The translations under genes were made by a program, and so were the position numbers. 64,000 bases of DNA from a virus (taxonomy: Duplodnaviria > Caudoviricetes): the IMG/VR virus record IMGVR_UViG_3300031998_000052, positions 12,631 to 76,630 of that record; one strand, given 5' to 3'. The notes beneath the pieces are model-generated. The model saw nothing but the letters and a program-made list of their open reading frames with translations. It was not told the DNA's origin and did no database searches. This document shows, one piece after another, positions 1-64,000 of the stretch (positions are counted from its first letter, which is position 1; the number at the start of each line of letters is the position of its first letter).

Positions 1-5
1 GTGGC

Positions 6-587
6 GTGTACCATGACAATGGCATGAAGGTAGCCAGCGATTCTCATCTCTTGATTGCCATCAAGGAGGAGTACCCGGAAGAGCACGAGGGTACTGTAAT
101 CCTGAAAGACGGCTCTTTCGTTGAGATCGAGGAGAATGTGTTGGACCCAGAGGGGCACGTGACAAACACCATTAAGCACCGCACCAGCTACGTGGACAAG
201 GACGGTCACAACCATCCCATCTTCCCGAAGTGGCGCGATGTGATTCCCAGCACCGAGAAGAGCGGGTACGATGCGTACACGTTCGACCGCGAGAAGTTCT
301 TCAAGTGGGTTGAGGACCTGCGCGTCGCTCACAAGGCCGAGTACGGAAAGGGCGTCAAGTGGTTGCCGACGTGGTTCTGTAAGGTTGGTCCGTGCGGTTT
401 CAAGGCTGAGTGGTTCTGTCGCATGATTGAGGCCATGGACTTTCTTGGAACGGACAAGATCTACCTGCACTGCGATGGCCGCAGGGCCGCTGTCATTAAG
501 ACGGACAAGGGCGTGTGCATTTCGATGCCAGTCATGCTTAATGACAACTTCTCGGAGGATGTCCCAACCCATGTAATTCTCGGATAA
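6..587 (+). CDS. Sliding-clamp (DnaN)-like protein, probably 5'-truncated at the window edge
   Basis: VASDSHLL resembles DnaN ATDGHRL; C-terminal SMPVML resembles DnaN IMP; similar layout to 10391..11041. Confidence 0.4.
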   Translation: MYHDNGMKVASDSHLLIAIKEEYPEEHEGTVILKDGSFVEIEENVLDPEGHVTNTIKHRTSYVDKDGHNHPIFPKWRDVIPSTEKSGYDAYTFDREKFFKWVEDLRVAHKAEYGKGVKWLPTWFCKVGPCGFKAEWFCRMIEAMDFLGTDKIYLHCDGRRAAVIKTDKGVCISMPVMLNDNFSEDVPTHVILG

Positions 588-588
588 T

Positions 589-867
589 ATGAAAGCGTGG
601 AATATGATCATCGCCATGTTCAGGTGGAGCCTGGACCTCGGCCAGGGGGGATACCTCAAAGTTGAAGATTACACAGACGAAGGATACCTTCAAACATACT
701 TCGGTATTGACGCCTACAAGAAAGGAAAGTTCACACCCGGTGAGTGGGTGTACTTCTATGACACCGACAACTCCGGCCTCAAGGACGTGGCCGACGAGTT
801 TGGAGAGCCGGACGTGATAGTCTATGACGGGGACTGCGACATCTGGTGCTGGAGGATGGAGAAATGA
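589..867 (+). CDS. Hypothetical protein
   Basis: ORF tightly packed in the + strand early operon. Confidence 0.6.
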   Translation: MKAWNMIIAMFRWSLDLGQGGYLKVEDYTDEGYLQTYFGIDAYKKGKFTPGEWVYFYDTDNSGLKDVADEFGEPDVIVYDGDCDIWCWRMEK

Positions 868-1028
868 AGAAGTGGATAGGCTACGCGGTTATCATCCTTC
901 CGATTCTGATTGTGGCATGGAAGTGGCACGTGTGGGACGGAGGAATCGGAGGACTGATACTCGCAATGATTGCAGTGTTCAACTGCACTGTATGGACAGA
1001 CCATTGTAAAAAACCTAATAAGAAATGA
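864..1028 (+). CDS. Small two-TM membrane protein
   Basis: MKKWIGYAVIILPILIVAW...GGLILAMIAVF; overlaps neighbouring stop/start codons. Confidence 0.55.
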   Translation: MKKWIGYAVIILPILIVAWKWHVWDGGIGGLILAMIAVFNCTVWTDHCKKPNKK

Positions 1029-1255
1029 ACAGAGACAGACGCAAGCAACTTGAAGAGGCCAAGACCAAGCTGGAGGAGGCCAAGGAGATCGTGGACCAGT
1101 GCAAGGATGAGGAGCAGGAGGGGTTCAACAATCTCAGTGAGGGTTTGCAGTGTGCCGAGAACGGAATGAAGATGGAGGAGGCCGTAGGGAATCTCGAAAC
1201 TGCATCCGATTCTATTGAAGAAGCCATCAATTCTATCGAGGAGGCGATGGTATGA
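1025..1255 (+). CDS. Acidic coiled-coil hypothetical protein
   Basis: ORF with ATGA overlaps at both ends; heptad-like E/K/L pattern. Confidence 0.65.
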   Translation: MNRDRRKQLEEAKTKLEEAKEIVDQCKDEEQEGFNNLSEGLQCAENGMKMEEAVGNLETASDSIEEAINSIEEAMV

Positions 1256-1542
1256 AACTTTTGAAGTTCGGGGGGTTCGTCCTTGAGGACGGCCCCCACG
1301 GATATCAATGCGACGTGCGCGGAAGCGTTAAGCATTTCGTGACGGTCGCGTCATGGATTGACTATGTGATACAATTAACAGGTACGAAATATGAAGGCAG
1401 AAGAAATCATCAAATTGTTGCAGGAGCACCCGGACGCAAACGTCGTGGTGTGTGACATCAAGTGGCAGACATGTGGGATCAGCGGTGCCCACTATGACGA
1501 GCAGTACAACCGCATCATGTTGGACTTTCAGGAGGAAATGTT

Positions 1543-2313
1543 ATGAGAAGGATGAAAGTAAGGGACCTTGAGGCTTTCCTGGCCGGGTTCAAGAATAAGG
1601 ACGCAAGCATCAAGATTGTGGATGTGGACGGGGCCGAGTTGGCCGTGTTCGGCATCTGTGAGACGCAGGGCAACAGCCTGGGCCTCGAAACGCAGGAGGA
1701 GTTCCCGGACTCGTGGTTTGACTCTCACGGGAATGAGATTCTTTGGAACCTCGACTGGACGCTGGAGGTCCGTAGGGTGAAGGACAGTGAGAAGGCTGAA
1801 ATCCTCATTACGGAGCCTACCACCGGCAATGAGGTTGGTTACAACTTCCGCATCTATGATGGATTCGCGGTGTGCGACAACGGCCTGCTGTTGAAGTACA
1901 AGAAGACCGAGGACCTGACGCAGGAGGAGATCGAGGAGATTGATGAGTATTGCGGGGCCGTGAAAGACTCGAAGTGCGTCACCCCTCATGATGTGTGCCT
2001 CAAGTATGGTGAGGTTTGCGTGCTGCGTGAGGTTATGGACACTACCAATTCTCATGACCGGGCGCTGGTGGATGCAATCAATGCTGCGTGGACAAGAGGT
2101 TATGACCGGTTCCGCACCATCCTCATCGCCCTCTACGACCGCGACTTGGAGGAGATCATGGAGTCGGATGCTTTCAGTTGGCCGGAAGGCGCTGACACGG
2201 ACTACGTGTTCACGGACTTGCAGTCGCAGTGGGATGCCTATGCCGAGAACTACCTGATGCACATTGCTGACAATCAGGACCTCGAAACAATCCTCAAATT
2301 CGTGAAGTTATGA
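1543..2313 (+). CDS. Hypothetical protein
   Basis: 256-aa ORF in the operon with phage-like codon usage. Confidence 0.7.
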   Translation: MRRMKVRDLEAFLAGFKNKDASIKIVDVDGAELAVFGICETQGNSLGLETQEEFPDSWFDSHGNEILWNLDWTLEVRRVKDSEKAEILITEPTTGNEVGYNFRIYDGFAVCDNGLLLKYKKTEDLTQEEIEEIDEYCGAVKDSKCVTPHDVCLKYGEVCVLREVMDTTNSHDRALVDAINAAWTRGYDRFRTILIALYDRDLEEIMESDAFSWPEGADTDYVFTDLQSQWDAYAENYLMHIADNQDLETILKFVKL

Positions 2314-2543
2314 CAAACAGGGAAAAGATGGTGGAGGCCAGGCGCCTCCTCAGGGAAGTCAAGAACAGCGGGTACTGGCCTTATGCCAGCCCGGCTCCGT
2401 GCAGCACGGAGGTCAAGATCAAGGAGAACATGGACACGGCCATCGAGAGGATAGACAATGCTATCTTCTGGCACGACGAAATGTTCGGAAAGACCGGGCG
2501 CCCTGACAACAAATGCGTTGGCATGGAAATTGTAGAGAAATAG
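2310..2543 (+). CDS. Hypothetical protein
   Basis: ATGA overlap with the previous gene. Confidence 0.6.
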   Translation: MTNREKMVEARRLLREVKNSGYWPYASPAPCSTEVKIKENMDTAIERIDNAIFWHDEMFGKTGRPDNKCVGMEIVEK

Positions 2544-2566
2544 TACACACACAAACTTACAGAATC

Positions 2567-2869
2567 ATGAAACAGAAAGTTCAACTTGTCAGCCTCGGCC
2601 TGACTGAAAAAGAAGCCGAGAATGTGATGCTCCTCGAATCCAAGATGCTGGAGCAGGCGGTTAAGTTCTCTTATCGCAAGAAGGACGGCACGATCCGCGA
2701 GGCCGTCGGCACCCTCAAGCGCGAGCTTATGAAACTCAAGGACGGGAGCCTGTGGGCGCCCAAGGGAGAGGCTAAGCCGGAGTGTGCCGAGAAGATCGAC
2801 TACTTCGACATCGAGGCCCAGTGGTGGCGCCAGTTCGCGGTGGCCAACCTCGTCAGCGTGGAGGGTTAG
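2567..2869 (+). CDS. SH3-fold/WYL-like (DUF2693-type) protein
   Basis: VKFSYRKKDGTIREAVGTL...IDYFDIEAQWWRQF motif; start reassigned to ATG 2567. Confidence 0.7.
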   Translation: MKQKVQLVSLGLTEKEAENVMLLESKMLEQAVKFSYRKKDGTIREAVGTLKRELMKLKDGSLWAPKGEAKPECAEKIDYFDIEAQWWRQFAVANLVSVEG

Positions 2870-2872
2870 GCT

Positions 2873-5846
2873 ATGATAGAAAAGATCACCATTCAGACCA
2901 GCCCAAATGGTCGCTGCTTCTCCGTCAATGTGCGGAAGAATCGGAAATGGGACGAGACCCACGCCCAGTATTCAAGGATTACGGACGCGCTCTATGCGAG
3001 TGGCCGTCTTCCAGGAACCGGCCAGGTGGCCACCGCTGCTTGGAACGCCTTCTACAAGACAATCACGGCCCTCAAACTCACCAAGAGGGGGCGTGGTGAC
3101 ACCTATTACAGACTTGTTCAAATAGAGCAGATATGATCAACACCATCACAACCATCCAAGAGATAACCCTGCAAGCCTACGACTTTGGTATCTATCGTAG
3201 GCTCCAGGACGAGAAAGACATGTCCCGTGACCAGATATTCAACCTTTTCGAGGAGTGGGGCAAGGAGTTCGAGAAGAAGCACGAAGGGTACGTGTGGAAC
3301 GGAGACTACTACGACGAGATTGACACCTTCATCATGGCTAAAAATGACGCCCTATGAGACAGGAACTTCAAGAAAGGTTGAGAAAGCTGGAGCCTTACCT
3401 GCCTCTGAGCTGGGACTACAAGGACCTGCTCGACATCGCCCAGGAGCAGACCGGCATGGACCGGGATACGCTCAGGGATATGTACGGAAACTATTCATAC
3501 GGCCAGTGGGCCAGGGTAATCAATTTCTGTTAGCCATGAAACGCGAAAAGATAGAACTCAATGTACCGTGGAAGGACTTTCTGTGGGTGCTGGACCGGAG
3601 GGATGAGATAGAGAAGGAGACGGAAGGTCTCCGGCATGACATCCCAGAGGAGCACAAGAAATGGGGTGACCTGTGGGACGAGAGGCACGAGCTTGACGAG
3701 AGGATGGAGAAGATGCGCCCGCACGTTATCCCGGAGGTGGGCGCCACCGGCACGATCCACTGGTATTCCGACAGCAGCAAGGCCAAGGTGACCCGTGTGA
3801 TATCGCCCAAGAAGATTGAGGTCACGGCCTGCGGGCTGTACCACTGCACCAAGATCTATACGTTCCGGTCCAACGGACACTGGGTCCAGGAGGGCAGCAC
3901 GAGCCGGGACTGGGCCACGCTCTTCTCATGGGGCCGTGGTTATGACCATTACGACGAATCCTATTAAAATTCAACGCTATGAATATTATCGAAAAAATCA
4001 ACGCCGCTCTTGACAAGCACTTCAAGAGCAACAAAGGTAACATCCAGGCTGATATTGCCTATCCCTGGTGTGATGATAAGATCCGGCTGGAGGCTCAGCG
4101 TCCGTCCAGGGTGGATGTGCGCCACATGTGCGTGTTCATCTTCCGACAGGAACCCTACGTCCAGATGATCATCATGGACACCTGGATCTTCACACGCGAG
4201 ACCATCAATCGTGCGGGAAACCGTTTCAAGGCGTAAGGCCATGGACTACAAGGAAAGATTCATCGCCCTCATGAATGAAATGCACCGGGCCGGTATGGGC
4301 GGGTGCATCTCCATGGTCATCGGGGAAGGGCTTCGGGAGTGCGAGGCTTACAGTAAAGACCTCGCCCACTGGGTAAAACACAACATAGATCAACATTGCT
4401 AATCATGGAAAAAGTATATCTCATCGTTGACCAGGACGGCGCCACCGTCAACGTGTTCGCATCGCTCGGTCTGGCTATTGCCGACATCGAGCTTAACAAG
4501 GAGCGCATCGTAAAGGAAAACCACAACCCGGAATCCACCCTTACCAACTTCATGTGGGGTGGCCGGGATGGGAAGAAATACTCCCTGACCATTAAGGAGT
4601 GCCCCATCTGCACAGATCCGCACATGGATTACATGGATAAGCCCAGGGACGTCAACGCAAAACTGTAAGGCCATGGCACGCAGGGTTTACATAAAGGATA
4701 TCAAGTGTGACCAGCCCGGGTTCATCCAGAAAGGCGGGCTTTTCTCCTTCGCGGACAGCATCATGGTTGGCCGCAATATCAACGGTATCCGCAGGGTTGC
4801 CTTCTACGAGTATGACAAGTTGTGGCAGGCCAAGTGGAAGGATGAGGAGGCTGACATCTCCGTCCGGTGCGAGACGGACAAGGAGTCCCTTATCTTTCCG
4901 GAGGAGGTCATCAAGAACTTCAAGTACCAGATGGAGCAGCACTTCCTCGACAAGGACATCAAGGTGCGGACCGAGTGTTACGGTGACACCCAGTCAAGGT
5001 ACAACATCGACTTTTACTTCTACAAGGAGGATGATGATGCGTGAGACATTCGTATTCCAGCACAAAAAGTACGTCCTCAACGTAACCCGCGAGGACTTCA
5101 ATAACCTGGTACGGATCCGGCAGGTCGGAGGCCACCATGTCTGGACGGTATCAGTGGAGGCGCCGCCCAATACGTCCCGCTGGGACCTGGGTGATGCGGC
5201 TATTAGTGCGTACCACGATCAACTCGACCAGGTATGTATATCGTAATCTTCATTATCTGCGGATTGGCCTTCATCCCAGAGATATTTAACGAAAAAAGGT
5301 AAGGCTATGACAATGTTCAAAGTGACAGACAAGACCGGTAAATACCTGGTCAGCGCTTTCAGTGACAATGAGCAGGCGTGCTATGAAGACGTCCGCGATG
5401 TTGTCGGTGACGAACTTGCACAGAACGGAATTCCTCTTGCAATAGAGATTTCTTCCTGGGCATCCGTCGCGACTCTTGGAGAGGTCTATGAGACCGAAAA
5501 AGTAAAAGTTGAAGTGGTGGAGGTAGATTAGGCATGTTTTTTGTAGTTATGCTGCTGGCATATCTGGATGACATGCTGGCCAGAAGAAAGTAATATGGGA
5601 AAGTACGTTTACAAGGTTTACAAAAGGAAGGACATTAAGTGTACCTGCCATGCCGAGGAGGTCAAGTGTTACTCTCAGAAGCGCACGGCTGACAAGTTTA
5701 TCGAGAGGCAGGATGATCCCGACATGTTCTACGTCACGCGGTTCGTAGTGTATCGCAAGAGTGACGGCAGTACCGGGTATTGCCTTCCTTTGACGTATCT
5801 CACAGTCAAGGTTCCCGACGTGTATGCGCACGGGGGCTGGTATTAG
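2873..5846 (+). other. Run of small hypothetical early genes (2873-3136, 3133-3357, 3536-3967, 3979-4236, 4241-4402, 4396-4668, 4673-5044, 5307-5531, ~5594-5846)
   Basis: Abutting or overlapping + strand ORFs; no recognisable domains. Confidence 0.6.
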
Positions 5847-5854
5847 TATTTGCC

Positions 5855-6622
5855 ATGAAAAAGAGAAGAGTCGAAATAAAAACCATTGATGAGCGCAGGC
5901 CATACGTACTGTGGCGCCGCGTCTCGACGAAGGAGCAGGGTGACAGCGAATTGGGTCTGTCTGCCCAGAGCACCATCGCCAAGACGTTCATGGGCCGGGA
6001 GCCGGTAGCGACGTACACGGACGTGAGGTCAGGTACGAAACTCAAGGAGTGCTCCGGCCTCTGGGACGCTATCGCAGAGTGCAAGGAAAAGGACTACGTT
6101 CTGGTGGTGGCGAAGACGGACAGATGCCGTAACGTACAGGAGGCGCTGGATATCTTGGATGCAGTCGGGGACCGCAGGCTGATATTCTGTGACCTTCCGT
6201 CCTGCGACCGCTTCATCCTCACGGTGATGTTCGCCATGTGGGAGCGCCAGGCTATCATGGGCAGGATCAATACGAAGGTTGCCCTTGCAGAGCGCCAGCG
6301 CCAGATCAAGGAAGACGGCGGCTTCTTCTCTAAAAGCGGAAACTGGGTCACGCACCTTGGCCGGTCCAAGGGCTGCGACACCAGTAAGGCCACAGCCGCC
6401 GCAGGTGCGGTTGCAGCCGGTAAGTCTCAGGAGTGGAAAGATGATTCCGCTCTGTACTCCTGGGTCACTATCCAGGTCCTCAAGCGCAGGCCGAGGAAGG
6501 AGATAGTGGCCGACGCCCGGGAACTCTACGAGAAAAACCCGGAGAAATATTGCACACGGAACGGGAGGCCGCTCACTGCGGCCATCCTCAGCCATTACAT
6601 TAAAGACATTCAAAAATCATAG
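5855..6622 (+). CDS. Serine recombinase (resolvase/invertase family)
   Basis: N-terminal RRVSTKEQ with catalytic Ser, LGLSAQ, YTDVRSG, LVVAKTDR; start reassigned to ATG 5855. Confidence 0.85.
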   Translation: MKKRRVEIKTIDERRPYVLWRRVSTKEQGDSELGLSAQSTIAKTFMGREPVATYTDVRSGTKLKECSGLWDAIAECKEKDYVLVVAKTDRCRNVQEALDILDAVGDRRLIFCDLPSCDRFILTVMFAMWERQAIMGRINTKVALAERQRQIKEDGGFFSKSGNWVTHLGRSKGCDTSKATAAAGAVAAGKSQEWKDDSALYSWVTIQVLKRRPRKEIVADARELYEKNPEKYCTRNGRPLTAAILSHYIKDIQKS

Positions 6623-6627
6623 GAACC

Positions 6628-7173
6628 ATGAAAAAAGTTACAATCGAAATCCCTGAGGGAAAGGCATTGAAGTTCAAGGACGGCGCCTACGTCCTGGTAG
6701 ATGACAACGTGATGGAGCGCATCAAGACCTTCGACGATGCGTGCCGCGAAGTGACCGGCAAGTCCGAGGAGGAGTGGCTGGCCGAGAATGAGACGGATAA
6801 GATGGAGCCGGACGTGCTGGCATACCTCAAGATGCGCATCATCGTTGCCGTCCTCAACGAAGGATGGAAACCCACGTTCGAGGATGGTGAGACTCGGTAC
6901 TACCCTTACTACTGGCACTACACCAAGTCCGAGTGGGAGGGCCTGAGCGCATCCAGGCGGAAGGAACTGGAGCCTACGGTCTGCCTCGTCGGCGGTAGCT
7001 CGTCTGACGGGTCGAAGTCGGGGCCGCTCTGCGTGAGCTCGCTCGACGCCTGGTCGGACGCGCGCTCGAGCCTCGGCGCCCGCCTTGCATTTAAGACGGG
7101 GGAACTCGCCCGTTATGCCGGGAAGCAGTTCTTCGACATCTTCAAGAAATTCTACTACGATGGAGTGCTTTGA
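6628..7173 (+). CDS. Remote DGR target protein carrying variable repeat VR2
   Basis: Encodes VCLVGGSSSDGSKSGPLCVSSLDAWSDARSSLGARLAF, a CLec-type VR matching the TR. Confidence 0.85.
   Translation: MKKVTIEIPEGKALKFKDGAYVLVDDNVMERIKTFDDACREVTGKSEEEWLAENETDKMEPDVLAYLKMRIIVAVLNEGWKPTFEDGETRYYPYYWHYTKSEWEGLSASRRKELEPTVCLVGGSSSDGSKSGPLCVSSLDAWSDARSSLGARLAFKTGELARYAGKQFFDIFKKFYYDGVL
6979..7089 (+). repeat. DGR variable repeat VR2
   Basis: 111-nt ungapped match to TR 25113-25223(-); 18 mismatches, 14 at TR adenines; all 12 mismatches in the last 72 nt are at TR adenines. Confidence 0.95.
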
Positions 7174-7624
7174 AGTATGCGTTCTCCTGAGGGGAACAGT
7201 TAGACAAGAGGATCCGCACTGCCCTTCCCAGTGGAGGGGCAGCGGATGCTACGATATTGACGCGCCCGCAAGCCAGCGGGTGACGGTGACTGTACCTGCC
7301 AATAATGAGGGATTGGCGAGAAACCTGGCCAGCAATTATTGCTACGAGGGTGAGGGAGGATGCGAACTTGAGAGCGTGGATGATGTCGAGATTAAATGCG
7401 TCATCCCCTGTGGCGAGTGCGACGATCCTGGCATGGAATTTGATTGGGGAGAATTGGAGGTGGTTGAGGATGATGGCCCCGATCCGGATGAGCGTGACTG
7501 ATATGAGGGGGGGGGGTAAATTGGTGCCTGAGATGCTGGCACTGGAACAAGAATGAGAAGAAGTGCGTGGCTGAGGCCGGAGACTTCTGCAAGGTGTTAA
7601 ACGATTATTTCAAGAAGAGAGACG

Positions 7625-7969
7625 ATGAAAGCAAAACAACTCATGCTCGGAAACTACGCCCTATACAACGGGCTGGTTGTACGGGTCCGCAACATACATG
7701 ATAACGTGTTTCTCGACGGAGAGGATGAGTCTGTCGAGGTTGTGTACGATGACGGCGTTGTCGTTTTGGTGGATCCTTGTTCGCTTGAGCCGATTCCTCT
7801 CACGCCCGAAATCTTGGAAAAGAACGGGTTTTCAAGAAACGGTCTTGATATTGCCATTTTTGACAGGAAGGGAGGAGATGATTTCGTAGGTGCAGCAAAC
7901 TTGGAATTTGTCCACGAACTCCAGAACGCCCTTCGCCTCTGTGGAATAGAATACGAAATAACACTTTGA
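7625..7969 (+). CDS. Hypothetical protein, paralogue of 15887..16258
   Basis: Shared EPIPLT/EPLPLS and VHELQ..L..CGI motifs. Confidence 0.7.
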   Translation: MKAKQLMLGNYALYNGLVVRVRNIHDNVFLDGEDESVEVVYDDGVVVLVDPCSLEPIPLTPEILEKNGFSRNGLDIAIFDRKGGDDFVGAANLEFVHELQNALRLCGIEYEITL

Positions 7970-7972
7970 GAT

Positions 7973-8884
7973 ATGAGCAAAATCAAGATTGGCGCCAAGG
8001 TCACGGCGAAAGAGAGTCCTACAAAAGTGACCGTAAGCGGTACGTTCCAGGGATACGAACTCGAAGACCAGGAGGACCCCACGTCCATCTGCGGGAAGGT
8101 CTTCTACGTCAAGGACGGTAAGCTGTACCTTGCACATGTGTACGTTGACAGTATTAAGGTGTGTGATAGCGAGGATGAGAGGATAAGGAAAGAGTTATTA
8201 GATGCCGTTGATAAAGCAAGAGTCTTTGACATTGACAAGGATGTCGCAGATAGATGGACGGCTTGGCTCGAAAAGCAGAAAGAGCAGAAGCAAGAAATCA
8301 AGATTGTTATTCCGAAATTCCGAGTTGGAGATATTGTTATAAAATCCACAAAAGAGAAATGGGAAAACCCATGGAAGATAACGCACATCAGAGAAGACGG
8401 ATATAATATAGAGTCAGTTGATACTTACGGTGGAGGATTTATAGGATTCAGTTTTGAAGGTGAATACGAACTTGTAGAGCAGCCCGCAGAGTGGAGTGGG
8501 GAAGATGAGTCAGTTGTTAATCTTATTTTAAAAGAATTAGAACAGGACAAGAAGAACCAACCGGATTATAGTAGGCACTTCACAAGGTTAATTTCTTGGC
8601 TTAAGTTCCTTCCAAAAAGATTTAATTTTTCATCAAAGCAAGAGTGGGACGAGAATATTATTCGCAAAGCCATAAAAGAAGTTGGTTTAACCCAGCACCA
8701 AATAGATTGGTTCAAAATCAATGTATTTCCACCCAAGCAAGAGTGGAGCGAGGAGGATGAGGAAAATCTTAGTGATATAAAGTGTGCTCTTTATGATTAT
8801 TACGAAGAAGAGCGTGTGGAAGAACTCTATAATATGATCAAGTCCCTCCGTCCTCAGCCTCATTGGAAGTCGAGCGATGAGTAG
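7973..8884 (+). CDS. Mosaic hypothetical protein with repeated EW(S)xEDE modules
   Basis: AEWSGEDE, QEWDEN, QEWSEEDE repeats; composition becomes AT-richer within the gene. Confidence 0.7.
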   Translation: MSKIKIGAKVTAKESPTKVTVSGTFQGYELEDQEDPTSICGKVFYVKDGKLYLAHVYVDSIKVCDSEDERIRKELLDAVDKARVFDIDKDVADRWTAWLEKQKEQKQEIKIVIPKFRVGDIVIKSTKEKWENPWKITHIREDGYNIESVDTYGGGFIGFSFEGEYELVEQPAEWSGEDESVVNLILKELEQDKKNQPDYSRHFTRLISWLKFLPKRFNFSSKQEWDENIIRKAIKEVGLTQHQIDWFKINVFPPKQEWSEEDEENLSDIKCALYDYYEEERVEELYNMIKSLRPQPHWKSSDE

Positions 8885-9346
8885 ATGATAGCTCTCGGTT
8901 TAGCAACAAATCTTATTTGTGATAGTGAAATCAAACTGCTTGAATCCTTATACTCTGATCTCAAGAAACTGATGTAAAACCGTAGGGTGCGTGGTATGTA
9001 GATTACCCCGATGTAACTACCTGCTCTCCCATATTGAGGAACGCACCCTTTTTGATTTAGATATGAAACCAAGAGTAAAAATAAATGGTAAAAGTTATTA
9101 CCAAGAATGGAAGCCTGGAGATACTGGTGTTGTAGATGGGCATTGCCGAGAGGTTTATGAATTTTCACGTCAAGAGTCAATTGATTAAATATGTTGCTCG
9201 CCATTTCTATGCACTTGGACTTAACACAAAAAAGGATGATTAAGTATGGAAGATTATATCAAAGTTGGCGAATTGAAGCAGTTCATCTACGACCTCATCA
9301 AGAAGGACAAGGCCGAGAAGGACTATGACGAATTAAAGGAGAATTT

Positions 9347-10033
9347 ATGTTCACAGTCACAGTAATAATTCCCTGCTATAACATGGAGCGCACCGTGGGC
9401 GATGCCATCCGAAGCGTCCAGGCCCAGACGTTCAAGAACTGGAACCTGGTGGTCGTTGACGATGGCTCCACGGACGGCTCGTGGGAGCAGATCCTGCTGG
9501 CCATAGGAGAAGACCAGAGGTGCACGGCGATACATAAGGAGAACGGAGGCGTAGCAGCGGCCAGAAACGCCGCTATTGAGCGTTCGTGCTCCGAGTGGAT
9601 ACTTCCCCTGGATGCGGATGACAAACTCGCTCCACGGGCTTTATACGAGTATGCCCTGGCCGTGCAACAGAATCCGGATGCAGACCTCATCGTCCCGTGG
9701 GTCCACCACATCAGTCCGGAGAAGGACTGGCTCGTCCGGCGCCAGTGGAAGGGTTATGACTCTCTGCTGCAAAACAACTGCCTTCCGAACTCCTGCATGT
9801 TCAGACGGGCCGGTTGGCAGTATGCCGGAGGATACCGGGACGGGACTATGTACGAGGACTGGGAGTTCTGGATCAGATATCTCTTCCCGGAGGCGAAGGT
9901 GGTGGTTGTCCAGAAGCCGCTCATCGAGTATGCGGTGCGCCCGGGAAGCCGGGTGAGGGAGGCCGTCAAGAGACACCGCGAGGAGGTGGAGATTATCAAG
10001 AAACTAAACCCGGAAATCTATGGCAACGCTTGA
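9347..10033 (+). CDS. Family 2 glycosyltransferase
   Basis: VIIPCYN, VVDDGSTDGS, NGGVAAARN, LDADD and EDWEFW motifs. Confidence 0.9.
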   Translation: MFTVTVIIPCYNMERTVGDAIRSVQAQTFKNWNLVVVDDGSTDGSWEQILLAIGEDQRCTAIHKENGGVAAARNAAIERSCSEWILPLDADDKLAPRALYEYALAVQQNPDADLIVPWVHHISPEKDWLVRRQWKGYDSLLQNNCLPNSCMFRRAGWQYAGGYRDGTMYEDWEFWIRYLFPEAKVVVVQKPLIEYAVRPGSRVREAVKRHREEVEIIKKLNPEIYGNA

Positions 10034-10394
10034 CTACATCAAGGCGCTCTTTACGCCTGATAAGTTGAAGAAATTCGTTGACGAGAACGTGGCCTGGATG
10101 TACGAAGAGACCGAACCTGCGGACGTAATCTCAGAGTCCTTTCAGAACATGTTCGAGAAGGAGATGAAATGGCTCGCTTCCTGCATTGACGAGACGTCCA
10201 GAAGGGCCATTGAGATGTACCAGAGGTCCGCCCGTCCGATTTTATTTCTCAATGGAGCAGAAAAAGCGCCAAAGATTCCAGCCGACCCGAACGTATTGCT
10301 TCCACTTAACCCTGGAGTAGAAGCAAAGTTCTCGGAAGACATAGCACGCCTTACAGAAGAAATTTTCAAACAAACCCAAATACCAAAGTTATGA
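10020..10394 (+). CDS. Hypothetical protein
   Basis: ORF overlapping both neighbours. Confidence 0.65.
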   Translation: MATLDYIKALFTPDKLKKFVDENVAWMYEETEPADVISESFQNMFEKEMKWLASCIDETSRRAIEMYQRSARPILFLNGAEKAPKIPADPNVLLPLNPGVEAKFSEDIARLTEEIFKQTQIPKL

Positions 10395-11041
10395 GCAAAG
10401 AAAGACACAATTTCTTGAAGGAGTACAAACTGTTCAAGGCTTGCGAGAAGGAAGACGCTCTGCGGCAGAACATGGAACGTGTGTACTTCCAGGGCGGAAA
10501 CGCCTACGCTACGGACGCGCACATCATGGTGAAGGTGCCGCTCGCCTACTGCACCACGTTCGAGGACGAAGAGATCCAGGCCCTCAACGGCTTCTGCATC
10601 CACCACAAACTGCTCAAGATGCTGTACGATTTCGATGTCGTCACCATCAAGCGCACGATGGCCGCCGAAGATGCCTACGGCAACCTTCTGGAGCAGGCAG
10701 AAGAGGTCGTGTACATCAAGGTTGTCTGGCAGGGCCAGCAGATCCGCTTCCGCCTGGAGCGTTCCGACAAGGAGTTCGTTCAGAACTTCGAGACCATCCT
10801 GGCCACCGAGACCGGACACACTCCTATCAAGCAGATCGGTATCAGCCCGTCCAGGTTGAAGCAGATAGCCGAGGCTATCAATATGGACCACATCAACATG
10901 GCCTTCACTACGGCCAAGGATAAGATTTTTATCCGCTCCACCAACGAGGAAGACCAGAAGGCCGGCCCGATGGCTATCATCATGCCCATCGTTACGGATG
11001 CCACCCTGCCCGGCATGGAGGAGGAACCCGAGGAGGAATAG
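10391..11041 (+). CDS. Sliding-clamp (DnaN)-like protein
   Basis: VYFQGGNAYATDAHIMV and C-terminal AIIMPI. Confidence 0.45.
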   Translation: MSKERHNFLKEYKLFKACEKEDALRQNMERVYFQGGNAYATDAHIMVKVPLAYCTTFEDEEIQALNGFCIHHKLLKMLYDFDVVTIKRTMAAEDAYGNLLEQAEEVVYIKVVWQGQQIRFRLERSDKEFVQNFETILATETGHTPIKQIGISPSRLKQIAEAINMDHINMAFTTAKDKIFIRSTNEEDQKAGPMAIIMPIVTDATLPGMEEEPEEE

Positions 11042-11049
11042 TTTAACCT

Positions 11050-11145
11050 GGGGCGGAAAAGCCTGGCGTGAGTCAGGCAGGTGCGTTACTTTACGCTAAA
11101 ATACAATCCGTGAAATCAGACCATTATGACACGCGCCGCCGCCCC
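11050..11145 (+). ncRNA. Unclassified intergenic structured RNA candidate
   Basis: GGGGCGG/CCGCCCC closing stem; GCCTG/CAGGC and GCGT/ACGC hairpins; loop GCGTG complementary to CACGC. Confidence 0.45.
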
Positions 11146-11159
11146 AATTTCTTTCAGTT

Positions 11160-12076
11160 ATGGAGTTCAATATTAAGACCAAATACGAAGTCGGAGACAA
11201 GGTATGGATTATGGTTGAGAATTTTCCTCAGCGCGTAGCCATCCGAAAGATAACCATCCAGGGTGCAGAGATTGACGCCAATGGCGGATCGGAGAATTTC
11301 GGAAGGGTAACATACTACCTTGAAGGCATTGACCGGTATCAGGGCTTCTGCGAGGAGCAACTGTACGACACCTTCGACCAACTTCGCGACTGGGTTTTCC
11401 AAGAAGAATTGAGAGACCAATGAGTTACAAGGAATTTGTTGACCTGGTGGAGAAAATGCGCGAACACCAGCGCAATTTCTTCACGTTCCGGAAGCAGTAC
11501 GACCTGGACGAATCGAAGCGACTGGAGAAGATCGTGGACGCCGAGATAAAGAGCCAGAAGGAAGGAGGAGGGCTGTTCGATGGGGTGTGATTGCTGTCCG
11601 AAAAGCAACTACGGGGCCGAGAAGTGTTCGGCCTCTCTCAAGTACCGGATGAACTTCTGCGAGGTTACATTTCCGGGTGAAATCAAGGAAGGGCGCGGGT
11701 CCAACTACACTGCGCCAAAGAAGAAACGCAAAAAGCACAAGCGATGACAATAATTCGCACTGACCACCCGGTAGCCAGGAAGACGCACGTCTGCGAAATT
11801 TGCGGATGCGCCATCGAGCCGGGCACCAGGTATTTCCATCAGGTCAACGACTATGATGGATTCTGTGACTTCAAGGCCCATGAGGAGTGTACGGATTATG
11901 AGATGTCGAACCGCGAGCCATACGATGACGAGGGATGCGGACCTGACCAGACGGCGTGCTATTTGCTGGACGATCTGGAAGATATTCTCGGGAGCCGGGA
12001 AGCGGCCAGCAACTTCTATCATGAGCATAGTATGTATGAGTGTGTAAAATTTGTTCAGGAGCATGGAAACAGTTAA
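11160..12076 (+). other. Small hypothetical genes (11160-11423; 11744-12076 with CxxC/Cys-His residues)
   Basis: Packed ORFs; CEICGC motif in the second. Confidence 0.6.
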
Positions 12077-12198
12077 GTATCTCTGCGAGTTCTTTTTCAC
12101 GAACTTCTGGCATTGGCTTGGCCTGGTGATCCTCATCGGGTTCGTACCGGCGATTCGGTTTATCAAGGTAATTGACAACAGTAAAAACGAAAAGAGTC

Positions 12199-12840
12199 AT
12201 GCAGAAGATAATGTTCAATGACCAGTACGGTCTGACACAGGCCGTCCTTGATGGCCGCAAGACTATGACGAGGAGAGCGGTATCGGCGTGTATCAACAAA
12301 AAGGCGTGCTTGTATCGTCAAGAATACTTTGATAATACGCTCGATGCTCTTTCGGTGGAAGATTCATTGTTGGAGTTTTCCTCTTTCAAGCCCGGCGAGG
12401 TCGTTGCCGTGGCGCAGAGTTATATGGATGCGGGAAATGACCCGCACATGTTACAGTTTATTTACATCAAGGAACCTACTATCCTTCCTTTTTCTGATGG
12501 CCTTCCGGTTCTCGGATATGTTGAAGCCCCAATAATGTACCACGCAGGATGGAAGAACAAAATGTTTGTTCACCCGACAATGATGCCTCACCAAATCCGA
12601 ATTACGAACATCAAGGTGGAAAGGCTCAAGGACATCAGCGATGAGGACTGCATGAAGGAAGGGATTGTAAAGGTGCCGCAAGGTTTCTATTCCTTTGAAG
12701 GATGGGGAGGAAAAACGACACAATGGTACGCAATGACTCCACGCGATGCCTTCGCAGTCCTCATCAACAAGGTGTCCGGAAATGGAACATGGGGGTCCAA
12801 TCCCTATGTGTATGCGTATGAATTTGAACTCGTAAAATGA
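12199..12840 (+). CDS. ASCH/PUA-like domain protein
   Basis: IMFNDQYGLTQAVLDGRKTMTRR, NKMFV, VERLKDIS, NPYVYAYEF. Confidence 0.75.
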   Translation: MQKIMFNDQYGLTQAVLDGRKTMTRRAVSACINKKACLYRQEYFDNTLDALSVEDSLLEFSSFKPGEVVAVAQSYMDAGNDPHMLQFIYIKEPTILPFSDGLPVLGYVEAPIMYHAGWKNKMFVHPTMMPHQIRITNIKVERLKDISDEDCMKEGIVKVPQGFYSFEGWGGKTTQWYAMTPRDAFAVLINKVSGNGTWGSNPYVYAYEFELVK

Positions 12841-13881
12841 TTATATCAAAGACGGAAGGACACATTACGGGCTTTCAGTGGATGGATCCTCAGATAGGCC
12901 CGGAGGTTCACGTTCGTTCAGGTCGTGACATTTTGTTTCCGTTCAATCAGGTTCCTCTACCCGCAGATGGAACGAGGCTTGATAAGTATCGGATGAAAAA
13001 AGTAAGAATAACCGTAGAACTGATTGACAATGATTAAGTTTTTTAAGAATCTCTTCCACAAAAAACAGAAGGTGGAATACGTAGAGGTTTCCATCCATGG
13101 CTACCTGGCCAAGGACAGAAACAAGAAGGAAAATTTTTTCAGGGAGGAACCGGAACGAAACCGGGACGTCTGGTGGTCCAGGGAAAATCCATGGCCGCAT
13201 GGCCGGTGTTTCAACCCGTACAATAAACTGGAACTACCGCACCGCGACATGTTCGGGGACGCGGTGAAGTGGACGAATGATCCGGTGGAGTGCGATATCA
13301 TCTTTAGAATCAAGAAGCCATGAGAAAACTGCTGAATTTCCTGCTCGGCCCGAAGAAGATGAAGGCCCAGGACGAAGACATCATCTTCGAGGCTCTTGGC
13401 ATGGTCTATGACGTATGCCATGATGACATCGTTGAACTATCCTTCCGGTATCCGGAGGGTCACGAGGTAATTCACGCGCTCAAACTTCCAGGCCACGACC
13501 TTCGCATCGGCCAGTTCGTTACGGTGACGTACAGGAAGGGGCGCAAGTTGGCACGATAGTTGCATTATGAAAGCGAGCGAGACACAGATTCTTGGCCCGG
13601 GAGATTACCGGATGGCGCCAGGTTATAGGGGCTATGTCCTTCATGGCGTACTCCACGTCGTTCCGTACATACCGAGAGGGATAGCGCCGGATGACAAGCG
13701 CTGCCGGGACTGCAAGAACCGCATCGAGGGCCGGAATAAGAGGGGTGCATACTATGACGCCTGGGTATGTAAGATGCGCCCGAAGGAGGTTTATCATGGC
13801 ATCCAGTTGTACTACCGGTGCGGAGAACTGGACCATATTTGTCAACACTTTAAGGATAAGAATAATGGCACAAAGGACTAA
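12837..13881 (+). other. Small hypothetical genes (12837-13037, 13024-13323, 13320-13559, 13567-13881)
   Basis: Overlapping + strand ORFs. Confidence 0.6.
13549..13564 (+). promoter_or_regulatory. Sigma54 -24/-12 consensus match
   Basis: TGGCACG-ATAG-TTGCA. Confidence 0.35.
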
Positions 13882-14749
13882 AGACATTTTTACGAGAGAC
13901 TGGATCATCGAGAACTCAGTTGACATTCTGAGCAACTATGAGCCAGGTGTTTTGACCATCCGTGGACTTCACTACCAGTTAGTGAGCCGTGGGATGACGA
14001 ATGACATTCAGCATTACAAGAGGGTCGTGGCTGCTACCGGCCAGGCAAGATGGGACGGCATCATCCGGTTCGACGCTTTCAGTGACCGCGACCGTGCGCT
14101 GGCCTGCAACACCATCGCCGATCCGGTTGACCTGGAGGAGGAAGAGTCCACGGCGAAGCGCCAGATCAAACTCTGGATGGAACACTACTACCGCAACAAG
14201 TGGGAGAATCAGCCGTACTACCCGGAGGTATTCATCGAGAAGAAGGCCCTGGAGGGCGTCTTCTACAAGCCGTGCCTCGCTCATGGAATTGCGCTTGGCG
14301 CCTGCAAGGGCTACCCATCCCTCACCTTCCTGCACGACGCTGCTATCCGCTTCCAGGAGGCTGTTGACCACGGCAAGATGCCCATCATCCTCTATTTCGG
14401 TGACTACGATCCGTCCGGAGAGGACATCCCGAGAGCGCTCAAGGAGAACATCATGAAACTCGGGTGCGAGGAGATCGAGGTTCGCCGCATCAGCCTCGTC
14501 GAGGACCAGGTGATTGCCTGGCACCTGCCGCCCGCTCCCACGAAGGTTACGGACTCCCGCTCTGCCAACTGGGACGGCCTGGGCCAGGTTGAGTTGGATG
14601 CCGTGAAGCCGGAGAAACTTATAGAACTTCTGGACGATGCCGTCGCGGACATCTTCGATGAGGAGTTGTACGATGAACTGAAAGACATCGAGAAAGAGGA
14701 GCGAGAGACCTACGTAGCAGACATGAAGGAATACGTTCAGAGTTTGTAG
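13865..14749 (+). CDS. Topoisomerase VI subunit A-like winged-helix/TOPRIM protein
   Basis: TIRGLHYQL (winged-helix Tyr), EVFIEK, KGYPS, YFGDYDPSGEDI, ELDA; start at ATG 13865. Confidence 0.7.
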   Translation: MAQRTKDIFTRDWIIENSVDILSNYEPGVLTIRGLHYQLVSRGMTNDIQHYKRVVAATGQARWDGIIRFDAFSDRDRALACNTIADPVDLEEEESTAKRQIKLWMEHYYRNKWENQPYYPEVFIEKKALEGVFYKPCLAHGIALGACKGYPSLTFLHDAAIRFQEAVDHGKMPIILYFGDYDPSGEDIPRALKENIMKLGCEEIEVRRISLVEDQVIAWHLPPAPTKVTDSRSANWDGLGQVELDAVKPEKLIELLDDAVADIFDEELYDELKDIEKEERETYVADMKEYVQSL

Positions 14750-14750
14750 T

Positions 14751-16258
14751 ATGGCATACGTACCTATTCCCGCAACCGCAGAAGGCTGGCGTAATACCAG
14801 CCTTTCTCCTGCTGATATGGAGGCCGTAGCGCTTGGAATCGTGGCCGACGTTGAGCAGAACAACCCGTGTCTGAGCGCGAAGGATAAGATGCTCCGTTGC
14901 GCCCGCCTCGGAATGATTTACAGAGACTATAAAGAACTGAAACATGAATAACCCTTGGCACAATTTTGAGGAATACGCGCCTCCGAAACCTGACGATAGT
15001 ACCAGAAATTTTTACTACCTTTGTGAGGTTTCCGGCCTTGAATTTTGCCGCTACGTTGTGCTGATGTACGACTGCGACGAACGCTGGTGGATCTACGTTC
15101 CGAAGATAGCGGGAATATGGGAAGGTGGCTGGCTTGGCATACCAGATGACATGAAGATACTTCGCTGGAAATTCATAGAGCATGAATGAGACTGATACCA
15201 TTGGGCTGATGACCAACAGCCTTTATTTAATGTCTCAGGCGATGGACCTCATCATGAGGGACTGCGAGCGCCGGATGGCAAAGAACAAGGAGTGCTTCAA
15301 GCAGCAGAAGAAGCAGACCTTCAACCGCTACATGCAGGCCGTGAAGACCGCCTGCATCCTGAATGAAGACCTCTGCCAGGACATATACGAGCACGAGTCG
15401 AAACGTAACTACAAGGACGTCCAGATCTGGCAGGAGCAGGCCAATGAACTGGCTCGGTTCGTGCTCCTCCTGGCCGACATTTCGCCCTACATGGACTACG
15501 TGAATGAGGTGTTCAAGCACCTGCGGTCCTTCAAGGGCGAGGGTATTATAACCGAGGAAGTTTTGAAAAATTTTTATCTTAAGAAGTTATGAAACAAGAA
15601 GAAGCACCCAAAGTGAAGAAGCCCGCGAAGATTTTCGTGAGACTGCAAGGAGCCTATGACAACGGCTTTGTCGGTTCTGCATACGACAGGAAGCAGGACG
15701 ATATGACCAAGGAGAACACCGTGGAGTACCTGTCCAAGGCCGCTATCATCCAGGGCCTCCTGAACCTCATCCCTCAGTTCGAGATGCAGGCGCACCGGGC
15801 CGATGCCAACGGCCTTCTCAAGAAGAAGGTACGCGACCAGAAAGCGGCCATCGAAGGCGTCATTAACCAGATAGCAAACATGTAGGATGAAACCTACCGA
15901 ACTGCAAATCAACGACCTGGTTCTGGCCCCCTTCTACGGCCAGATGGTTCCGTCCAGAATCGTCAGCCTCACCGAGGACCGGATCATGTATTCTCCGGTG
16001 AATCCCGGGCCGCACAAGCCTGGTCCATACGTGAGCAACGGAAGCAACATTGAACCGCTCCCTCTGTCCGAGGAAGCGCTGGCCATAGAGTTTCCGACGC
16101 CGGACACAATCGCCTGGTCCCCGTGCAACTATCCGTCGAGGATTCCTTACTTCCACATCTCGTTCGACCGGGACGGGACGAAGGTGGAGACAGACATCAA
16201 CTACGTACACGAGTTGCAGCGGATCCTGCACGTGTGCGGCATCCAGCAGACACTATGA
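14751..16258 (+). other. Small hypothetical genes (14751-14951, 14944-15189, 15182-15592, 15589-15885, 15887-16258)
   Basis: Overlapping + strand ORFs. Confidence 0.6.
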
Positions 16259-16476
16259 ACATAGGAAAGGTATTCAAGAAATTCAGGGAGGAGAAGGGCA
16301 TCACGCAGCGCTCCCTGGCCCAAGCCCTCAACATCACGCCTACGGCCCTCTACAAGATTGAAATCGGCAAGAACTGGCCGAAGCAGAAGACCATCGAGGC
16401 TTTCCAGATGGTCTCCGGCTACAAGACCGCCCGCCTGTATGTCGAATCGTTTGAACCGCAGGACTATGGCGCTTGA
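16255..16476 (+). CDS. XRE-family helix-turn-helix regulator
   Basis: KKFREEKGITQRSLAQALNITPTALYKIEIGK. Confidence 0.85.
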   Translation: MNIGKVFKKFREEKGITQRSLAQALNITPTALYKIEIGKNWPKQKTIEAFQMVSGYKTARLYVESFEPQDYGA

Positions 16477-17032
16477 AGTAGAAGTAACACAGGAGACCTC
16501 CTGGAAGAGGGCGCTCAATGCGGCCCGTCGCACCGTTGGCAAGGAACCGCTCGACAAGGAACCGAGCCGCGAGTTCAAACTGAAAAGCCTGTTCGCAGAG
16601 CACAGTCAGATCAAACTTGTGGAATACCGAATCGCCTTCAAGGACTTGAAGCAGTGGATCGGCGTTCATCTGCTCAGGCACCCATTCATCCTTCCGTTTA
16701 TCCACTCCCAGCGCGATGACCGGCGCAAGAATCCGGTTCCAAGGGACGAGATGCCGCAAGGGTCTCCTAACGACCAGGACTTTTACGTCAACGCCCAGGC
16801 CGTCATCAACATCTCACGAAAGCGCCTCTGCAACAAGGCGTCGAAAGAAACGAGAGAGGCGTGGCAGATGGTCAAGGACAAGATGAAGGAAGTTGACCCA
16901 GAGTTGGCCACCGTCATGGTCCGACAGTGCGTCTATCGAGGGTTCTGCCCCGAGATGGGATGCTGCGGATTCTGCAACACGCCTGAGTATCAGAAGGAGG
17001 TTGAAGCCTACCGCTCCGCCAAGCCTGAATAA
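16466..17032 (+). CDS. ThyX-like flavin-dependent thymidylate synthase homologue
   Basis: AEHS, HLLRH...HSQRDDR, INISRKRLC, MVRQCVYRGFCPE resemble ThyX segments; canonical RHR motif altered. Confidence 0.65.
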   Translation: MALEVEVTQETSWKRALNAARRTVGKEPLDKEPSREFKLKSLFAEHSQIKLVEYRIAFKDLKQWIGVHLLRHPFILPFIHSQRDDRRKNPVPRDEMPQGSPNDQDFYVNAQAVINISRKRLCNKASKETREAWQMVKDKMKEVDPELATVMVRQCVYRGFCPEMGCCGFCNTPEYQKEVEAYRSAKPE

Positions 17033-17035
17033 AGA

Positions 17036-17071
17036 GAAGCCCCGCCAGACCGCAAAAACTGGTGGGGCTTC
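17036..17071. terminator. Convergent terminator hairpin
   Basis: GAAGCCCCGCCAG/CTGGTGGGGCTTC stem between converging operons. Confidence 0.75.
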
Positions 17072-17083
17072 TTCCCGGAGATA

Positions 17084-17494
17084 TCACATCTGCGGGTCGT
17101 GACAATGCGGGCACGAGAGTTGACACACAATGTCTGATATTTCCCTTGATATATTGCCGCCAAGATAGGCAACCTCCTCGCCATACGGGTCCATCCCATC
17201 CTCCTGCCCAACGTGCTGTATGATATGGATTATCTCATGCACGATGGAGTCAAGTACCTGCGGACCGGAGCTTGCCATCCCGACGCCATAAACCGTCCTC
17301 CTTATGGGAGGATTGCTGTAAGTGAATCCCTCGTTCAAATATCCGGCCCGGACGTTTTCTGACACCTGATGGATGATAGAATCTGGCGCGTCTGCCCAGA
17401 GCAGGGCCGACTGGATGCGTTCCAGGTCCCTTGTGTCAAAACAGAAGAGGAACAATACATCCCAGCGCCGGATATGGACGAGCCTTTCAATCAT
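17084..17494 (-). CDS. Hypothetical protein (module gene 6), HExxH motif
   Basis: VHEIIH...EEVAY, zincin-like. Confidence 0.65.
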   Translation of the reverse strand: MIERLVHIRRWDVLFLFCFDTRDLERIQSALLWADAPDSIIHQVSENVRAGYLNEGFTYSNPPIRRTVYGVGMASSGPQVLDSIVHEIIHIIQHVGQEDGMDPYGEEVAYLGGNISREISDIVCQLSCPHCHDPQM

Positions 17495-17895
17495 TACAGC
17501 AGGTCCTCCCAGGGAACGGAAACGCCCTTCGCGTTCAGTTTTGCCAGGAACTCGTCGAAAGCCCGCGTCTCATAGCCGTCGGGATCGTCGATGTAGTCCT
17601 TGACGAATTTCGCCAGGTGGGCCTCGTCGGTGATCGAGGAGCCGAAGTAGTCCGAGCGGGCCATGGCATAAACATACGGGATGTCATACCCCATATCTTT
17701 CTCGACAGTGACGGAGATCCGTTTCAGGACGTCCATCACCTGCTCCTTTTCCATGAATTCGGCCTTCTTCCCGTTCTGGTCCGTCATCATGGAAACAGCC
17801 CAGCGATACATGGGCTTTGAGAAGTGAAAGTCATTAAACGACAGGTATTCACGCATACCCTGAGGCAGTATGTCGTAAGAGTCTAACCTTGACAT
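17494..17895 (-). CDS. Hypothetical protein (module gene 5)
   Basis: TAATG coupling with the next gene. Confidence 0.75.
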   Translation of the reverse strand: MSRLDSYDILPQGMREYLSFNDFHFSKPMYRWAVSMMTDQNGKKAEFMEKEQVMDVLKRISVTVEKDMGYDIPYVYAMARSDYFGSSITDEAHLAKFVKDYIDDPDGYETRAFDEFLAKLNAKGVSVPWEDLL

Positions 17896-17939
17896 AGTTG
17901 TTTCTTTTTAAGGGGCGAGTTTCCCCGCCCCGGTTGTTT

Positions 17940-18209
17940 CTACATGAACCGACCGCGAGAGTCGCGCATCCGGCGCTCTCCCCACATTCCGCGTTCGCCG
18001 TAGCCATCGTGCATAGGGTAGTTCTCCCTCATGCCGTATCCGTCGTTACGCATCCCGTAGAAGCGCTCGCCGTAGCGGTCTTCCATTTCGCAGGCCAGGT
18101 CGTGCATTTCCTCGACGGCTGCACGGGCCTTTTCTGCCGCACGGAAGAAAGCCTCGGCCTCGGAGCCGCTGTGCTCCCTGCGGCCAAAATCGTAAACTCG
18201 GTATCCCAT
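17940..18209 (-). CDS. Low-complexity protein with YG(E/M)R repeats (module gene 4)
   Basis: YGER, YGMR, YGMR, YGER, WGER; ends RDSRGRFM. Confidence 0.75.
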   Translation of the reverse strand: MGYRVYDFGRREHSGSEAEAFFRAAEKARAAVEEMHDLACEMEDRYGERFYGMRNDGYGMRENYPMHDGYGERGMWGERRMRDSRGRFM

Positions 18210-18211
18210 TT

Positions 18212-18733
18212 TTATTCCTCCTTGGTTTTCTTGCCCAGGGTCTTCGAGATCATCCCGGTCAAGGCCGCAATCTGGTCGCTCATTCCGGCAATCTGCTCCT
18301 CCAGCTTGTTGATCTTTGCAGACTGCTCGCGCTCCCTTTTCATTTCCGGGTGGAATTCAAGGAGAATCGCATCGCAGTTGCTCACGGTCTTCTCGTAGAA
18401 GCCCCTCTTTTCCAGTTCGGAAGCGGCCTGGCTCCGCATAGCCCCTATCTCATTCAGGACACCATCTCTGGTCTCGCTGAGGATAATGCCCCTGTCGGGG
18501 AATTCGGCTATGGAAACGTTGGTCGGAATCCTCTGGAACAGTTCGGTCTTCCCGTTCATTTCGAGCGTGAGATCAAACATCGGGGACATACTATTGATAC
18601 CGCCTTGCGGCATCTGGAAATTGAACTGCGGAGGGTACTGACTGCTTAGCTGTGCGACCTTCGCGGTTGCGACGCTCGGGCCATTCTTGAAAATGACGAA
18701 CACCGGCGTCCCAGGACGTAAATTACTGAGCAT
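18212..18733 (-). CDS. Hypothetical protein with C-terminal coiled coil (module gene 3)
   Basis: ORF in the co-oriented module. Confidence 0.75.
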   Translation of the reverse strand: MLSNLRPGTPVFVIFKNGPSVATAKVAQLSSQYPPQFNFQMPQGGINSMSPMFDLTLEMNGKTELFQRIPTNVSIAEFPDRGIILSETRDGVLNEIGAMRSQAASELEKRGFYEKTVSNCDAILLEFHPEMKREREQSAKINKLEEQIAGMSDQIAALTGMISKTLGKKTKEE

Positions 18734-18745
18734 GGTTGTTTGTTG

Positions 18746-19156
18746 TTAAATGATTGGTGAAGTTGTTTGAAGGACACCGTTATACCAGTCGTAGAAGACT
18801 GTGATAATGCCGGTTCCTGTCAGGTCGGCGGCTGTGACTGCCACCCCGCCGAAAGACGTCAGCGCACGGGTCTGCCCGTTGAGCGTCAGGCGTACCGGAA
18901 GTGTTCCGGTCGTACCCTCTGGAATCGCGTCTGCTATGTTGATGGTCAGGTATCCGACCGGTGGAATCCTCCGGAAACCCAGAGTGAAATCCACCGCGTC
19001 GGAACCGACCGTCACACCAGTAGTGCGAAGATACGGGATGCCATTCGCGTTCGTCGTTACATTAACGCATCCGAACATAGCATTGCCCTCCTTAGAATAC
19101 GAAACCGTTTCCTCCGAAACCGCCATAACCGTTCCAGCCTCCGTAGAAGCCACCAT
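18746..19156 (-). CDS. Beta-rich hypothetical protein (module gene 2); start uncertain
   Basis: Thr/Gly/Val-rich ORF in the module. Confidence 0.65.
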   Translation of the reverse strand: MVASTEAGTVMAVSEETVSYSKEGNAMFGCVNVTTNANGIPYLRTTGVTVGSDAVDFTLGFRRIPPVGYLTINIADAIPEGTTGTLPVRLTLNGQTRALTSFGGVAVTAADLTGTGIITVFYDWYNGVLQTTSPII

Positions 19157-20018
19157 TCACGTAGGGAGTGGTGTTCACAGCGGCCAACTGGGGCCACTGG
19201 ACGGGAACAGTCTGGGGCATCTTGCACTTGATGTCATCCACCTCGCGGGCAATGGGGCTGAGCATGGCCGCAATCGCGTTGGTCTGGCGGGCGTTATCGG
19301 CTTCGTTGCGAAGCTGGGTGATAATCTCTGCCTGACGGTTGATCTCGGCCTGCATCTCGCGTTCCTTCACGGCGCAGAACTCGCGGGTCATGTCGGTGTG
19401 GAGACCGTTGATGGCGCCTACGATGGAGGCGGTGTTGCGGTCAGCCTGGGACCCGAGGGTGTTGGTCTGCTCGATGGTGCGAATCTGATTCTGATAGCCC
19501 TGCTCGACGGTAAGCTGGCGCATCTCGCAGCAGCACTGACAAAGCTGGCTGGCGATGGCTGCATTGCCGCTCTGGATGGCGTTGATTACCTGCTGGCCGG
19601 TGAGGCCGAGGTTGGCGCCGACAGTGGCGATTGCGCCCTGCACGGTGTTGATGGCCAGGCGCACGCTGTCGATGTCGCTGTTCAGCGTGGAAGCCAGCAG
19701 GCGGACGTCGGAGTCCGTGCCGTTGATGGCCTGGATGATAAGGTCGGTGTTCGCGTTGGCCGTAGCCTGGGCGCCGAGCGACGCAGCAGCGTTGCCGTTG
19801 CCATTGCCGCCCCAACCGAAGCCGTTGCCACCAAGGAATCCAGGGATCAGTCCACCGAGGACGCCACCCAGGATGCCGGTCAGGAAACCGCCACCGCCGA
19901 AGCCGAAGCCGTTACCCCAACCGAATCCATTGTTGCCATTCAGCGCAAAGGCGAGGGGAATGTTGCCCCAACCATTGTTCTGGTTGTCGGGCATGATGAT
20001 GGTTTTATCTTCTGCCAT
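19092..20018 (-). CDS. Gly/Asn/aromatic-rich protein with CQCCC motif and coiled coil (module gene 1)
   Basis: NNGWGN, GFGFGGGG, GFGWGGNGNGN; LCQCCCE; YGGWNGYGGFGGNGF tail. Confidence 0.8.
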   Translation of the reverse strand: MAEDKTIIMPDNQNNGWGNIPLAFALNGNNGFGWGNGFGFGGGGFLTGILGGVLGGLIPGFLGGNGFGWGGNGNGNAAASLGAQATANANTDLIIQAINGTDSDVRLLASTLNSDIDSVRLAINTVQGAIATVGANLGLTGQQVINAIQSGNAAIASQLCQCCCEMRQLTVEQGYQNQIRTIEQTNTLGSQADRNTASIVGAINGLHTDMTREFCAVKEREMQAEINRQAEIITQLRNEADNARQTNAIAAMLSPIAREVDDIKCKMPQTVPVQWPQLAAVNTTPYVNGGFYGGWNGYGGFGGNGFVF

Positions 20019-20089
20019 AGTAAATAGCTTTTTTGTTAAATAATTAGGTCCACGAATAGCGCTATCGTCGATACAAAGGTCAGCAAAAA

Positions 20090-20114
20090 GCCCACCCCTA
20101 TGAAGGAGTGGGCG
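20090..20114 (-). terminator. Rho-independent terminator
   Basis: GCCCAC...GTGGGC followed by a T run on the - strand. Confidence 0.6.
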
Positions 20115-20137
20115 AAATAAAGATAAGCCGCTGACAA

Positions 20138-20428
20138 TCAGTGATGTTTTGTCCAGTTCTTAGGTACAAGTTTGTGGAAGACGTTGAAGGAGTACATGCT
20201 GACGTTCCTCCGGGGCTTCGGGATCATCTTGCGCTTGATGATGCCGTTGACAGCAGCCTTCGATTTGCCGTAGTGTTCGGCCAACTCGTCGGACGTGGCC
20301 CAGATTGGAAGGTTTTCGGAAAGGACGCGGTACATGGCGTCTGTCTGCTCCTTAGTGCAATCACCGCGCTTGAATTTTGCGCGAAGGAGGTCGAACACCT
20401 CCAGGATGAAATCGATTTTCTCGTCCAT
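20138..20428 (-). CDS. Small putative DNA-binding protein
   Basis: SDELAEHYGKSKAAVNGII, HTH-like. Confidence 0.55.
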   Translation of the reverse strand: MDEKIDFILEVFDLLRAKFKRGDCTKEQTDAMYRVLSENLPIWATSDELAEHYGKSKAAVNGIIKRKMIPKPRRNVSMYSFNVFHKLVPKNWTKHH

Positions 20429-20826
20429 TATCTGAAAAAGACTTTGTAGGCCGCGATCAGAAGCAATACAGTCATAACAATAATCACCGCGTTAATAATA
20501 TATGCTTCCGATACGGTCAGGGTTATGATATAGCAATCAATAAAGCCCACAATTTGCGGAATTGCGGGAAGAATACATGCTGTCTTGTGCCATTTACAAA
20601 GGCGGAGGAGTTTGGATAGAATTAAAAACGCAACGATACAAACAGGGGAAATGTAGAACAGTGTATCAAGTTGCGATTGGGCCTCCTCTGGAATGAAATT
20701 ATAGACGGACAGAGTGACGATGCTGAGCGCTGAATAGACGAAAGGAAGAACTTGCACCGCTGTTGTTACACGGCGCAACGTATCAACGAGTCTTTTAAGA
20801 TCTGCTCTTCGGTCTTGGTTGTCCAT
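20428..20826 (-). CDS. Four-TM membrane protein
   Basis: Four hydrophobic segments; AT-rich. Confidence 0.65.
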   Translation of the reverse strand: MDNQDRRADLKRLVDTLRRVTTAVQVLPFVYSALSIVTLSVYNFIPEEAQSQLDTLFYISPVCIVAFLILSKLLRLCKWHKTACILPAIPQIVGFIDCYIITLTVSEAYIINAVIIVMTVLLLIAAYKVFFR

Positions 20827-20985
20827 TCTGCGTAGTCTCTACCCTTACGGTCAACTGCGCCTTTGTCTGGAACATCCTTTTTCCTTTTGGCTTCCCAGCG
20901 GCGCCGGTGACACGAATAGTGCTACTTGCAACTTTCGTGCCACTCTTGCCGGACCTTGCCGTTATTTTGACGCCTGCTTTACCCA

Positions 20986-21621
20986 TTACCTAAGAATCAG
21001 ATTGTAGGAGGCCGTAAACTCGGCCGAGAAGCCATGCTGGAAGGATTTGTCGGCGAATGTCATGCCGTAGCCGACGGACGGCGAGAACTGCCAGCGCCCG
21101 GACCAGAAGTCCGCCCGGATGCCGGCCCCCAGGTAGAAAGTCCCGGGAAGGTAGAGGCGGCCGCCCACGAAGGGAGACAACGCGAACTTCGGTGGAACCG
21201 GATAGGTATCGGTGATATACTTCGTTTCCTGGAAGGACTTGTGCCAAAGCATCTTCACATCATATCCAGTAGCCTCGCACTCGTAGGTCTTGTTGTCCGT
21301 GAAGTGATACCTGGATATCGGGACGGCGATGTAAGAGGTGTCGTGGTACGTGACGATCTTCGGCTTTGCAGACAGAGAATCGCGGAACTCGGCCAGGGCC
21401 TTCTCGTAATCCTCGATCTGAGAAACGGGGACGAGTTTGAATCCGGCCGGAATTGACGTCTCCTGTGGCTTGTAGTCGGTTATCGTGTCGCGGATGGTAA
21501 CAGTGTCCTTCTGCGGCACGGGAATGTTCCTGAGCGCGTTTCTGCGCCCAGAAAGGAAACCTGCCCCGAAAAGCAGGAGCAGGATTCCAAGGAAGATGAG
21601 GACGTCTTTAACCTTGTCCAT
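20986..21621 (-). CDS. Membrane-anchored lysis-cassette protein (spanin-like candidate)
   Basis: N-terminal TM, DTVTIRDTI, beta-rich C-terminus; lies downstream of the amidase. Confidence 0.6.
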   Translation of the reverse strand: MDKVKDVLIFLGILLLLFGAGFLSGRRNALRNIPVPQKDTVTIRDTITDYKPQETSIPAGFKLVPVSQIEDYEKALAEFRDSLSAKPKIVTYHDTSYIAVPISRYHFTDNKTYECEATGYDVKMLWHKSFQETKYITDTYPVPPKFALSPFVGGRLYLPGTFYLGAGIRADFWSGRWQFSPSVGYGMTFADKSFQHGFSAEFTASYNLILR

Positions 21622-21794
21622 TATCCAATGAGACCGTTAAAGAACTTCTTGGCCGTAGGGAAGGCCATTGCGGCCAAAGCGACGACACAGATGGCGATGA
21701 ACCAGGCTTTGCAGTAGGCTGCGTAGCCGAAGCCACCGATGGCGCCCACGGCATAGGCGCAAAGGCCAAAGAAATAACCGAATTTTTTGAGCAT
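21621..21794 (-). CDS. 57-aa two-TM holin candidate (not in ORF track)
   Basis: Hand translation MLKKFGYFFGLCAYAVGAIGGFGYAAYCKAWFIAICVVALAAMAFPTAKKFFNGLIG; TAATG overlap. Confidence 0.6.
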   Translation of the reverse strand: MLKKFGYFFGLCAYAVGAIGGFGYAAYCKAWFIAICVVALAAMAFPTAKKFFNGLIG

Positions 21795-21802
21795 AGTTGA
21801 GA

Positions 21803-22102
21803 TTATTTAATGAATGGCCACACCAGCGTACCGATGACGCAGTAAAGCCACTCGGGTTTGTCACAGGGGTTGTCGAAGTCACAATCCTTCGTCTGACTCC
21901 GCTTGTAGTGGAGGCCATATAGGGCATTGTGAGTCGCCCACTCCTTTTTCAGTGAATTGTCCGTCCGCTCGAAGATCTTCTTCTTTCCGTGGATGGACTT
22001 GATTTGGTTGAGCGTCTTCTGGAAATCCGCTTTCGGGACAGTATAACTGTCGTAGATGGTCAGGACCGAGCCGTCCTCGCCGCTGAATTTGTACTTTACC
22101 AT
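21803..22102 (-). CDS. Hypothetical protein
   Basis: ORF in the lysis cassette. Confidence 0.6.
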   Translation of the reverse strand: MVKYKFSGEDGSVLTIYDSYTVPKADFQKTLNQIKSIHGKKKIFERTDNSLKKEWATHNALYGLHYKRSQTKDCDFDNPCDKPEWLYCVIGTLVWPFIK

Positions 22103-22218
22103 AGTTATGCGATTTTTAAGATGGAATCCTTGTGGCGAGGTTGAACGTCAAGCAAAGGAGCCTGGCATCGTACCCAACGACGTTGAATACCATGCCAGGT
22201 GTTACCTTCGTTATCTGA

Positions 22219-22869
22219 CTACTTCCTTCCATATTTGGCAATATAGTCCTCAATGCCCTGGACGTGAATATGGATCATGGCGCCCAGGCCGGCATCGGAT
22301 TTCAGAAACTCAACGTCATCCTTGTTGTCCTGGAACAGGTTCTCTGTGAGAACGGCAGGGCATGACGTGTGGCGTAGGATGTAGAAGGCAGACTCAATGT
22401 CAGGATCTCCGTCGGTATAGTCCGTTCTGATAGGCTTCTGCTTCCCGCCATTCTTGAACTTTTTGGTGTAGCCTGCCTTCTCCAATTCGGTGACGGCAAC
22501 GGCATGGATACAGGTGGCCAGATCGTCCGCTTTCGTCTTCCCTGGTGACGTATAGACGCACCATCCCTGGGCGTCATGCCACTGCCGGTCCGACTTGGCT
22601 GCGTTCACGTGGACGGAAACCAGGATGGCATCCTTTACCTTGTTTGCGCGGCGCACACGCTCCTCCAGGGAGACGTCCCTGTCTTCCGGTACGAGCAGTT
22701 CTGCATCATATCCATCAAACGTGAGAACAGAAACGATGCCCTGAGCACACTTACGCGCCCACTCATACTCGCGAAAGTAGAGCGGGCTGTTTTTGAGGCC
22801 ATTGGAAGCGTCCGGGGAACATTTCCCGGGAGTATCTATTCCGTGGCCATTGTCAACCCAGATTTTCAT
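22219..22869 (-). CDS. Endolysin, N-acetylmuramoyl-L-alanine amidase (Amidase_3)
   Basis: DNGHG, SLEERVRRAN, VSVHVNA, PAVLTENLF. Confidence 0.92.
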   Translation of the reverse strand: MKIWVDNGHGIDTPGKCSPDASNGLKNSPLYFREYEWARKCAQGIVSVLTFDGYDAELLVPEDRDVSLEERVRRANKVKDAILVSVHVNAAKSDRQWHDAQGWCVYTSPGKTKADDLATCIHAVAVTELEKAGYTKKFKNGGKQKPIRTDYTDGDPDIESAFYILRHTSCPAVLTENLFQDNKDDVEFLKSDAGLGAMIHIHVQGIEDYIAKYGRK

Positions 22870-22893
22870 ATTTATGTGAGTTGTTTCTATGTT

Positions 22894-23907
22894 TTATATG
22901 TTACTAATTATCGTAGCCCAAGGTAAATTAGGAATATCTCCAGACGTAATAAAGGCATAAGATTGGCTGTTATTCACTCGAATAACGACCTCAATCAACC
23001 CTCCGTTTTTCGGCCTACGATACGTACTCAATGACGTCCTTATGTATGCTTGGTTCTCTATATTTATGGCGTCACTGCAAATATACCCGCCACTTGTCAC
23101 GTTTATATGTAATCCGCCACCCCAATCATAACCAAACGGGAAATATGGGACAAGGAAAGAAAACCTACATCCATCGAGATCGCTGTTCGCCGGTATATGA
23201 ATATGAACACCATCGCTGTATTGTGACACCTGGCCGGTCAAGTCAATAAATTTTGCCGACGTGGATTTCAACTGATAATGATTTTCTGTTGTATTATGAG
23301 ACGAGCCATAGTTCACGACCTCAGAATACATATAAGTTAAATCGGAATTACCTAAAGCCACAAACGGTATGCGAAGACCTCCAGCAAATTCACCGCCATT
23401 GCAAAATAGATTTCCATTTTTATCAAATTTGGTTTTTGCATTAGCAGCAAGCGTTGAACCGAGAAAAAGAGGATAGTTCGTATCACCGCCCATGTCTGCC
23501 ACAACGGTATCACCATTTTTGACCTGAACGTGTTTTGCTACAAGGCTATTCACGTCGATATAGTCTGCTGATATTGCCTGCGCCAGAAGAACCGGCGTTA
23601 CTATCGGCTGGAACTGGTTTACATCCTCCCAGTACGTGTTGTCACTGAGAGGAATCAACTGATGGTCGGCCTGGTGTGTAATCTTGCATTTTCTGGCCAC
23701 GAAAGACGAATCGCCAATCATAGCCATTCCCATATTGCAAGCCACGTCAATTATGCGAACACCATCCGTCTCAAGAGAAGAGTCGTTCCTGTATTCCTTT
23801 CCGTCTTCCCAGAGAGAAATACGATAGGTAATACCTCCATTTCCGGTATCACCCTTTCTGGCCCTTGCGACAGTCTGACTGCCTTTAACCTTGACCGTGC
23901 CTGCCAT
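22894..23907 (-). CDS. Tail fibre/receptor-binding protein with AT-rich C-terminal half
   Basis: Start reassigned to MAGTVKVKG (ATG 23907); KGDTG motif; ISADYIDVNSLVAK; composition shift near 23560. Confidence 0.6.
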   Translation of the reverse strand: MAGTVKVKGSQTVARARKGDTGNGGITYRISLWEDGKEYRNDSSLETDGVRIIDVACNMGMAMIGDSSFVARKCKITHQADHQLIPLSDNTYWEDVNQFQPIVTPVLLAQAISADYIDVNSLVAKHVQVKNGDTVVADMGGDTNYPLFLGSTLAANAKTKFDKNGNLFCNGGEFAGGLRIPFVALGNSDLTYMYSEVVNYGSSHNTTENHYQLKSTSAKFIDLTGQVSQYSDGVHIHIPANSDLDGCRFSFLVPYFPFGYDWGGGLHINVTSGGYICSDAINIENQAYIRTSLSTYRRPKNGGLIEVVIRVNNSQSYAFITSGDIPNLPWATIISNI

Positions 23908-23914
23908 AAGACTC

Positions 23915-24262
23915 CTAATTATCGAGAGAATCCATGACCACATGGGCAATCTCCTTTGCTTTAGCCCTCCACTCCTGGAAAGCCTCCAGTTCGGCGGCGT
24001 GTTCGGGAGTATCGGAGCCATTGGCCAGGATAGCCTCCACCTGGTCCTGAGGGAACTTGTCGCGGACGATAGCAGACACGATCTTGCCGTATTCGACGGC
24101 CCCTTCGATGTCCACGTTCTCGAAGACCAGGACTTCAATTTCCTCTCCGTCCACTTCCTTGGTCTCCGTGTCGTAATCGAAGTTGATGCGGGTGATAGCG
24201 CCCTCGCGGAGCACTACGACGCCAGCGGGGACTTCCCCGTTGTAATCAGCATATACTTTCAT
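23915..24262 (-). CDS. Small tail-region protein
   Basis: YGKIVSAIVRDKF...FQEWRAKAK, resembling small tail-fibre-associated proteins. Confidence 0.7.
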   Translation of the reverse strand: MKVYADYNGEVPAGVVVLREGAITRINFDYDTETKEVDGEEIEVLVFENVDIEGAVEYGKIVSAIVRDKFPQDQVEAILANGSDTPEHAAELEAFQEWRAKAKEIAHVVMDSLDN

Positions 24263-24829
24263 AAGTCTATAAATTTGTACGTGAATTTTCCTCTTCCGAG
24301 ATCGACGCGGGTGATGCCCACGTTTTCGACCGGAAACACTTTTTGACCGGCCTGCTCTGCCTTCCGGCAGTCATCCAGGATGTTCTTCATCTGGAACGAA
24401 CTGATGGTGAACTTAATCTTCTCTCCGTCTTCCTTCTTCACCATGACCATGTACCGGTCGGTGTTCATCTTGGACGGGTCCCGCAGGTCCGGCGTTGGCA
24501 CGTTGGCCTCAAAATCAAGGACCGTGAGGCGCTGGTTCAGCACCTCAAGGATGTTACCTTTCCGGCACTCAAAGAACTTCTTCCCGTCCTTTGAACTGGC
24601 CTTCTCGATAGATATTCCTTTCTCAGCGAATCCCATGATTGGTTGTCCTGTTATTGTTTTCCAGAGTTGGGCGCAGTCTCCATACATGCACAAGCCCCGG
24701 TAACTGTCAATAATTTCCTTTCCTCTTCGACCGCTTGGCCTTGCCGCCTTTCTGAGAGCGCTGGATGGCTAACCGCAAGTTATCCTCGTCCGCAACCTTC
24801 TCCAGGATATGCCCTACTTTTTTCGTCAT
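24259..24829 (-). pseudogene. DGR reverse transcriptase remnant with internal deletion and frameshift, in frame with a ~125-aa C-terminal domain
   Basis: ATG 24829 gives MTKKVGHILEKVADEDNLRLAIQRSQKGGKAKRSK (RT N-terminus-like), stopping at 24707; another frame gives KEIIDSYRGLCMYGDCAQLWKTIT (RT C-terminus-like); no YxDD core between them. Confidence 0.8.
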
Positions 24830-24830
24830 A

Positions 24831-24838
24831 CAAAGATA
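24831..24838 (-). promoter_or_regulatory. Bacteroidota -7 box directly before the RT start
   Basis: TATCTTTG-T-ATG. Confidence 0.6.
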
Positions 24839-24839
24839 C

Positions 24840-25112
24840 GCATTTTTTTATTCCCTGCAATAGTGATACTGCCCGGGACGTTCGAGAGTGTCCATCGGGG
24901 TTCCACGCACGACGCTTACAACGCGCCGGTCAATGGGAACCACACGCTCGGACAAACCTACATTAGCCCCGCTCGCAGGCCCATACCTCCGGGCCGCTCT
25001 CCCGCATACGAGATGTTCTGACTCTCCGGCGCGACCTGCCGCCGGGGTCAAGGCTGAGGAGGTTCGCCGGCCGGTGTCTATCCGGCAAGGCGATGAAACA
25101 GGGTTTTCACTT
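24840..25112 (-). ncRNA. DGR RNA spacer between TR and RT
   Basis: GC-rich non-coding stretch with several short inverted repeats, in the position of the DGR spacer. Confidence 0.5.
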
Positions 25113-25223
25113 TGTATGGCGGGCGCCGATGTTCGAGTTCGCGTTCGACCAGGCGTTGTTCGAGTTCACGTAGAGCGGCCCCGACTCCGACCCGATAATC
25201 GAGCCACCGCCGACGAGGCAGAC
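25113..25223 (-). repeat. DGR template repeat (TR)
   Basis: AAC-rich (GTG AAC TCG AAC AAC GCC TGG TCG AAC GCG AAC TCG AAC ATC GGC GCC CGC); VR frame has an upstream stop and no start; aligns to both VRs. Confidence 0.95.
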
Positions 25224-25367
25224 CGAAAGAACTGGAACCACCGAGCGTACTATACCCCCTCCTGCCTACCACAAATCGGGCGCGGATGCAGCCGCCTTAG
25301 GAGCGACTGCCCCGTGCGTCCGTTGTGGATTTGGGTTGGTAAAGATGTTTCAAAGAACTACTGATTT

Positions 25368-26684
25368 TTACAGATCGGCCCCATCTACAATGGTCACTGG
25401 ACCATAATATGCAGGGCGGGCGCCGAGGGCCGAGGCCGAGCCCAACCAGGAGTAGGTCGAGTTCACGCAGAGCGGCCCCGACTGCGACCCGTAATTCGAG
25501 CCGCCGCCGACAAGGCAGACCTGGCCTGTGGCGTTGCCATAGAAGTAGTCAGACCAGGACTTGTTGCTGTCGCCACCCGTCACGGAAGTGGCAATCATGT
25601 CGAAGTATTCACCCTTGGTCATGACCTTGACATATCCCGAGGTGGTCAGGCGAGTCAGTTCGCGTAACTCACCGTCCGGATGGGAGGCAAGTTCGGAGGA
25701 AGAAGGAAGGCGGTTGCCCTTGTAGATATACACCTCGTCACCGTCCTGCCCGGAGTTGCCGCTGTTACCGAAGAAGATACCCTGGACAAACTCCCACTGG
25801 AGGTTCCACCAGTCCTCGATACCCAGAACAGAGACGTGCGTGGAATCGGCGTTGGCACCAGATGCGATGGCCACCGTACCGGAGGCATCACCCAGGTCCT
25901 TCGTCAGACCGGTAGTCTTGAGGACGGTCGATGCGTTCACGGTATCCCAGGAGAGACCGGAGGCACCACCTACGCCCTGACCGAGGCTGGCCTGTGCGTT
26001 TGCGTTACCCTGGGCCTCAGACAGGCACATAATCTCGAACCAGCGCAGGCAGTCGTAGTCCTTGAGGCCCCAGTTGGCACCGAAGGACTGGGCTGCGCTG
26101 AAATAGTCGCTGATGGTCTTGGACGAGGTGTCGAAGGTGACACCGGAACGGGACACCAGTTTTCCGCTGGCCAGGGAGCCTTTGTAGGCGCCGATGACCA
26201 TCCGCTTTCCATTGTCCGCGTTCGCGAGATAGTGGCCGGAGATGGGGAACTCTGAGCACCACAGGTACGGGATGCTCGTCTCGGCGTCCGTCACCACCAG
26301 GTAGTACAGACGGGGAGCGATGACAACCACGGAACCCCTGGTCTCGTCCAGGGTCGTACCGTCGGCGAAGACACCGGAGTTGTTCTTGTGCAGTTTGGCC
26401 GCACGACCGTTGGCATCCATCAGATACCGGCCCACCTTTGCCTTGTAGGAGTTGTAAGCCGCGATGTTGCCGATCATGCCCCAGGCGGGGCTGGTCTGCG
26501 TTGCGTCCTTGAGAGGGAATCCCCACGCTACCTGGTGGAGAAGTTCCGCCTGGCCTTCGTTCATGGCCGTCTCGAAGTCCTCCATCGAGATTCGGCGGAT
26601 GGACCCGCCGATCTCGACGATGAGGCTGTTCGATTTCAGCATGGACGAAACAGACGTTGCTGTTGCTAAATTCTTGTTTGCCAT
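25368..26684 (-). CDS. DGR target tail/receptor-binding protein with C-terminal CLec-fold VR1
   Basis: GIEDWWNLQWEFVQG and VCLVGGGSNYGSQSGPLCVNSTYSWLGSASALGARPAY. Confidence 0.88.
   Translation of the reverse strand: MANKNLATATSVSSMLKSNSLIVEIGGSIRRISMEDFETAMNEGQAELLHQVAWGFPLKDATQTSPAWGMIGNIAAYNSYKAKVGRYLMDANGRAAKLHKNNSGVFADGTTLDETRGSVVVIAPRLYYLVVTDAETSIPYLWCSEFPISGHYLANADNGKRMVIGAYKGSLASGKLVSRSGVTFDTSSKTISDYFSAAQSFGANWGLKDYDCLRWFEIMCLSEAQGNANAQASLGQGVGGASGLSWDTVNASTVLKTTGLTKDLGDASGTVAIASGANADSTHVSVLGIEDWWNLQWEFVQGIFFGNSGNSGQDGDEVYIYKGNRLPSSSELASHPDGELRELTRLTTSGYVKVMTKGEYFDMIATSVTGGDSNKSWSDYFYGNATGQVCLVGGGSNYGSQSGPLCVNSTYSWLGSASALGARPAYYGPVTIVDGADL
25410..25520 (-). repeat. DGR variable repeat VR1
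   Basis: 111-nt ungapped match to TR; 21 mismatches, 13 at TR adenines. Confidence 0.9.
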
Positions 26685-26700
26685 AACTTATGAAATTGGT

Positions 26701-27804
26701 TTACATTGTCCATTCAACCTCGGACACAACAACCACGTCCTTCTCGACGCCCTGGATGTCGGTCTCCGTGGTGGTTATGCTCACCAGGTTCGTGGCCCCG
26801 GTGTTGTAACTGGAGGCGGGAACCCTCTTGCGCTCCACCCAGCCGTCCGGGTCCATGACGTGAGACACCCAGTGGGCGGACGTGATGGTGGTCAGTTCGG
26901 TGTTGGTCCGCACGTTCACCACGTAAGCCTGGAGATAGACCGGCTTGTTCGCGTCAACCTCGCGGTTGGGCGTTCCGGTGGTCGTTCCGTCTGAGTTGCA
27001 GTAACGGTGCTCCACGTGATAGTCATCGAGCGTGTCGATGATGCGGATACCGGACCGGTAGATGGGGTCTGCTCCGTTCTCGTAGTCCGTCTGGCTCTTG
27101 TAGAACTCCGCGATGAACAGTTGGGTGCCGTCCACGTCCGCACGGGTGACGGTGATGCTGGCCTGGCCCAGTTTCTCGGACCAGTGCTTATCGTCCTTGT
27201 ACCACTTCACGTAGTAGCCGCTCTGGACGGTTCCACCCAGGTACAGGGCCGTGTTCACGGTGGTCTGGGTGACGGATGCGGTCAACTGCTCGGTGGTCGC
27301 ATTGATCGAGCCGTAGTACGAGGAGGCACCGACGCTCTGGATCTGAATGTCCACGCTCTTGGTCAGGTTGTACTCGACACCGGCCCCTGCGGCCACGCAG
27401 GTATAGGTGAGGGAGTCGGAGGCCACGTTCGTTGTGCTCGCCAGGTCCCCGATGATTGCAAGGGCGCCACTCTGGGCCATTGCAAAACGACCGTCGTTGC
27501 TGGCCTTCGTGTACACGACACCACCGATAGTGACCGTGCTGCCCGTGAAGGTCAAGGCCACGTTGTTGTAGGACCAGGCGTGATGGCTCAGCGTGACTGT
27601 GTTGCCACGGGCCGACGTGACATGGGGTGTGATGATAGGAGTCACCTGGCCGGTCCCGGTTCCCCAGGACGGGGTGACTACGCCGGTAACGGGGTCAACG
27701 CCCTGGTAGAGCGGCACGCCGTTGTTACCGAAAGTGATGAAGAAGGTATCACCGTTGCGCAGGCGCTTGACCGTGATACTGTTTTGTGCGCTGTAATTGT
27801 CCAT
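26701..27804 (-). CDS. Tail structural protein (Ig-like beta repeats)
   Basis: Thr/Val/Ser-rich; YYVKWYKDD...ITVTRADVDG; tail operon position. Confidence 0.65.
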   Translation of the reverse strand: MDNYSAQNSITVKRLRNGDTFFITFGNNGVPLYQGVDPVTGVVTPSWGTGTGQVTPIITPHVTSARGNTVTLSHHAWSYNNVALTFTGSTVTIGGVVYTKASNDGRFAMAQSGALAIIGDLASTTNVASDSLTYTCVAAGAGVEYNLTKSVDIQIQSVGASSYYGSINATTEQLTASVTQTTVNTALYLGGTVQSGYYVKWYKDDKHWSEKLGQASITVTRADVDGTQLFIAEFYKSQTDYENGADPIYRSGIRIIDTLDDYHVEHRYCNSDGTTTGTPNREVDANKPVYLQAYVVNVRTNTELTTITSAHWVSHVMDPDGWVERKRVPASSYNTGATNLVSITTTETDIQGVEKDVVVVSEVEWTM

Positions 27805-28013
27805 TACCAGTCTCCTTTTATGATTAGTTGCTTGATTTCAAATACGTCATAGATCTTCCCGTCGATGACACTCGCCCGTTCCTCAAGCGTCTCTCCGGGC
27901 AGGATGTTCAGGTCCTTCTCGTTGACTATGACGCGATCGCCGTTGACACGGCACCCCTTGATGGAGATACCGGCGCCAGCGGTCTTCTGTCGGTCTGCTA
28001 TGATGTACAACAT
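27804..28013 (-). CDS. Small tail-region protein
   Basis: Coupled ORF. Confidence 0.65.
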   Translation of the reverse strand: MLYIIADRQKTAGAGISIKGCRVNGDRVIVNEKDLNILPGETLEERASVIDGKIYDVFEIKQLIIKGDW

Positions 28014-28015
28014 GA

Positions 28016-29260
28016 CTAATTGAAGATTAAGGTGTTACCGTTCTCGTCAACGAAGATGTCACCGTTCGAGTCGATGGCTACATCGTGGGCTGGCTTGATC
28101 TCGCCCTCAGCCTGGATCTCCATCCAGGAATCATTGTAGGTCTTGCCGATTCCAGTCTTCTCGATCATGAAGATGGTCTTCTGACCCTCGTTGTGGTACA
28201 AATGCTGTTTGTTCACGGTGTCCGTGTACCATTCGATCTTAATGATGCTCTCAGGCTCCTCCACCACTTTGCCGTCAGAGGAGCACATTACCTCGTCGTA
28301 GCGCTCCGTGTCGCTCGGAAGGACGCTCGCGCCGTTCATAGGCACTGGGTTGAAGTCCTGATAGACGCGGTTCACGCTGAACTGCAACTGCGGGTTCGGA
28401 TGGTTGCTGTTCGACAGCACGGCGCGCACCAGGAAGTCCTGTTTGGTGATGAGCCGCAGATCCAGGACGATGGACGAGTTGCTGATGCTCAGCACCTCCT
28501 TGTTGGCCGCAGCCGTTAGTTCCGTGAACGTGCTGGCCCCGTCAACCCGGTACAACTTGACGGTGAACCCGGTCGTGATGACCTCGCCACCCTTGTACAC
28601 CTGGACCGGGATGGTGCGCTTGTATGCGTTCTCGTCAGTGGCCGCAGCCTCGGCAGCAGCACTGGCCATAATCTTCCCGTGAGCCACCTTGTATTCGTAC
28701 AGGTGGAGTTTGTCCTTGAAGGGATTGTACTGGATGATCTGGTCCTCGCCGATGCTGATGCTGAATCCGTCCTCAGACACGTCTTCCGTCGAGAGGATGA
28801 TGGCATCCGTCTTGATTGGAATCAGCGTGCCCAGGCGGTTGTCAGCAATCACACCCTCGAAGCGCAGGCTGTACTGCTTGTCCGGAGACACGTTCTGCCG
28901 GATAGTGATGGCCCCACGGTAGTTGGTGCTCGAAGTGTCAATCTCGTACTTCGCATCACCGGCACCGTTGTTGCCCTGCCAGTCAGGATGCTGAGAGATC
29001 TCCACATCGTTCACGTACCAGTGCATCTCCGTCAGCAGCATGTTCGCATACTGATTGTGCCACGACCCGTCAGCAGCGTTGGCAATCACCTCCGGCCAGA
29101 ACTGGGAAGGGTTGACCTCACGGTCCGGTTCGTACTGACTCTGCACATTTCGAGAATTGAACACCTGCAAAGCCGGGCGAGTGGGCGTAGTGCACTGTAT
29201 GGAAACGGCTACGTTCAATGGAGCGTAGTCAACCCTGATTCGTTTCTTGTTGCTTTGCAT
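28016..29260 (-). CDS. Tail structural protein
   Basis: 414-aa beta-rich ORF in the tail operon. Confidence 0.65.
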   Translation of the reverse strand: MQSNKKRIRVDYAPLNVAVSIQCTTPTRPALQVFNSRNVQSQYEPDREVNPSQFWPEVIANAADGSWHNQYANMLLTEMHWYVNDVEISQHPDWQGNNGAGDAKYEIDTSSTNYRGAITIRQNVSPDKQYSLRFEGVIADNRLGTLIPIKTDAIILSTEDVSEDGFSISIGEDQIIQYNPFKDKLHLYEYKVAHGKIMASAAAEAAATDENAYKRTIPVQVYKGGEVITTGFTVKLYRVDGASTFTELTAAANKEVLSISNSSIVLDLRLITKQDFLVRAVLSNSNHPNPQLQFSVNRVYQDFNPVPMNGASVLPSDTERYDEVMCSSDGKVVEEPESIIKIEWYTDTVNKQHLYHNEGQKTIFMIEKTGIGKTYNDSWMEIQAEGEIKPAHDVAIDSNGDIFVDENGNTLIFN

Positions 29261-29264
29261 ATCT

Positions 29265-32200
29265 CTATATCGTTAAATTGTATTCAGTCTGTGTTCCGTC
29301 GTTCACAAGCGCCCTGATGGTGAACAGCGTGCTCACACCAATGGTGGCCAGGTCAGAGTATTGCTGCGTGTGGACGATATCAATGTTACCGGCGAAGTTC
29401 TGCACCTTCGGGAGAAGCGCCCAGGCCGCATCAGCCGCCGGATCACCGGAATCCCTCTCAATCTCCCAGGCCACTACGTTCGCGGTCTTGTCCTCCCAGC
29501 CCTTGTACACCGTGCAACTCACGTGCAAGGTCTCACCGTAAGCCAGCGTGTCCATGCCCTCCGTGTCAATGTCTATCCGGTACGGCAGTTCCTCGAACTG
29601 CTTGATCACGCCAGACATGTAGATGTTGTTCAGGTAAGCCGAATACCCGGACATGTTCAGGCCGAAGATGTTCAGGTTCGACAAGTCACCGAACTGGGCA
29701 CCGATGTTGTTCGCCGTGAACTCCCAAGAGTTGACCGCCTTCAAGTAGCGCTCGTAAGTCCTGGTGCTGTAACGGGACGTCTGGCGGGTCGTGTCGGAGA
29801 AGTTTCCGTAGGCCACGAAGTGCATCTGTGCGCACGGGTGGTGAGTGGTTGTCCAACTGGCGCTGGCCGGACGGATAGCGTAGCGGAAGCAGTGGTTATC
29901 CTGGGCCAGAATCTCGGTGACGCGGAAGTAAGTGGTATAGAAGCCAGAGAAGGTAAAGTTGCCAATACCGTCATCGGAATCTGCGAGAGCGTTGGTCTGC
30001 TCATTGATGCCGTCGTGGAAGATACCCATGCAGATGTCATCCAGAGCGACCAGACCAATCTCGCCTTCCTCCAGGTGGAGGTAGATGATGCCGGTATTCA
30101 GCATGTTGCCGTTATCGTCGTAGTCCGGATAGACCTGCTCGATGATACCACCGCCCGGAGCACGCCACTGGTTGCCGACCTGTACGGATGTTCTGTTATA
30201 GCGCAGTTCGGGAACCTCCAGCCACTTACGGAGCGTCAGGGAGTCCAGTTCACCGTGGCCAAACTCGTCGATATTACCTCCCATGCCGGCCAGCCCTTCC
30301 GCGTAGTCACCGAAGGAGGTGCCGGCGGCCATGTTGATCTTTCCGACAGCCGTATCCTCATGCTCCCTGGACAGGTAAGATTTCGTCATCGCCCTGGTCG
30401 CAGCCTGGGCCTTCTGTACGATGTTGTTTACGTTCGCGATGATCTGCTCGGGGGAAAGCGCTTCGGAGCCGGAAGAGCGCCCAAGCACACTCTCGGAAAG
30501 AACCACCTCGACGGTAGGCAGCATCACGGTGTTGTTGGCCCACGTGATAGTCATGGACCGGATGGCCAGTTGCAGAATCTCACCACCGGAGAAGCGAGGA
30601 TCGTAAATCTCCATCACCGCGCCGGTCTTGAGTTTGCTCATCAGCGTCTCTTCCTCATCCTGGGCCAGCGTGTTGATACGGACGGTATCCAACTGGACCG
30701 CCCATGTCGGGTTAGCATAGGACTTTGCGTCCAGGGCGTTCTGCTTGTTCTCGTTCACCTTCTTCTCGGCCCACTCTACATAGATGTGGGGCATGTCGAT
30801 TCCGGTGAAGAAGAAGTGGTCCCCGGCCACAGGCTTCGGACTGGTAGCGTTCGGGATATATTTACCAGTGGACTCAAAGTCTGCATCAGACTTGGCCAGC
30901 ACCAGGCACCACTCAGAAGAGACGCCATTGAGCGTCTTGGAGCGATCCACTGTAGGCCAGTCCACAATGGTGAACTCATAGTCGCTGCTGGCCGACATCC
31001 AGCCATCAGAGAAAGTGATCTTCGCCTCGTTGCCAACGCGGTCTCCCAGGATAGGCTCCCAGACGCGCTTCATGTACTCAAGGTCAGTCTCGTTCTGTCC
31101 CTGGGTGGTCTGCCAGATGTTCTTTACCCAGATCTTGAAGGTCATGGGGTTGTCACCGGCATCAGAAGCATAGGACGAGATGAGGCGCACGTTCTTGATG
31201 CCAACCTCGCGGATGGTCATCTTGTCATACGGGTATGCGTTGATGTACGCCTCGATCTTGAGTTTGTACGTGAAGCCGCCCATCAGGGCTGTGATGGGGA
31301 ACTCAGCGTTGTCGCTCGTGCGTATGGCAGTAATCTTGGAATACTGCGTATTGATGGAGCAGGAATAGGCGTAGTTCGGGTAGGAAAGGCCGGACGTGTC
31401 GGAACCGAGATGCCAGTTATACCGGATCTCGCCAACGCGGTTGTTCGGAACCTTGAACTCCGGGCCGTAGAAGGTATGGGACCTGAGCGTGTTTCCGGAC
31501 GCGAAATTGTGGTTGACAACCATGTCATCCAGGCTGGTCTCCTGCGAGGCGCCGCCGTCATCGCCGTCCGTTATAGTGCCAATGGCCACCGTCTCGTCAA
31601 CGCGGCCCATAGGGTTTACCGTAATACCCTGGATGGTCGGATAGATGGTGTCATCGTCCTCCAGTTTGCCCTGGCGGACTCCGTATTCGGCTATGGAATC
31701 ATCATCCTTGACATATTCTACCGGAGAGAACTTCGTATCGGTCAAGCCCTTCTGGTATGCCCAGTGCGACTGGACGTCGTAAGGCTCAGGAGTGGACGGA
31801 ACCGGATAATCCGGATTCGCCGGTCTGTTCGGGTTGCGGAGCCATCCCTTCACATAGTAGCGGAAGTTGATGTCAAGCAGGCGCTCGAAATATACGTTCT
31901 CCAACTCTGCGCAGGCGTCAGGGTCCGGGTCGAAGGCGGTGTTGTTCGGGTCTGCCTTCTTGAAGTACCGGTAAGGCAGGTTCTGCTCGCCACCACGGCC
32001 AAGCAACTGGTTGTAGATGTCGGCATCCTGCAACTGGCGCTCAATCTTGGTGAGGCCACCAGAGTATCCATACTGGAAGATGTGGCCCTGGATGGTGTCA
32101 ACAGTTCCTCCAACATGGATGATGTACTTCTGGTAGGCTTCACTCCACTCAATGCGCCAGATGAGTCCGTACACGTCGTAGATGGCCGGTAGAACGTCCC

Positions 32201-32687
32201 ACAGATAGGTGTACTCAATCTCGACCTCCTTTACCTCCGGATCAAGCGTAGTTCCGGAATCCACCTGAATCTCGAAGAGGTTCCCGAAGTAGTAACTGAG
32301 AACACGATTGAAGGCCGTGATAAAGTTCTGTGCGTTCAGCCTCAGGGAGGCAATGTACTTGTCCACAATCACCGTACCAACCTCCACCTCGGATAGTTCG
32401 ATGAAGAAATATCTCTTCAGCTCCGAGATTGGATAGGACGTGAAAGTGAGGTCGATGACGGAGCACCTGGTTGTATTGTCCTTCGTTGCCTGGGGTGTGT
32501 GTGTGTTCAGCGTGAACTTCTCGCCGTTGTACTCAACCCACCATTCCGTACCCTGAAAGTCCGGAACCACATCTCCGTCAATCCTCACCTGCGTAGTAAT
32601 AACGCGATCACCCATCTCTTCAAAAGAGACGGTCGCTTGCGTCAGAGTCGCATAAGAGGGGAGATGTTCAGTTATTCCAGGAATCAT
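29265..32687 (-). CDS. Large tail-tip/baseplate hub (Tal-like) protein
   Basis: 1140 aa after the Dit-like gene; YGYSGGLTKIERQ, LLGRGGEQNLPYRY, SIAEYGVRQG. Confidence 0.7.
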   Translation of the reverse strand: MIPGITEHLPSYATLTQATVSFEEMGDRVITTQVRIDGDVVPDFQGTEWWVEYNGEKFTLNTHTPQATKDNTTRCSVIDLTFTSYPISELKRYFFIELSEVEVGTVIVDKYIASLRLNAQNFITAFNRVLSYYFGNLFEIQVDSGTTLDPEVKEVEIEYTYLWDVLPAIYDVYGLIWRIEWSEAYQKYIIHVGGTVDTIQGHIFQYGYSGGLTKIERQLQDADIYNQLLGRGGEQNLPYRYFKKADPNNTAFDPDPDACAELENVYFERLLDINFRYYVKGWLRNPNRPANPDYPVPSTPEPYDVQSHWAYQKGLTDTKFSPVEYVKDDDSIAEYGVRQGKLEDDDTIYPTIQGITVNPMGRVDETVAIGTITDGDDGGASQETSLDDMVVNHNFASGNTLRSHTFYGPEFKVPNNRVGEIRYNWHLGSDTSGLSYPNYAYSCSINTQYSKITAIRTSDNAEFPITALMGGFTYKLKIEAYINAYPYDKMTIREVGIKNVRLISSYASDAGDNPMTFKIWVKNIWQTTQGQNETDLEYMKRVWEPILGDRVGNEAKITFSDGWMSASSDYEFTIVDWPTVDRSKTLNGVSSEWCLVLAKSDADFESTGKYIPNATSPKPVAGDHFFFTGIDMPHIYVEWAEKKVNENKQNALDAKSYANPTWAVQLDTVRINTLAQDEEETLMSKLKTGAVMEIYDPRFSGGEILQLAIRSMTITWANNTVMLPTVEVVLSESVLGRSSGSEALSPEQIIANVNNIVQKAQAATRAMTKSYLSREHEDTAVGKINMAAGTSFGDYAEGLAGMGGNIDEFGHGELDSLTLRKWLEVPELRYNRTSVQVGNQWRAPGGGIIEQVYPDYDDNGNMLNTGIIYLHLEEGEIGLVALDDICMGIFHDGINEQTNALADSDDGIGNFTFSGFYTTYFRVTEILAQDNHCFRYAIRPASASWTTTHHPCAQMHFVAYGNFSDTTRQTSRYSTRTYERYLKAVNSWEFTANNIGAQFGDLSNLNIFGLNMSGYSAYLNNIYMSGVIKQFEELPYRIDIDTEGMDTLAYGETLHVSCTVYKGWEDKTANVVAWEIERDSGDPAADAAWALLPKVQNFAGNIDIVHTQQYSDLATIGVSTLFTIRALVNDGTQTEYNLTI

Positions 32688-32698
32688 AGGTCATAGAG

Positions 32699-33202
32699 TT
32701 AGGATCCGGAGCCAGAACCGGGCTGTGCTCCTCCAAGATTGAAGTTGCACAGGCTCGGCTTATTCACGCGGATTACCCACTCTACTACCACAACATCATG
32801 ATCGTTGCCCTTGCTGTCACGCCAGAACTGGGCGGCCAAGGCTATCGGCTTCGGGTATCCCACGATAAGCACCTTCTTGTAATCATTGTAGAAAGACACC
32901 TGCTTGAAGGTCTTGACTCCATTGGAGTCAGCCGTGTACAGGGCGTCGTTGAAAGCCTTGATTACGGTGTTGGCGTTGTCCAGGGAACCGTCGGCCTTGA
33001 CGTAAAATTTCACTTTATAATCAAACGGAGCATCAACCGTCTTCGGGATGATGTTCTCGCCTTCCTGCTCAGGGTATGTGGTCGTGTCGAAGTCCTTCAC
33101 GTCGGCGCCCAAGCGGAGGTCCGACGAAACGTACCACAACTTGTAACCGGCGATGGAGTCTTTTATCTGACCGTCTCCTATTTTAATTCGGACCGTGAGC
33201 AT
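32699..33202 (-). CDS. Distal tail (Dit-like) protein
   Basis: Position between tape measure and hub; size; GS-rich C-terminus. Confidence 0.55.
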   Translation of the reverse strand: MLTVRIKIGDGQIKDSIAGYKLWYVSSDLRLGADVKDFDTTTYPEQEGENIIPKTVDAPFDYKVKFYVKADGSLDNANTVIKAFNDALYTADSNGVKTFKQVSFYNDYKKVLIVGYPKPIALAAQFWRDSKGNDHDVVVVEWVIRVNKPSLCNFNLGGAQPGSGSGS

Positions 33203-33563
33203 GATGCAATTTCTTTAATTCGCAGTTTTCACACTGGCTGTCCAGTTCATCCTCGTGACGAAGGACGGGGCAACCATCGCCCTCGGCAGTGTACTGGCAA
33301 TGATTAGCACGACGAATGGACTCGCGCTTGTCATCCAGTTTCTTCTCAAGGTGCTTGTTGTACTCCCGCGTCTTACGATTCTCGATATCCTGGTCCGCGA
33401 TGTACTGTTTCTGCATCTCAAGAATCTGGGATACGTTCTGGAGAACATCTGCCTCCTTCTTCTGCTTGGTCCGCCAGATGCTTGCGAACCATCCCAAAAC
33501 TGCTGTGACTGCTGGTAATGCTACATCTCGAAGCACATCCAGTATGATAGGACTTCCTTCCAT
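33183..33563 (-). CDS. TM plus coiled-coil protein (holin/antiholin-like)
   Basis: Single N-terminal TM then coiled coil and Cys-rich end. Confidence 0.55.
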   Translation of the reverse strand: MEGSPIILDVLRDVALPAVTAVLGWFASIWRTKQKKEADVLQNVSQILEMQKQYIADQDIENRKTREYNKHLEKKLDDKRESIRRANHCQYTAEGDGCPVLRHEDELDSQCENCELKKLHHAHGPN

Positions 33564-34046
33564 TTATTTGACCGCTTGATTAAAAGTGATACACTTCATG
33601 TCATCGGAGTCCTCGCCATTGACGGTATTGGAACCAAAGACATACAGAGGGACACGAGTGGTCGAGCCGTAACGGTGGGCACATTCTACACTCATCTCGC
33701 AGCCATTGGCAAAATAAAGCATCGGGATAATCTGCTTTTCGACGTTAAGGCCGGTTCGGATCGTCCCGGTGCAGTTGTGGAAGACATAGACCTGCTGGGC
33801 GTCAAGCACATCGCCGTCAAAGTGGTGGTCGATGAATACACCGGCCAACTCGCAATCGGCAAAGTGCTTGCGGAGGGTTTCCATACTCGGATAGCCCTCC
33901 TCAAGCGCCCAATCTATCGTCTTTTTGTACAAGCCAATCGCTTCTACCCTTGATTTAACCTCCTCAAGGGCATCGCGATTCTCCTGGCACATGTGGTGTG
34001 CCGAAGCCTCACGTCGCAACTGTCTTTTCCATTCGTTATCCATCAT
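33564..34046 (-). CDS. Hypothetical protein with its own promoter
   Basis: TATCTTTG at 34051-34058 just before ATG 34046. Confidence 0.7.
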   Translation of the reverse strand: MMDNEWKRQLRREASAHHMCQENRDALEEVKSRVEAIGLYKKTIDWALEEGYPSMETLRKHFADCELAGVFIDHHFDGDVLDAQQVYVFHNCTGTIRTGLNVEKQIIPMLYFANGCEMSVECAHRYGSTTRVPLYVFGSNTVNGEDSDDMKCITFNQAVK

Positions 34047-34066
34047 GGCACAAAGATACAAAATTT

Positions 34067-37000
34067 TTACTTTGTTCCAACGCAATGAGTGTTGGTATTT
34101 GCGGCCTTCGGGGTGATCACGCTCTTGAGCATAGACCGCATATCTGCCAGGTTCTCGTCAATCCGCTGCATCTGGCCACGGAACGTTTCGTCACCAAAAG
34201 TGCTTACGGAGGCGACGGGATTACTATTGGGACTGGTTGCAGGAGCCTTACCCTCGATGGCAGAACGGATGGCCGCGACGTCTGCGCTGATGGTCGGCAT
34301 ATAAGACATATAGAAGTTCTGGGTATTGATACCGGCGGCAAGTCCATTTATGCTCTGCTCGGATGCACCAGCAAGTTCTTTTGATATGCCTGTAAGGCTG
34401 TTTCCTGTTCCACGCATGTTTATTCCGGCAGAAGCAAGGCGCTGCATCAGGGCCGTCAGTTCCGCGTTAATCAATTCAGTCTTCTTTTCTGTCTCTGCGG
34501 CTATGGCGGCAATATCCTTTTCAGATAACTCCTCGCCCTCCTTTGACATCTTGTCAATCATGTCAAAAATAGGCTGGAGTTGTTTCTGGACGATGGCGGC
34601 GGCCAGAGAGTTGATAACCATATTATCAATCATCTCCTTAAACTTCTCTTTAATAGCACCGGTCGTGTTTCCGAAAGACTTATAAGCGTCAATCCACGCC
34701 TCTGCAAAAGATTTAGCGGCAGAAGTGACATCTGTGCCAGAGAAGAAATTCGCGAGATCATCTTGCATTTCACGAATCTGCTCCTCTATCTGGTACTTCA
34801 TATCCTCGTAACTCTTGGCCTTATCCTCATCAGCAGACTTGCCTTTTGCTCTTTCGTTATCAGCCATAAGTTGATAAGCGGTAGCGGTTGCCATTAGCTT
34901 TTCAAGGGAGGCATTATAGTTGTGGATATAGTCTGTTCCGAACGAGTCTTTAATAGCCTTTTCAAGTCTATTGTACTCCTTCTCAAGGTTTTTGACTATA
35001 TCTTGCTGGTTCTTAATTTCATCATCTAACTTCTTGACCTTCAACTTTTGAATGTTGTTGATTATAGAAATTATAGACCCTGCGATATCAGCAAGAACGG
35101 CAAATCCATTACCGGACTTTAAGTCGTTCCAACCCTTTACTGCATATTTATTGAAGTCGCTCACAAAGTCAAACCACCCACCTATTTTATTCTCTTCTGA
35201 CCGGACCTCATTCAACTGGTCTATGATTTGCTGAGTGGATGTGATTAGGTCGTTAACTGCGCGTACAACAAGTTCTATAATCATAATAACGGAAGCCGCC
35301 TCTGCACCAGCAGAAGCCATACCTTCTGCCATTCCTCCCATCGCTTCTCCAGCAGCAGCAGTATCACCACCAAGTGATTGCATCAAACCGTCAAGGTTTT
35401 CGATGTTCTCCATGCTTTCCCCGCCAAAAGATTTCCCAAACGTCTTTATCATCGAATTAACCCACTCGGTCTCACTACTGCTTAGAGAATCACCACGCTG
35501 CATTTTGGCGGAAATAACCTGGAGTGTATCAGAATAATCCGTCATCCTTCTGATTACACCATCCAATCCGTCTTTCATATAAGAATGGAACAAATTTGCG
35601 TTCTCATTCAGTTTTTTGAACTGCTCGTCAACGGCACGAAGATTCCTTCTGAGTTCGTCTGCGCCAATAGAACCAGCCTTGAAAGCATCGAGATAGGCTT
35701 GACGAAGTTGCCCGCGAACAGTGGCCGCCTCTGTCGTCGTCATCATGTTTATCTCCGAGAAAAATTTGATATAATCATCACTTTCCTTGAAGATATCAAG
35801 ATTCATTTGTCCCTCAAGCGCACGAATGATTGCTTCGGCCTGATCCCGCAAAGCCTTTTTCTGGTCCTCAGATAATTCCGGGTTTTTCAGAGATATAGTA
35901 AGAGCCTGGCGTATCTGAGTAATTTCATTTTCGGCACGTTTTCTAATTACAGCAATCTTCTGCACACTACTGCCGTACTTTGAAACCATGTCAGCAAAAT
36001 TCTTGACTATTTTTGCGTCCTGTTGCTGGGAATAAGAAGCCATTTCTTTGACAGATTCACGCCACTCCTTGCTGAACTTGTCAAGATTCTTCAATATGAA
36101 GCCCCAGTCTTGCTGCTTGATAGCAATACGCATCTTATCCCAAAGGTCATAATCAGATACGTCAAATGTATTAAACGCTTCATTGAGCATCGTTTGAATA
36201 CGCTCCTTCAAATCATTCCCTACATCGCCATAAACAGACACGGTTAAGGATGTGGCGAGTTCTGCATCGCCAGTAGAGGACAGAATATCGTTATAAAAAT
36301 CCCTAACAATTTCTGACTGTTTTAATTCATCTTTCATTTTTATGAAAGCCGCCTCGAAATCAGCCTTCTGTTGAGACAAATCAAAATCGGTGCGTTCCTT
36401 GAAAATATCCGCAAGAAGGTCCTGCCAAGCCTTTAATGTGCGACTTTTCGTATCCTTCGCCAAGATAGCCTGGACGCCAAGACCGGCCCACGTTCTCCCA
36501 CCAAGTTTTTGAATCTTTTTAGTTATTTCTTCTATGGTCTTGTCGTACCACGAAAGAACCTCTTGGCGCGAACCGCTCATTGCGTCAACATCAAAGCCAA
36601 GTGCAGCGCCACGGCCACTCATAATACCGCGAGTTTTTGATAAAGCCTCGCTATGTGCCATATATTCATCAAGGTCCTCGACGCTCTTTCGGAAGTCCTG
36701 TACAAACTTTGTCCTGTTTTTGTAAATGAGGATCCAGGGGTCCTGCTGATATCCACCACCTCCAGTAGATTTCAACAAGAAGCCGTAAGTCTTCTGCATT
36801 TCCTCAAGCGCCTTCTTCTGGTCTTCAAGACTCGAAATCGTGGCTGCGATTTTTTCTTTGAGTTCAAGATCTATCGTCTCTTTCAGTTGCTTGTTATAAT
36901 GCTCAAGTTCCTCATTTACGGACTTGTACTTCCTCGACCATAATCCATACAAATCGACGATGGTTGTGATGTCTTTTAGGTCCTTGTTTGAAAACAGCCC

Positions 37001-40000
37001 CATCTTCGAGAACGTCTCCTTATCGGAGCCACTAAAGGCCGACTCCATTAGATTAGGAAATAGAGACTGAACATTCTTGGCGAGACCAGAGAAAACATCG
37101 GAAGTGTATCTTCCTCGCAACTCCTGAAAGTATTCATATATCGTCTGGAGATCCAGTTTGAAGTTCTCAAACTCCTCCTTCGCCTCGTCACTTATATTCG
37201 GGTCGAGTTCTACATTAGCCAAGGACTCCACTTCCTTGTCTATTTCGCCGATTTTCTTATCTATAAGATCAATGACGTCGGTCGCATCGTCAAGGACGGA
37301 AAGTTCCTTTTCTGTAATGAGGTATTTATTCGCAGAATCACCCCTCAATTTTTCATTAAGGGCGACAAGGCTATAATACTCCTCTTGCATCTGATGAAGT
37401 TTCTCTCCAGCGTCTTCATCCACATCGATTCCAAGAAGAATACCATGTTCGTCCTTAAAATCGGAAGATGCAATAATCTCCTGTACATAAGCATCCAATT
37501 CATCCGGAGAAAGGACGGTCCCATCAGGAAGAATCGGCGTTACCATAATGTTATGCTTTTTCCCCTTGTTGTCCTCAAAGTCATAGACAGAGGAGAATAC
37601 AGTGGCGATACCATCACCGGCGTCCTCCCAGCCCTTCTCGACGAGTTTCGCGGCGTCTATAATTGGACGAGCAAGAAGGTCCGCAGTCGCCTTTGGAAAC
37701 GCAGCGACCATCTCTTCTCCAAGGCGCTTCATTGCGTCCTTATCATAAGTCTTCAACAAGAGTCCTTGGAAGTTATCAACAATGTCTTTCGCATAAACGC
37801 TCTGAGAAGCAAAGAACTCCTCCATCGCTTCAAGCCTAACACGCTCAGCAACAGCCCAATCGAGTTCAGATTGAATCTGATCACGAATTTCTCCGGTCTG
37901 CTCCTTAATGGATGCCGATAAGGAATCTTCACGCTCCTTGACAGTCTTCTTTCTCTTTGCGATAGCATCGAGCGCCTCATCAAGTGTGTTCCATTTTTCG
38001 ATTTCGTCGTCCGTGAAAATGGGAGACGTTGTGTCACCAACGGTAATGTCTCTCATTTTCTGAATTTGCTTTTGCCAGGCGTTAAGGCTACTTTCAATTA
38101 ACTCCGGATGTAATATGCGGTTAAGCGCCTCAATTCGTTTGGCGAGTTTATCATAAAGTTCTTCCTGCTCTGCGATGCTAACATTGACATCATCAATATC
38201 TTTCTTCGCATTTTTCCACTCCTTCGAGTCCAGATATAGATCATTCATTGCCAACTCTCTTTCGAGTCTGGCGGCGTTTTCTGCAAGCCTCTGGCGTTTC
38301 TTATAGAGTTTCTCGATTTCCTTTCCAACCTCTTCTCTCTTGATGCGTTCAGCGTCAAGTTTCTGCTCGCCACGAAGCCTTATCTCCTCCTCTCGCTGAG
38401 TATTTAACTCGCGAAGTTTTTCAATCTGGACGTCAAGAGCATCAGATTCGTTGTCGATACCAATGCCAACCTCAGGGAACTTCTCCTGCAATAAAGACAT
38501 TGTTTGATACAAGCGCCTCGATTCCTTGTCGGTCAATTCCGTCTTGCTTGCAAGAATTTCATACCGAGTGATCAGTTTATCGAAACGCTGCACTTCCTTC
38601 AATCCTGCCGATGTTCCCTCAATGAGTTCATCAAACTCCTGGAAACTATTGGCAGCATCGTCCGTTCTTTTTCTGAACAGAAATAGTGCCGCAGCAATGG
38701 CGCCAACGGCGGCAACGGCAGCAGCAACCGGACTTGCAACAACAGCAGCCCACAACTTCCAAAAACTACGTGTAAGGGCATTTGTCGCCACCCTCTGACG
38801 CATCAAGGCGTATGTATATGCGTTTACGTTTTTGATTCCACGAACGTTGGCAATAGACTGTGCCTCTTTTGCCGTCGCCTCCTCAATCTCTGCCATTGCA
38901 GCCTGCCTGGTCGCGATTCTCGCTTTTGTCGTTGCGGCATAGTATATGAGCCAGGCAGCGGACGCTCCTTCTATCAGTTTCGGGACGAGACGAAGGTTTT
39001 TGGCGAGGAAGTTTAGTGTTCCGAGAATTATGTTGTTATAAACCTCGAACGTCTTTGTATTACCAACGGCCTGCAAGCCAATATCATAAGCATCTTTCAG
39101 TTTCTCCCATCTACCAGCAAGGGTGGCGGCCTGTTGCTCCTGCATCTTGTAGAACATTCCTCCCTTCTCGGTTAGATCCTCAAAGATTTCTGCAATCATC
39201 GAGAACGGAACCGCACGCTTGGAAATAAGTTCAAAAACATCACTCGTTTTGACAACCTTACCGTTGAGTTCTGTAAACTTTTCAGCCAACATATCAACAA
39301 GCGGTATGCCAGCCTCAGTGAACTGACGGAGTTCCTGACCACGAAGCACAGAGGCGGCGCGAACCTGGCCGTAAGCAAGGATAAGGCGGTTCATGTCAAC
39401 GCCAAGACCGGCAGATATGTCTGCAAGCCTCGTCATGGTGGAGAAAAGTTCCTCCTGTTCAATCCTGTATGCGGCGAGTTGCTTGGTGTATGTAACCAAA
39501 TCTTTGATCCTGAACGGAGATTCTATGGCGGCCGCCTTAATCCTCTCAAACAACTGGGCGCCGTACTCCTCGTCTTGGATAAGATGGCCCAATGCGACTC
39601 TCTGATACTCAAGTTCTCCGGTAACGTCTCGGATCTGTTTCGCAAACCGAAGCAGAGAATATATTGAGACGTATGCGGCAAATTGTCCGGCAAGGCGGCC
39701 AAGTACACTCGACTGCCTTGCAAGAGATGCCGTGTAATTATCCGTTGCCCCCTTAGCCTTCTGCAACTCCTTCTGGACGCCCTGCAACTGCTTGCGCAAC
39801 TGCTCATATTTGCTCGAACCAATGGTGGCTTTATTCAGTCTATCAGTAAGAATACGTTCCTGCTCTTGCAAAACACGAACCGTCTTTACCGTCGTATTAA
39901 GAATAGCGTTCTCATACTGACGAGCCTGAGCGCCCTTCTTCTTTAGATCAATAAGGCGTTTTTCCTCTTGAATCATCTGCTCAAGAGTCTTCCCGGAACG

Positions 40001-40408
40001 TTCAAGTTCGGCAGAGACCTTCTTGTAATTTGCCAGGACTTGCTGGGCCTCAGCAGACAAATTACCCTTCTTGTCAAACTTCTGCTTGGAACCCATATTG
40101 GCCCATTGCTCACGAAGATAAGCCAGAGTATTGGATAATTTTCGTATGCTCCCATCATTGGACGCAAATTGGCGGAACTGGTAATCTGCCGCAGCCAGAG
40201 CCTGAGACACAAGTTGTATCTCTTTTGCCGCTTTCTCCCAGTTCTTGCTTCCGATCTTGTATTTTGCCAAGTTCTCCTGGGCTTTAAGAAGCCTATCATT
40301 CAACTTGTTAACACTGCTCTCCAGGGGAGCCATTGCCTTGGGCACACGCGCTGCGGCGTCCGCAAACGCCTTGTCTATATCAATGACAACAGGTATTTCA
40401 ACTGCCAT
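34067..40408 (-). CDS. Tail tape measure protein
   Basis: 2113 aa, helical; SPFRIKDLVTYTKQLAAY, RLILAYGQV, ELRQFTEAGIP tape-measure motifs; follows the chaperone genes. Confidence 0.92.
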   Translation of the reverse strand: MAVEIPVVIDIDKAFADAAARVPKAMAPLESSVNKLNDRLLKAQENLAKYKIGSKNWEKAAKEIQLVSQALAAADYQFRQFASNDGSIRKLSNTLAYLREQWANMGSKQKFDKKGNLSAEAQQVLANYKKVSAELERSGKTLEQMIQEEKRLIDLKKKGAQARQYENAILNTTVKTVRVLQEQERILTDRLNKATIGSSKYEQLRKQLQGVQKELQKAKGATDNYTASLARQSSVLGRLAGQFAAYVSIYSLLRFAKQIRDVTGELEYQRVALGHLIQDEEYGAQLFERIKAAAIESPFRIKDLVTYTKQLAAYRIEQEELFSTMTRLADISAGLGVDMNRLILAYGQVRAASVLRGQELRQFTEAGIPLVDMLAEKFTELNGKVVKTSDVFELISKRAVPFSMIAEIFEDLTEKGGMFYKMQEQQAATLAGRWEKLKDAYDIGLQAVGNTKTFEVYNNIILGTLNFLAKNLRLVPKLIEGASAAWLIYYAATTKARIATRQAAMAEIEEATAKEAQSIANVRGIKNVNAYTYALMRQRVATNALTRSFWKLWAAVVASPVAAAVAAVGAIAAALFLFRKRTDDAANSFQEFDELIEGTSAGLKEVQRFDKLITRYEILASKTELTDKESRRLYQTMSLLQEKFPEVGIGIDNESDALDVQIEKLRELNTQREEEIRLRGEQKLDAERIKREEVGKEIEKLYKKRQRLAENAARLERELAMNDLYLDSKEWKNAKKDIDDVNVSIAEQEELYDKLAKRIEALNRILHPELIESSLNAWQKQIQKMRDITVGDTTSPIFTDDEIEKWNTLDEALDAIAKRKKTVKEREDSLSASIKEQTGEIRDQIQSELDWAVAERVRLEAMEEFFASQSVYAKDIVDNFQGLLLKTYDKDAMKRLGEEMVAAFPKATADLLARPIIDAAKLVEKGWEDAGDGIATVFSSVYDFEDNKGKKHNIMVTPILPDGTVLSPDELDAYVQEIIASSDFKDEHGILLGIDVDEDAGEKLHQMQEEYYSLVALNEKLRGDSANKYLITEKELSVLDDATDVIDLIDKKIGEIDKEVESLANVELDPNISDEAKEEFENFKLDLQTIYEYFQELRGRYTSDVFSGLAKNVQSLFPNLMESAFSGSDKETFSKMGLFSNKDLKDITTIVDLYGLWSRKYKSVNEELEHYNKQLKETIDLELKEKIAATISSLEDQKKALEEMQKTYGFLLKSTGGGGYQQDPWILIYKNRTKFVQDFRKSVEDLDEYMAHSEALSKTRGIMSGRGAALGFDVDAMSGSRQEVLSWYDKTIEEITKKIQKLGGRTWAGLGVQAILAKDTKSRTLKAWQDLLADIFKERTDFDLSQQKADFEAAFIKMKDELKQSEIVRDFYNDILSSTGDAELATSLTVSVYGDVGNDLKERIQTMLNEAFNTFDVSDYDLWDKMRIAIKQQDWGFILKNLDKFSKEWRESVKEMASYSQQQDAKIVKNFADMVSKYGSSVQKIAVIRKRAENEITQIRQALTISLKNPELSEDQKKALRDQAEAIIRALEGQMNLDIFKESDDYIKFFSEINMMTTTEAATVRGQLRQAYLDAFKAGSIGADELRRNLRAVDEQFKKLNENANLFHSYMKDGLDGVIRRMTDYSDTLQVISAKMQRGDSLSSSETEWVNSMIKTFGKSFGGESMENIENLDGLMQSLGGDTAAAGEAMGGMAEGMASAGAEAASVIMIIELVVRAVNDLITSTQQIIDQLNEVRSEENKIGGWFDFVSDFNKYAVKGWNDLKSGNGFAVLADIAGSIISIINNIQKLKVKKLDDEIKNQQDIVKNLEKEYNRLEKAIKDSFGTDYIHNYNASLEKLMATATAYQLMADNERAKGKSADEDKAKSYEDMKYQIEEQIREMQDDLANFFSGTDVTSAAKSFAEAWIDAYKSFGNTTGAIKEKFKEMIDNMVINSLAAAIVQKQLQPIFDMIDKMSKEGEELSEKDIAAIAAETEKKTELINAELTALMQRLASAGINMRGTGNSLTGISKELAGASEQSINGLAAGINTQNFYMSYMPTISADVAAIRSAIEGKAPATSPNSNPVASVSTFGDETFRGQMQRIDENLADMRSMLKSVITPKAANTNTHCVGTK

Positions 40409-40727
40409 GTTTTTGTTCCTCCTCGATTATGAAAGATTGCAATTTTTCGTCTTCGGTCTCCTCCTGGACCGGCAGTCCAAAGTTACGAAGAATTTGGTTA
40501 ATTTCCTTCTTGGACTTCTTGGTCTTCGACACGAGAACCAGCTTTTCTTCCTTCTCATAGTCGTAGTCGTAGTACCCCTTGTCTATCAGGTACATCTGGA
40601 CGAGATTAGCAGAGTCCAGATACCAGTAGCGGAGCCACGACCAGAAGTTGTAGTTCCCGTAGATTCCTTTAATTCGCTCGTTGTGTGTGCTCGCCTCGAA
40701 GGCGGGGTTTATTTGTCTTCCTTTTTT
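40398..40727 (-). CDS. Tail assembly chaperone frameshift extension (GT part)
   Basis: -1 frame from the A AAA AAG site is open and runs into MYLIDKGYYDY. Confidence 0.75.
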   Translation of the reverse strand, partial: KKGRQINPAFEASTHNERIKGIYGNYNFWSWLRYWYLDSANLVQMYLIDKGYYDYDYEKEEKLVLVSKTKKSKKEINQILRNFGLPVQEETEDEKLQSFIIEEEQKHGS

Positions 40728-41236
40728 ATCCCCAAAGCGTCCTTCTCCAGCATATTTATCACGTTCTCCAGCCTCTCGTGCGCTTCTTTTGCGACTTCGC
40801 CAACCGGCCTCATAAACAGTTCGCGTTCCTGCCTTGAGAGTTGCCAGTTGGCTTTGGAAAAACCCACGTCTTCACTGACGGCCCCCGCTCCGTTGATCAT
40901 AAACGTGACCTCGTTGCCACGCAGTTGCAGGATGTGCCATTTAATCCACCAGACCCAGGGGAAGAAGATTGCCCAGTTCCCGAGCAGGTAGTATGCGGCT
41001 TTCTTGGAGTGGAGCGAATATAGCTTCCGGGTCAGTCTCTTTGCGGCCTTCTGTGATACGCCTTCCTTCCCTTTGGCCTCCAGAACCTGCGCCTCCTGTT
41101 CCAGAAGGGTGATGCGCTCCTTGACTGCCTGGGCCACCTGGCGCACCTTATAGCGGCGTCCCCGCACCGTGATGGTGCAGGGAGCCTGGCTAATGGTCTC
41201 GTACTCACCGGCTATGAATTTATCCGATTTCCGCAT
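40709..41236 (-). CDS. Tail assembly chaperone (G)
   Basis: Position before the tape measure; slippery heptamer near its 3' end. Confidence 0.75.
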   Translation of the reverse strand: MRKSDKFIAGEYETISQAPCTITVRGRRYKVRQVAQAVKERITLLEQEAQVLEAKGKEGVSQKAAKRLTRKLYSLHSKKAAYYLLGNWAIFFPWVWWIKWHILQLRGNEVTFMINGAGAVSEDVGFSKANWQLSRQERELFMRPVGEVAKEAHERLENVINMLEKDALGIKKEDK

Positions 41237-42176
41237 AGTGTTTCCTCAGGATTTCGTCCAACTCGGGAATCCAGCCCTCGGGCGAGTTCTGAATCCAAAT
41301 CTTGCTCTTGAGAGCATTTTCGATGCACCAGATGCGAGGATTGCTCCGATACACGCCACACTTGAAGTTGTCCTTATCGAAGTCCAGGGCAAACGGCACC
41401 CGGTCGGCAAAGTACGTGTTGAAGTAGATGTTCTCCACGATGTAGGACTGGTGGTCGCAGTCGTACTGGTCGTAGATGGCCAGCAGCTTGTCCCACTCGT
41501 AGTAAACCGGAAGGTGGCAGACATAGTTGTGCAGCGGGAGGTTGTGGTTTACGCACAGCAGGCGCGTCTTCGCCATATCCCTCTGCCAGGGATTGCTGCT
41601 ATTGAAGTCACCGCCCATGTCTCGCTGGACAATCTTCGGAAGCAGCACCTCCACCATCGTGAAGTTGTTCACGGCATACATGTCATCGCAGGCGTAGATG
41701 AAGCCCTTGTGGTCCGGGAACATCTCGCGCACCTTGCGGAACTTATGGACGTGATCCAAATGGCAGGTGTACTGACCCTCGACCGGCTCGATACGCGGAC
41801 AATCGATGAACGTGATATCATCGCCAGTGTCAACGATGGGGTGGTAGTCACCGACAATCACGATGTGATGCGGCTCCTTGAAGTGCTTGCGCCAGCCGGA
41901 AACGGCGTACTCCAGTTCACGGCCCTGGGCCGCAGACGCCAGGTAGGGAATGACAACCAGGATACTGTCCTTGATAACAGCCGCTTTGGCCTCGTCCATG
42001 ACGCGCTGAACCTCAGCCTCGTCACCAACAATCACGACACCCTCATCCTTCACATCGGCACCCTCTGGAATTTCTTTTTCGTCAACCACGGAAACAGATT
42101 CCACCTTTGCGGCGTCAATCTCTTCCGGCTTTTCGGCGGGCTTTTTGCCGCCATTCTTTTTATTGCTTTCTGCCAT
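41220..42176 (-). CDS. GT-A/Stealth-like sugar or sugar-phosphate transferase candidate
   Basis: LVVIPY, ELEYAVSGWRKH..HIVIVG and FIYACDDMY resemble Stealth CR2/GT-A motifs. Confidence 0.55.
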   Translation of the reverse strand: MAESNKKNGGKKPAEKPEEIDAAKVESVSVVDEKEIPEGADVKDEGVVIVGDEAEVQRVMDEAKAAVIKDSILVVIPYLASAAQGRELEYAVSGWRKHFKEPHHIVIVGDYHPIVDTGDDITFIDCPRIEPVEGQYTCHLDHVHKFRKVREMFPDHKGFIYACDDMYAVNNFTMVEVLLPKIVQRDMGGDFNSSNPWQRDMAKTRLLCVNHNLPLHNYVCHLPVYYEWDKLLAIYDQYDCDHQSYIVENIYFNTYFADRVPFALDFDKDNFKCGVYRSNPRIWCIENALKSKIWIQNSPEGWIPELDEILRKHYAEIG

Positions 42177-42197
42177 AACTTACTGATTTTGAATTAG

Positions 42198-42232
42198 AAA
42201 AGGGGTGGGGATTTGTCCAACCCTCCACCCCT
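42198..42232 (-). terminator. Terminator after the major tail gene
   Basis: AGGGGTGG...CCACCCCT followed by TTT on the - strand. Confidence 0.65.
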
Positions 42233-42256
42233 CGGATTAGGTTCTCGTACCCGAGA

Positions 42257-42916
42257 TTAGGCACCAGCTCCGTTGCCAGAGCCACCGCCGTTGCCGTCAA
42301 GGTCCTCAGCGGTCACGCTGCCATCGGCATAGGCAACATCGTTGCCAGCGAAGATAGGCATGACGGTCTTGAGGTTGGCGGTGTCCACGAATTCGGCGGT
42401 CACGACCACGTGGATCTTCCAGATCTTGTCACCCCATGCGAGGGAACCGGCCATCTTCGCCTTAGGGAAGAACAGTGCCTTGTTACCCTCGTCGTTGGTG
42501 ATGAGGATAGGACGAACCTTCACAGGGAGCCTGTGGCCGAAGCCATAGACCTTGTGGGTGCCATTGCCGAACACGGCGGTGATACCGGACTCGGAGGCAA
42601 CGATTTCCTCAGCGCCAAGGAAGACCTTGAGGAAGTCCGGCTCCAGATCGGCCAGGTCGAAGGAGAACTGGTGGGTGCCGTTGGAGGCGACGGAGGTGAT
42701 GACATCACCCTGCTCGTCCAGAAGGTTGTCGAAGGAAACCTCCTCACCGTCCCAGGAAGTAGAGTCCTGCACAACCTGGCCCAGGCTAGCGCCGTTGGTC
42801 AGGCACTGTGCAATCGTGGTGTCGGCGGTGATGCCGCCTGTGGGGGCGCTGAACACTATGATGTCACCCTGCCCCGCGAAAAGCTGCTGAGAGCTACCAA
42901 GATTCTTTACAGACAT
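42257..42916 (-). CDS. Major tail (tube) protein
   Basis: Size, position, strong-expression codon bias; QFSFDLADL, ALFFPKAKM. Confidence 0.75.
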   Translation of the reverse strand: MSVKNLGSSQQLFAGQGDIIVFSAPTGGITADTTIAQCLTNGASLGQVVQDSTSWDGEEVSFDNLLDEQGDVITSVASNGTHQFSFDLADLEPDFLKVFLGAEEIVASESGITAVFGNGTHKVYGFGHRLPVKVRPILITNDEGNKALFFPKAKMAGSLAWGDKIWKIHVVVTAEFVDTANLKTVMPIFAGNDVAYADGSVTAEDLDGNGGGSGNGAGA

Positions 42917-42918
42917 GA

Positions 42919-43371
42919 TTATTGCGAGTTAAAATTGTTGTTAGTATGCCACATGAGATTGAGCGAAGTGGTCGAGTAACCGGAAGTCTGATTCGGTGTG
43001 GTGGGTGCGGCGAAACGCTCCATGTCGAACTTGAAGAAGAAATTCTGCGTCTTAGCCTTCTCGACGATGGTGTCAAACTGCTTGAGAATGTTTTTGACGC
43101 GGTTCTTTTTGACGGAGCCATCGTCATTCAGCTTGCAGTACAGACTCACCATCAAGTAGCCGTCGGCGTAGTTCACCTTTGGTCCGAAGCCTCCTACGTT
43201 GCCATTGATGTAGATCACAACAAAGTCATCGGGCAGGTTGTTGGTGGGACGCTCCCAGTCTCCGTAAACAGTGACGGGCGCAGTGCCGCCGCCAGCCTTA
43301 CCAACCACGATGCGGCCCTGGAGGAAGTCCCTCAGTTCCACATCCGGGTTTATGTCCGCTGCGTGTATCAT
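42919..43371 (-). CDS. Tail terminator-like protein
   Basis: Gene order (immediately upstream of the tail tube). Confidence 0.5.
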   Translation of the reverse strand: MIHAADINPDVELRDFLQGRIVVGKAGGGTAPVTVYGDWERPTNNLPDDFVVIYINGNVGGFGPKVNYADGYLMVSLYCKLNDDGSVKKNRVKNILKQFDTIVEKAKTQNFFFKFDMERFAAPTTPNQTSGYSTTSLNLMWHTNNNFNSQ

Positions 43372-43916
43372 TTGGCAAATCGTCTGTTGACAGCCGCGAC
43401 GGGCCTTGCGCCAGGATGAGCCTTGACGTACTTGAGGACTTCCATGCCTGTCCGCATTTCTGACTCGAAGGAATTCTGGAGCCAGTTCAGGTACCCCTTG
43501 CGCCTACTCGTCTCATTAGCGCCCTCCGCATAAGGGACGGCAACAATGAGGGTCGAGGAAACACCAGTGCGCGGGTAAGCCTGCTTGCGGACGGCGCGGA
43601 TAGCCTCTTCCATACCAACAATCCTCTTCCTGTCGGGGGCGTTCTGCGGCCTGGTTGCTTCTTTCGGCATGTAAACGGCGCGTACAACGCGACCGCTCTG
43701 AGACACGACGGACACGATACTGTCGTGAAGGTTGGCGGTGTAATACGGCAGCAGGTTTTCATTCTGCTGAACATAGTCCATGAACCTATTGTTCGCATCC
43801 ACAAAGATGCCCTGAGCAGTGCGGTTTACACCATCGGCACATGCGAGCAATTCCTTCTGGAACTGCACGCTTGCGTTCTTCCACCCTTGCAGATGTCTTC
43901 CGTGAGTGTAACCCAT
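43368..43916 (-). CDS. Neck/tail-completion protein
   Basis: Gene order; TANLHDSI and VPYAE motifs like HK97 gp10-type proteins. Confidence 0.5.
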   Translation of the reverse strand: MGYTHGRHLQGWKNASVQFQKELLACADGVNRTAQGIFVDANNRFMDYVQQNENLLPYYTANLHDSIVSVVSQSGRVVRAVYMPKEATRPQNAPDRKRIVGMEEAIRAVRKQAYPRTGVSSTLIVAVPYAEGANETSRRKGYLNWLQNSFESEMRTGMEVLKYVKAHPGARPVAAVNRRFAK

Positions 43917-43919
43917 TGC

Positions 43920-44255
43920 TTAGTCTCCTTGTGCCTGCTTAAGTTCGATTCTCGTGCATTTGATTCCGGCCCGCCAGGGCAGGTTGATGTCGCGGACAAT
44001 CTCGGCAATAGCCTTGATCTGGCGCCCCTGCTCAGTCGTGACCGTTATGGAATCGTTTATCATCACCATCACGTCATTTCCGTTGAGATAGACGGTGGGA
44101 CTCCTGGTTATGATGCTCCGGGAATATCCGGTGCCGCCCTCTTCGTAGAGGCACGGCCCGGAATATACCTCGGAACGGACAGGGTTGTCCCATTCATCCT
44201 TCACTCCGGTCAGGCGCTCGATGACGCATTTATCACGAAACTCGATAGCCAACAT
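43920..44255 (-). CDS. Head-closure protein
   Basis: Gene order, 111 aa, beta-rich. Confidence 0.5.
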   Translation of the reverse strand: MLAIEFRDKCVIERLTGVKDEWDNPVRSEVYSGPCLYEEGGTGYSRSIITRSPTVYLNGNDVMVMINDSITVTTEQGRQIKAIAEIVRDINLPWRAGIKCTRIELKQAQGD

Positions 44256-44713
44256 TACATTCGCATCCTTAATGCCGTTGCATCATACATCTCGCTGCTG
44301 GTGACACCATCGTCAACAGTCTCCCAGCCCCATTTCTGTCGCAGGGCGTCGGCGAGGTCCTTGAACCGTTTCCGGTCAGCCATCGTGATGGTGTAACCAC
44401 CACGGGAGGCGCGGACATCGCCAACCTGCTCGGTGAAGCCGCCACCAGCAAAAACACCCAACATCGAATAGTACACGGTCGAAGCAGCGTAGTCGAGGCG
44501 CATAGTGTACTCCTCGTCGTTCCTCTCCGTCCTCTGGGTCGTTTCCTCACCAGTCTCCGGGTCGGTAACAGTCTCATCGTAGTAGTCGATGTCTTCGTCC
44601 AGAGGAAGTGGGGAAAGCCCCACCTCCTTCGGACTTCTTGCACATCGGGCTACCACGTTGGCCTGGAGGTCATATCCGGGCACCAGGCTACGCAGGTAAT
44701 CTTCGACAGTCAT
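44255..44713 (-). CDS. Head-tail connector protein
   Basis: Gene order after the capsid gene. Confidence 0.5.
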   Translation of the reverse strand: MTVEDYLRSLVPGYDLQANVVARCARSPKEVGLSPLPLDEDIDYYDETVTDPETGEETTQRTERNDEEYTMRLDYAASTVYYSMLGVFAGGGFTEQVGDVRASRGGYTITMADRKRFKDLADALRQKWGWETVDDGVTSSEMYDATALRMRM

Positions 44714-44734
44714 ACTTTCTTCTGGTTAAGAGGT

Positions 44735-46009
44735 TTACGCGCCCTGTTCGCTACCGGAACCACTGCCACCGCCACTGCCGCTGCCGGAGCCTTCCGGGGC
44801 GGTGTAGGTGATGACATAGAACATCTCCTTCGGGCGGGTAGGCACGCAGAGACCGTAGAACTCGGACCACCAGTCCTGAGTCTTCGCTTTCACGTCGTAC
44901 TCGTACTGGATGATGCCGCGACCCTCGAAGAAGGTGGCGTAGATGGCATCGCCGTCGGGCAGCAGAGCCATAGCGGTCTTGATGGTGCCGAGAGGACCTG
45001 CGGGATAGAGGACGTAGGTGTCGGCGTTGAAGGTGCGGAAAGCCTTGGTGACAAGTTTGGCGTTGATGCCCTTGCCTTCCAGGCGCTCGACTGCGGTGAG
45101 ACCCTTCTTGAACTTGATGTTCGCGAGAGGCAGGCCGATAAGGGCTGCGAAGTTGACCTTGACTTCCTCGTCGGTGGCGTTGTTTCCAACGATCAGGGCG
45201 TTGGCGTCATTGGCCGGAGTCAGAAGCAGGTCGCGACGCATACGATAACCGATCTGCTTGCGGATCACGGGATGCTCCATATCGTCGAGGAAGGACAGTT
45301 CGTCCACCTCCATCATGATGGTGCTCTTGTCGTAACCCTTGCGGATCATGTTGCGGATGGTCTTGCGCAGGACGGCGATGAGGTCAACGTTGAGGTTGGC
45401 CGTATCGGCGGTCTTGTTCTCGGGGTCGGAGAACATGTTCGCGGTGCGGGTGATGTTCTCGTCAGGGACAGCGGCCATGAACACCAGACCCTTGATACCA
45501 CGAGGGTTGTTGTTGGCGTCCAGAACGAGACCACGGTTGGAAACCATCTGGTCACGCTGATACAGCATGGACAGTTCGTGGGCGTTCTTGATGTCGGTGA
45601 GGCCGTTGAAGAGCAGATCCAGGGCATACTCGCGGGCTGTCTGATTCTGGAACTGAATCTTGGACAGGGCGTCCAGATAGTTCCGGTAATCGTCCGAATC
45701 CCAGAAGAAGCGGGCCTTCTGGCAAGGGATGACGCCTTCCGTCATCTCGAATCCCTTGGTACCCAGAGGGATGACCTCGGAATCCTTGTCGGCGTAGGTG
45801 GCCATCACCTTGAGCTTGTTGGACATCAGCAGCTGCTTGAAGTCGAAGGTGATGCTGGAGTACGGATCCCAGGAGAAACCGTCGAGGTCCATGTCCTGAG
45901 AGTTACCGAAACCGATAACATCGGTTACGTAGAGGTCGAAACTTTCGGCAGAAAGAATACCGGCCTCTGCCATGAGGGTGCGGAACCCTTTATTGTACTT
46001 GTGAGCCAT
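44735..46009 (-). CDS. Major capsid protein
   Basis: 424 aa, strong codon bias, follows scaffold and decoration genes; GS-rich C-terminal tail. Confidence 0.8.
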   Translation of the reverse strand: MAHKYNKGFRTLMAEAGILSAESFDLYVTDVIGFGNSQDMDLDGFSWDPYSSITFDFKQLLMSNKLKVMATYADKDSEVIPLGTKGFEMTEGVIPCQKARFFWDSDDYRNYLDALSKIQFQNQTAREYALDLLFNGLTDIKNAHELSMLYQRDQMVSNRGLVLDANNNPRGIKGLVFMAAVPDENITRTANMFSDPENKTADTANLNVDLIAVLRKTIRNMIRKGYDKSTIMMEVDELSFLDDMEHPVIRKQIGYRMRRDLLLTPANDANALIVGNNATDEEVKVNFAALIGLPLANIKFKKGLTAVERLEGKGINAKLVTKAFRTFNADTYVLYPAGPLGTIKTAMALLPDGDAIYATFFEGRGIIQYEYDVKAKTQDWWSEFYGLCVPTRPKEMFYVITYTAPEGSGSGSGGGSGSGSEQGA

Positions 46010-46024
46010 AATTCTTTTCTCCTA

Positions 46025-46657
46025 TTATTCGTTTTCGTACTCGAAGGTGATACCGGTGATGGCTTCCTTGTAGAAGTCGAGCATCTCGGGGATGCGGTCT
46101 CCAAGGATCTGGCCCTTGGTCACGACAGCGACGGTTCCAGCGTAGGCACCATCGTTGCTGACGTAGATTTCACGCCAGGACAAACCGGTAGGTTTCTGGA
46201 GAGCGACATTGCTGCCAGCGGCCTTGGCCACATACAGCTTGTCACCTTTGGAGAGGGCACCGAGGGAGTTGGCCTCGATGGCGAAGGAACCGGATTCGGC
46301 GTCGTAGGCGCCGATGGCAGCGGCCTTGGTCAGGCCGTCCTTGCTGTCGTTCAGGACGCCGAGGATGAAGCCCTCCTCGGGGACAGCGTTATTGGTTCCT
46401 TTCAGCTTGATGGAAGTGGAAGCGGAAGTGATGGCTTCCTGGACCTCATAGGAATCCAGGAACACAGCCTTTCCACCCATCACGGGCAGGTAAACCGGAA
46501 GTGCGAGAGGAATCTGCGTACCCTTGGGCAGACCGACAAGGCTGACGGTACCACCGGCAAGTTTACGCTCTTTCACCTCGATCCACACGGGCATCCTTTC
46601 GGCAGGATACGCGGTTACGACCGGCTTAAAATGGACGTTTCCAAGATTGTTTCCCAT
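46025..46657 (-). CDS. Head decoration/cement protein
   Basis: Between scaffold and capsid; GTVAVVTKGQILGDRIP. Confidence 0.6.
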   Translation of the reverse strand: MGNNLGNVHFKPVVTAYPAERMPVWIEVKERKLAGGTVSLVGLPKGTQIPLALPVYLPVMGGKAVFLDSYEVQEAITSASTSIKLKGTNNAVPEEGFILGVLNDSKDGLTKAAAIGAYDAESGSFAIEANSLGALSKGDKLYVAKAAGSNVALQKPTGLSWREIYVSNDGAYAGTVAVVTKGQILGDRIPEMLDFYKEAITGITFEYENE

Positions 46658-46683
46658 TTTTGTGAAAGGTTACTGGTTAAAAA

Positions 46684-47415
46684 CTACTGTTGCTCGGCAG
46701 GCTTGACGCCGTGACGGGCGTCCTGGCGGGCTTTCTCGGCCTTCCAGTCGGTCACGCCCTTCTCGGTGTTGTTCGGATCAGCCTCGAAAGGCTTGCTCGT
46801 ATCAACGCCCAATTTGGACACGGCCTTGTTGAAATAGCCTTCTGCCTTCTGGGACAGTTCGTCGGCAGACATCTTACTGCCAGTCGCCTCGTTCAGTTCA
46901 GTCGCCCGTTCCCATGCCTCGTCGGCCTGATCTTTGTAATGCTTGGCGTAATCGCCACCAAAGAACTTGGCCCTGGCGGTTTCAAGAGCGTTCTTCGCTG
47001 CCTGATTCGACTCGAACCCGTCAATCTTGTCCTGGAGAGGTTTGACGGCTGCTGCTACTGCGGCCTGGACGATGGCGGCGATGTCGCCTTTGCCAGAACC
47101 GCTGTCGCCGTGGCCGGAGCCACTGCCGCCGCCAGAACCGTCGCCGGAACCAGATTCCGGGTGTGCTGCCTTGTAAGCATCAAAAGCACTCTGCGTGGTG
47201 GTCCTCTTGGTGATTTCCTGGTCGCGATGCTTCATCAACTCATCGGCAACGAGCCTCATGGTCTCGGCGTCCGTAAGGGCGGCTTCCACCTGGGACTCTT
47301 CGGTGACAGTCTTTTCTCTCGCTGAGGCAATCCTGTCAATAGCCTCGTTACTCAGCCCGAAACGCTTGATTTCAGATTTCGCCCTGAGTCCTTCTACGAT
47401 TTTTTCTTTGAACAT
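46684..47415 (-). CDS. Capsid scaffolding protein
   Basis: Helical and charged; first gene of the head operon; start ATG 47415. Confidence 0.65.
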   Translation of the reverse strand: MFKEKIVEGLRAKSEIKRFGLSNEAIDRIASAREKTVTEESQVEAALTDAETMRLVADELMKHRDQEITKRTTTQSAFDAYKAAHPESGSGDGSGGGSGSGHGDSGSGKGDIAAIVQAAVAAAVKPLQDKIDGFESNQAAKNALETARAKFFGGDYAKHYKDQADEAWERATELNEATGSKMSADELSQKAEGYFNKAVSKLGVDTSKPFEADPNNTEKGVTDWKAEKARQDARHGVKPAEQQ

Positions 47416-47446
47416 ATATGTGTGATTTAGAAATGATATTCCGGTG

Positions 47447-47478
47447 CAAAAATAGGAGATTTTTTTCAAATCAGCAAA
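47447..47478 (-). promoter_or_regulatory. SigmaA-type promoter of the head-tail operon
   Basis: TTTG-N20-TATTTTTG. Confidence 0.7.
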
Positions 47479-47481
47479 GTT

Positions 47482-47524
47482 TGGCACGTAATTTGTAAAA
47501 AATCACCCCTTTTTCGTATCTTTG
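47482..47524 (+). promoter_or_regulatory. Terminase promoter with overlapping sigma54-like box
   Basis: TTTG(47492)-N21-TATCTTTG(47517); TGGCACG-TAAT-TTGT at 47482. Confidence 0.65.
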
Positions 47525-47528
47525 CGGT

Positions 47529-49268
47529 ATGTTTAAACTCAAACAGGAACATGCCGAATTCCCTCCGCTCTACGAACACGTGGAACGGAAAACCGCAACC
47601 GTGAAGGATAAGGGCTGGGATAAAGTTGGCAATTTCGTTCTTCGTGACGGGGTTGACCTCATCCCACAGGATGGCCTGCAAGAGAACCTGTGCTGGCTCG
47701 AAGCAAACCTGTTCTTCATCTGCGGCCAGGCAACGTCCGGGAAAACCTTCGGCATGATGCTCAAGGGATTAAACGGTGTCGGTAAGTATGGTTACACTGG
47801 CCGTCTCATCAACGTCCGAAAACTCGACTCCAGCAAGGGTACGTCCATGTTCCGTGACGCATCTACCGTCTGGGGCGAATTCTCCGGGTGTGAGGTGACT
47901 TCCGGAGAACTCCCCACCTTCGCATGGCCCATCTGGAATAACGCCATCCAGATGATACACGCCAACTTCAACCCGGAGAACCCGAAGGAGTGGGATGATT
48001 TCCAGGAGTACATCAAGAAACAGCAGGCGGCATACATCGGAATCGACGAGGCTACGGCCATCGAGCAGTTCAAGATGTTCGCCTACATGTTCTCCCGTAA
48101 CCGTGACGCGTCTGGCGTAGAGCCTTGCATGGTTCTATCCTTCAACCCGAAATACGGCCACTGGACAACCGATTTTCTCGTAACCGGCGGCTACATCGAC
48201 CCGAAGACCTGGCACATCAGGCCGGAGATGGATGGCAAGAAGCGCTATTTCTATATTAAAGGAGATGACGCCACTTCCGTCGTATGGGGAGACACCAAGG
48301 AAGAGGTTGTGGAGGCCGCACACATCCGCATCAGCGCAGAAGACCGCGCTGCGGGCCTCACGGAGGCAGATATGGTCAAGTCCTTTATTCTCATCACAGG
48401 ATCTGCCGCAGGAAACCGCAAACTGGTTGCCGCTACCAAGGGGCAGTCTGTTGCCAACCTTCACAATGTGGGCGGCACCCAGAGGGCGGTCCTCTATGAG
48501 GCTTACTTCGGACCAACAGAGGATGAGGGCGTCAGCGTGACGGATGCTGACTTCCGGGCGCTTGAGACAAACCCGCAGGACGATGACGAGAACATGTACG
48601 CAACCATGGATGTGTCTGGAGGTAAACTCAAGAGCGATGATAACCTCATGCTCATCTGGAAAGGTAAGTGCTGGGTTGGCGTTGAGGCTTTCCGTGGCAC
48701 CACCTCCGAACTCGTGACATGGATTGACGATAAGCTGGCCTTCTGGGGCGTTCCGAAGAAGAATTTCGCCTTCGACGCCACCGGCCTTGGTTACTATCTC
48801 ACGGGCTTCACCGACGGATACGCCATCACGGCCAACAAGACTCCGATTCAGGAGTACGATAAGCAGGGGAACCCCGTCACCATCGAGCAATACTTCAACG
48901 TCAGGTCTCAGCTTCTGGCCAAGACCGAAGCGCTTCTCAAGACCGGCGCCTATTCGACAACTCTTGACCTCAATATGCAGATTCCATACGGCAAGAAGGG
49001 AGGGAAGCGCCGCATCATAGATATCCTGTATAACGAGAAGAATGTGTTTATGAAGGGACAGAAGAACAAGAAGATTCTTTACCGAAGCAAGGAGGAGTAT
49101 ATCGCAAGGTTCCACGAGTCCCCTGGCTTGATGGACCCGTTCTCTTACAGGGCCGTCTTTGAACTGGACGCCAGACCGAAGAAACAGCCCGAGAGGGTGA
49201 TTGACGATTCGGCCTACCAAGGACTATATCAACAATATGACGGGGGACGCTCCGTCGTTTGGATTTAA
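47529..49268 (+). CDS. terL: Terminase large subunit
   Basis: Walker A GQATSGKT, Walker B YIGIDE, SFNP coupling motif, RNase H-like ATMDVSGG...DD. Confidence 0.88.
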   Translation: MFKLKQEHAEFPPLYEHVERKTATVKDKGWDKVGNFVLRDGVDLIPQDGLQENLCWLEANLFFICGQATSGKTFGMMLKGLNGVGKYGYTGRLINVRKLDSSKGTSMFRDASTVWGEFSGCEVTSGELPTFAWPIWNNAIQMIHANFNPENPKEWDDFQEYIKKQQAAYIGIDEATAIEQFKMFAYMFSRNRDASGVEPCMVLSFNPKYGHWTTDFLVTGGYIDPKTWHIRPEMDGKKRYFYIKGDDATSVVWGDTKEEVVEAAHIRISAEDRAAGLTEADMVKSFILITGSAAGNRKLVAATKGQSVANLHNVGGTQRAVLYEAYFGPTEDEGVSVTDADFRALETNPQDDDENMYATMDVSGGKLKSDDNLMLIWKGKCWVGVEAFRGTTSELVTWIDDKLAFWGVPKKNFAFDATGLGYYLTGFTDGYAITANKTPIQEYDKQGNPVTIEQYFNVRSQLLAKTEALLKTGAYSTTLDLNMQIPYGKKGGKRRIIDILYNEKNVFMKGQKNKKILYRSKEEYIARFHESPGLMDPFSYRAVFELDARPKKQPERVIDDSAYQGLYQQYDGGRSVVWI

Positions 49269-49280
49269 CTTTATAGCGCT

Positions 49281-50870
49281 ATGCCAAACATCTCTGATTA
49301 CATCAATGACTCCAAGAAGCAGTTGTGGACCCGCCGCGTCGTGTCCGCACCTGCCCCGGCGCAGAATCAGAAGGGAAGGAACAAGCGCCGCTCGGTGGTG
49401 CCGCCCGTCGGCTCTTTCATCACCCTGCGGCAGGAGGACTTCCTTAACGAGATTACGCCGAGCGCCCACGACATCAACTCCAAGTTTATGTCGAAGCGGC
49501 CCATCTACAAAGACACCGGCATCAAGGACTCGAAGGGGCGCACCAAGTGGGAACTCGTCGGTTACGACGATGTTGAGACTGTGGCCCTCGGCATCCAGGA
49601 GTGCATCATCGGAAAGAAGATCTCACACTTCGCCGGTGACGGATTCTGGACGTCCAACGAGACCGAGGACAAGGGGGCTTACGACAAGCTCATCTCCTGG
49701 CTCGACATATCCGGCATCTCCAAGTCTGCCTGGCTCCAACTCGTCCGCTCGGTCTTCCGTACCGGAGATGGCGCCATCTATATCTACCGTGATGACAATG
49801 GCATTGACTACAAGGTCTTCGGTTACGAGGAAGGATCCGTCCTCTACCCGAAGGTCGATATCAACGGTAACACCACGGTAGCCAGGAAGTACACCTTCGA
49901 TGGACATGTAACGGTTGACATCTTCAACAGCGAGGGTATGGAGACCTGGATGCAGCTTGACGATGACGATGACTCCATTATCCCGAAGGAGAATCGCACC
50001 AAGAGCGAAGACGGCTATGTCCTCGTGAAGAAGATGGCGAACCAGGCCGGGAAGAGAGTGCAGTGCATCTACTTCCGCGTGCCGGACATTCCGACCGGAC
50101 CGGCCCAGCTTTCCATCGAGGCCCTGGAGGATGCCTGCTCCTACATGTCAGAGGAAATGAAGAACAGCGCCTTCCCGATCCTGTTCCTCAAGACCGAAAA
50201 CCTGGTCAGCCTTCCTCCGTCCGAGATGAACGGAAAGACCATCGGCGTCAAGGGAAGCACGGACGCACTCGCCCACAGCGACGCCAAGTTCCTCGACCCG
50301 CCGGATGCCAGCAACGTGGCCACCATCCACCTGGAGAATCTTTGGAACAACATCGTCCGCACCTGCATGTCCGTCTTCGTCGAGCCGGATGTTCTCAAGC
50401 AGGGCGCCGACTCCAGCACGACCATTAAGATCATGTTTGCGCCCGAGATTCAGTGGTGCCAGAATATCTGGCCCTACTTCTTCAAGGGGGTACGTGACCT
50501 TATGAACGTGATGAAAGCCCTGGTCGGAGCACAGGAGGGTGACGTGAAGAGGTACGAAAAGCTACTCATTTCCGTCGGCCCGAATGTCTGGATGCCTCAG
50601 AACATCGCCGAGCAGGTCAAAAATGAGTGCGACCAGGTGTACGCCCGCATCAAGTCCCGCGAAGCCGCCATGGAAGACCTCGGGTCCCAGCATGTCGGTG
50701 ACTACGGCAAGGTCAAGGAAGAGTGGGAGTACGAACTGCAAATCAAGGCCGAGATTCCCGCAAAGGTCAAGGCCAAATACGGAGTTGACACCGGAAGCGC
50801 CGGGGAAGAGAAGAACCCCAGCAAGCCAGGAGTTGACAACAACAGTTCCGGACGCACGATCCAGGAGTAA
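49281..50870 (+). CDS. Portal protein
   Basis: 529 aa directly after terL; FRTGDGAIYIY, DAKFLDPPD. Confidence 0.8.
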   Translation: MPNISDYINDSKKQLWTRRVVSAPAPAQNQKGRNKRRSVVPPVGSFITLRQEDFLNEITPSAHDINSKFMSKRPIYKDTGIKDSKGRTKWELVGYDDVETVALGIQECIIGKKISHFAGDGFWTSNETEDKGAYDKLISWLDISGISKSAWLQLVRSVFRTGDGAIYIYRDDNGIDYKVFGYEEGSVLYPKVDINGNTTVARKYTFDGHVTVDIFNSEGMETWMQLDDDDDSIIPKENRTKSEDGYVLVKKMANQAGKRVQCIYFRVPDIPTGPAQLSIEALEDACSYMSEEMKNSAFPILFLKTENLVSLPPSEMNGKTIGVKGSTDALAHSDAKFLDPPDASNVATIHLENLWNNIVRTCMSVFVEPDVLKQGADSSTTIKIMFAPEIQWCQNIWPYFFKGVRDLMNVMKALVGAQEGDVKRYEKLLISVGPNVWMPQNIAEQVKNECDQVYARIKSREAAMEDLGSQHVGDYGKVKEEWEYELQIKAEIPAKVKAKYGVDTGSAGEEKNPSKPGVDNNSSGRTIQE

Positions 50871-50873
50871 CAG

Positions 50874-50903
50874 AAAAAGGGGCGCTTCACAGCGGCCCTT
50901 TTT
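50874..50903. terminator. Bidirectional terminator
   Basis: AAAAAGGGGCGC...GCGGCCCTTTTT. Confidence 0.7.
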
Positions 50904-50935
50904 CATCCAACTTTATGATTATGAAATTCTCGATA

Positions 50936-50959
50936 CAAAGATACGCAAAAAGCGTGCCA
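50936..50959 (-). promoter_or_regulatory. Overlapping sigma54 consensus and -7 box with no clear gene
   Basis: TGGCACG-CTTT-TTGCG immediately followed by TATCTTTG. Confidence 0.45.
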
Positions 50960-51002
50960 CTTCCAAAAGAAATGACACGCACATTGAATATGGTGGTGTA
51001 GA

Positions 51003-51356
51003 TTAGAAGGGGTCTTCGCTATCCGGCTGCTGGGATGCGGGGGCGGCAGCAGGCGCCGGAGCAGCGGCCTGGGCCTGGGCGCCCTCAATAGCCCAATCAA
51101 AGCAGGTTACATTGTGATACCACTTGTCGTTGTACTCGCGAGATGAGACGTCGTAGAAGAATTTACCCTTCTGTCCGACGCGGAGTTTTGCAAACTCCTC
51201 GGCGCGATTCGACCGACACTCAAGCATGAGGTTTGACGTGTAGCGGCCATTCTCATACTCAATAACGATTTTCGCGGTGGCCCAGGGGCCACGGCTACCC
51301 ATTCCCCGTTCTATCGGGAGGACTTTGGTAATGCGTCCTTCAACTTCATTTTTCAT
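51003..51356 (-). CDS. DUF3127-type OB-fold single-stranded DNA-binding protein
   Basis: VEGRITKVLP..G.GSRGPW, SREYNDKWY, AP-rich tail ending EDPF. Confidence 0.8.
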   Translation of the reverse strand: MKNEVEGRITKVLPIERGMGSRGPWATAKIVIEYENGRYTSNLMLECRSNRAEEFAKLRVGQKGKFFYDVSSREYNDKWYHNVTCFDWAIEGAQAQAAAPAPAAAPASQQPDSEDPF

Positions 51357-51972
51357 CTTCGGTTTTTATTTGAATGTCTAACATTTCTTGTTTATCAAAA
51401 TGTATGCCGTGAGCCTCACATTCCTTCAAATATTTGCAATGCGGGCACATGTCTTCCGTATTGTCCTCGCAGAACTGACGGTAGGCGCACTGGCCGCATT
51501 GAACCGGGAGATACCGGCGAGGCTCCTCGGGCGCCTTTTCGTCAACGTCCAGGAGGCCGATCTTGTCTGCCAGTTTCATTACCATCTCGGGGTCCTTTGC
51601 CTGGTCGATGTTCTGGATGAGGGACATGGAGAATTCGGTGAGCTTTTCCTTGGACTTCGCCTTCCTCTCCTCCATCGAGAGGTCTGGGGCAAACGGCTTC
51701 AATTCCTTGGCGGGATTCAGGAATTTGTCAAGGGTGGCCTCGTAGGCAACAAGATACTCCTTCACATCCTTGCGCGAGAAGAACTGCTTCACGTACTCGT
51801 CGATTGCCGCCTGAGCGCGGGAGTTGAGCATGTCTGGACGGGCAAAAGTGATGTAGGCGTCCCGCCTGGTGCAGCCAGAAAGAACCATCCAGGTGAGCGC
51901 GGACTGCTCGTCCTGGTTCAGCGAAGACGCAGCGAAGCCTTCCGGCCTCATGGGTATCATTGATTTAGCCAT
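51346..51972 (-). CDS. Hypothetical protein, possible terminase small subunit
   Basis: N-terminal helical DNA-binding-like region, C-terminal Cys cluster; own TATCTTTG at 51980-51987. Confidence 0.4.
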   Translation of the reverse strand: MAKSMIPMRPEGFAASSLNQDEQSALTWMVLSGCTRRDAYITFARPDMLNSRAQAAIDEYVKQFFSRKDVKEYLVAYEATLDKFLNPAKELKPFAPDLSMEERKAKSKEKLTEFSMSLIQNIDQAKDPEMVMKLADKIGLLDVDEKAPEEPRRYLPVQCGQCAYRQFCEDNTEDMCPHCKYLKECEAHGIHFDKQEMLDIQIKTEDEK

Positions 51973-51987
51973 AGTGCGACAAAGATA

Positions 51988-52395
51988 CTACTTTTTGGCG
52001 AGATATTCGGCAAGTAAATCCATAAATGCTTCCTTTGTGCGGATCACCTCGTAGCGATACCCCTGTGCCTCAACAAGTGCCTGCCATTCTCGCTGCTCCT
52101 TGCGCTGGTATCCATCGAGCGTTTTCATTTCAATCATGAGTCCATGATATCCTCCCCTCGGGATGAGAAGGATGAGGTCGGCGACTCCCTTCACGATCCC
52201 TTCTGCCCGGCGCATGGCGCCTTGAACCACATTGTCGCCAGACTGATTGAGTTCATTGGCCACATGGAACAGGAGCCGCCTCACTTCCGGGTATTTGTTC
52301 CAGGCCGCCTTGTAACATTCAGCCTGCAACTTCATTTCTGGTGACTGCCTATGCTTTCTGGTGTACGGGTTCGGAGGTGTCGGCGTCGTTCCCAT
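51988..52395 (-). CDS. VRR-NUC nuclease
   Basis: LLFHVANE, GVADLILL, IEMKT, Q..WQ..VEAQGYRY. Confidence 0.88.
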   Translation of the reverse strand: MGTTPTPPNPYTRKHRQSPEMKLQAECYKAAWNKYPEVRRLLFHVANELNQSGDNVVQGAMRRAEGIVKGVADLILLIPRGGYHGLMIEMKTLDGYQRKEQREWQALVEAQGYRYEVIRTKEAFMDLLAEYLAKK

Positions 52396-53774
52396 TGATC
52401 AATACTCCTTTCATTTCTTCTGGGTGATTCACAAGCGTACACCAGATGCAGTTGGTGGCCCATTGCTCAAGATAAGCAAGGGGTTCACTTGTATCAAATC
52501 CACCAAGGGGAATATCAAATTGCTCACTCAAATAAGCGACATAATGCAATGCCTCGTGAGAGCATATACCTGCTCTACAGCTTCCTGGCATAAAAATGGA
52601 AACAAGACAACCACGCATCTTGCTTTTCTTATTTCCAACAATCGTCGTATTGGCATATCTGCCATATACATCCTCAAGCACATCGCCAAAGCTGTCCACC
52701 ACCTCACCATCATTGTTAAAAGGATAAAACAGTTCACTAATATCCTCTGTGCTTGGTTTCTTACATACCCATAACCTTGTCGGGTATATCACCGGGTCAA
52801 ACTCGTAGATCACTGATTTCATAGCGCTTCAAAAATCAAAATGTGTTCCCATAACTAACAACAGACGTTCGAGGTTTCCAGGCACTGATTCTTGGCGTTT
52901 TGGAGCTTCGTATGGCTTATTATACTCATTCCGTTCTCCGACCTCAAAATCAATAGCCGCGTAATAGTTGTCCATACGGTCAAAATAGTCCTCGCCATGT
53001 CCTCCATTCAGATACAGAAGTCGCTCATCTCTTTCCTCCTGAGACTCATACAATTCCACCGAGTCGGCATCTGGAATGGACATCCTTTCGTCTATAATCC
53101 AAACTTGCTTTACTAATCCATAGAGTTTCATATTTCTTCAAACGGTATTCCGTTAACGGTTATTTTCAGATTAAGGTCGTTTGCATCTTTTACTAACAAG
53201 GCGCGAGTTTCACCGTCGTTAGTGAACATTAACGGCAAGTGCTTCTCTTTCGCCTCGCGAAGCGTAGATATTATCTCGATCGGGATAATCAGGTCTGGCC
53301 GCAAAGGTTTCACATCTACCACATTAGACTCGAAGACAAGGCAATCATCCGGCAGACCGCCACACGGCATCTCTCACGGCTCAATTATAAAAGAATCTTC
53401 AAATATATTCATGTCCTTCATTTCTCGCATTCGCTTTTCTCTTCGACTTCTACAGGAAGAATCTTCAGTGACCTAATTGGAATGTACTTCCATCCCTCTT
53501 TTATCAGCTGCCCACGATGAAGCACTCGCATGCCAAACTCTCCGGCGCCAGCAAGGACGGTTTCATGAATATAATCATCCGATGGTGCAATTTTCCACAT
53601 TGGGAAGTTCTCAAGCACCTTTTTCTTTCCAGCCTCAACTCCCTGCTGAAAGCCGGTCTGGTAATCTTCGCCCTCAAGTTTGATTTGCTTCTTGACCTCC
53701 TTGAGCATCGCCCCGTACAATTGATGGGCAATATTGTCAATAGAATGAATGAATTGTTCTGAGAATTGTTCCAT
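52349..53774 (-). other. AT-rich hypothetical genes (52349-52822, 52829-53131, 53128-53370, 53418-53774)
   Basis: Co-oriented ORFs; HEALH motif in the first. Confidence 0.6.
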
Positions 53775-53815
53775 GTCCGTAATAATTTATCTAATTCACC
53801 CTTCAAATTCCGTGC

Positions 53816-54421
53816 CTAAAACAGTTTCGGCGATGAGTCATAAGCAAAATGAAACCTTCCTCCGTTTCTTTTATTCTGCACCTCGTCGCCTTGTTTCGGA
53901 GGATAGCCATCTGGTCGCCAGAAGAAACCGCCGTGCGTTCTATTTTCACCTCGGTAGCAAGCTGATATATGAGCACGGCACAGGCCAGTTTCCCTTGCCG
54001 CTTCCGATATGCTGCGAAATACTTTGATGAGATTGCAGTTTAGGTCGTACTGTAAGACACGCTTCCTCTTGCTTCTTACCATCCTCTCCCTTGCGGAACC
54101 ATAGTTCAAATTGTATTTATTTGTACACCATTCCAAATTCTCCGCATTGTTATTAGTTCTGTTCTCGTCTTTATGATTTACGATCGGATATCCATAAGGA
54201 TTCGGCACGAAGGCGATGGCGACTAAACGGTGGACAAAAAATTGTTTTGTCTTCCCATTTTTAGATAAACCCACGACCTTATACCCATAGCAAGATGTGG
54301 ATTGCCGTATAATTTTGACTATTCCAAAACATTTATAGTTAAGGGCTTTCACATTGCCATAATTACTGATTTCATATAGGCCCTCATATCCAAGAACGGC
54401 CTTCCAAACTTCTCTCTTCAT
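53816..54421 (-). CDS. NUMOD4-HNH homing endonuclease
   Basis: EVWKAVLGYEGLYEISNYG, VHRLVA.AF, VNHKDENRTNN..NLEW, NUMOD1-like FRSISEAARETG; start ATG 54421. Confidence 0.92.
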   Translation of the reverse strand: MKREVWKAVLGYEGLYEISNYGNVKALNYKCFGIVKIIRQSTSCYGYKVVGLSKNGKTKQFFVHRLVAIAFVPNPYGYPIVNHKDENRTNNNAENLEWCTNKYNLNYGSARERMVRSKRKRVLQYDLNCNLIKVFRSISEAARETGLCRAHISACYRGENRTHGGFFWRPDGYPPKQGDEVQNKRNGGRFHFAYDSSPKLF

Positions 54422-54434
54422 CTTAAAAACGAAT

Positions 54435-54531
54435 CCCCGAATTTTCAAAAGGTGGTTGCAGCACCTCCCTACTCATCCGGGGCTCTATATTTCTCTTCCT
54501 CGTCTGCAACACGAGTGTGTATGCAAAGATA
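54435..54531 (-). promoter_or_regulatory. Promoter plus kissing-loop leader RNA candidate (copy A)
   Basis: TATCTTTG; CTCGT[GTTGCAG]ACGAG; CCCCGGA/TTCGGGG enclosing AGGTG[CTGCAAC]CACCT. Confidence 0.6.
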
Positions 54532-54546
54532 CGAAGAATATATTAA

Positions 54547-56085
54547 TTATCCAAATAGGCCAATATCATCTTTTGCTTGCTTGGGTTTTACCTTGTGCCG
54601 ATGCTTCTCCCAGGAGTTCTTCTTCCAGACGAAATAGAAGCGGTTTGCGTCCTCTCTCGTCTTCTCTGGATGGAAGGTCAGGTATGCTTCGATAATTGCA
54701 GGCTTGACATTCTCCGCATTCGCCAGTGCGACCTGTAGCAAGATGCGATAGAATGACCAGCCTTCGCGCTTCTTCTCTGCGCAGAACTGGCGTATCGTGC
54801 CTTTCTCGGTATTCGCAACCTCCTCCAGATAAAGTTCGTATTCGTACTTCTCTGTTAAGAACACATGCCCGCAGGCCGGGCAGACCTTGCAGGACACAGG
54901 GACCAACTGCCCGCATCCCTTCTTGTGGTTAATGTCTTCTTTATCGGTAGGACATTCTTTAACGCCCTGGACGCCACTGCCGGTATGCGTATCATGCCAT
55001 AATAGCCATTGGTACTCGTCCGCGAATCCTCCGTGCTTCTTCCAGTTCTCGCCACAATCGAGTACTGTAAACTCTGTCTTCCCGTCAGCAACACGGCACC
55101 CACGACCGATGGCCTGGCGCCAGCGTGCGATAGAGACCGTGGCAAAGTCCACGATGATCGTCTGTACGTCTGGTGCATCGAAACCCGCCGTCAATATGTT
55201 AACATTGACAAGCACCTCAAACTCGCCTCGGGCGAAAGCGTCATATATGTCTTTTCTCTTTCCGCTATATTCCTCGTCTTCCTCGAAGTCCCCGGAAAGC
55301 ACATATCTCGCGGATATACCGTTCGCCTCGAATTCGCGACAGGTTTCGATTGCCTGCTGGGAAGAGACGCAGAAGCAAATGGTCTTCGTGTGTGGAGTCA
55401 GTCTCAGCCATTCCTTGACTACGCCCTGGTATAGCGTCTTCTGTTCAAATACCTGCGCCAGCGCCTTGCGGTTGTAGTCGCCGATGCCCTGATCTATCGG
55501 AATGTCCAGTTTCGGAGCGGCCACGGAGAAAAGCCGGCACTTACAAAGATAGCCCATGTCGATAAGTTCCTGGGTGGTAACGCCAAGAACCATCGCCTTA
55601 TACATCTCGCCCAATTGCTTCTGGTGGCCATAGCGTTTCGGTGTAGCCGTGCAGCCAAGAACAAAGCACGATTCGTTCAGGTATTCATGCACAAAATCAG
55701 ACGTCTGCATGTGCGCCTCGTCAATGATAAGCAGTTCAACCGAACCAAGATACTCCACCCATTCCGGTTTTTCAACCCTGCGCTTCATGGTCTGCGCCAT
55801 AGCGACCACAATGTTCTTTTTGGGTACGTTCCGGTGCTTCGGGGAAACATAGTCCACGTCCATCCCAAACTTCTGTAAGGCGCCGCCATTCTGGAGAAGA
55901 ATTTCCGTCCTATCAGAAAGTATTAAGACTTTCCTGTTGAACCGCTGTGACGATGCGGCAATATACGAGAATACGATTGTTTTCCCAAAGCCAGTCTGAG
56001 CCTGAAAAAGAACCATTCTATACTGCTTTAGGGCTTGCTTTATTTCATTAACGCTATCCTGCTGATATTTTCTTAGTTCAATCAT
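54547..56085 (-). CDS. SF2 DEAD/DEAH-box helicase
   Basis: AQTGFGKT, DEAH, TATP, LTAGFDAP, QAIGRGCR; C-terminal CKVCPACG zinc ribbon. Confidence 0.92.
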   Translation of the reverse strand: MIELRKYQQDSVNEIKQALKQYRMVLFQAQTGFGKTIVFSYIAASSQRFNRKVLILSDRTEILLQNGGALQKFGMDVDYVSPKHRNVPKKNIVVAMAQTMKRRVEKPEWVEYLGSVELLIIDEAHMQTSDFVHEYLNESCFVLGCTATPKRYGHQKQLGEMYKAMVLGVTTQELIDMGYLCKCRLFSVAAPKLDIPIDQGIGDYNRKALAQVFEQKTLYQGVVKEWLRLTPHTKTICFCVSSQQAIETCREFEANGISARYVLSGDFEEDEEYSGKRKDIYDAFARGEFEVLVNVNILTAGFDAPDVQTIIVDFATVSIARWRQAIGRGCRVADGKTEFTVLDCGENWKKHGGFADEYQWLLWHDTHTGSGVQGVKECPTDKEDINHKKGCGQLVPVSCKVCPACGHVFLTEKYEYELYLEEVANTEKGTIRQFCAEKKREGWSFYRILLQVALANAENVKPAIIEAYLTFHPEKTREDANRFYFVWKKNSWEKHRHKVKPKQAKDDIGLFG

Positions 56086-57543
56086 TCCTCAACAAGTTTC
56101 ACCCAATGCCAATAGTAATCCACCTTCCCTAAACGTGATATCCACATTGATTTGATATTCACGAACGGCAGGCCGAACATCCGTTGACAAAAATCGTCAA
56201 AGTTACCATCGTATTCCCCATCTCGGTTGTTGGTTGTTCTTATGAATTTCGGAATGCAGTTCTTGTCGTCCAAGGTCGTAAACCGCACGTTCTCGTTGCC
56301 AGACCGCTTCCAGAACCTATCCTCCAGAGCATTGGACGGGAAGAACAAATCTGGAGCGTACTTTGCCTGGATCCGGTAGGTCTCAATCACCGGAGGCAGT
56401 GCTTTCCATTCAGGCTTTCTCCTTGCCATACACAACCATTATACACTTTTCCGGTACAAAAATATCCTTTCCGTGGCCCTCTATCCTGGCGTACCTGAGC
56501 CACCTTTCGAGGGCAACCTTCCACTTGACACCATACCGGACCCTGCAAAGCACATCGCACATCCGCTCGCCCTCCACGATGGTCACGGAATCTATCGTGA
56601 CCTCCGGACCATCCAGAAACTGCATCCGGTCTCCGGTCTTGGCATCCAGAAAACACCGCGTTTCCTCGTAGTATAGGCCGTATGGGAGCAGGATGAAGCC
56701 AAGCCAAGGCTCGCCCGGCATGTCATGATACGGTTTATAGGTCTTCCTCGGAGAGTTCCTTGAGTCGAAGTTTCTTGCGCGTGTCATACTTCCTTGTCAA
56801 ATCATGGATGGCCTGGCAGAAAGCGTCGAAAGCGGTCGGACTCATCAGGCGATCCTCGCCCTGCGACCTGGGGTTCCGGCGAAACTCATAGCAGAATTCC
56901 TGCATGTAGGAGATCCAGTCGTTTATGGTTATCTTCCGAAGGTGCTTCTCGACCGGTTTCCAGTGAACCTTCGACTCGCCCTTAAACACCTCAATATTGA
57001 CCTGATTCGGGTACTCCAGCCACTCCTCTATGCCCATCAGGTAGAAGCGCATACAGTATGGCAGGAAGTACCACAAATAGGTCTTGCGGACGATGCGATA
57101 GATGAAGTCGGACGAGAACTTCATGAAGTGGTGCTGACGCGCCCAACGGTACAGGGTGAAGCGCCACATCTCCCAGTCGAAGTCATCCGGCTCGCCCAGG
57201 ACACCGAAGTCCCAGGCTTCCTTGTGTTGTTTCAAGAATTCCTTGGCGCCATAGTCATCGGAATAGTTGCACGCATCAATGACGCCTTGCTTAAAGCAGA
57301 CGTCAAAGAAGCGCACAACCGTAGGCGCCGTGGATCTGTTCAACAACTGTCTCATCTTGCATTTATTCCCCTATCGAGTAGGTACGCGAGGACGGCAAAG
57401 TAGTCTCCGAGAGAACATCCAGTCAACTGAATTGCACGATACGTGCCGTTGTAATTCTCACGGAGCTTCACCTTGCGCTTACCATCGACGCGAACGTAGT
57501 TGGCGTCAAGGTCAAGAATTTCCTCTGCGTCAAAGGTCCTCAT
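56082..57543 (-). other. Hypothetical genes (56082-56435, 56410-56787, 56735-57355, 57352-57543)
   Basis: Overlapping - strand ORFs. Confidence 0.6.
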
Positions 57544-58298
57544 TTCTTCTTCGGTTTTTCGGGCTTCTCGACGATGGTCTGCTTCAACTCACCGTCAATA
57601 ACAGACCAATCGCCAACTTTGAACTCGGAAGGATTGATCTTGGCGTCAATCATCGCGTCAAACAGACGGATGCGCTCCTTCATGGCCTTAATGGACTCCT
57701 CGTAATCCTTCCGCGCAAATTTGAACACGGTGCCACGCCAAGGCTCATTCGGATCATCGTTATCCTCAATGATGTCATCATTTTGGTAGATATACTTCAC
57801 GAGCCAAATTTCCTCGACGGATGGTCTGGAGATGAACTGCCCGAGTAACTGATCCCCGTGATCCTTCCACACAGCCTCCTTCTTCTCAAAATATGACGTG
57901 TAGTCATCATCGAAGAACTCGATAGCCGTATTACCAACCAGGCACTTGAACTCAACAACGATACGCTCGTCCGGAGTATAAGAGTCCGGGGATGCGCCCA
58001 AAGGGCAATCAGGCGCTATCCAAAAGGGAATCTCCGGCAGATTCTTGGAATAAATCAAGCCGGGGAGACCAAGGTTGGCAACGGCCCACTGATAGATATA
58101 CGGCTCCTGCTCGTTGCCAATGTCCATTGTCTTCGCCGAAACCGGCAGAGCGTAGCCATGCTTGCGCTCGAAACGCTTGGAGCGGATGTAAGACAGGCAT
58201 CCGTCAATAATCTTGCCACTTGCGCTCGTGATTGAGCCAAGTTCGGAAGCGGTAATCATTCCGCACCGCTTCTGCTTCCATTCAAATTCCTTATCCAT
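57540..58298 (-). CDS. YqaJ/lambda-exonuclease-like recombinase
   Basis: RCGMITASE, GNEQEP, GASPDS, VEFKC. Confidence 0.85.
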   Translation of the reverse strand: MDKEFEWKQKRCGMITASELGSITSASGKIIDGCLSYIRSKRFERKHGYALPVSAKTMDIGNEQEPYIYQWAVANLGLPGLIYSKNLPEIPFWIAPDCPLGASPDSYTPDERIVVEFKCLVGNTAIEFFDDDYTSYFEKKEAVWKDHGDQLLGQFISRPSVEEIWLVKYIYQNDDIIEDNDDPNEPWRGTVFKFARKDYEESIKAMKERIRLFDAMIDAKINPSEFKVGDWSVIDGELKQTIVEKPEKPKKK

Positions 58299-58301
58299 AC
58301 G

Positions 58302-58913
58302 CTACAAAGGTAAATCGTTCTCGTCGGTTGCTGGAGCGGCTGGAGCCTGTGCGGGCGTCAGCGCATCTGCCACAGCATCCTTCACAGTGTCGTTGGCGAA
58401 GTCAAACTTCTCTGCCACCTGCTCGAAGGTCATGCCCTTCTCCTTCGCCCAGTTCACGGTCTTCTCCAGCACATCCTCGGTGATCACCTTCTTGGCTGCG
58501 GGAGCCGGTGCGGCAGGCGCCGGGTCAGGGTCGTACTTCGACACACGGAGGCCAATGGTCATCTCACCGTCGCTGGGGTCGCGGCAAGGCTCCGAATCCA
58601 GACGGATAGCGCAGCCCAGGCCGGTCAGTAGGTTCAAGCGGCCATGGCACTCGGTTCCGTCGGCCACAATCGTATTCCAGAATCTCTTCGCCAGACGCTT
58701 GCGATTTGTGGAATTGAGCAGCATCGGCTTTTCAATCCCCTGGAGCTTGCACGTCCAGCGCTCATGCTCCGTCTTCCCCTGGACCTTCAAGGTCTCATGG
58801 AACGTAATTTCTTCGATAATCACCCTCGGGAGTTCCATTGCCTCCCCAAGGATCTCAACACCGGCGAAGTCTGACTTCGAGCCGCGTTTGTAAAATATTC
58901 CTTCCATATTCAT
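58302..58913 (-). CDS. Probable ssDNA-annealing/binding partner of the exonuclease
   Basis: Adjacent to the exonuclease; KPMLLNSTNRKRL; AP-rich linker and ENDLPL tail. Confidence 0.5.
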   Translation of the reverse strand: MNMEGIFYKRGSKSDFAGVEILGEAMELPRVIIEEITFHETLKVQGKTEHERWTCKLQGIEKPMLLNSTNRKRLAKRFWNTIVADGTECHGRLNLLTGLGCAIRLDSEPCRDPSDGEMTIGLRVSKYDPDPAPAAPAPAAKKVITEDVLEKTVNWAKEKGMTFEQVAEKFDFANDTVKDAVADALTPAQAPAAPATDENDLPL

Positions 58914-58919
58914 GATGTT

Positions 58920-59438
58920 TTACTTTGACCCATGCAAATTCTGTGCCTCAACAGCCTTCTTGAAGCGGACATTGGTGTCGCGCTCCATTTTTCTGCGCTC
59001 CTTAGGCTTTGCATCCACATATTCCTGGACGGCCTTCACCTCCTCGATTGCGTGCTGCTCCTCGTCGGCGGGTTCGAGTTCCGTCTTCGACAGTCGGTTC
59101 TCGTACTTTCGGAGCGCCTTCTGCACGTCATTCACCAGGCCCTGATCGCGGGTTAGCGTGGCGCCAAGGAAATACAATGTTTCGGCGAAGCCGAAAAGAT
59201 TTTGATTTTCCTGATTGACACTCTCAAGAAGGTACGCATAGGGGTGCTCGCTGGCCAGGAAACGCACCTTCCAGTTTCCCGAGACTGACTCGATGTCGAG
59301 CCAGAACTTGCGGAACGTGTACCGGAAGCCATGACCCTCACCCATTCTGACCACGGGATTCGCCACGTGGAAAAGCCAGAACTTCTGAATTTTTGTCCAA
59401 ATCTTTTTCATAACTATTTGTGGTTTAATTGTTTCCAT
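58920..59438 (-). CDS. Hypothetical protein
   Basis: ORF in the replication operon. Confidence 0.65.
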   Translation of the reverse strand: METIKPQIVMKKIWTKIQKFWLFHVANPVVRMGEGHGFRYTFRKFWLDIESVSGNWKVRFLASEHPYAYLLESVNQENQNLFGFAETLYFLGATLTRDQGLVNDVQKALRKYENRLSKTELEPADEEQHAIEEVKAVQEYVDAKPKERRKMERDTNVRFKKAVEAQNLHGSK

Positions 59439-60343
59439 TCAATCATATCCCCGATGTCAGCCTTGGGCGGGATCTGTTCAATCGGGATTCCCCACTTCTC
59501 CCACCATGGCCACACCTCTCCACGCTCCTCCCACGCTATTCTGGCGTCCATATCCGGGAGCAGTAGCATCCGGTCATCCACCTCGCGGATGTTCGACTTG
59601 CCGCCGGTTGCCAGGAACCTGCGCCCGTAGAACAAACGTCCGAGAATAGCGGACTTTTCAGATTCCACGACAAAAGCCCTCATCCCATCATCCGGCAGGC
59701 AGGCCCCGAAGAAGCAGTGCTCAGAATATCCGTCCCGCACCCTATACTGGCGCCCCGGGAAGAAGTTGCGGTCACGGTGTCCATCCTCCTTATAGAAGAT
59801 GCGCTTGTCAAAAAGCACCTGGTTCTGCTGGTTGACGTACCAATAGACGCAGTTGCCGTGAGAATCGGTGGTCACATTGTATTCCTTCCAAACCTCGCGC
59901 ACCCTCTCTTCCGGGAACAGGGTACACATCCAGTTGAAAAGATTGCAGCGCTTAAGGTCATAACCCGCAGCACCATTCACAGCCTCCCATGGAACGTGCT
60001 TGATGGCCTCAACAGCCTTCTGCCTGACCTCATGGTTCCAGGTCATCGCCTGGGACTGGCCGTTAATCATCCGCATCGCCTCCTTATAGTCGGCAGCGCC
60101 GCCGTAGTTGATGAGCCACGTCTGGAGACTCATGGACGGGCCACCCTCCTCGGAAAGCCACACGGTGCCCTGACTGATGAAGATTTTGAGTTTGTCCCGG
60201 CGCCACTGGTGCTTGTCCCCGTTGAGGTAGTAGCCGCCCTCCAGTTTGTTGCCGTGCTGCGTCAGTTCCATTCCAAGCAGCTTCGGACAGTTCCTCAGCG
60301 CCTGGACCGGATCATATTCAAAGCGAAAGTGGTCTTTTCCCAT
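59414..60343 (-). CDS. Primase-like TOPRIM protein
   Basis: CFFGACL, FVVESEKSAI, LATGG, LLPDMD; start reassigned to ATG 60343. Confidence 0.75.
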   Translation of the reverse strand: MGKDHFRFEYDPVQALRNCPKLLGMELTQHGNKLEGGYYLNGDKHQWRRDKLKIFISQGTVWLSEEGGPSMSLQTWLINYGGAADYKEAMRMINGQSQAMTWNHEVRQKAVEAIKHVPWEAVNGAAGYDLKRCNLFNWMCTLFPEERVREVWKEYNVTTDSHGNCVYWYVNQQNQVLFDKRIFYKEDGHRDRNFFPGRQYRVRDGYSEHCFFGACLPDDGMRAFVVESEKSAILGRLFYGRRFLATGGKSNIREVDDRMLLLPDMDARIAWEERGEVWPWWEKWGIPIEQIPPKADIGDMIEWKQLNHK

Positions 60344-60344
60344 A

Positions 60345-61814
60345 TCAGAACGGCAGTTTATCCTCTGGAATATCATCAACAGGCAGATCGTCCTGCGCAG
60401 GCTCCCTCTCCGGCGAAATATTCTGTTCCATGTAGTACCAGATACCATCCGACCTGCGATGGCTTGCCACGCCCATCTTCTTGAACAGTTCGATGAGACT
60501 CTTCTGGTTCTTCGGTGTCTCGTTCCAGTCGTTGCAGTACCGGACGTACTCCTGCACCCATTCCCTCTTGGACTTCCAGCCGTAGCCGGTGGTACTCTGA
60601 GGAGTGGCCGCAACGTAGCCCTGGGAGTCAATCCAGCGGCGCAGGGAGTTGGCATTGTTCCGCATCTCCTCCACAACCTCCTTCACGGTTCCGGCAATGT
60701 CAATCTTGCCGCCGTTGGCTATGAAAGCCTTGTACCCATCCAGCACCCAGTTGAAGATGGCCGACTTGACCTCCGGGGCCTGGAGTTTCATTTCCAGCAT
60801 CGGGTCCTTATCCCTATCGTCAATGTGATTCGGAGCCAGGATGATGAGGAACCTGCGGAAGTAACCCTCCGTATCGTCAGTGGTCGGTGGGATGGTGTTG
60901 GCGCAGCAGAGCATCAACGGGATCTTGTCCACCTTGGTCGGCCTCTTAGAATAAGGATGACGCCCGGTAAAGGCGCCTCCAGATACAAACTGCTTGAAAT
61001 CCCCTCCTGAGAAGTCCTTGTTTGAGACCTCATCGCAGTAATTGACTATTTTTCCATTGACATCTGCCAGATGGTACTCCATCTGGCTGCTCTTGAAAAG
61101 CTGCTCCGGTGAGTAGCTGCTGGCCACATTCGGTCCCAACATGTTCACTACGGCCTTGCAGATGATACTCTTACCGTTCTGACCCTCGCCCACGACGAAG
61201 GTGATATACTCGATCTTGTACTCCGACCGGCTGGCCAGGAAGCATCCGCAATACTGATGGAAGGTCTCGCGCATGTTCTCGTCCGGGACGGTCATTCCGA
61301 GTACCTTATCCCAGAGGGCAGACTTCGCCCCGGACACGTAGTCGAAGTCCAGGATGATGTCGGTCTTGTACTTGACGTCGAACTGGTTCAGTTTCATGGT
61401 GCCCAGGTCGAAAACGCCGTTCTGGAAGCAGATATACTGGCGGTTTGGAACGAACTTGCAGCGCTCGTCTCCCTTTAGGCGGTTCAGGCAGTAATCCCTG
61501 ACAATCTTTGCACTACCAGTCTGGTACACGATACCAACGTTCTTTTTCTCCATCACCTCGATGATGATCTCCAGCATCGTCTCCTCCAGCATCAACTCAT
61601 AGTGCCTGCCGTTGAAGACGTAGAGCATCCCTTCCTCGTCCACCTTGAAGTAGTCGCATCCCTCGTCACCGTCAACACCGCAAATGTATCGACGGAACGA
61701 CTTGCAGAGACCTGCTTCCGTGCGCTTATTGACCCTCTCGTCGCTTAGACCGGCATCCTCAATCGAGGGACCGGCTGTCTCAACAAGGTAGTCAATTATG
61801 TGCTGATACTTCAA
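60345..61814 (-). CDS. D5/P4-type SF3 helicase (primase-helicase)
   Basis: GEGQNGKS Walker A, NYCDE, FKQFVSG, GYFRRFLII; probable TTG start at 61814. Confidence 0.9.
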   Translation of the reverse strand: MKYQHIIDYLVETAGPSIEDAGLSDERVNKRTEAGLCKSFRRYICGVDGDEGCDYFKVDEEGMLYVFNGRHYELMLEETMLEIIIEVMEKKNVGIVYQTGSAKIVRDYCLNRLKGDERCKFVPNRQYICFQNGVFDLGTMKLNQFDVKYKTDIILDFDYVSGAKSALWDKVLGMTVPDENMRETFHQYCGCFLASRSEYKIEYITFVVGEGQNGKSIICKAVVNMLGPNVASSYSPEQLFKSSQMEYHLADVNGKIVNYCDEVSNKDFSGGDFKQFVSGGAFTGRHPYSKRPTKVDKIPLMLCCANTIPPTTDDTEGYFRRFLIILAPNHIDDRDKDPMLEMKLQAPEVKSAIFNWVLDGYKAFIANGGKIDIAGTVKEVVEEMRNNANSLRRWIDSQGYVAATPQSTTGYGWKSKREWVQEYVRYCNDWNETPKNQKSLIELFKKMGVASHRRSDGIWYYMEQNISPEREPAQDDLPVDDIPEDKLPF

Positions 61815-61835
61815 CTTTTTGCGGTTTTTAACAAA

Positions 61836-61970
61836 AACCCCACATCCAGAGAGCACCCGTTACCGGGCATTGGCACATCTCTCTTTCAGTGGGGTTGACT
61901 TTCTGCGCTCAGCGTGCCAAAACTGAGGTTGCGGATTGCAAAGATGCAAATTTTATTCCAAACTTGCAAA
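61836..61970 (-). promoter_or_regulatory. Promoter plus kissing-loop leader RNA candidate (copy B)
   Basis: TTTG-N20-CATCTTTG; CTCAG[TTTTGGCACG]CTGAG; AACCCCAC/GTGGGGTT enclosing GAGAG[..GTGCCAA..]CTCTC. Confidence 0.6.
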
Positions 61971-61982
61971 TTGTCTATTTTG

Positions 61983-62055
61983 TAGCGGCGGCAGGGATCG
62001 AACCTGCGACTTCTCGGCTTATGAGGCCGGGCTGCTACCACTGCATCACGCCGCG
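61983..62055 (-). tRNA. tRNA with CAT anticodon (Met, fMet or Ile2)
   Basis: Cloverleaf with loop CTCATAA, GTTCGAT T-loop, C1:T72 mismatch; CCA not encoded. Confidence 0.85.
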
Positions 62056-62065
62056 ATTTTATTCT

Positions 62066-62503
62066 CTATTTTGCCGAATATCCATGTTTTACAGCATGGC
62101 AATTCGAGCATAAAACCTCAAGATTCTCAAATGAGTTGTCAAAATGGTTTCCATTTTTATGATGCAACTCAAGAGGAATTGGATGACCAATCCATTCTTT
62201 TAATCCGCAACACTCACAAACCCGCTCTTTCAGCCCATCTCGGAACAACTTATCTCTAAGTTTTGGCGCAGTCAAATAATGAGAATTATCAAAATAAAAA
62301 GATGCTGGCCTATATTTCCTGCCCTCTTTGCGAAGACCTTTACCTGATTGGTTCTTCTTTATTTCTACATTAAGAATCTCTAAATTTCCCCTTAACGTCT
62401 TATAATTCATATTAAGGCGTTTCGCAATAGCAGACAATGGAACCCCATTATCCATAAGCGTCACTATATCAGTAAGTCTTCTTTTAACAACCTCTAATTT
62501 CAT
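62066..62503 (-). CDS. Free-standing HNH endonuclease in the tRNA cluster
   Basis: CECCG...LELHHKNGNHFDN..ENLEVLCSNCH; N-terminal HTH-like segment; AT-rich; probable start ATG 62503. Confidence 0.9.
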   Translation of the reverse strand: MKLEVVKRRLTDIVTLMDNGVPLSAIAKRLNMNYKTLRGNLEILNVEIKKNQSGKGLRKEGRKYRPASFYFDNSHYLTAPKLRDKLFRDGLKERVCECCGLKEWIGHPIPLELHHKNGNHFDNSFENLEVLCSNCHAVKHGYSAK

Positions 62504-62553
62504 ATAATAAAAGTGCTGTCTTTCCAATGCTGTCACCCATGCCCGTAATTGCG

Positions 62554-62716
62554 GTAATGAACATTACTCCGGATCCGCTTTCATCCGATGCTTGCCGCTA
62601 ATTGACGGGAAGGCTATGAAATCCATCCAATCACCCACCTTGAGGGACACCAAGCATCATATTATGAGCCTAATTGACCAGGTGTTGAGAGTTGCAACCT
62701 CCGTTTTACATCCGGA
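62554..62716 (-). ncRNA. Unclassified structured RNA candidate
   Basis: TCCGGAT/ATCCGGA closing stem with several internal complementary pairs. Confidence 0.4.
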
Positions 62717-62722
62717 AACCTC

Positions 62723-62795
62723 GTGAGCGGTGGAGAATCGAACCCCGTCTCCGGTTTAACTGACCGGCGCATATAGCCACCATGCTTCCCGCTCA
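62723..62795 (-). tRNA. tRNA-Asn(GTT)-like, atypical
   Basis: 7-bp acceptor TGAGCGG/CCGCTCA, CCGGT[CAGTTAA]ACCGG; A at position 33, T-stem mismatch. Confidence 0.65.
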
Positions 62796-62836
62796 AAATA
62801 CACAAAACTTACAAAATCATCGCATCACTGCGAAAC

Positions 62837-62914
62837 TGGCTCCCGGTAGTGGAATCGAACCACTATTGCCATGTGCGATATCGCTAAGCGTCCTAACCGT
62901 TAGACGAACCGGGA
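62837..62914 (-). tRNA. tRNA-Glu-like scaffold with unpaired anticodon arm
   Basis: TCCCGGT/ACCGGGA acceptor, TCGTCTAACGGTTAGGAC D-arm, AGTGG[TTCGATT]CCACT, G73 then CCA. Confidence 0.65.
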
Positions 62915-62922
62915 GTGACTGG

Positions 62923-63785
62923 CTACATCTCAGCGAACAGAGCCTTGTAGTGCTGCTTGCACTCCTCCTCGCTCGGGAACAGGGTGTTCTCCGGAGTGTT
63001 GATGCCGTTCTTGAGGGTGTAGATGGCCACCTGCTCGTCGCAGACGTCACCCTCCTCGGTCGCGTGGACCTTGGTGGCAATGATCTTGATTCCCTGGACG
63101 GTGCTCGTCTCAATCTTCTGAGAGGCGTCATTGAAATACGACACTTTGTCGCAAACGTTGTACTTTGTTACCATAGTATGTTAAAATTTGGTTTTCTCTC
63201 TCACAAATACTGTGCCAAACTATTCGGTCACGTATTTTTCAAAGTTCACATCCTTCCTGCCCTGCGGGACATCGCCGGTCTTCCGGCTCAACTCACGGCG
63301 CATCAGGAACAGGCGGTCCATCGTCAGGTCAATCTCCTTCTTCAAGTGTTCCGGAGTCATCATCCTCGGATCGTCAGTCTGCTTCTCTGGTCCCTTCAAC
63401 ACCCTCACAACGCCCGCCAGGAGCAGTTCTTTCCGCAGTTCCTCGTCAGTCCAGCGCCAACCACCCCTCTGCTTGTTATGTAACATGTCGTTCAGGGTCT
63501 TCTCATCCCGGCCAAGAGACTGGAGTATGTCATCTACGCTCCTCTGAGCGAGTTCTTCTGCTGTCATATCTTTGCGGTTACTTTATACAGGCCGTCACCG
63601 AGGTTGCGAACCTCAATCTTAGCCTGTGGAAGGTCTATGTTCTCCTTCCAGACCTCCTTCCACATCTTTTCTTTCAGTTCCTCAAGGACCTGGGCTTTCA
63701 CGGAGGACAGTTCCTCTTCGCCACATGCTATTTTACTCACCTGCGTCATCGGTCGCAAATATACTAATAATTTCTCATTTTCCAA
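62923..63785 (-). other. Small hypothetical genes (62923-63174, 63220-63567, 63564-63785)
   Basis: Co-oriented ORFs. Confidence 0.6.
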
Positions 63786-64000
63786 TCCATTCCGTCTTAC
63801 CCATCACGACCAAAGTTCCCTCCAGTCCAGAATTCCTAAGGGCTTCGACATTTTGGTACCCGTAGGCCACAAGGGCAGAATCGCACCCGGCGCTTCCTCC
63901 CGGGGCCCCATCAGGAAGGCAGAATCGCACCCGGCGCCGGAGAAATAGGATGGCGTCTGCCTTCGGCAGCACGCTCTCCTGCCACACCTTGTTACCAGTC
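63775..64000 (-). CDS. C-terminus of a phage DNA N6-adenine methyltransferase (partial)
   Basis: ILFLRRRVRFCLPDG..GGSAGCDSALVAYG resembles phage Dam C-termini; runs off the window edge. Confidence 0.65.
   Translation of the reverse strand, partial: TGNKVWQESVLPKADAILFLRRRVRFCLPDGAPGGSAGCDSALVAYGYQNVEALRNSGLEGTLVVMGKTEWIGK

Follow-up and report, generated by a model that had tools for sequence, protein, structure and literature searches.

The window analyzed here, a stretch of 64,000 nt of a Caudoviricetes genome (positions 12,631 to 76,630 of the IMG/VR virus record IMGVR_UViG_3300031998_000052), very probably carries a two-target phage DGR of the Quimbyvirus/LoVEphage type, in which the core of the reverse transcriptase (RT) has been deleted and the two variable repeats (VRs) survive. 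Given the loss of the RT catalytic motifs, these VRs are most likely frozen records of earlier diversification. The template repeat (TR), the VRs, and the genes containing the VRs are as follows:

25113-25223, minus strand: TR, partly decayed, delineated by an ungapped scan and by comparison with the TRs of the relatives G001 and G002
25410-25520, minus strand: VR1, at the 3' end of the tail-type target gene, identical to the TR at 90/111 positions
25368..26684, minus strand: first DGR target gene, coding for a 438-aa tail-module protein (phrog_5302 "tail protein," E=3.4e-35)
6979-7089, plus strand: VR2, codons 118-154 of the 181-aa protein, with 93/111 ungapped identity to the TR
6628..7173, plus strand: second (remote) DGR target gene, coding for a 181-aa protein of the phrog_11581 family with a conserved N-terminal domain, VR2, and a conserved C-terminal helix

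When the 111-nt TR was scanned without gaps against both strands, only three places reached at least 60% identity, namely, the TR itself, VR2, and VR1. An earlier note on this DNA had described a gapless TR/VR2 alignment with adenine-specific mismatches, and both descriptions hold on the computed alignment: 14 of the 18 mismatches are at TR adenines, which account for only 20 of the 111 TR positions (binomial P = 5.6e-8), as are all 12 of those in the 3' 72 nt (P = 3e-8). The TR differs from VR1 at 21 positions, 13 at A and 8 at other bases (P = 1e-5). If G001 and G002 are used to reconstruct the ancestral TR and VR2 is compared with that, every VR2 mismatch, as read off the alignment, is at A. 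The TR and VR2 are thereby confirmed as a real and specific repeat pair of the DGR type. Both VRs are situated near the 3' ends of their ORFs and terminate in a common GC-rich block followed by C(T/C)TGCA, in place of which the TR has CATACA, a pattern that is also retained in G001, G002, and LoVEphage. The underlying differences at TR positions 107 and 109 are fixed between TR and VR in every genome examined, and these two "adenine" mismatches look like an IMH/IMH* boundary rather than the outcome of mutagenesis. The hairpins 3' of VR1 are conserved; those 3' of VR2 are not convincingly so.

The same layout recurs in relatives. G001 is an independently assembled 75-kb relative that is collinear with the source genome along its entire length and has the same two targets; this genome-wide collinearity excludes an assembly chimera as the origin of the arrangement. 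The TR/VR mismatches of G001 are at A in 16/16 and 16/16 positions for its two VRs, those of G002 in 13/13, and those of LoVEphage in 17/18 and 19/20, the last being the VR2 in the homologue of the 181-aa protein. Each VR tracks the TR of its own genome in G001, where VR2 compared across genomes acquires additional non-A mismatches, and the LoVEphage VR2 likewise matches the LoVEphage TR. The claim of a remote second target is also borne out, here and in these relatives: the small gene that holds VR2 is 18 kb off, on the opposite strand, and does not belong to the structural module.

The 181-aa protein matches phrog_11581 (E=4e-34) and no Pfam family. The family is large (1,836 homologous 90% clusters and 2,883 50% clusters) and includes the LoVEphage homologue, which shares 34-36% identity over 81% of the protein in a tblastn comparison. 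Among 60 close homologues, an entropy of 2-3.6 bits is confined to 12 VR codons (124-149) whose TR counterpart has an A at codon position 1 or 2, and the mean entropy outside codons 118-154 is 0.28 bits. As the earlier note had it, 27 codons remain 3' of VR2 in the ORF. The protein, to judge by its top 19-residue Kyte-Doolittle mean of 0.98, has neither a transmembrane (TM) segment nor a hydrophobic stretch of the signal-peptide kind. At the protein level, its VR shares 61% identity with that of the tail-type target, with no similarity found between the two proteins beyond 38 VR residues; an hhalign comparison of the two target families aligned solely these 38 columns, pointing to scaffolds that are unrelated at the sequence level. 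The fused or longer phrog_11581 members have no recurrent extra domain. One member, P0153, has a Tad2-like match (E=0.0011) that at 19.9 bits falls short of the cut-off of 25; nine similar proteins lack it, and it is only a lead.

A profile search of PDB sequences with the 181-aa family gave no match. A first AlphaFold2 model built from 44 sequences was poor (pLDDT 56.8); a second from 120 sequences reached a pLDDT of 80.5 overall and stayed below 50 across residues 119-149. Neither Foldseek nor VIA-align matched the model to the CLec fold that the earlier note expected (best Z, 3.6), and searches of structure databases with it returned only unnamed viral proteins from BFVD and no convincing fold from PDB. 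A CLec domain is reported from HHpred by Benler et al. (PMC8008677). The VR ends with a G-A-R-L/P-A-F/Y motif that is likewise present in the TaqVP structure 5VF4, although that match is not significant. The 438-aa tail-module protein, which is 49% identical to the LoVEphage gene product bearing VR1 there, also shows a weak collinear match to this Thermus DGR variable protein (E=1); an exact look-up retrieved no record identical to it.

The gene upstream of the remote target is the following:

5780..6622, plus strand: serine-recombinase/DNA-invertase-like gene (PF00239 Resolvase, E=2.8e-8; phrog_125, E=4.4e-10)

It stops 6 nt upstream of the second target gene, with which it probably forms one operon, and the same gene pair is found in contig L016. 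Otherwise, the remote target is flanked by small ORFs and by a GT2 glycosyltransferase; methyltransferases are not among its immediate neighbors. The 181-aa protein most likely acts within the infected cell, exposing a hypervariable binding surface borne by a conserved scaffold; we infer both the cytoplasmic location and the binding function. The intracellular ligand-binding role, possibly in anti-defense, that the earlier note proposed is plausible, and the same speculation has already been raised in print (PMC8008677, PMC12629997). It is possible, though unlikely, that phages use phrog_11581 proteins in the cytoplasm as DGR-programmable binders of variable host defense proteins, which would be captured or blocked, with the RT-less cassette representing a lineage in which one useful specificity has been fixed or one that borrows an RT from relatives; if so, these binders would amount to a form of adaptive counterimmunity, an idea that is itself not new to the literature. 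A remote nonstructural target is of biological interest because hypermutation would then be directed at a protein whose site of action is probably intracellular.

A rival view, which we consider improbable, is that the 181-aa protein is a virion component, such as an accessory adhesin, that is coded outside the structural module and uses VR2 for host or surface recognition as well. The resemblance of its VR to that of the tail-type target and their common template are in line with this, as is the proposal that some two-target phage DGRs diversify two receptor-binding proteins (PMC10743442). However, here as well as in G001 and LoVEphage, the gene lies on the opposite strand amid nonstructural genes, straight after the recombinase-like gene, and the protein has neither a signal peptide or TM segment nor any likeness to the tail-type target outside the VR residues. 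These arguments, drawn from gene position and sequence, are indirect.

Comparison with L002 and L003, relatives in which the RT is coded in three consecutive frames matching phrog_1423, revealed what is left of the RT gene in the window, whose lack of an intact RT the earlier note does not mention:

24707..24829, minus strand: RT gene stub, with ~35 N-terminal RT codons followed by out-of-frame sequence and a stop
24721..24729, minus strand: deletion junction, at a short purine-rich CGAAG/A microhomology
24259..24693, minus strand: surviving RT 3' part (frame c), comprising the RT end and a phrog_19665-type C-terminal domain (E=6.5e-9), with the frame still open

With the LoVEphage RT as a tblastn query, a single 39-aa stretch was matched; this is the stub, and its counterpart in L002 and L003 is the beginning of the RT ORF. 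Blastn alignments against these two relatives skip from 7957 to 8834, so that ~876 bp corresponding to L002 7958-8833, the palm/finger core of the RT, is absent. The surviving stretch at 24259..24693 shares 86-87% identity with the C-terminal portion of ORF c from L002 and L003, and in these relatives that portion matches positions 366-521 of phrog_1423 "reverse transcriptase." Pfam and tblastn searches found no RT anywhere in the 76.6-kb record; since the RTs of the relatives also score below the RVT_1 cut-off, the Pfam negative is weak by itself, and the case rests on synteny and tblastn. With the RT core gone and only the N-terminal ~35 codons and the C-terminal part left, the cassette is a degenerate DGR that is not autonomous. 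No Avd was detected either: PF05635 had no match in the 76.6-kb record, and the interval from the target gene to the TR contains no ORF; L002 and L003 have the same gene order and also lack Avd. The DNA of the DGR region had no match among GenBank phages.

The deletion is known from a single metagenomic assembly, and it is conceivable, but in our estimation very unlikely, that it is an assembly artifact or a minority defective variant in a population that has an intact and active dual-target DGR. The junction does fall in a purine-rich, low-complexity stretch, and exact searches of viral and metagenome contigs for the junction sequence and for the mutated 5' third of the TR, in a set from which the genome's own records may be missing, found neither. 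Against this, assemblers rarely omit 0.9 kb of unique sequence, and the loss of TR adenines and the non-A TR/VR mismatches, which are independent signs of prolonged inactivity, sit away from the junction and are absent from all four RT-bearing comparators. Two further contigs encode an identical 181-aa protein, the Logan contig SRR9008937 and L016; the latter is 100% identical to the window over 14.3 kb and hence is not independent, making its identical VR2 uninformative about the frozen state.

The state of the repeats is consistent with decay. Relative to the TRs of G001 and G002, the TR has had five ancestral adenines replaced (positions 19, 20, 26, 29, and 37) from an ancestral total of ~25, and all five of its window-specific changes are on ancestral adenines. 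Non-A mismatches make up 12/39 of the TR/VR differences here versus 2/83 in RT-bearing genomes (Fisher P = 1.6e-5). Taken together with the deletion of the RT core, these changes suggest a cassette that no longer works or that could do so only with a trans-acting RT. The earlier assertion that the same template also diversifies the 181-aa protein therefore stands with regard to one TR serving two VRs but not with regard to ongoing action; diversification in this genome is probably historical and the system frozen. That the cassette is nonautonomous yet active, with an RT from a coinfecting or coresident relative still diversifying both VRs, strikes us as highly unlikely. The TR, the 283-nt spacer between the TR and the RT, the VRs, and their 3' acceptor-like ends are all retained, with ~87% identity to L002, and close phages with an intact RT are present in similar samples; however, recent homing should have wiped out the non-A mismatches to the genome's own TR (8 in VR1 and 4 in VR2), the TR has shed about a fifth of its ancestral adenines, and a second RT was not found in the record. 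We can dismiss almost with certainty the notion that the TR/VR2 likeness is an ordinary duplicated or recombined segment, for which the absence of an RT from this genome is the sole argument, in view of the adenine bias (P near 1e-8), the RT-bearing relatives with adenine-only mismatches at the orthologous site, and the restriction of population variability to adenine-containing TR codons.

On the favored reading of a two-target DGR that has lost its RT core, the RT of intact relatives, translated from three overlapping frames, would copy the TR RNA with adenine-specific errors, and in each of two genes the resulting cDNA would replace the 3'-terminal homologous VR. One would be the tail-module protein adjoining the TR (VR1) and the other the small phrog_11581 protein without a signal peptide, 18-21 kb off on the other strand in a nonstructural region (VR2). 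By analogy with the IMH/IMH* of BPP-1, the GC-rich block with C(T/C)TGCA, as opposed to the CATACA of the TR, presumably marks the VRs as acceptors. In this genome, recombination between short purine-rich microhomologies appears to have removed ~876 bp of the RT, including all of the catalytic motifs, and the TR and VR1 would now be drifting. The window would thus capture a natural state of decay, with the RT core lost, the TR losing adenines, and the VRs gaining ordinary substitutions. Such RT-less cassettes can serve as internal controls for TR/VR pairs after homing stops, and RT-centered DGR finders will miss them.

The novelty implied by the earlier note is not upheld. Benler et al. (2021, Microbiome 9:78; PMC8008677) described Quimbyvirus with an RT spread over three frames and a second target that lies on the other strand and not in the structural module, and Dahlman et al. 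(2025, Nature; PMC12629997) again reported the dual-target design, with four prophage species having a distal second VR. Since both the design and the family of the small protein have been in print since 2021, with a second account in 2025, the window adds only a divergent member; particular to this genome are the deletion of the RT core, the TR with five fewer adenines, and the accumulated non-A mismatches. It shares with Quimbyvirus and LoVEphage the single TR, VR1 in the adjoining tail-module gene, VR2 in a small phrog_11581 protein encoded away from the structural module on the opposite strand, the three overlapping RT frames (in intact relatives), and the lack of Avd. At the protein level, the tail-tip and DGR module shares 43-49% identity with that of LoVEphage, as against just 25-26% for TerL, portal, and primase, indicating a distant lineage (G+C of this genome, 52%), whose hosts are probably animal-gut Bacteroidales. 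The VR2 ORF of LoVEphage is surrounded by methyltransferases and a tRNA ligase, which fits the published description (PMC8008677). In contrast, the neighbors of VR2 here are not methyltransferases, a nuclease, or a tRNA ligase, and this genome has lost the RT core and has a decaying TR.

The DGR of Bordetella phage BPP-1 (Mtd/TR/bRT/Avd) diversifies a single adjacent tail-fiber target and includes an Avd protein as well as an RT encoded in one frame. Like it, the system described here displays an adenine-specific flow from TR to VR, a VR at the 3' end of the target ORF, and a GC-rich 3' block followed by a TR-versus-VR difference resembling IMH/IMH*; unlike it, this system has two targets, one of them remote and nonstructural, with Avd not detected and the RT missing. 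The diversification of two different genes from one TR is also seen in tentaclin phage DGRs (Baykov et al. 2023; PMC10743442). In the 181-aa protein, the VR is close to the C terminus and there is no Ig domain, and no relation to the tentaclins is detectable. Remote DGR targets exist and are underdetected (Roux et al. 2021; PMC8144416). One TR with VRs that do not adjoin the RT is an arrangement shared with the cellular remote-target DGRs of Legionella and Treponema denticola. The latter are chromosomal or ICE elements that diversify surface proteins or lipoproteins, whereas the element in the window belongs to a phage and its remote target is a protein without a signal peptide.

An ungapped scan of the 111-nt template repeat (TR) against both strands of the window, counting sites with at least 60% identity, recovered three sites only, namely, the TR itself, the remote variable repeat VR2 (93/111 positions identical), and VR1 in the adjacent tail-type gene (90/111):

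25113-25223 (-): TR
6979-7089 (+): VR2, codons 118 to 154 of the 181-aa ORF at 6628-7173 (+)
25410-25520 (-): VR1

Adenines make up 20 of the 111 TR nucleotides and account for 14 of the 18 mismatches to VR2 (binomial P = 5.6e-8) and 13 of the 21 mismatches to VR1 (binomial P = 1e-5). The computed alignment also reproduced the claim of the earlier note that every mismatch to VR2 in the 3' 72 nt falls on a TR adenine (12/12; P = 3e-8). At TR positions 107 and 109, the TR reads CATACA and every VR reads C[T/C]TGCA; being fixed in all of the genomes examined, these differences look like an acceptor/donor boundary and not mutagenesis. VR2 is followed by 27 codons, matching the previous estimate, and the 181-aa protein was rightly described as having no transmembrane or signal segment, as it contains no hydrophobic stretch (highest 19-residue Kyte-Doolittle mean, 0.98). 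The observation of two targets related to one TR is confirmed.

The relatives of this genome bear directly on whether the remote target is genuine. An assembly chimera is ruled out by an independently assembled relative from another sample (G001, 75.2 kb), which is collinear with the 76.6-kb viral record that contains the window as bases 12631-76630 (G000) along its full length, including the VR2-TR interval. Its ortholog of the 181-aa gene is 85% identical, and its two VRs each differ from their own TR at 16 positions, 100% of them adenines. In a further relative (G002/L002), 13/13 mismatches between VR1 and its TR are at adenines. Bacteroides LoVEphage (OY731433) encodes a 194-aa homolog (35% identical) amid methyltransferase, PAPS-reductase, radical-SAM, and tRNA-ligase genes; this ORF contains a VR on the strand opposite the TR, with 19/20 mismatches at LoVEphage TR adenines, and the adjacent VR1 has 17/18. 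Across 60 homologs of the 181-aa protein with at least 76% identity, column entropy reaches 2 to 3.6 bits at only 12 codons (124, 126, 127, 130, 135, 137, 139, 140, 144, 146, 148, and 149), all of which correspond to TR codons whose first or second base is adenine, and averages 0.28 bits outside codons 118 to 154. VR2 is thus a true DGR target across the population of this phage group.

The two-target architecture is real and conserved, and it is an already published design. The Quimbyvirus DGR has an RT in three overlapping frames and two variable repeats, the second of which lies on the opposite strand, distal to the structural module, amid nuclease, methyltransferase, and tRNA-ligase genes; the second target was proposed to act in phage-host conflict (Benler et al. 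2021, PMC8008677). A distal second VR, close to counterdefense genes, has also been described in four species of inducible gut prophages, in a study that cites LoVEphage under the same reference (Dahlman et al. 2025, PMC12629997). LoVEphage-type phages are available as cultured isolates (PMC12629997, PMC12694917). Remote DGR targets are a known but underdetected class (Roux et al. 2021, PMC8144416), and the tentaclins represent two-target phage DGRs of another kind (PMC10743442). The window genome is a divergent further member of the published design: its TerL, portal, and primase are only 25 to 26% identical to those of LoVEphage, and the tail-tip/DGR module is 43 to 49% identical.

The window genome departs from its relatives in its reverse transcriptase. 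A search with Pfam RVT_1 yielded no match in the entire 76.6-kb record, no RT-like YxDD context occurs in any frame, and tblastn with the LoVEphage RT retrieved a sole 39-residue match immediately downstream of the TR. In L002 and L003, two relatives that carry an RT, the TR is followed by three ORFs that overlap one another, each in a different frame, and match phrog_1423 (“reverse transcriptase”) in series at profile positions 95 to 274, 284 to 354, and 366 to 521. These intact RTs (L002:7853-9297 and L003:7791-9301) pass through frames a, b, and c, with a +1 shift in an A/G-rich run at each of the two transitions. The same frame break is seen in LoVEphage (L001:34719-35534), where the annotated RT is only 271 aa; three-frame RTs of this kind were reported as putative programmed frameshifting (Benler et al. 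2021, PMC8008677). The alignment of the window to L002 stops at 7957 and restarts at 8834, indicating that about 876 bp, spanning all of the RT catalytic motifs, are missing from the window. The following remain:

24707-24829: RT stub of 40 codons
~24721-24729: deletion junction, a short purine-rich microhomology
24259-24693 (-): 3' part of the RT gene, frame open, with a phrog_19665-type domain

The junction found no match when sought in other contigs. In the 3' part, the C-terminal ~110 residues past the RT thumb match the stand-alone phage family phrog_19665, and the ORF is intact despite the core deletion. This DGR type lacks Avd, so the accessory role in it might be played by this domain.

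The repeats themselves carry signs of decay. At five positions (19, 20, 26, 29, and 37), each of them an adenine ancestrally, the window TR differs from those of G001 and G002; VR1 shows eight non-adenine mismatches to its own TR, and VR2 shows four, each at one of these decayed positions. Overall, 12/39 mismatches are non-adenine in the window versus 2/83 in genomes that retain an RT (Fisher P = 1.6e-5). These three independent signs (the TR adenine changes and the non-adenine mismatches of VR1 and of VR2) suggest that the RT was lost long ago and that its absence is no assembly error. Thus, although the layout proposed in the earlier note, one template for two targets, is borne out, the current diversification that it implied is not: with the RT core deleted, diversification in this genome is most likely historical. 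The five window-specific changes lie in the 5' third of the TR (25182-25224; A to G, G, T, T, and G; chance, ~6e-4). Since 5/5 are at ancestral adenines, the TR seems to have received an adenine-mutagenized copy, via self-homing or VR conversion, rather than to have drifted at random.

The 181-aa protein belongs to the phrog_11581 family, with 1,836 clusters at 90% identity and 2,883 at 50%, for which there is no Pfam model. Its members share a conserved N-terminal region with NEGW.P.F and RYYP motifs, the VR, and a conserved C-terminal helix. An AlphaFold2 model built on 120 sequences has a confident scaffold (pLDDT 80.5; pTM 0.73), with residues 119 to 149 at pLDDT <50; Foldseek and VIA-align retrieved no C-type lectin or other convincing fold, and BFVD matches were to unnamed phage proteins only. 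On these results, the C-type lectin fold expected in the earlier note is a candidate only. A serine-recombinase-like gene ends 6 nt before the 181-aa gene, which also has near it small ORFs of no assigned function and a GT2 glycosyltransferase. The latter (9347-10033, +; PF00535, E = 6e-30) lies 2 kb downstream in a nonstructural block. A counterdefense island as in Quimbyvirus is not evident around the gene in this genome. That the protein is an intracellular binder or antidefense factor, as the earlier note suggested, is a hypothesis; a role as a virion component appears improbable. One 244-aa family member (P0153) has an N-terminal extension with a subthreshold Tad2-like match (Thoeris anti-defense 2; E = 0.0011, 19.9 bits versus a cutoff of 25), and nine other extended members have none.

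The adjacent target is a 438-aa tail-module protein that matches phrog_5302 and is 49% identical to the product of the VR1-carrying gene of LoVEphage. With its family profile, a match to 5VF4, a DGR variable protein of Thermus, was collinear but weak and not significant (E = 1). By BLASTP and profile-profile comparison, homology between the two targets is limited to 38 VR-encoded residues.

The ends of the record repeat (895-1717 versus 75852-76630, the latter at 63222-64000 of the window), with 127 identical nt preceded by ~715 nt at 81%; this pattern would fit a genome that is circular or terminally redundant and whose assembly ran through two variants of the strain. Near the window end is a cluster of three tRNAs (61982-62914, -; Met-CAT, Asn-GTT, and Ala-CGC).

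Follow-up and report, generated by a model that had tools for sequence, protein, structure and literature searches.

Layout of the cassette

The window analysed here is a stretch of 64,000 nucleotides, bases 12631-76630 of a 76,630 bp virus contig with a CheckV completeness of 100%. Reading along its minus strand, we observe a tail-module gene of 438 aa, VR1, a hairpin, the TR, a spacer of 283 nt, an ORF of 40 aa and an open frame that ends at 24259 (Table 1). The source appears to be a gut or rumen Bacteroidales phage, the link to Bacteroidales coming from RT homologues on contigs of Bacteroidales MAGs, and its length and probable host group are those of the ~75-kb tailed Bacteroidales phages. 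Judged by the homology of its remnants to the RT of relatives, the cassette is a former member of the DGRs.

Table 1. Features of the cassette and of its second target, with positions in the window.
Feature	Position	Strand	Basis
DGR target gene 2, 181 aa, remote, on the opposite strand	6628..7173	+	VR2 core at 6978-7084
125-aa C-terminal domain of the RT reading frame, intact, phrog_19665, conserved Met	24259..24636	-	profile match, relatives
RT thumb remnant, last 28 codons of frame c	24637..24720	-	tblastn match; signs of relaxed constraint
Deletion junction	24721..24725	-	876 bp of L001 and 875 bp of L002 missing
RT N-terminal remnant, 35 codons	24725..24829	-	alignment to L001 RT residues 1-35, 91% identity
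TR-RT spacer, retained	24830..25112	-	within an 839-bp block 90.7% identical to L001
TR, 107-nt core, 5 adenines lost in the 5' third	25118..25224	-	comparison with the TRs of L001, L002, L017 and L020
Inverted repeat 3' of VR1, 6-bp stem and 4-nt loop, candidate target-recognition hairpin	25390..25405	-	sequence
VR1, 107-nt core	25415..25521	-	direct repeat with TR (25410-25521, 81%)
DGR target gene 1, 438 aa, tail-module protein, VR1 at C-terminus	25368..26684	-	phrog_5302 tail protein match, E 3e-35

A search of viral contigs with the protein of the first target identified homologues that lie upstream of a TR and an RT in two relatives, L001 and L002, with targets that are 84-93% identical. 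The counterpart in phage BI-TP1 is an annotated tail protein with an Mtd_N-like domain. The second target lies ~18 kb from the cassette and is also present in the complete relative G001. Of the two variable regions of the phage, one thus follows the tail genes and the other lies far off on the opposite strand, a layout shared with G001; in both targets the VR is at the C-terminus. The C-type-lectin-like fold expected around a VR has indirect support from the PHROG tail-protein match and from the Mtd_N-type annotation in BI-TP1. In the DGR of BPP-1 a hairpin follows the VR, and the hairpin here is placed alike. In searches of Pfam and NCBIfam neither target matched a family, nor did the 125-aa domain, and no match to Avd (PF05635) was found in the 76.6-kb record; Avd is absent from some DGRs.

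Within the spacer we observed a weak match to the Rfam family RT-3 on the correct strand (24989-25095, minus; 16 bits, E 0.43, gathering score 40.5). Eight relatives gave no such match; for them the search space was larger (64 kb), and a match of 16 bits would have had an E-value above the limit. It probably arose by chance, and we have dropped it as evidence.

The deletion and the reading frames of the RT

When the minus strand of the window was aligned by BLASTN to L001, the alignment stopped at 7957 and restarted at 8834, so that 876 bp are absent; against L002 it stopped at 7957 and restarted at 8833, a difference of 875 bp. RT codon 35 is the last one on the left arm, and the right arm opens with the last 28 codons of the thumb. 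The lost segment therefore spans RT residues 36 to about 328, and with it went every finger and palm motif and the greater part of the thumb. The 40-aa ORF (24829..24707, minus) consists of the N-terminal remnant, whose residues 1-35 are 91% identical to the same residues of the L001 RT, and of 5 out-of-frame codons that run to a stop at 24707. The piece downstream (24735-24637) corresponds to the last part of the RT thumb (segment c, residues 33-65), and because it sits in another frame the N-terminal ORF ends after these few codons. At the junction, which lies within a purine-rich stretch (24716-24735), two imperfectly similar purine-rich tracts coding for Lys and Arg meet with an exact overlap of only 3-4 nt at the crossover. 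This pattern suggests slippage or illegitimate recombination and not the collapse of a repeat by the assembler. A blastn search of the phage collection with 23900-26700 gave no match.

We found no second RT in the complete 76.6-kb record with the PF00078 (RVT_1) and phrog_1423 profiles. Since PF00078 is weak on this RT family, the search was repeated by tblastn with the RT pieces of the relatives against the whole genome. The first segment was matched over residues 1-35, the thumb segment over residues 33-65 and the last domain over its full 125 residues, and the palm segment (frame b, with motifs B and C) had no match anywhere in the 76.6-kb genome. Beside the TR there is thus no intact RT gene: residues 1-35, the last 28 thumb codons and the C-terminal domain are what is left. 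A gain of the RT by the relatives instead of a loss in the window was ruled out, as both ends of the RT persist in the window.

An earlier note on this DNA had claimed that the RT catalytic core is deleted, with about 35 N-terminal codons joined out of frame near 24716-24735, all palm motifs missing and, as an estimate, 0.8-0.9 kb lost. The alignment to the RT-bearing relatives bears out the deletion, puts the junction at 24721-24725 after codon 35 and agrees with the estimated length, and the tblastn search agrees with the loss of the palm. The note had also proposed aligning the fragments to the termini of intact RTs and looking for a cognate RT in the rest of the phage; both fragments do align, with a microhomology of 3-4 nt, and the complete record contains no such RT. 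The spacer, the TR and both targets, which it had listed as remaining, are all found, as the TR-RT spacer, the direct repeats and two target ORFs. The extent that it gave, 24659-24829, holds for the deletion and has to be revised at its end, where the C-terminal part runs past 24659 stop-free into the 125-aa domain.

In L001 and L002, ~1.45 kb of RT-coding sequence lies downstream of the TR. It is laid out in three frames (a, then +1, then +1), and the pieces match consecutive parts of phrog_1423. The palm frame of L001 has a sub-threshold match to RVT_1 (15.3 bits vs a cut-off of 29.6 bits); in P0001, which has the first two RT pieces in one frame, RVT_1 scores above the Pfam cut-off. We compared two sets of loci, one of RT loci from metagenomes and genomes and one of 72 loci from viral contigs. 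Both +1 changes are kept in all but two distinct sequences of the first set (L009/L021 and L033), at identities down to about 40%, and in 67 of the 72 loci of the second. Between L001 and L002, dN/dS is 0.05, 0.11 and 0.12 in the three RT frames, and at the second shift site the frame in which changes are synonymous switches exactly there. The ancestral RT is judged to be functional because dN/dS is this low in all frames and because the TR-VR mismatches of the relatives fall on adenines only. A shared pseudogene was considered for the three-frame RT and is ruled out by the dN/dS of 0.05-0.12, by the adenine-only VR variation in relatives and by conservation to ~40% identity. The window has lost both shift sites along with the deleted segment. 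Although the missing 876 bp is divisible by 3, the two remnants are offset by 2 in frame, the result expected from a three-frame layout.

Each downstream frame of the RT starts with a conserved in-frame ATG (L001 8430-8460 and 8686-8725), which is found at the same sites in about 90 related loci. The ATG of frame b lies 6-10 codons before the first conserved residue in 21 of 22 lineages, and that of frame c lies 13-23 codons before it in all 22. In the sequences inspected the ATG is made by an NAT codon of the upstream frame followed by G, although T is the last base of only 45% of the NAY codons in these genes. This ATG pattern suggests that, instead of using the two programmed +1 frameshifts proposed in PMC8008677, the RT could be split into parts that are initiated separately. 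Both shift sites are also preceded by purine-rich tracts that are rich in Lys and Arg. A few loci have fused frames. Frames b and c are joined in L033 (CZCB01016632.1) and L066, and L033 is without the Lys/Arg-rich tract there. Frames a and b are joined in L009/L021 (an ERZ808246 contig with 2.2x coverage), which has one G fewer in a G-run than relatives that are 97-98% identical. The fused-frame variants L033, L066 and L009 indicate that covalent fusion of the RT pieces is tolerated or is the functional form.

In every relative the thumb frame runs stop-free into the 125-aa domain, and the Met at the head of the domain is conserved. The window keeps this domain intact despite the loss of the RT core, with a dN/dS of 0.09-0.11 against L001 and L002. 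An AF2 model built from 21 sequences had a pLDDT of 78. Foldseek returned no match to the domain at E 1e-3 or better. A search of all against representative structures placed ssDNA-binding OB folds at the top (PRD1 P12, Z 5.0, rmsd 3.2, 89 residues), followed by SSB, PriB and Teb1 at Z 3-4.8. The model hints at an OB-fold-like domain, and we speculate that it might be an accessory factor of these Avd-less DGRs.

TR-VR mismatches and further RT lesions

Among the RT-bearing relatives, the mismatches in the 107-nt core are at TR adenines in 11 of 11 cases for L001, 14 of 14 for VR1 of L002 and 14 of 14 for the second VR in the genome of L002; L017 and L020 have the same adenine-only look in the aligned display. 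In the window, TR and VR1 have 19 mismatches, 11 at TR adenines and 8 elsewhere, and TR and VR2 have 16, of which 12 are at A and 4 elsewhere, all 4 where the TR itself lost an A. With A accounting for 17 of the 107 TR bases, the mismatches still gather on TR adenines as in a DGR, and the non-A residue is read as decay.

The TR has changed as well. At positions 20, 21, 27, 30 and 38 an A that is present in the TRs of all four relatives has been lost (three to G, two to T), which amounts to 5 of 22 adenines; the chance that five of five changes fall on A is ~3e-4. When the lost adenines are restored, all 14 of the VR2 mismatches and 14 of the 19 in VR1 are at A, and five non-A differences are left in VR1. 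Two of them, at positions 10 and 83, match sites at which the TRs of relatives are polymorphic, and instead of drift their origin could be another TR allele that served as template or that recombined with VR1; the other three, at positions 19, 71 and 78, are absent from all TR alleles. At positions 27, 30 and 38, which are not A in the present TR, neither VR agrees with it, and therefore no full-length homing from the present TR has occurred since the TR changed.

The five changes form a patch at 25187-25205 (minus; TR positions 20-38), with five adenine-only changes in 19 nt; neither present VR matches this patch, and the TRs of the four relatives do not have it. Because these changes carry the signature of adenine mutagenesis, the patch is most likely RT-made or VR-derived sequence that overwrote part of the TR, by mis-homing or VR-to-TR conversion. 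The present VR1 and VR2 were considered as its source and ruled out, since neither matches positions 27, 30 and 38.

The thumb remnant was compared over 26 codons with five relatives. Its pN/pS is 0.40-0.65 against them, vs 0.00-0.30 among those relatives, and it has another residue in place of a Trp that all five of these close relatives share. On these 26 codons, the remnant looks to be under relaxed constraint.

Since the 125-aa domain outlasts the deletion of the RT, it was used as a query against viral contigs, and two further RT lesions emerged. The first is in L094 and L095 (IMGVR 3300029755_000006 and 3300029421_000052), a human-gut lineage from two samples that is identical over the shared 3.8 kb. 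Compared with L072, which is 99.9% identical, 1,088 bp are absent. The gap opens ~80 nt ahead of the RT start and closes 21 codons short of the 125-aa domain; the join is at L094 2900-2975 and has a 3-nt overlap. The TR is identical to that of relatives, and the VR mismatches comprise 10 at A and a constant difference at the end of the repeat. For these reasons the RT loss of L094/L095 looks recent, and the element looks recently frozen. The second lesion is in L112 (2630-2650) and L113, both IMGVR 3300045988 contigs, where 11 bp encoding the catalytic box of motif C are absent and the frame is shifted; this deletion lies between two similar hexamers. RT loss recurs in this phage family, in the window, in L094/L095 and in L112/L113.

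Interpretation and comparison with known systems

The element is likely to be a decayed DGR of the Quimby/LoVEphage type that has lost its RT and is frozen. We take it to be switched off and drifting because of the non-A mismatches of the VRs, the loss of TR adenines and the relaxed thumb codons. The ancestor would have had a tail-module target with VR1, a TR, a spacer, a three-frame RT ending in the 125-aa domain and a second target 18 kb away. A single event of illegitimate recombination or replication slippage between two purine-rich Lys/Arg tracts would have removed ~876 bp. Without the RT of the phage, the TR RNA would no longer be copied into adenine-mutagenised cDNA, and both VRs would be locked in their last state. 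After the loss, VR1 would have gained its non-A differences and the orphan thumb codons would have relaxed, with the 125-aa domain still appearing constrained. The patch in the TR would have been overwritten by RT-made or VR-derived sequence either before or after the deletion. Counting against a frozen element, the 3' two-thirds of VR2 differs from the present TR only at adenines, which may reflect recent partial rewriting.

The earlier note had offered two outcomes, diversification switched off or an RT from another element acting in trans, and the first fits better: both VRs mismatch the TR at non-A sites, the TR is without five adenines, and the relatives that were counted are adenine-only. 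Continued diversification in trans would mean either that the RT of a related prophage or co-infecting phage acts on the TR RNA of the window or that the TR-RT complex of a relative homes into its VRs. The TR, the spacer (about 90% identical to L001), the 3' ends of both VRs and the VR1 hairpin are intact and could serve such a process. Homologous RTs occur on Bacteroidales MAG contigs, one of 235 kb, which indicates that resident prophages of this family exist, and one metagenome can contain several members of the family, as Ga0310696 does with L016 and L020. According to experiments cited by Wu 2018 (PMC5758913), the avd, TR and brt of BPP-1 act in trans when supplied on a plasmid. Compared with the present TR, the 3' part of VR2 differs only at adenines, and VR1 matches TR alleles of relatives at positions 10 and 83. 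Action in trans by the RT of a co-resident relative is feasible. However, the mismatches of both VRs at the non-adenine positions 27, 30 and 38 argue against full-length homing since the TR changed, and the non-A differences of VR1 at 19, 71 and 78, absent from all TR alleles, are of a kind that the counted RT-bearing relatives do not have. We therefore consider it unlikely that the window is still diversified in trans.

It is less probable still that the deletion is an artefact of assembly, or a minor defective variant picked by the assembler from a phage whose dominant form is RT-intact. The record is a metagenome assembly, and a search of the viral contig collection for the exact 31-nt junction sequence found no second copy, in a collection from which the record of the window itself may be missing. 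Against this, the joined sequences share only 3-4 exact bases, far below the k-mer of an assembler, and collapse of the graph is unlikely; the same contig has independent marks of decay in the TR adenine loss, the non-A VR mismatches and the relaxed thumb remnant. The small overlap and these marks together make an assembly error unlikely, and the comparable RT deletion of another lineage was assembled identically from two samples. A different question is whether the loss was selected instead of being neutral decay, being repeatedly favoured either for locking a good receptor-binding variant or for shedding a costly mutator. This concerns the cause only and is compatible with a frozen element, so that our judgement of it does not exclude that reading. 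Three independent RT lesions among roughly 70-75 loci screened with the 125-aa domain plus the window, and the presence of the L094 allele in two samples, would fit selection, but three events among that many loci are also expected from mutation and drift, and we regard a selected loss as rather unlikely. A broader proposal is that RT-null alleles are recurrent and possibly selected, hypermutation being turned off so as to keep a receptor-binding variant that works, and that the orphan TR and VR can later be rewritten by the RT or the TR-RT complex of a related phage in the same cell, the DGR being a function that is shareable at the level of the population; we give this rather little credence.

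The window holds a real loss-of-function allele of a known type of element and not a new mechanism. A survey of the cultured LoVEphage group scored a genome as DGR-positive only with an RT gene (PMC12629997), and because of this requirement RT-less remnants such as the window would go uncounted in it and in similar surveys. Together with the two further lesions, the window documents repeated RT loss in a widespread family of Bacteroidales phages. It also illustrates the aftermath of such a loss, in which VRs are not refreshed and acquire non-adenine changes, the TR can lose adenines and the RT codons relax. Alleles of this kind are natural RT knock-outs with which the value of targeted hypermutation for a gut phage can be examined.

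In the BPP-1 DGR (mtd-VR, avd, TR, brt), a TR RNA and adenine-specific mutagenesis diversify a tail-module protein in its C-terminal VR. The window follows the same DGR logic, including the small hairpin that comes after the GC-rich end of the VR. In contrast to BPP-1, the window phage has no Avd (PF05635), the RT of its family is in three frames and has a 125-aa C-terminal domain, and the RT core of the window is deleted.

The type of element is already described, as the DGR of the 'Quimbyviridae' and LoVEphage. In Quimbyvirus, the RT lies in three overlapping frames, for which two programmed frameshifts were proposed, and of the two VRs one follows the tail genes and the other is remote and on the other strand, in genomes with a median of 75.2 kb (Benler 2021, Microbiome 9:78, PMC8008677). 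The window phage resembles this family in genome size (76.6 kb vs the 75.2-kb median), in its probable Bacteroidetes hosts, in having the first VR at the C-terminus of the gene after the tail genes and in having the second VR far away on the opposite strand. Benler 2021 (PMC8008677) described active elements only, whereas the window is without RT residues 36 to about 328, has lost five TR adenines and has non-adenine VR mismatches. DGRs with a second, distal VR are also present in the cultured LoVEphage group (LoVEphage, BI-TP1 and Phocaeicola phage PV4-TP1; Nature 2025, PMC12629997). These phages differ from the window phage in that they come from the human gut, are only distantly related in sequence and have their RT, but the N-terminal segment of the RT is 44.6% identical and the order is the same, with tail protein, TR and an RT that in BI-TP1 is annotated as three CDSs.
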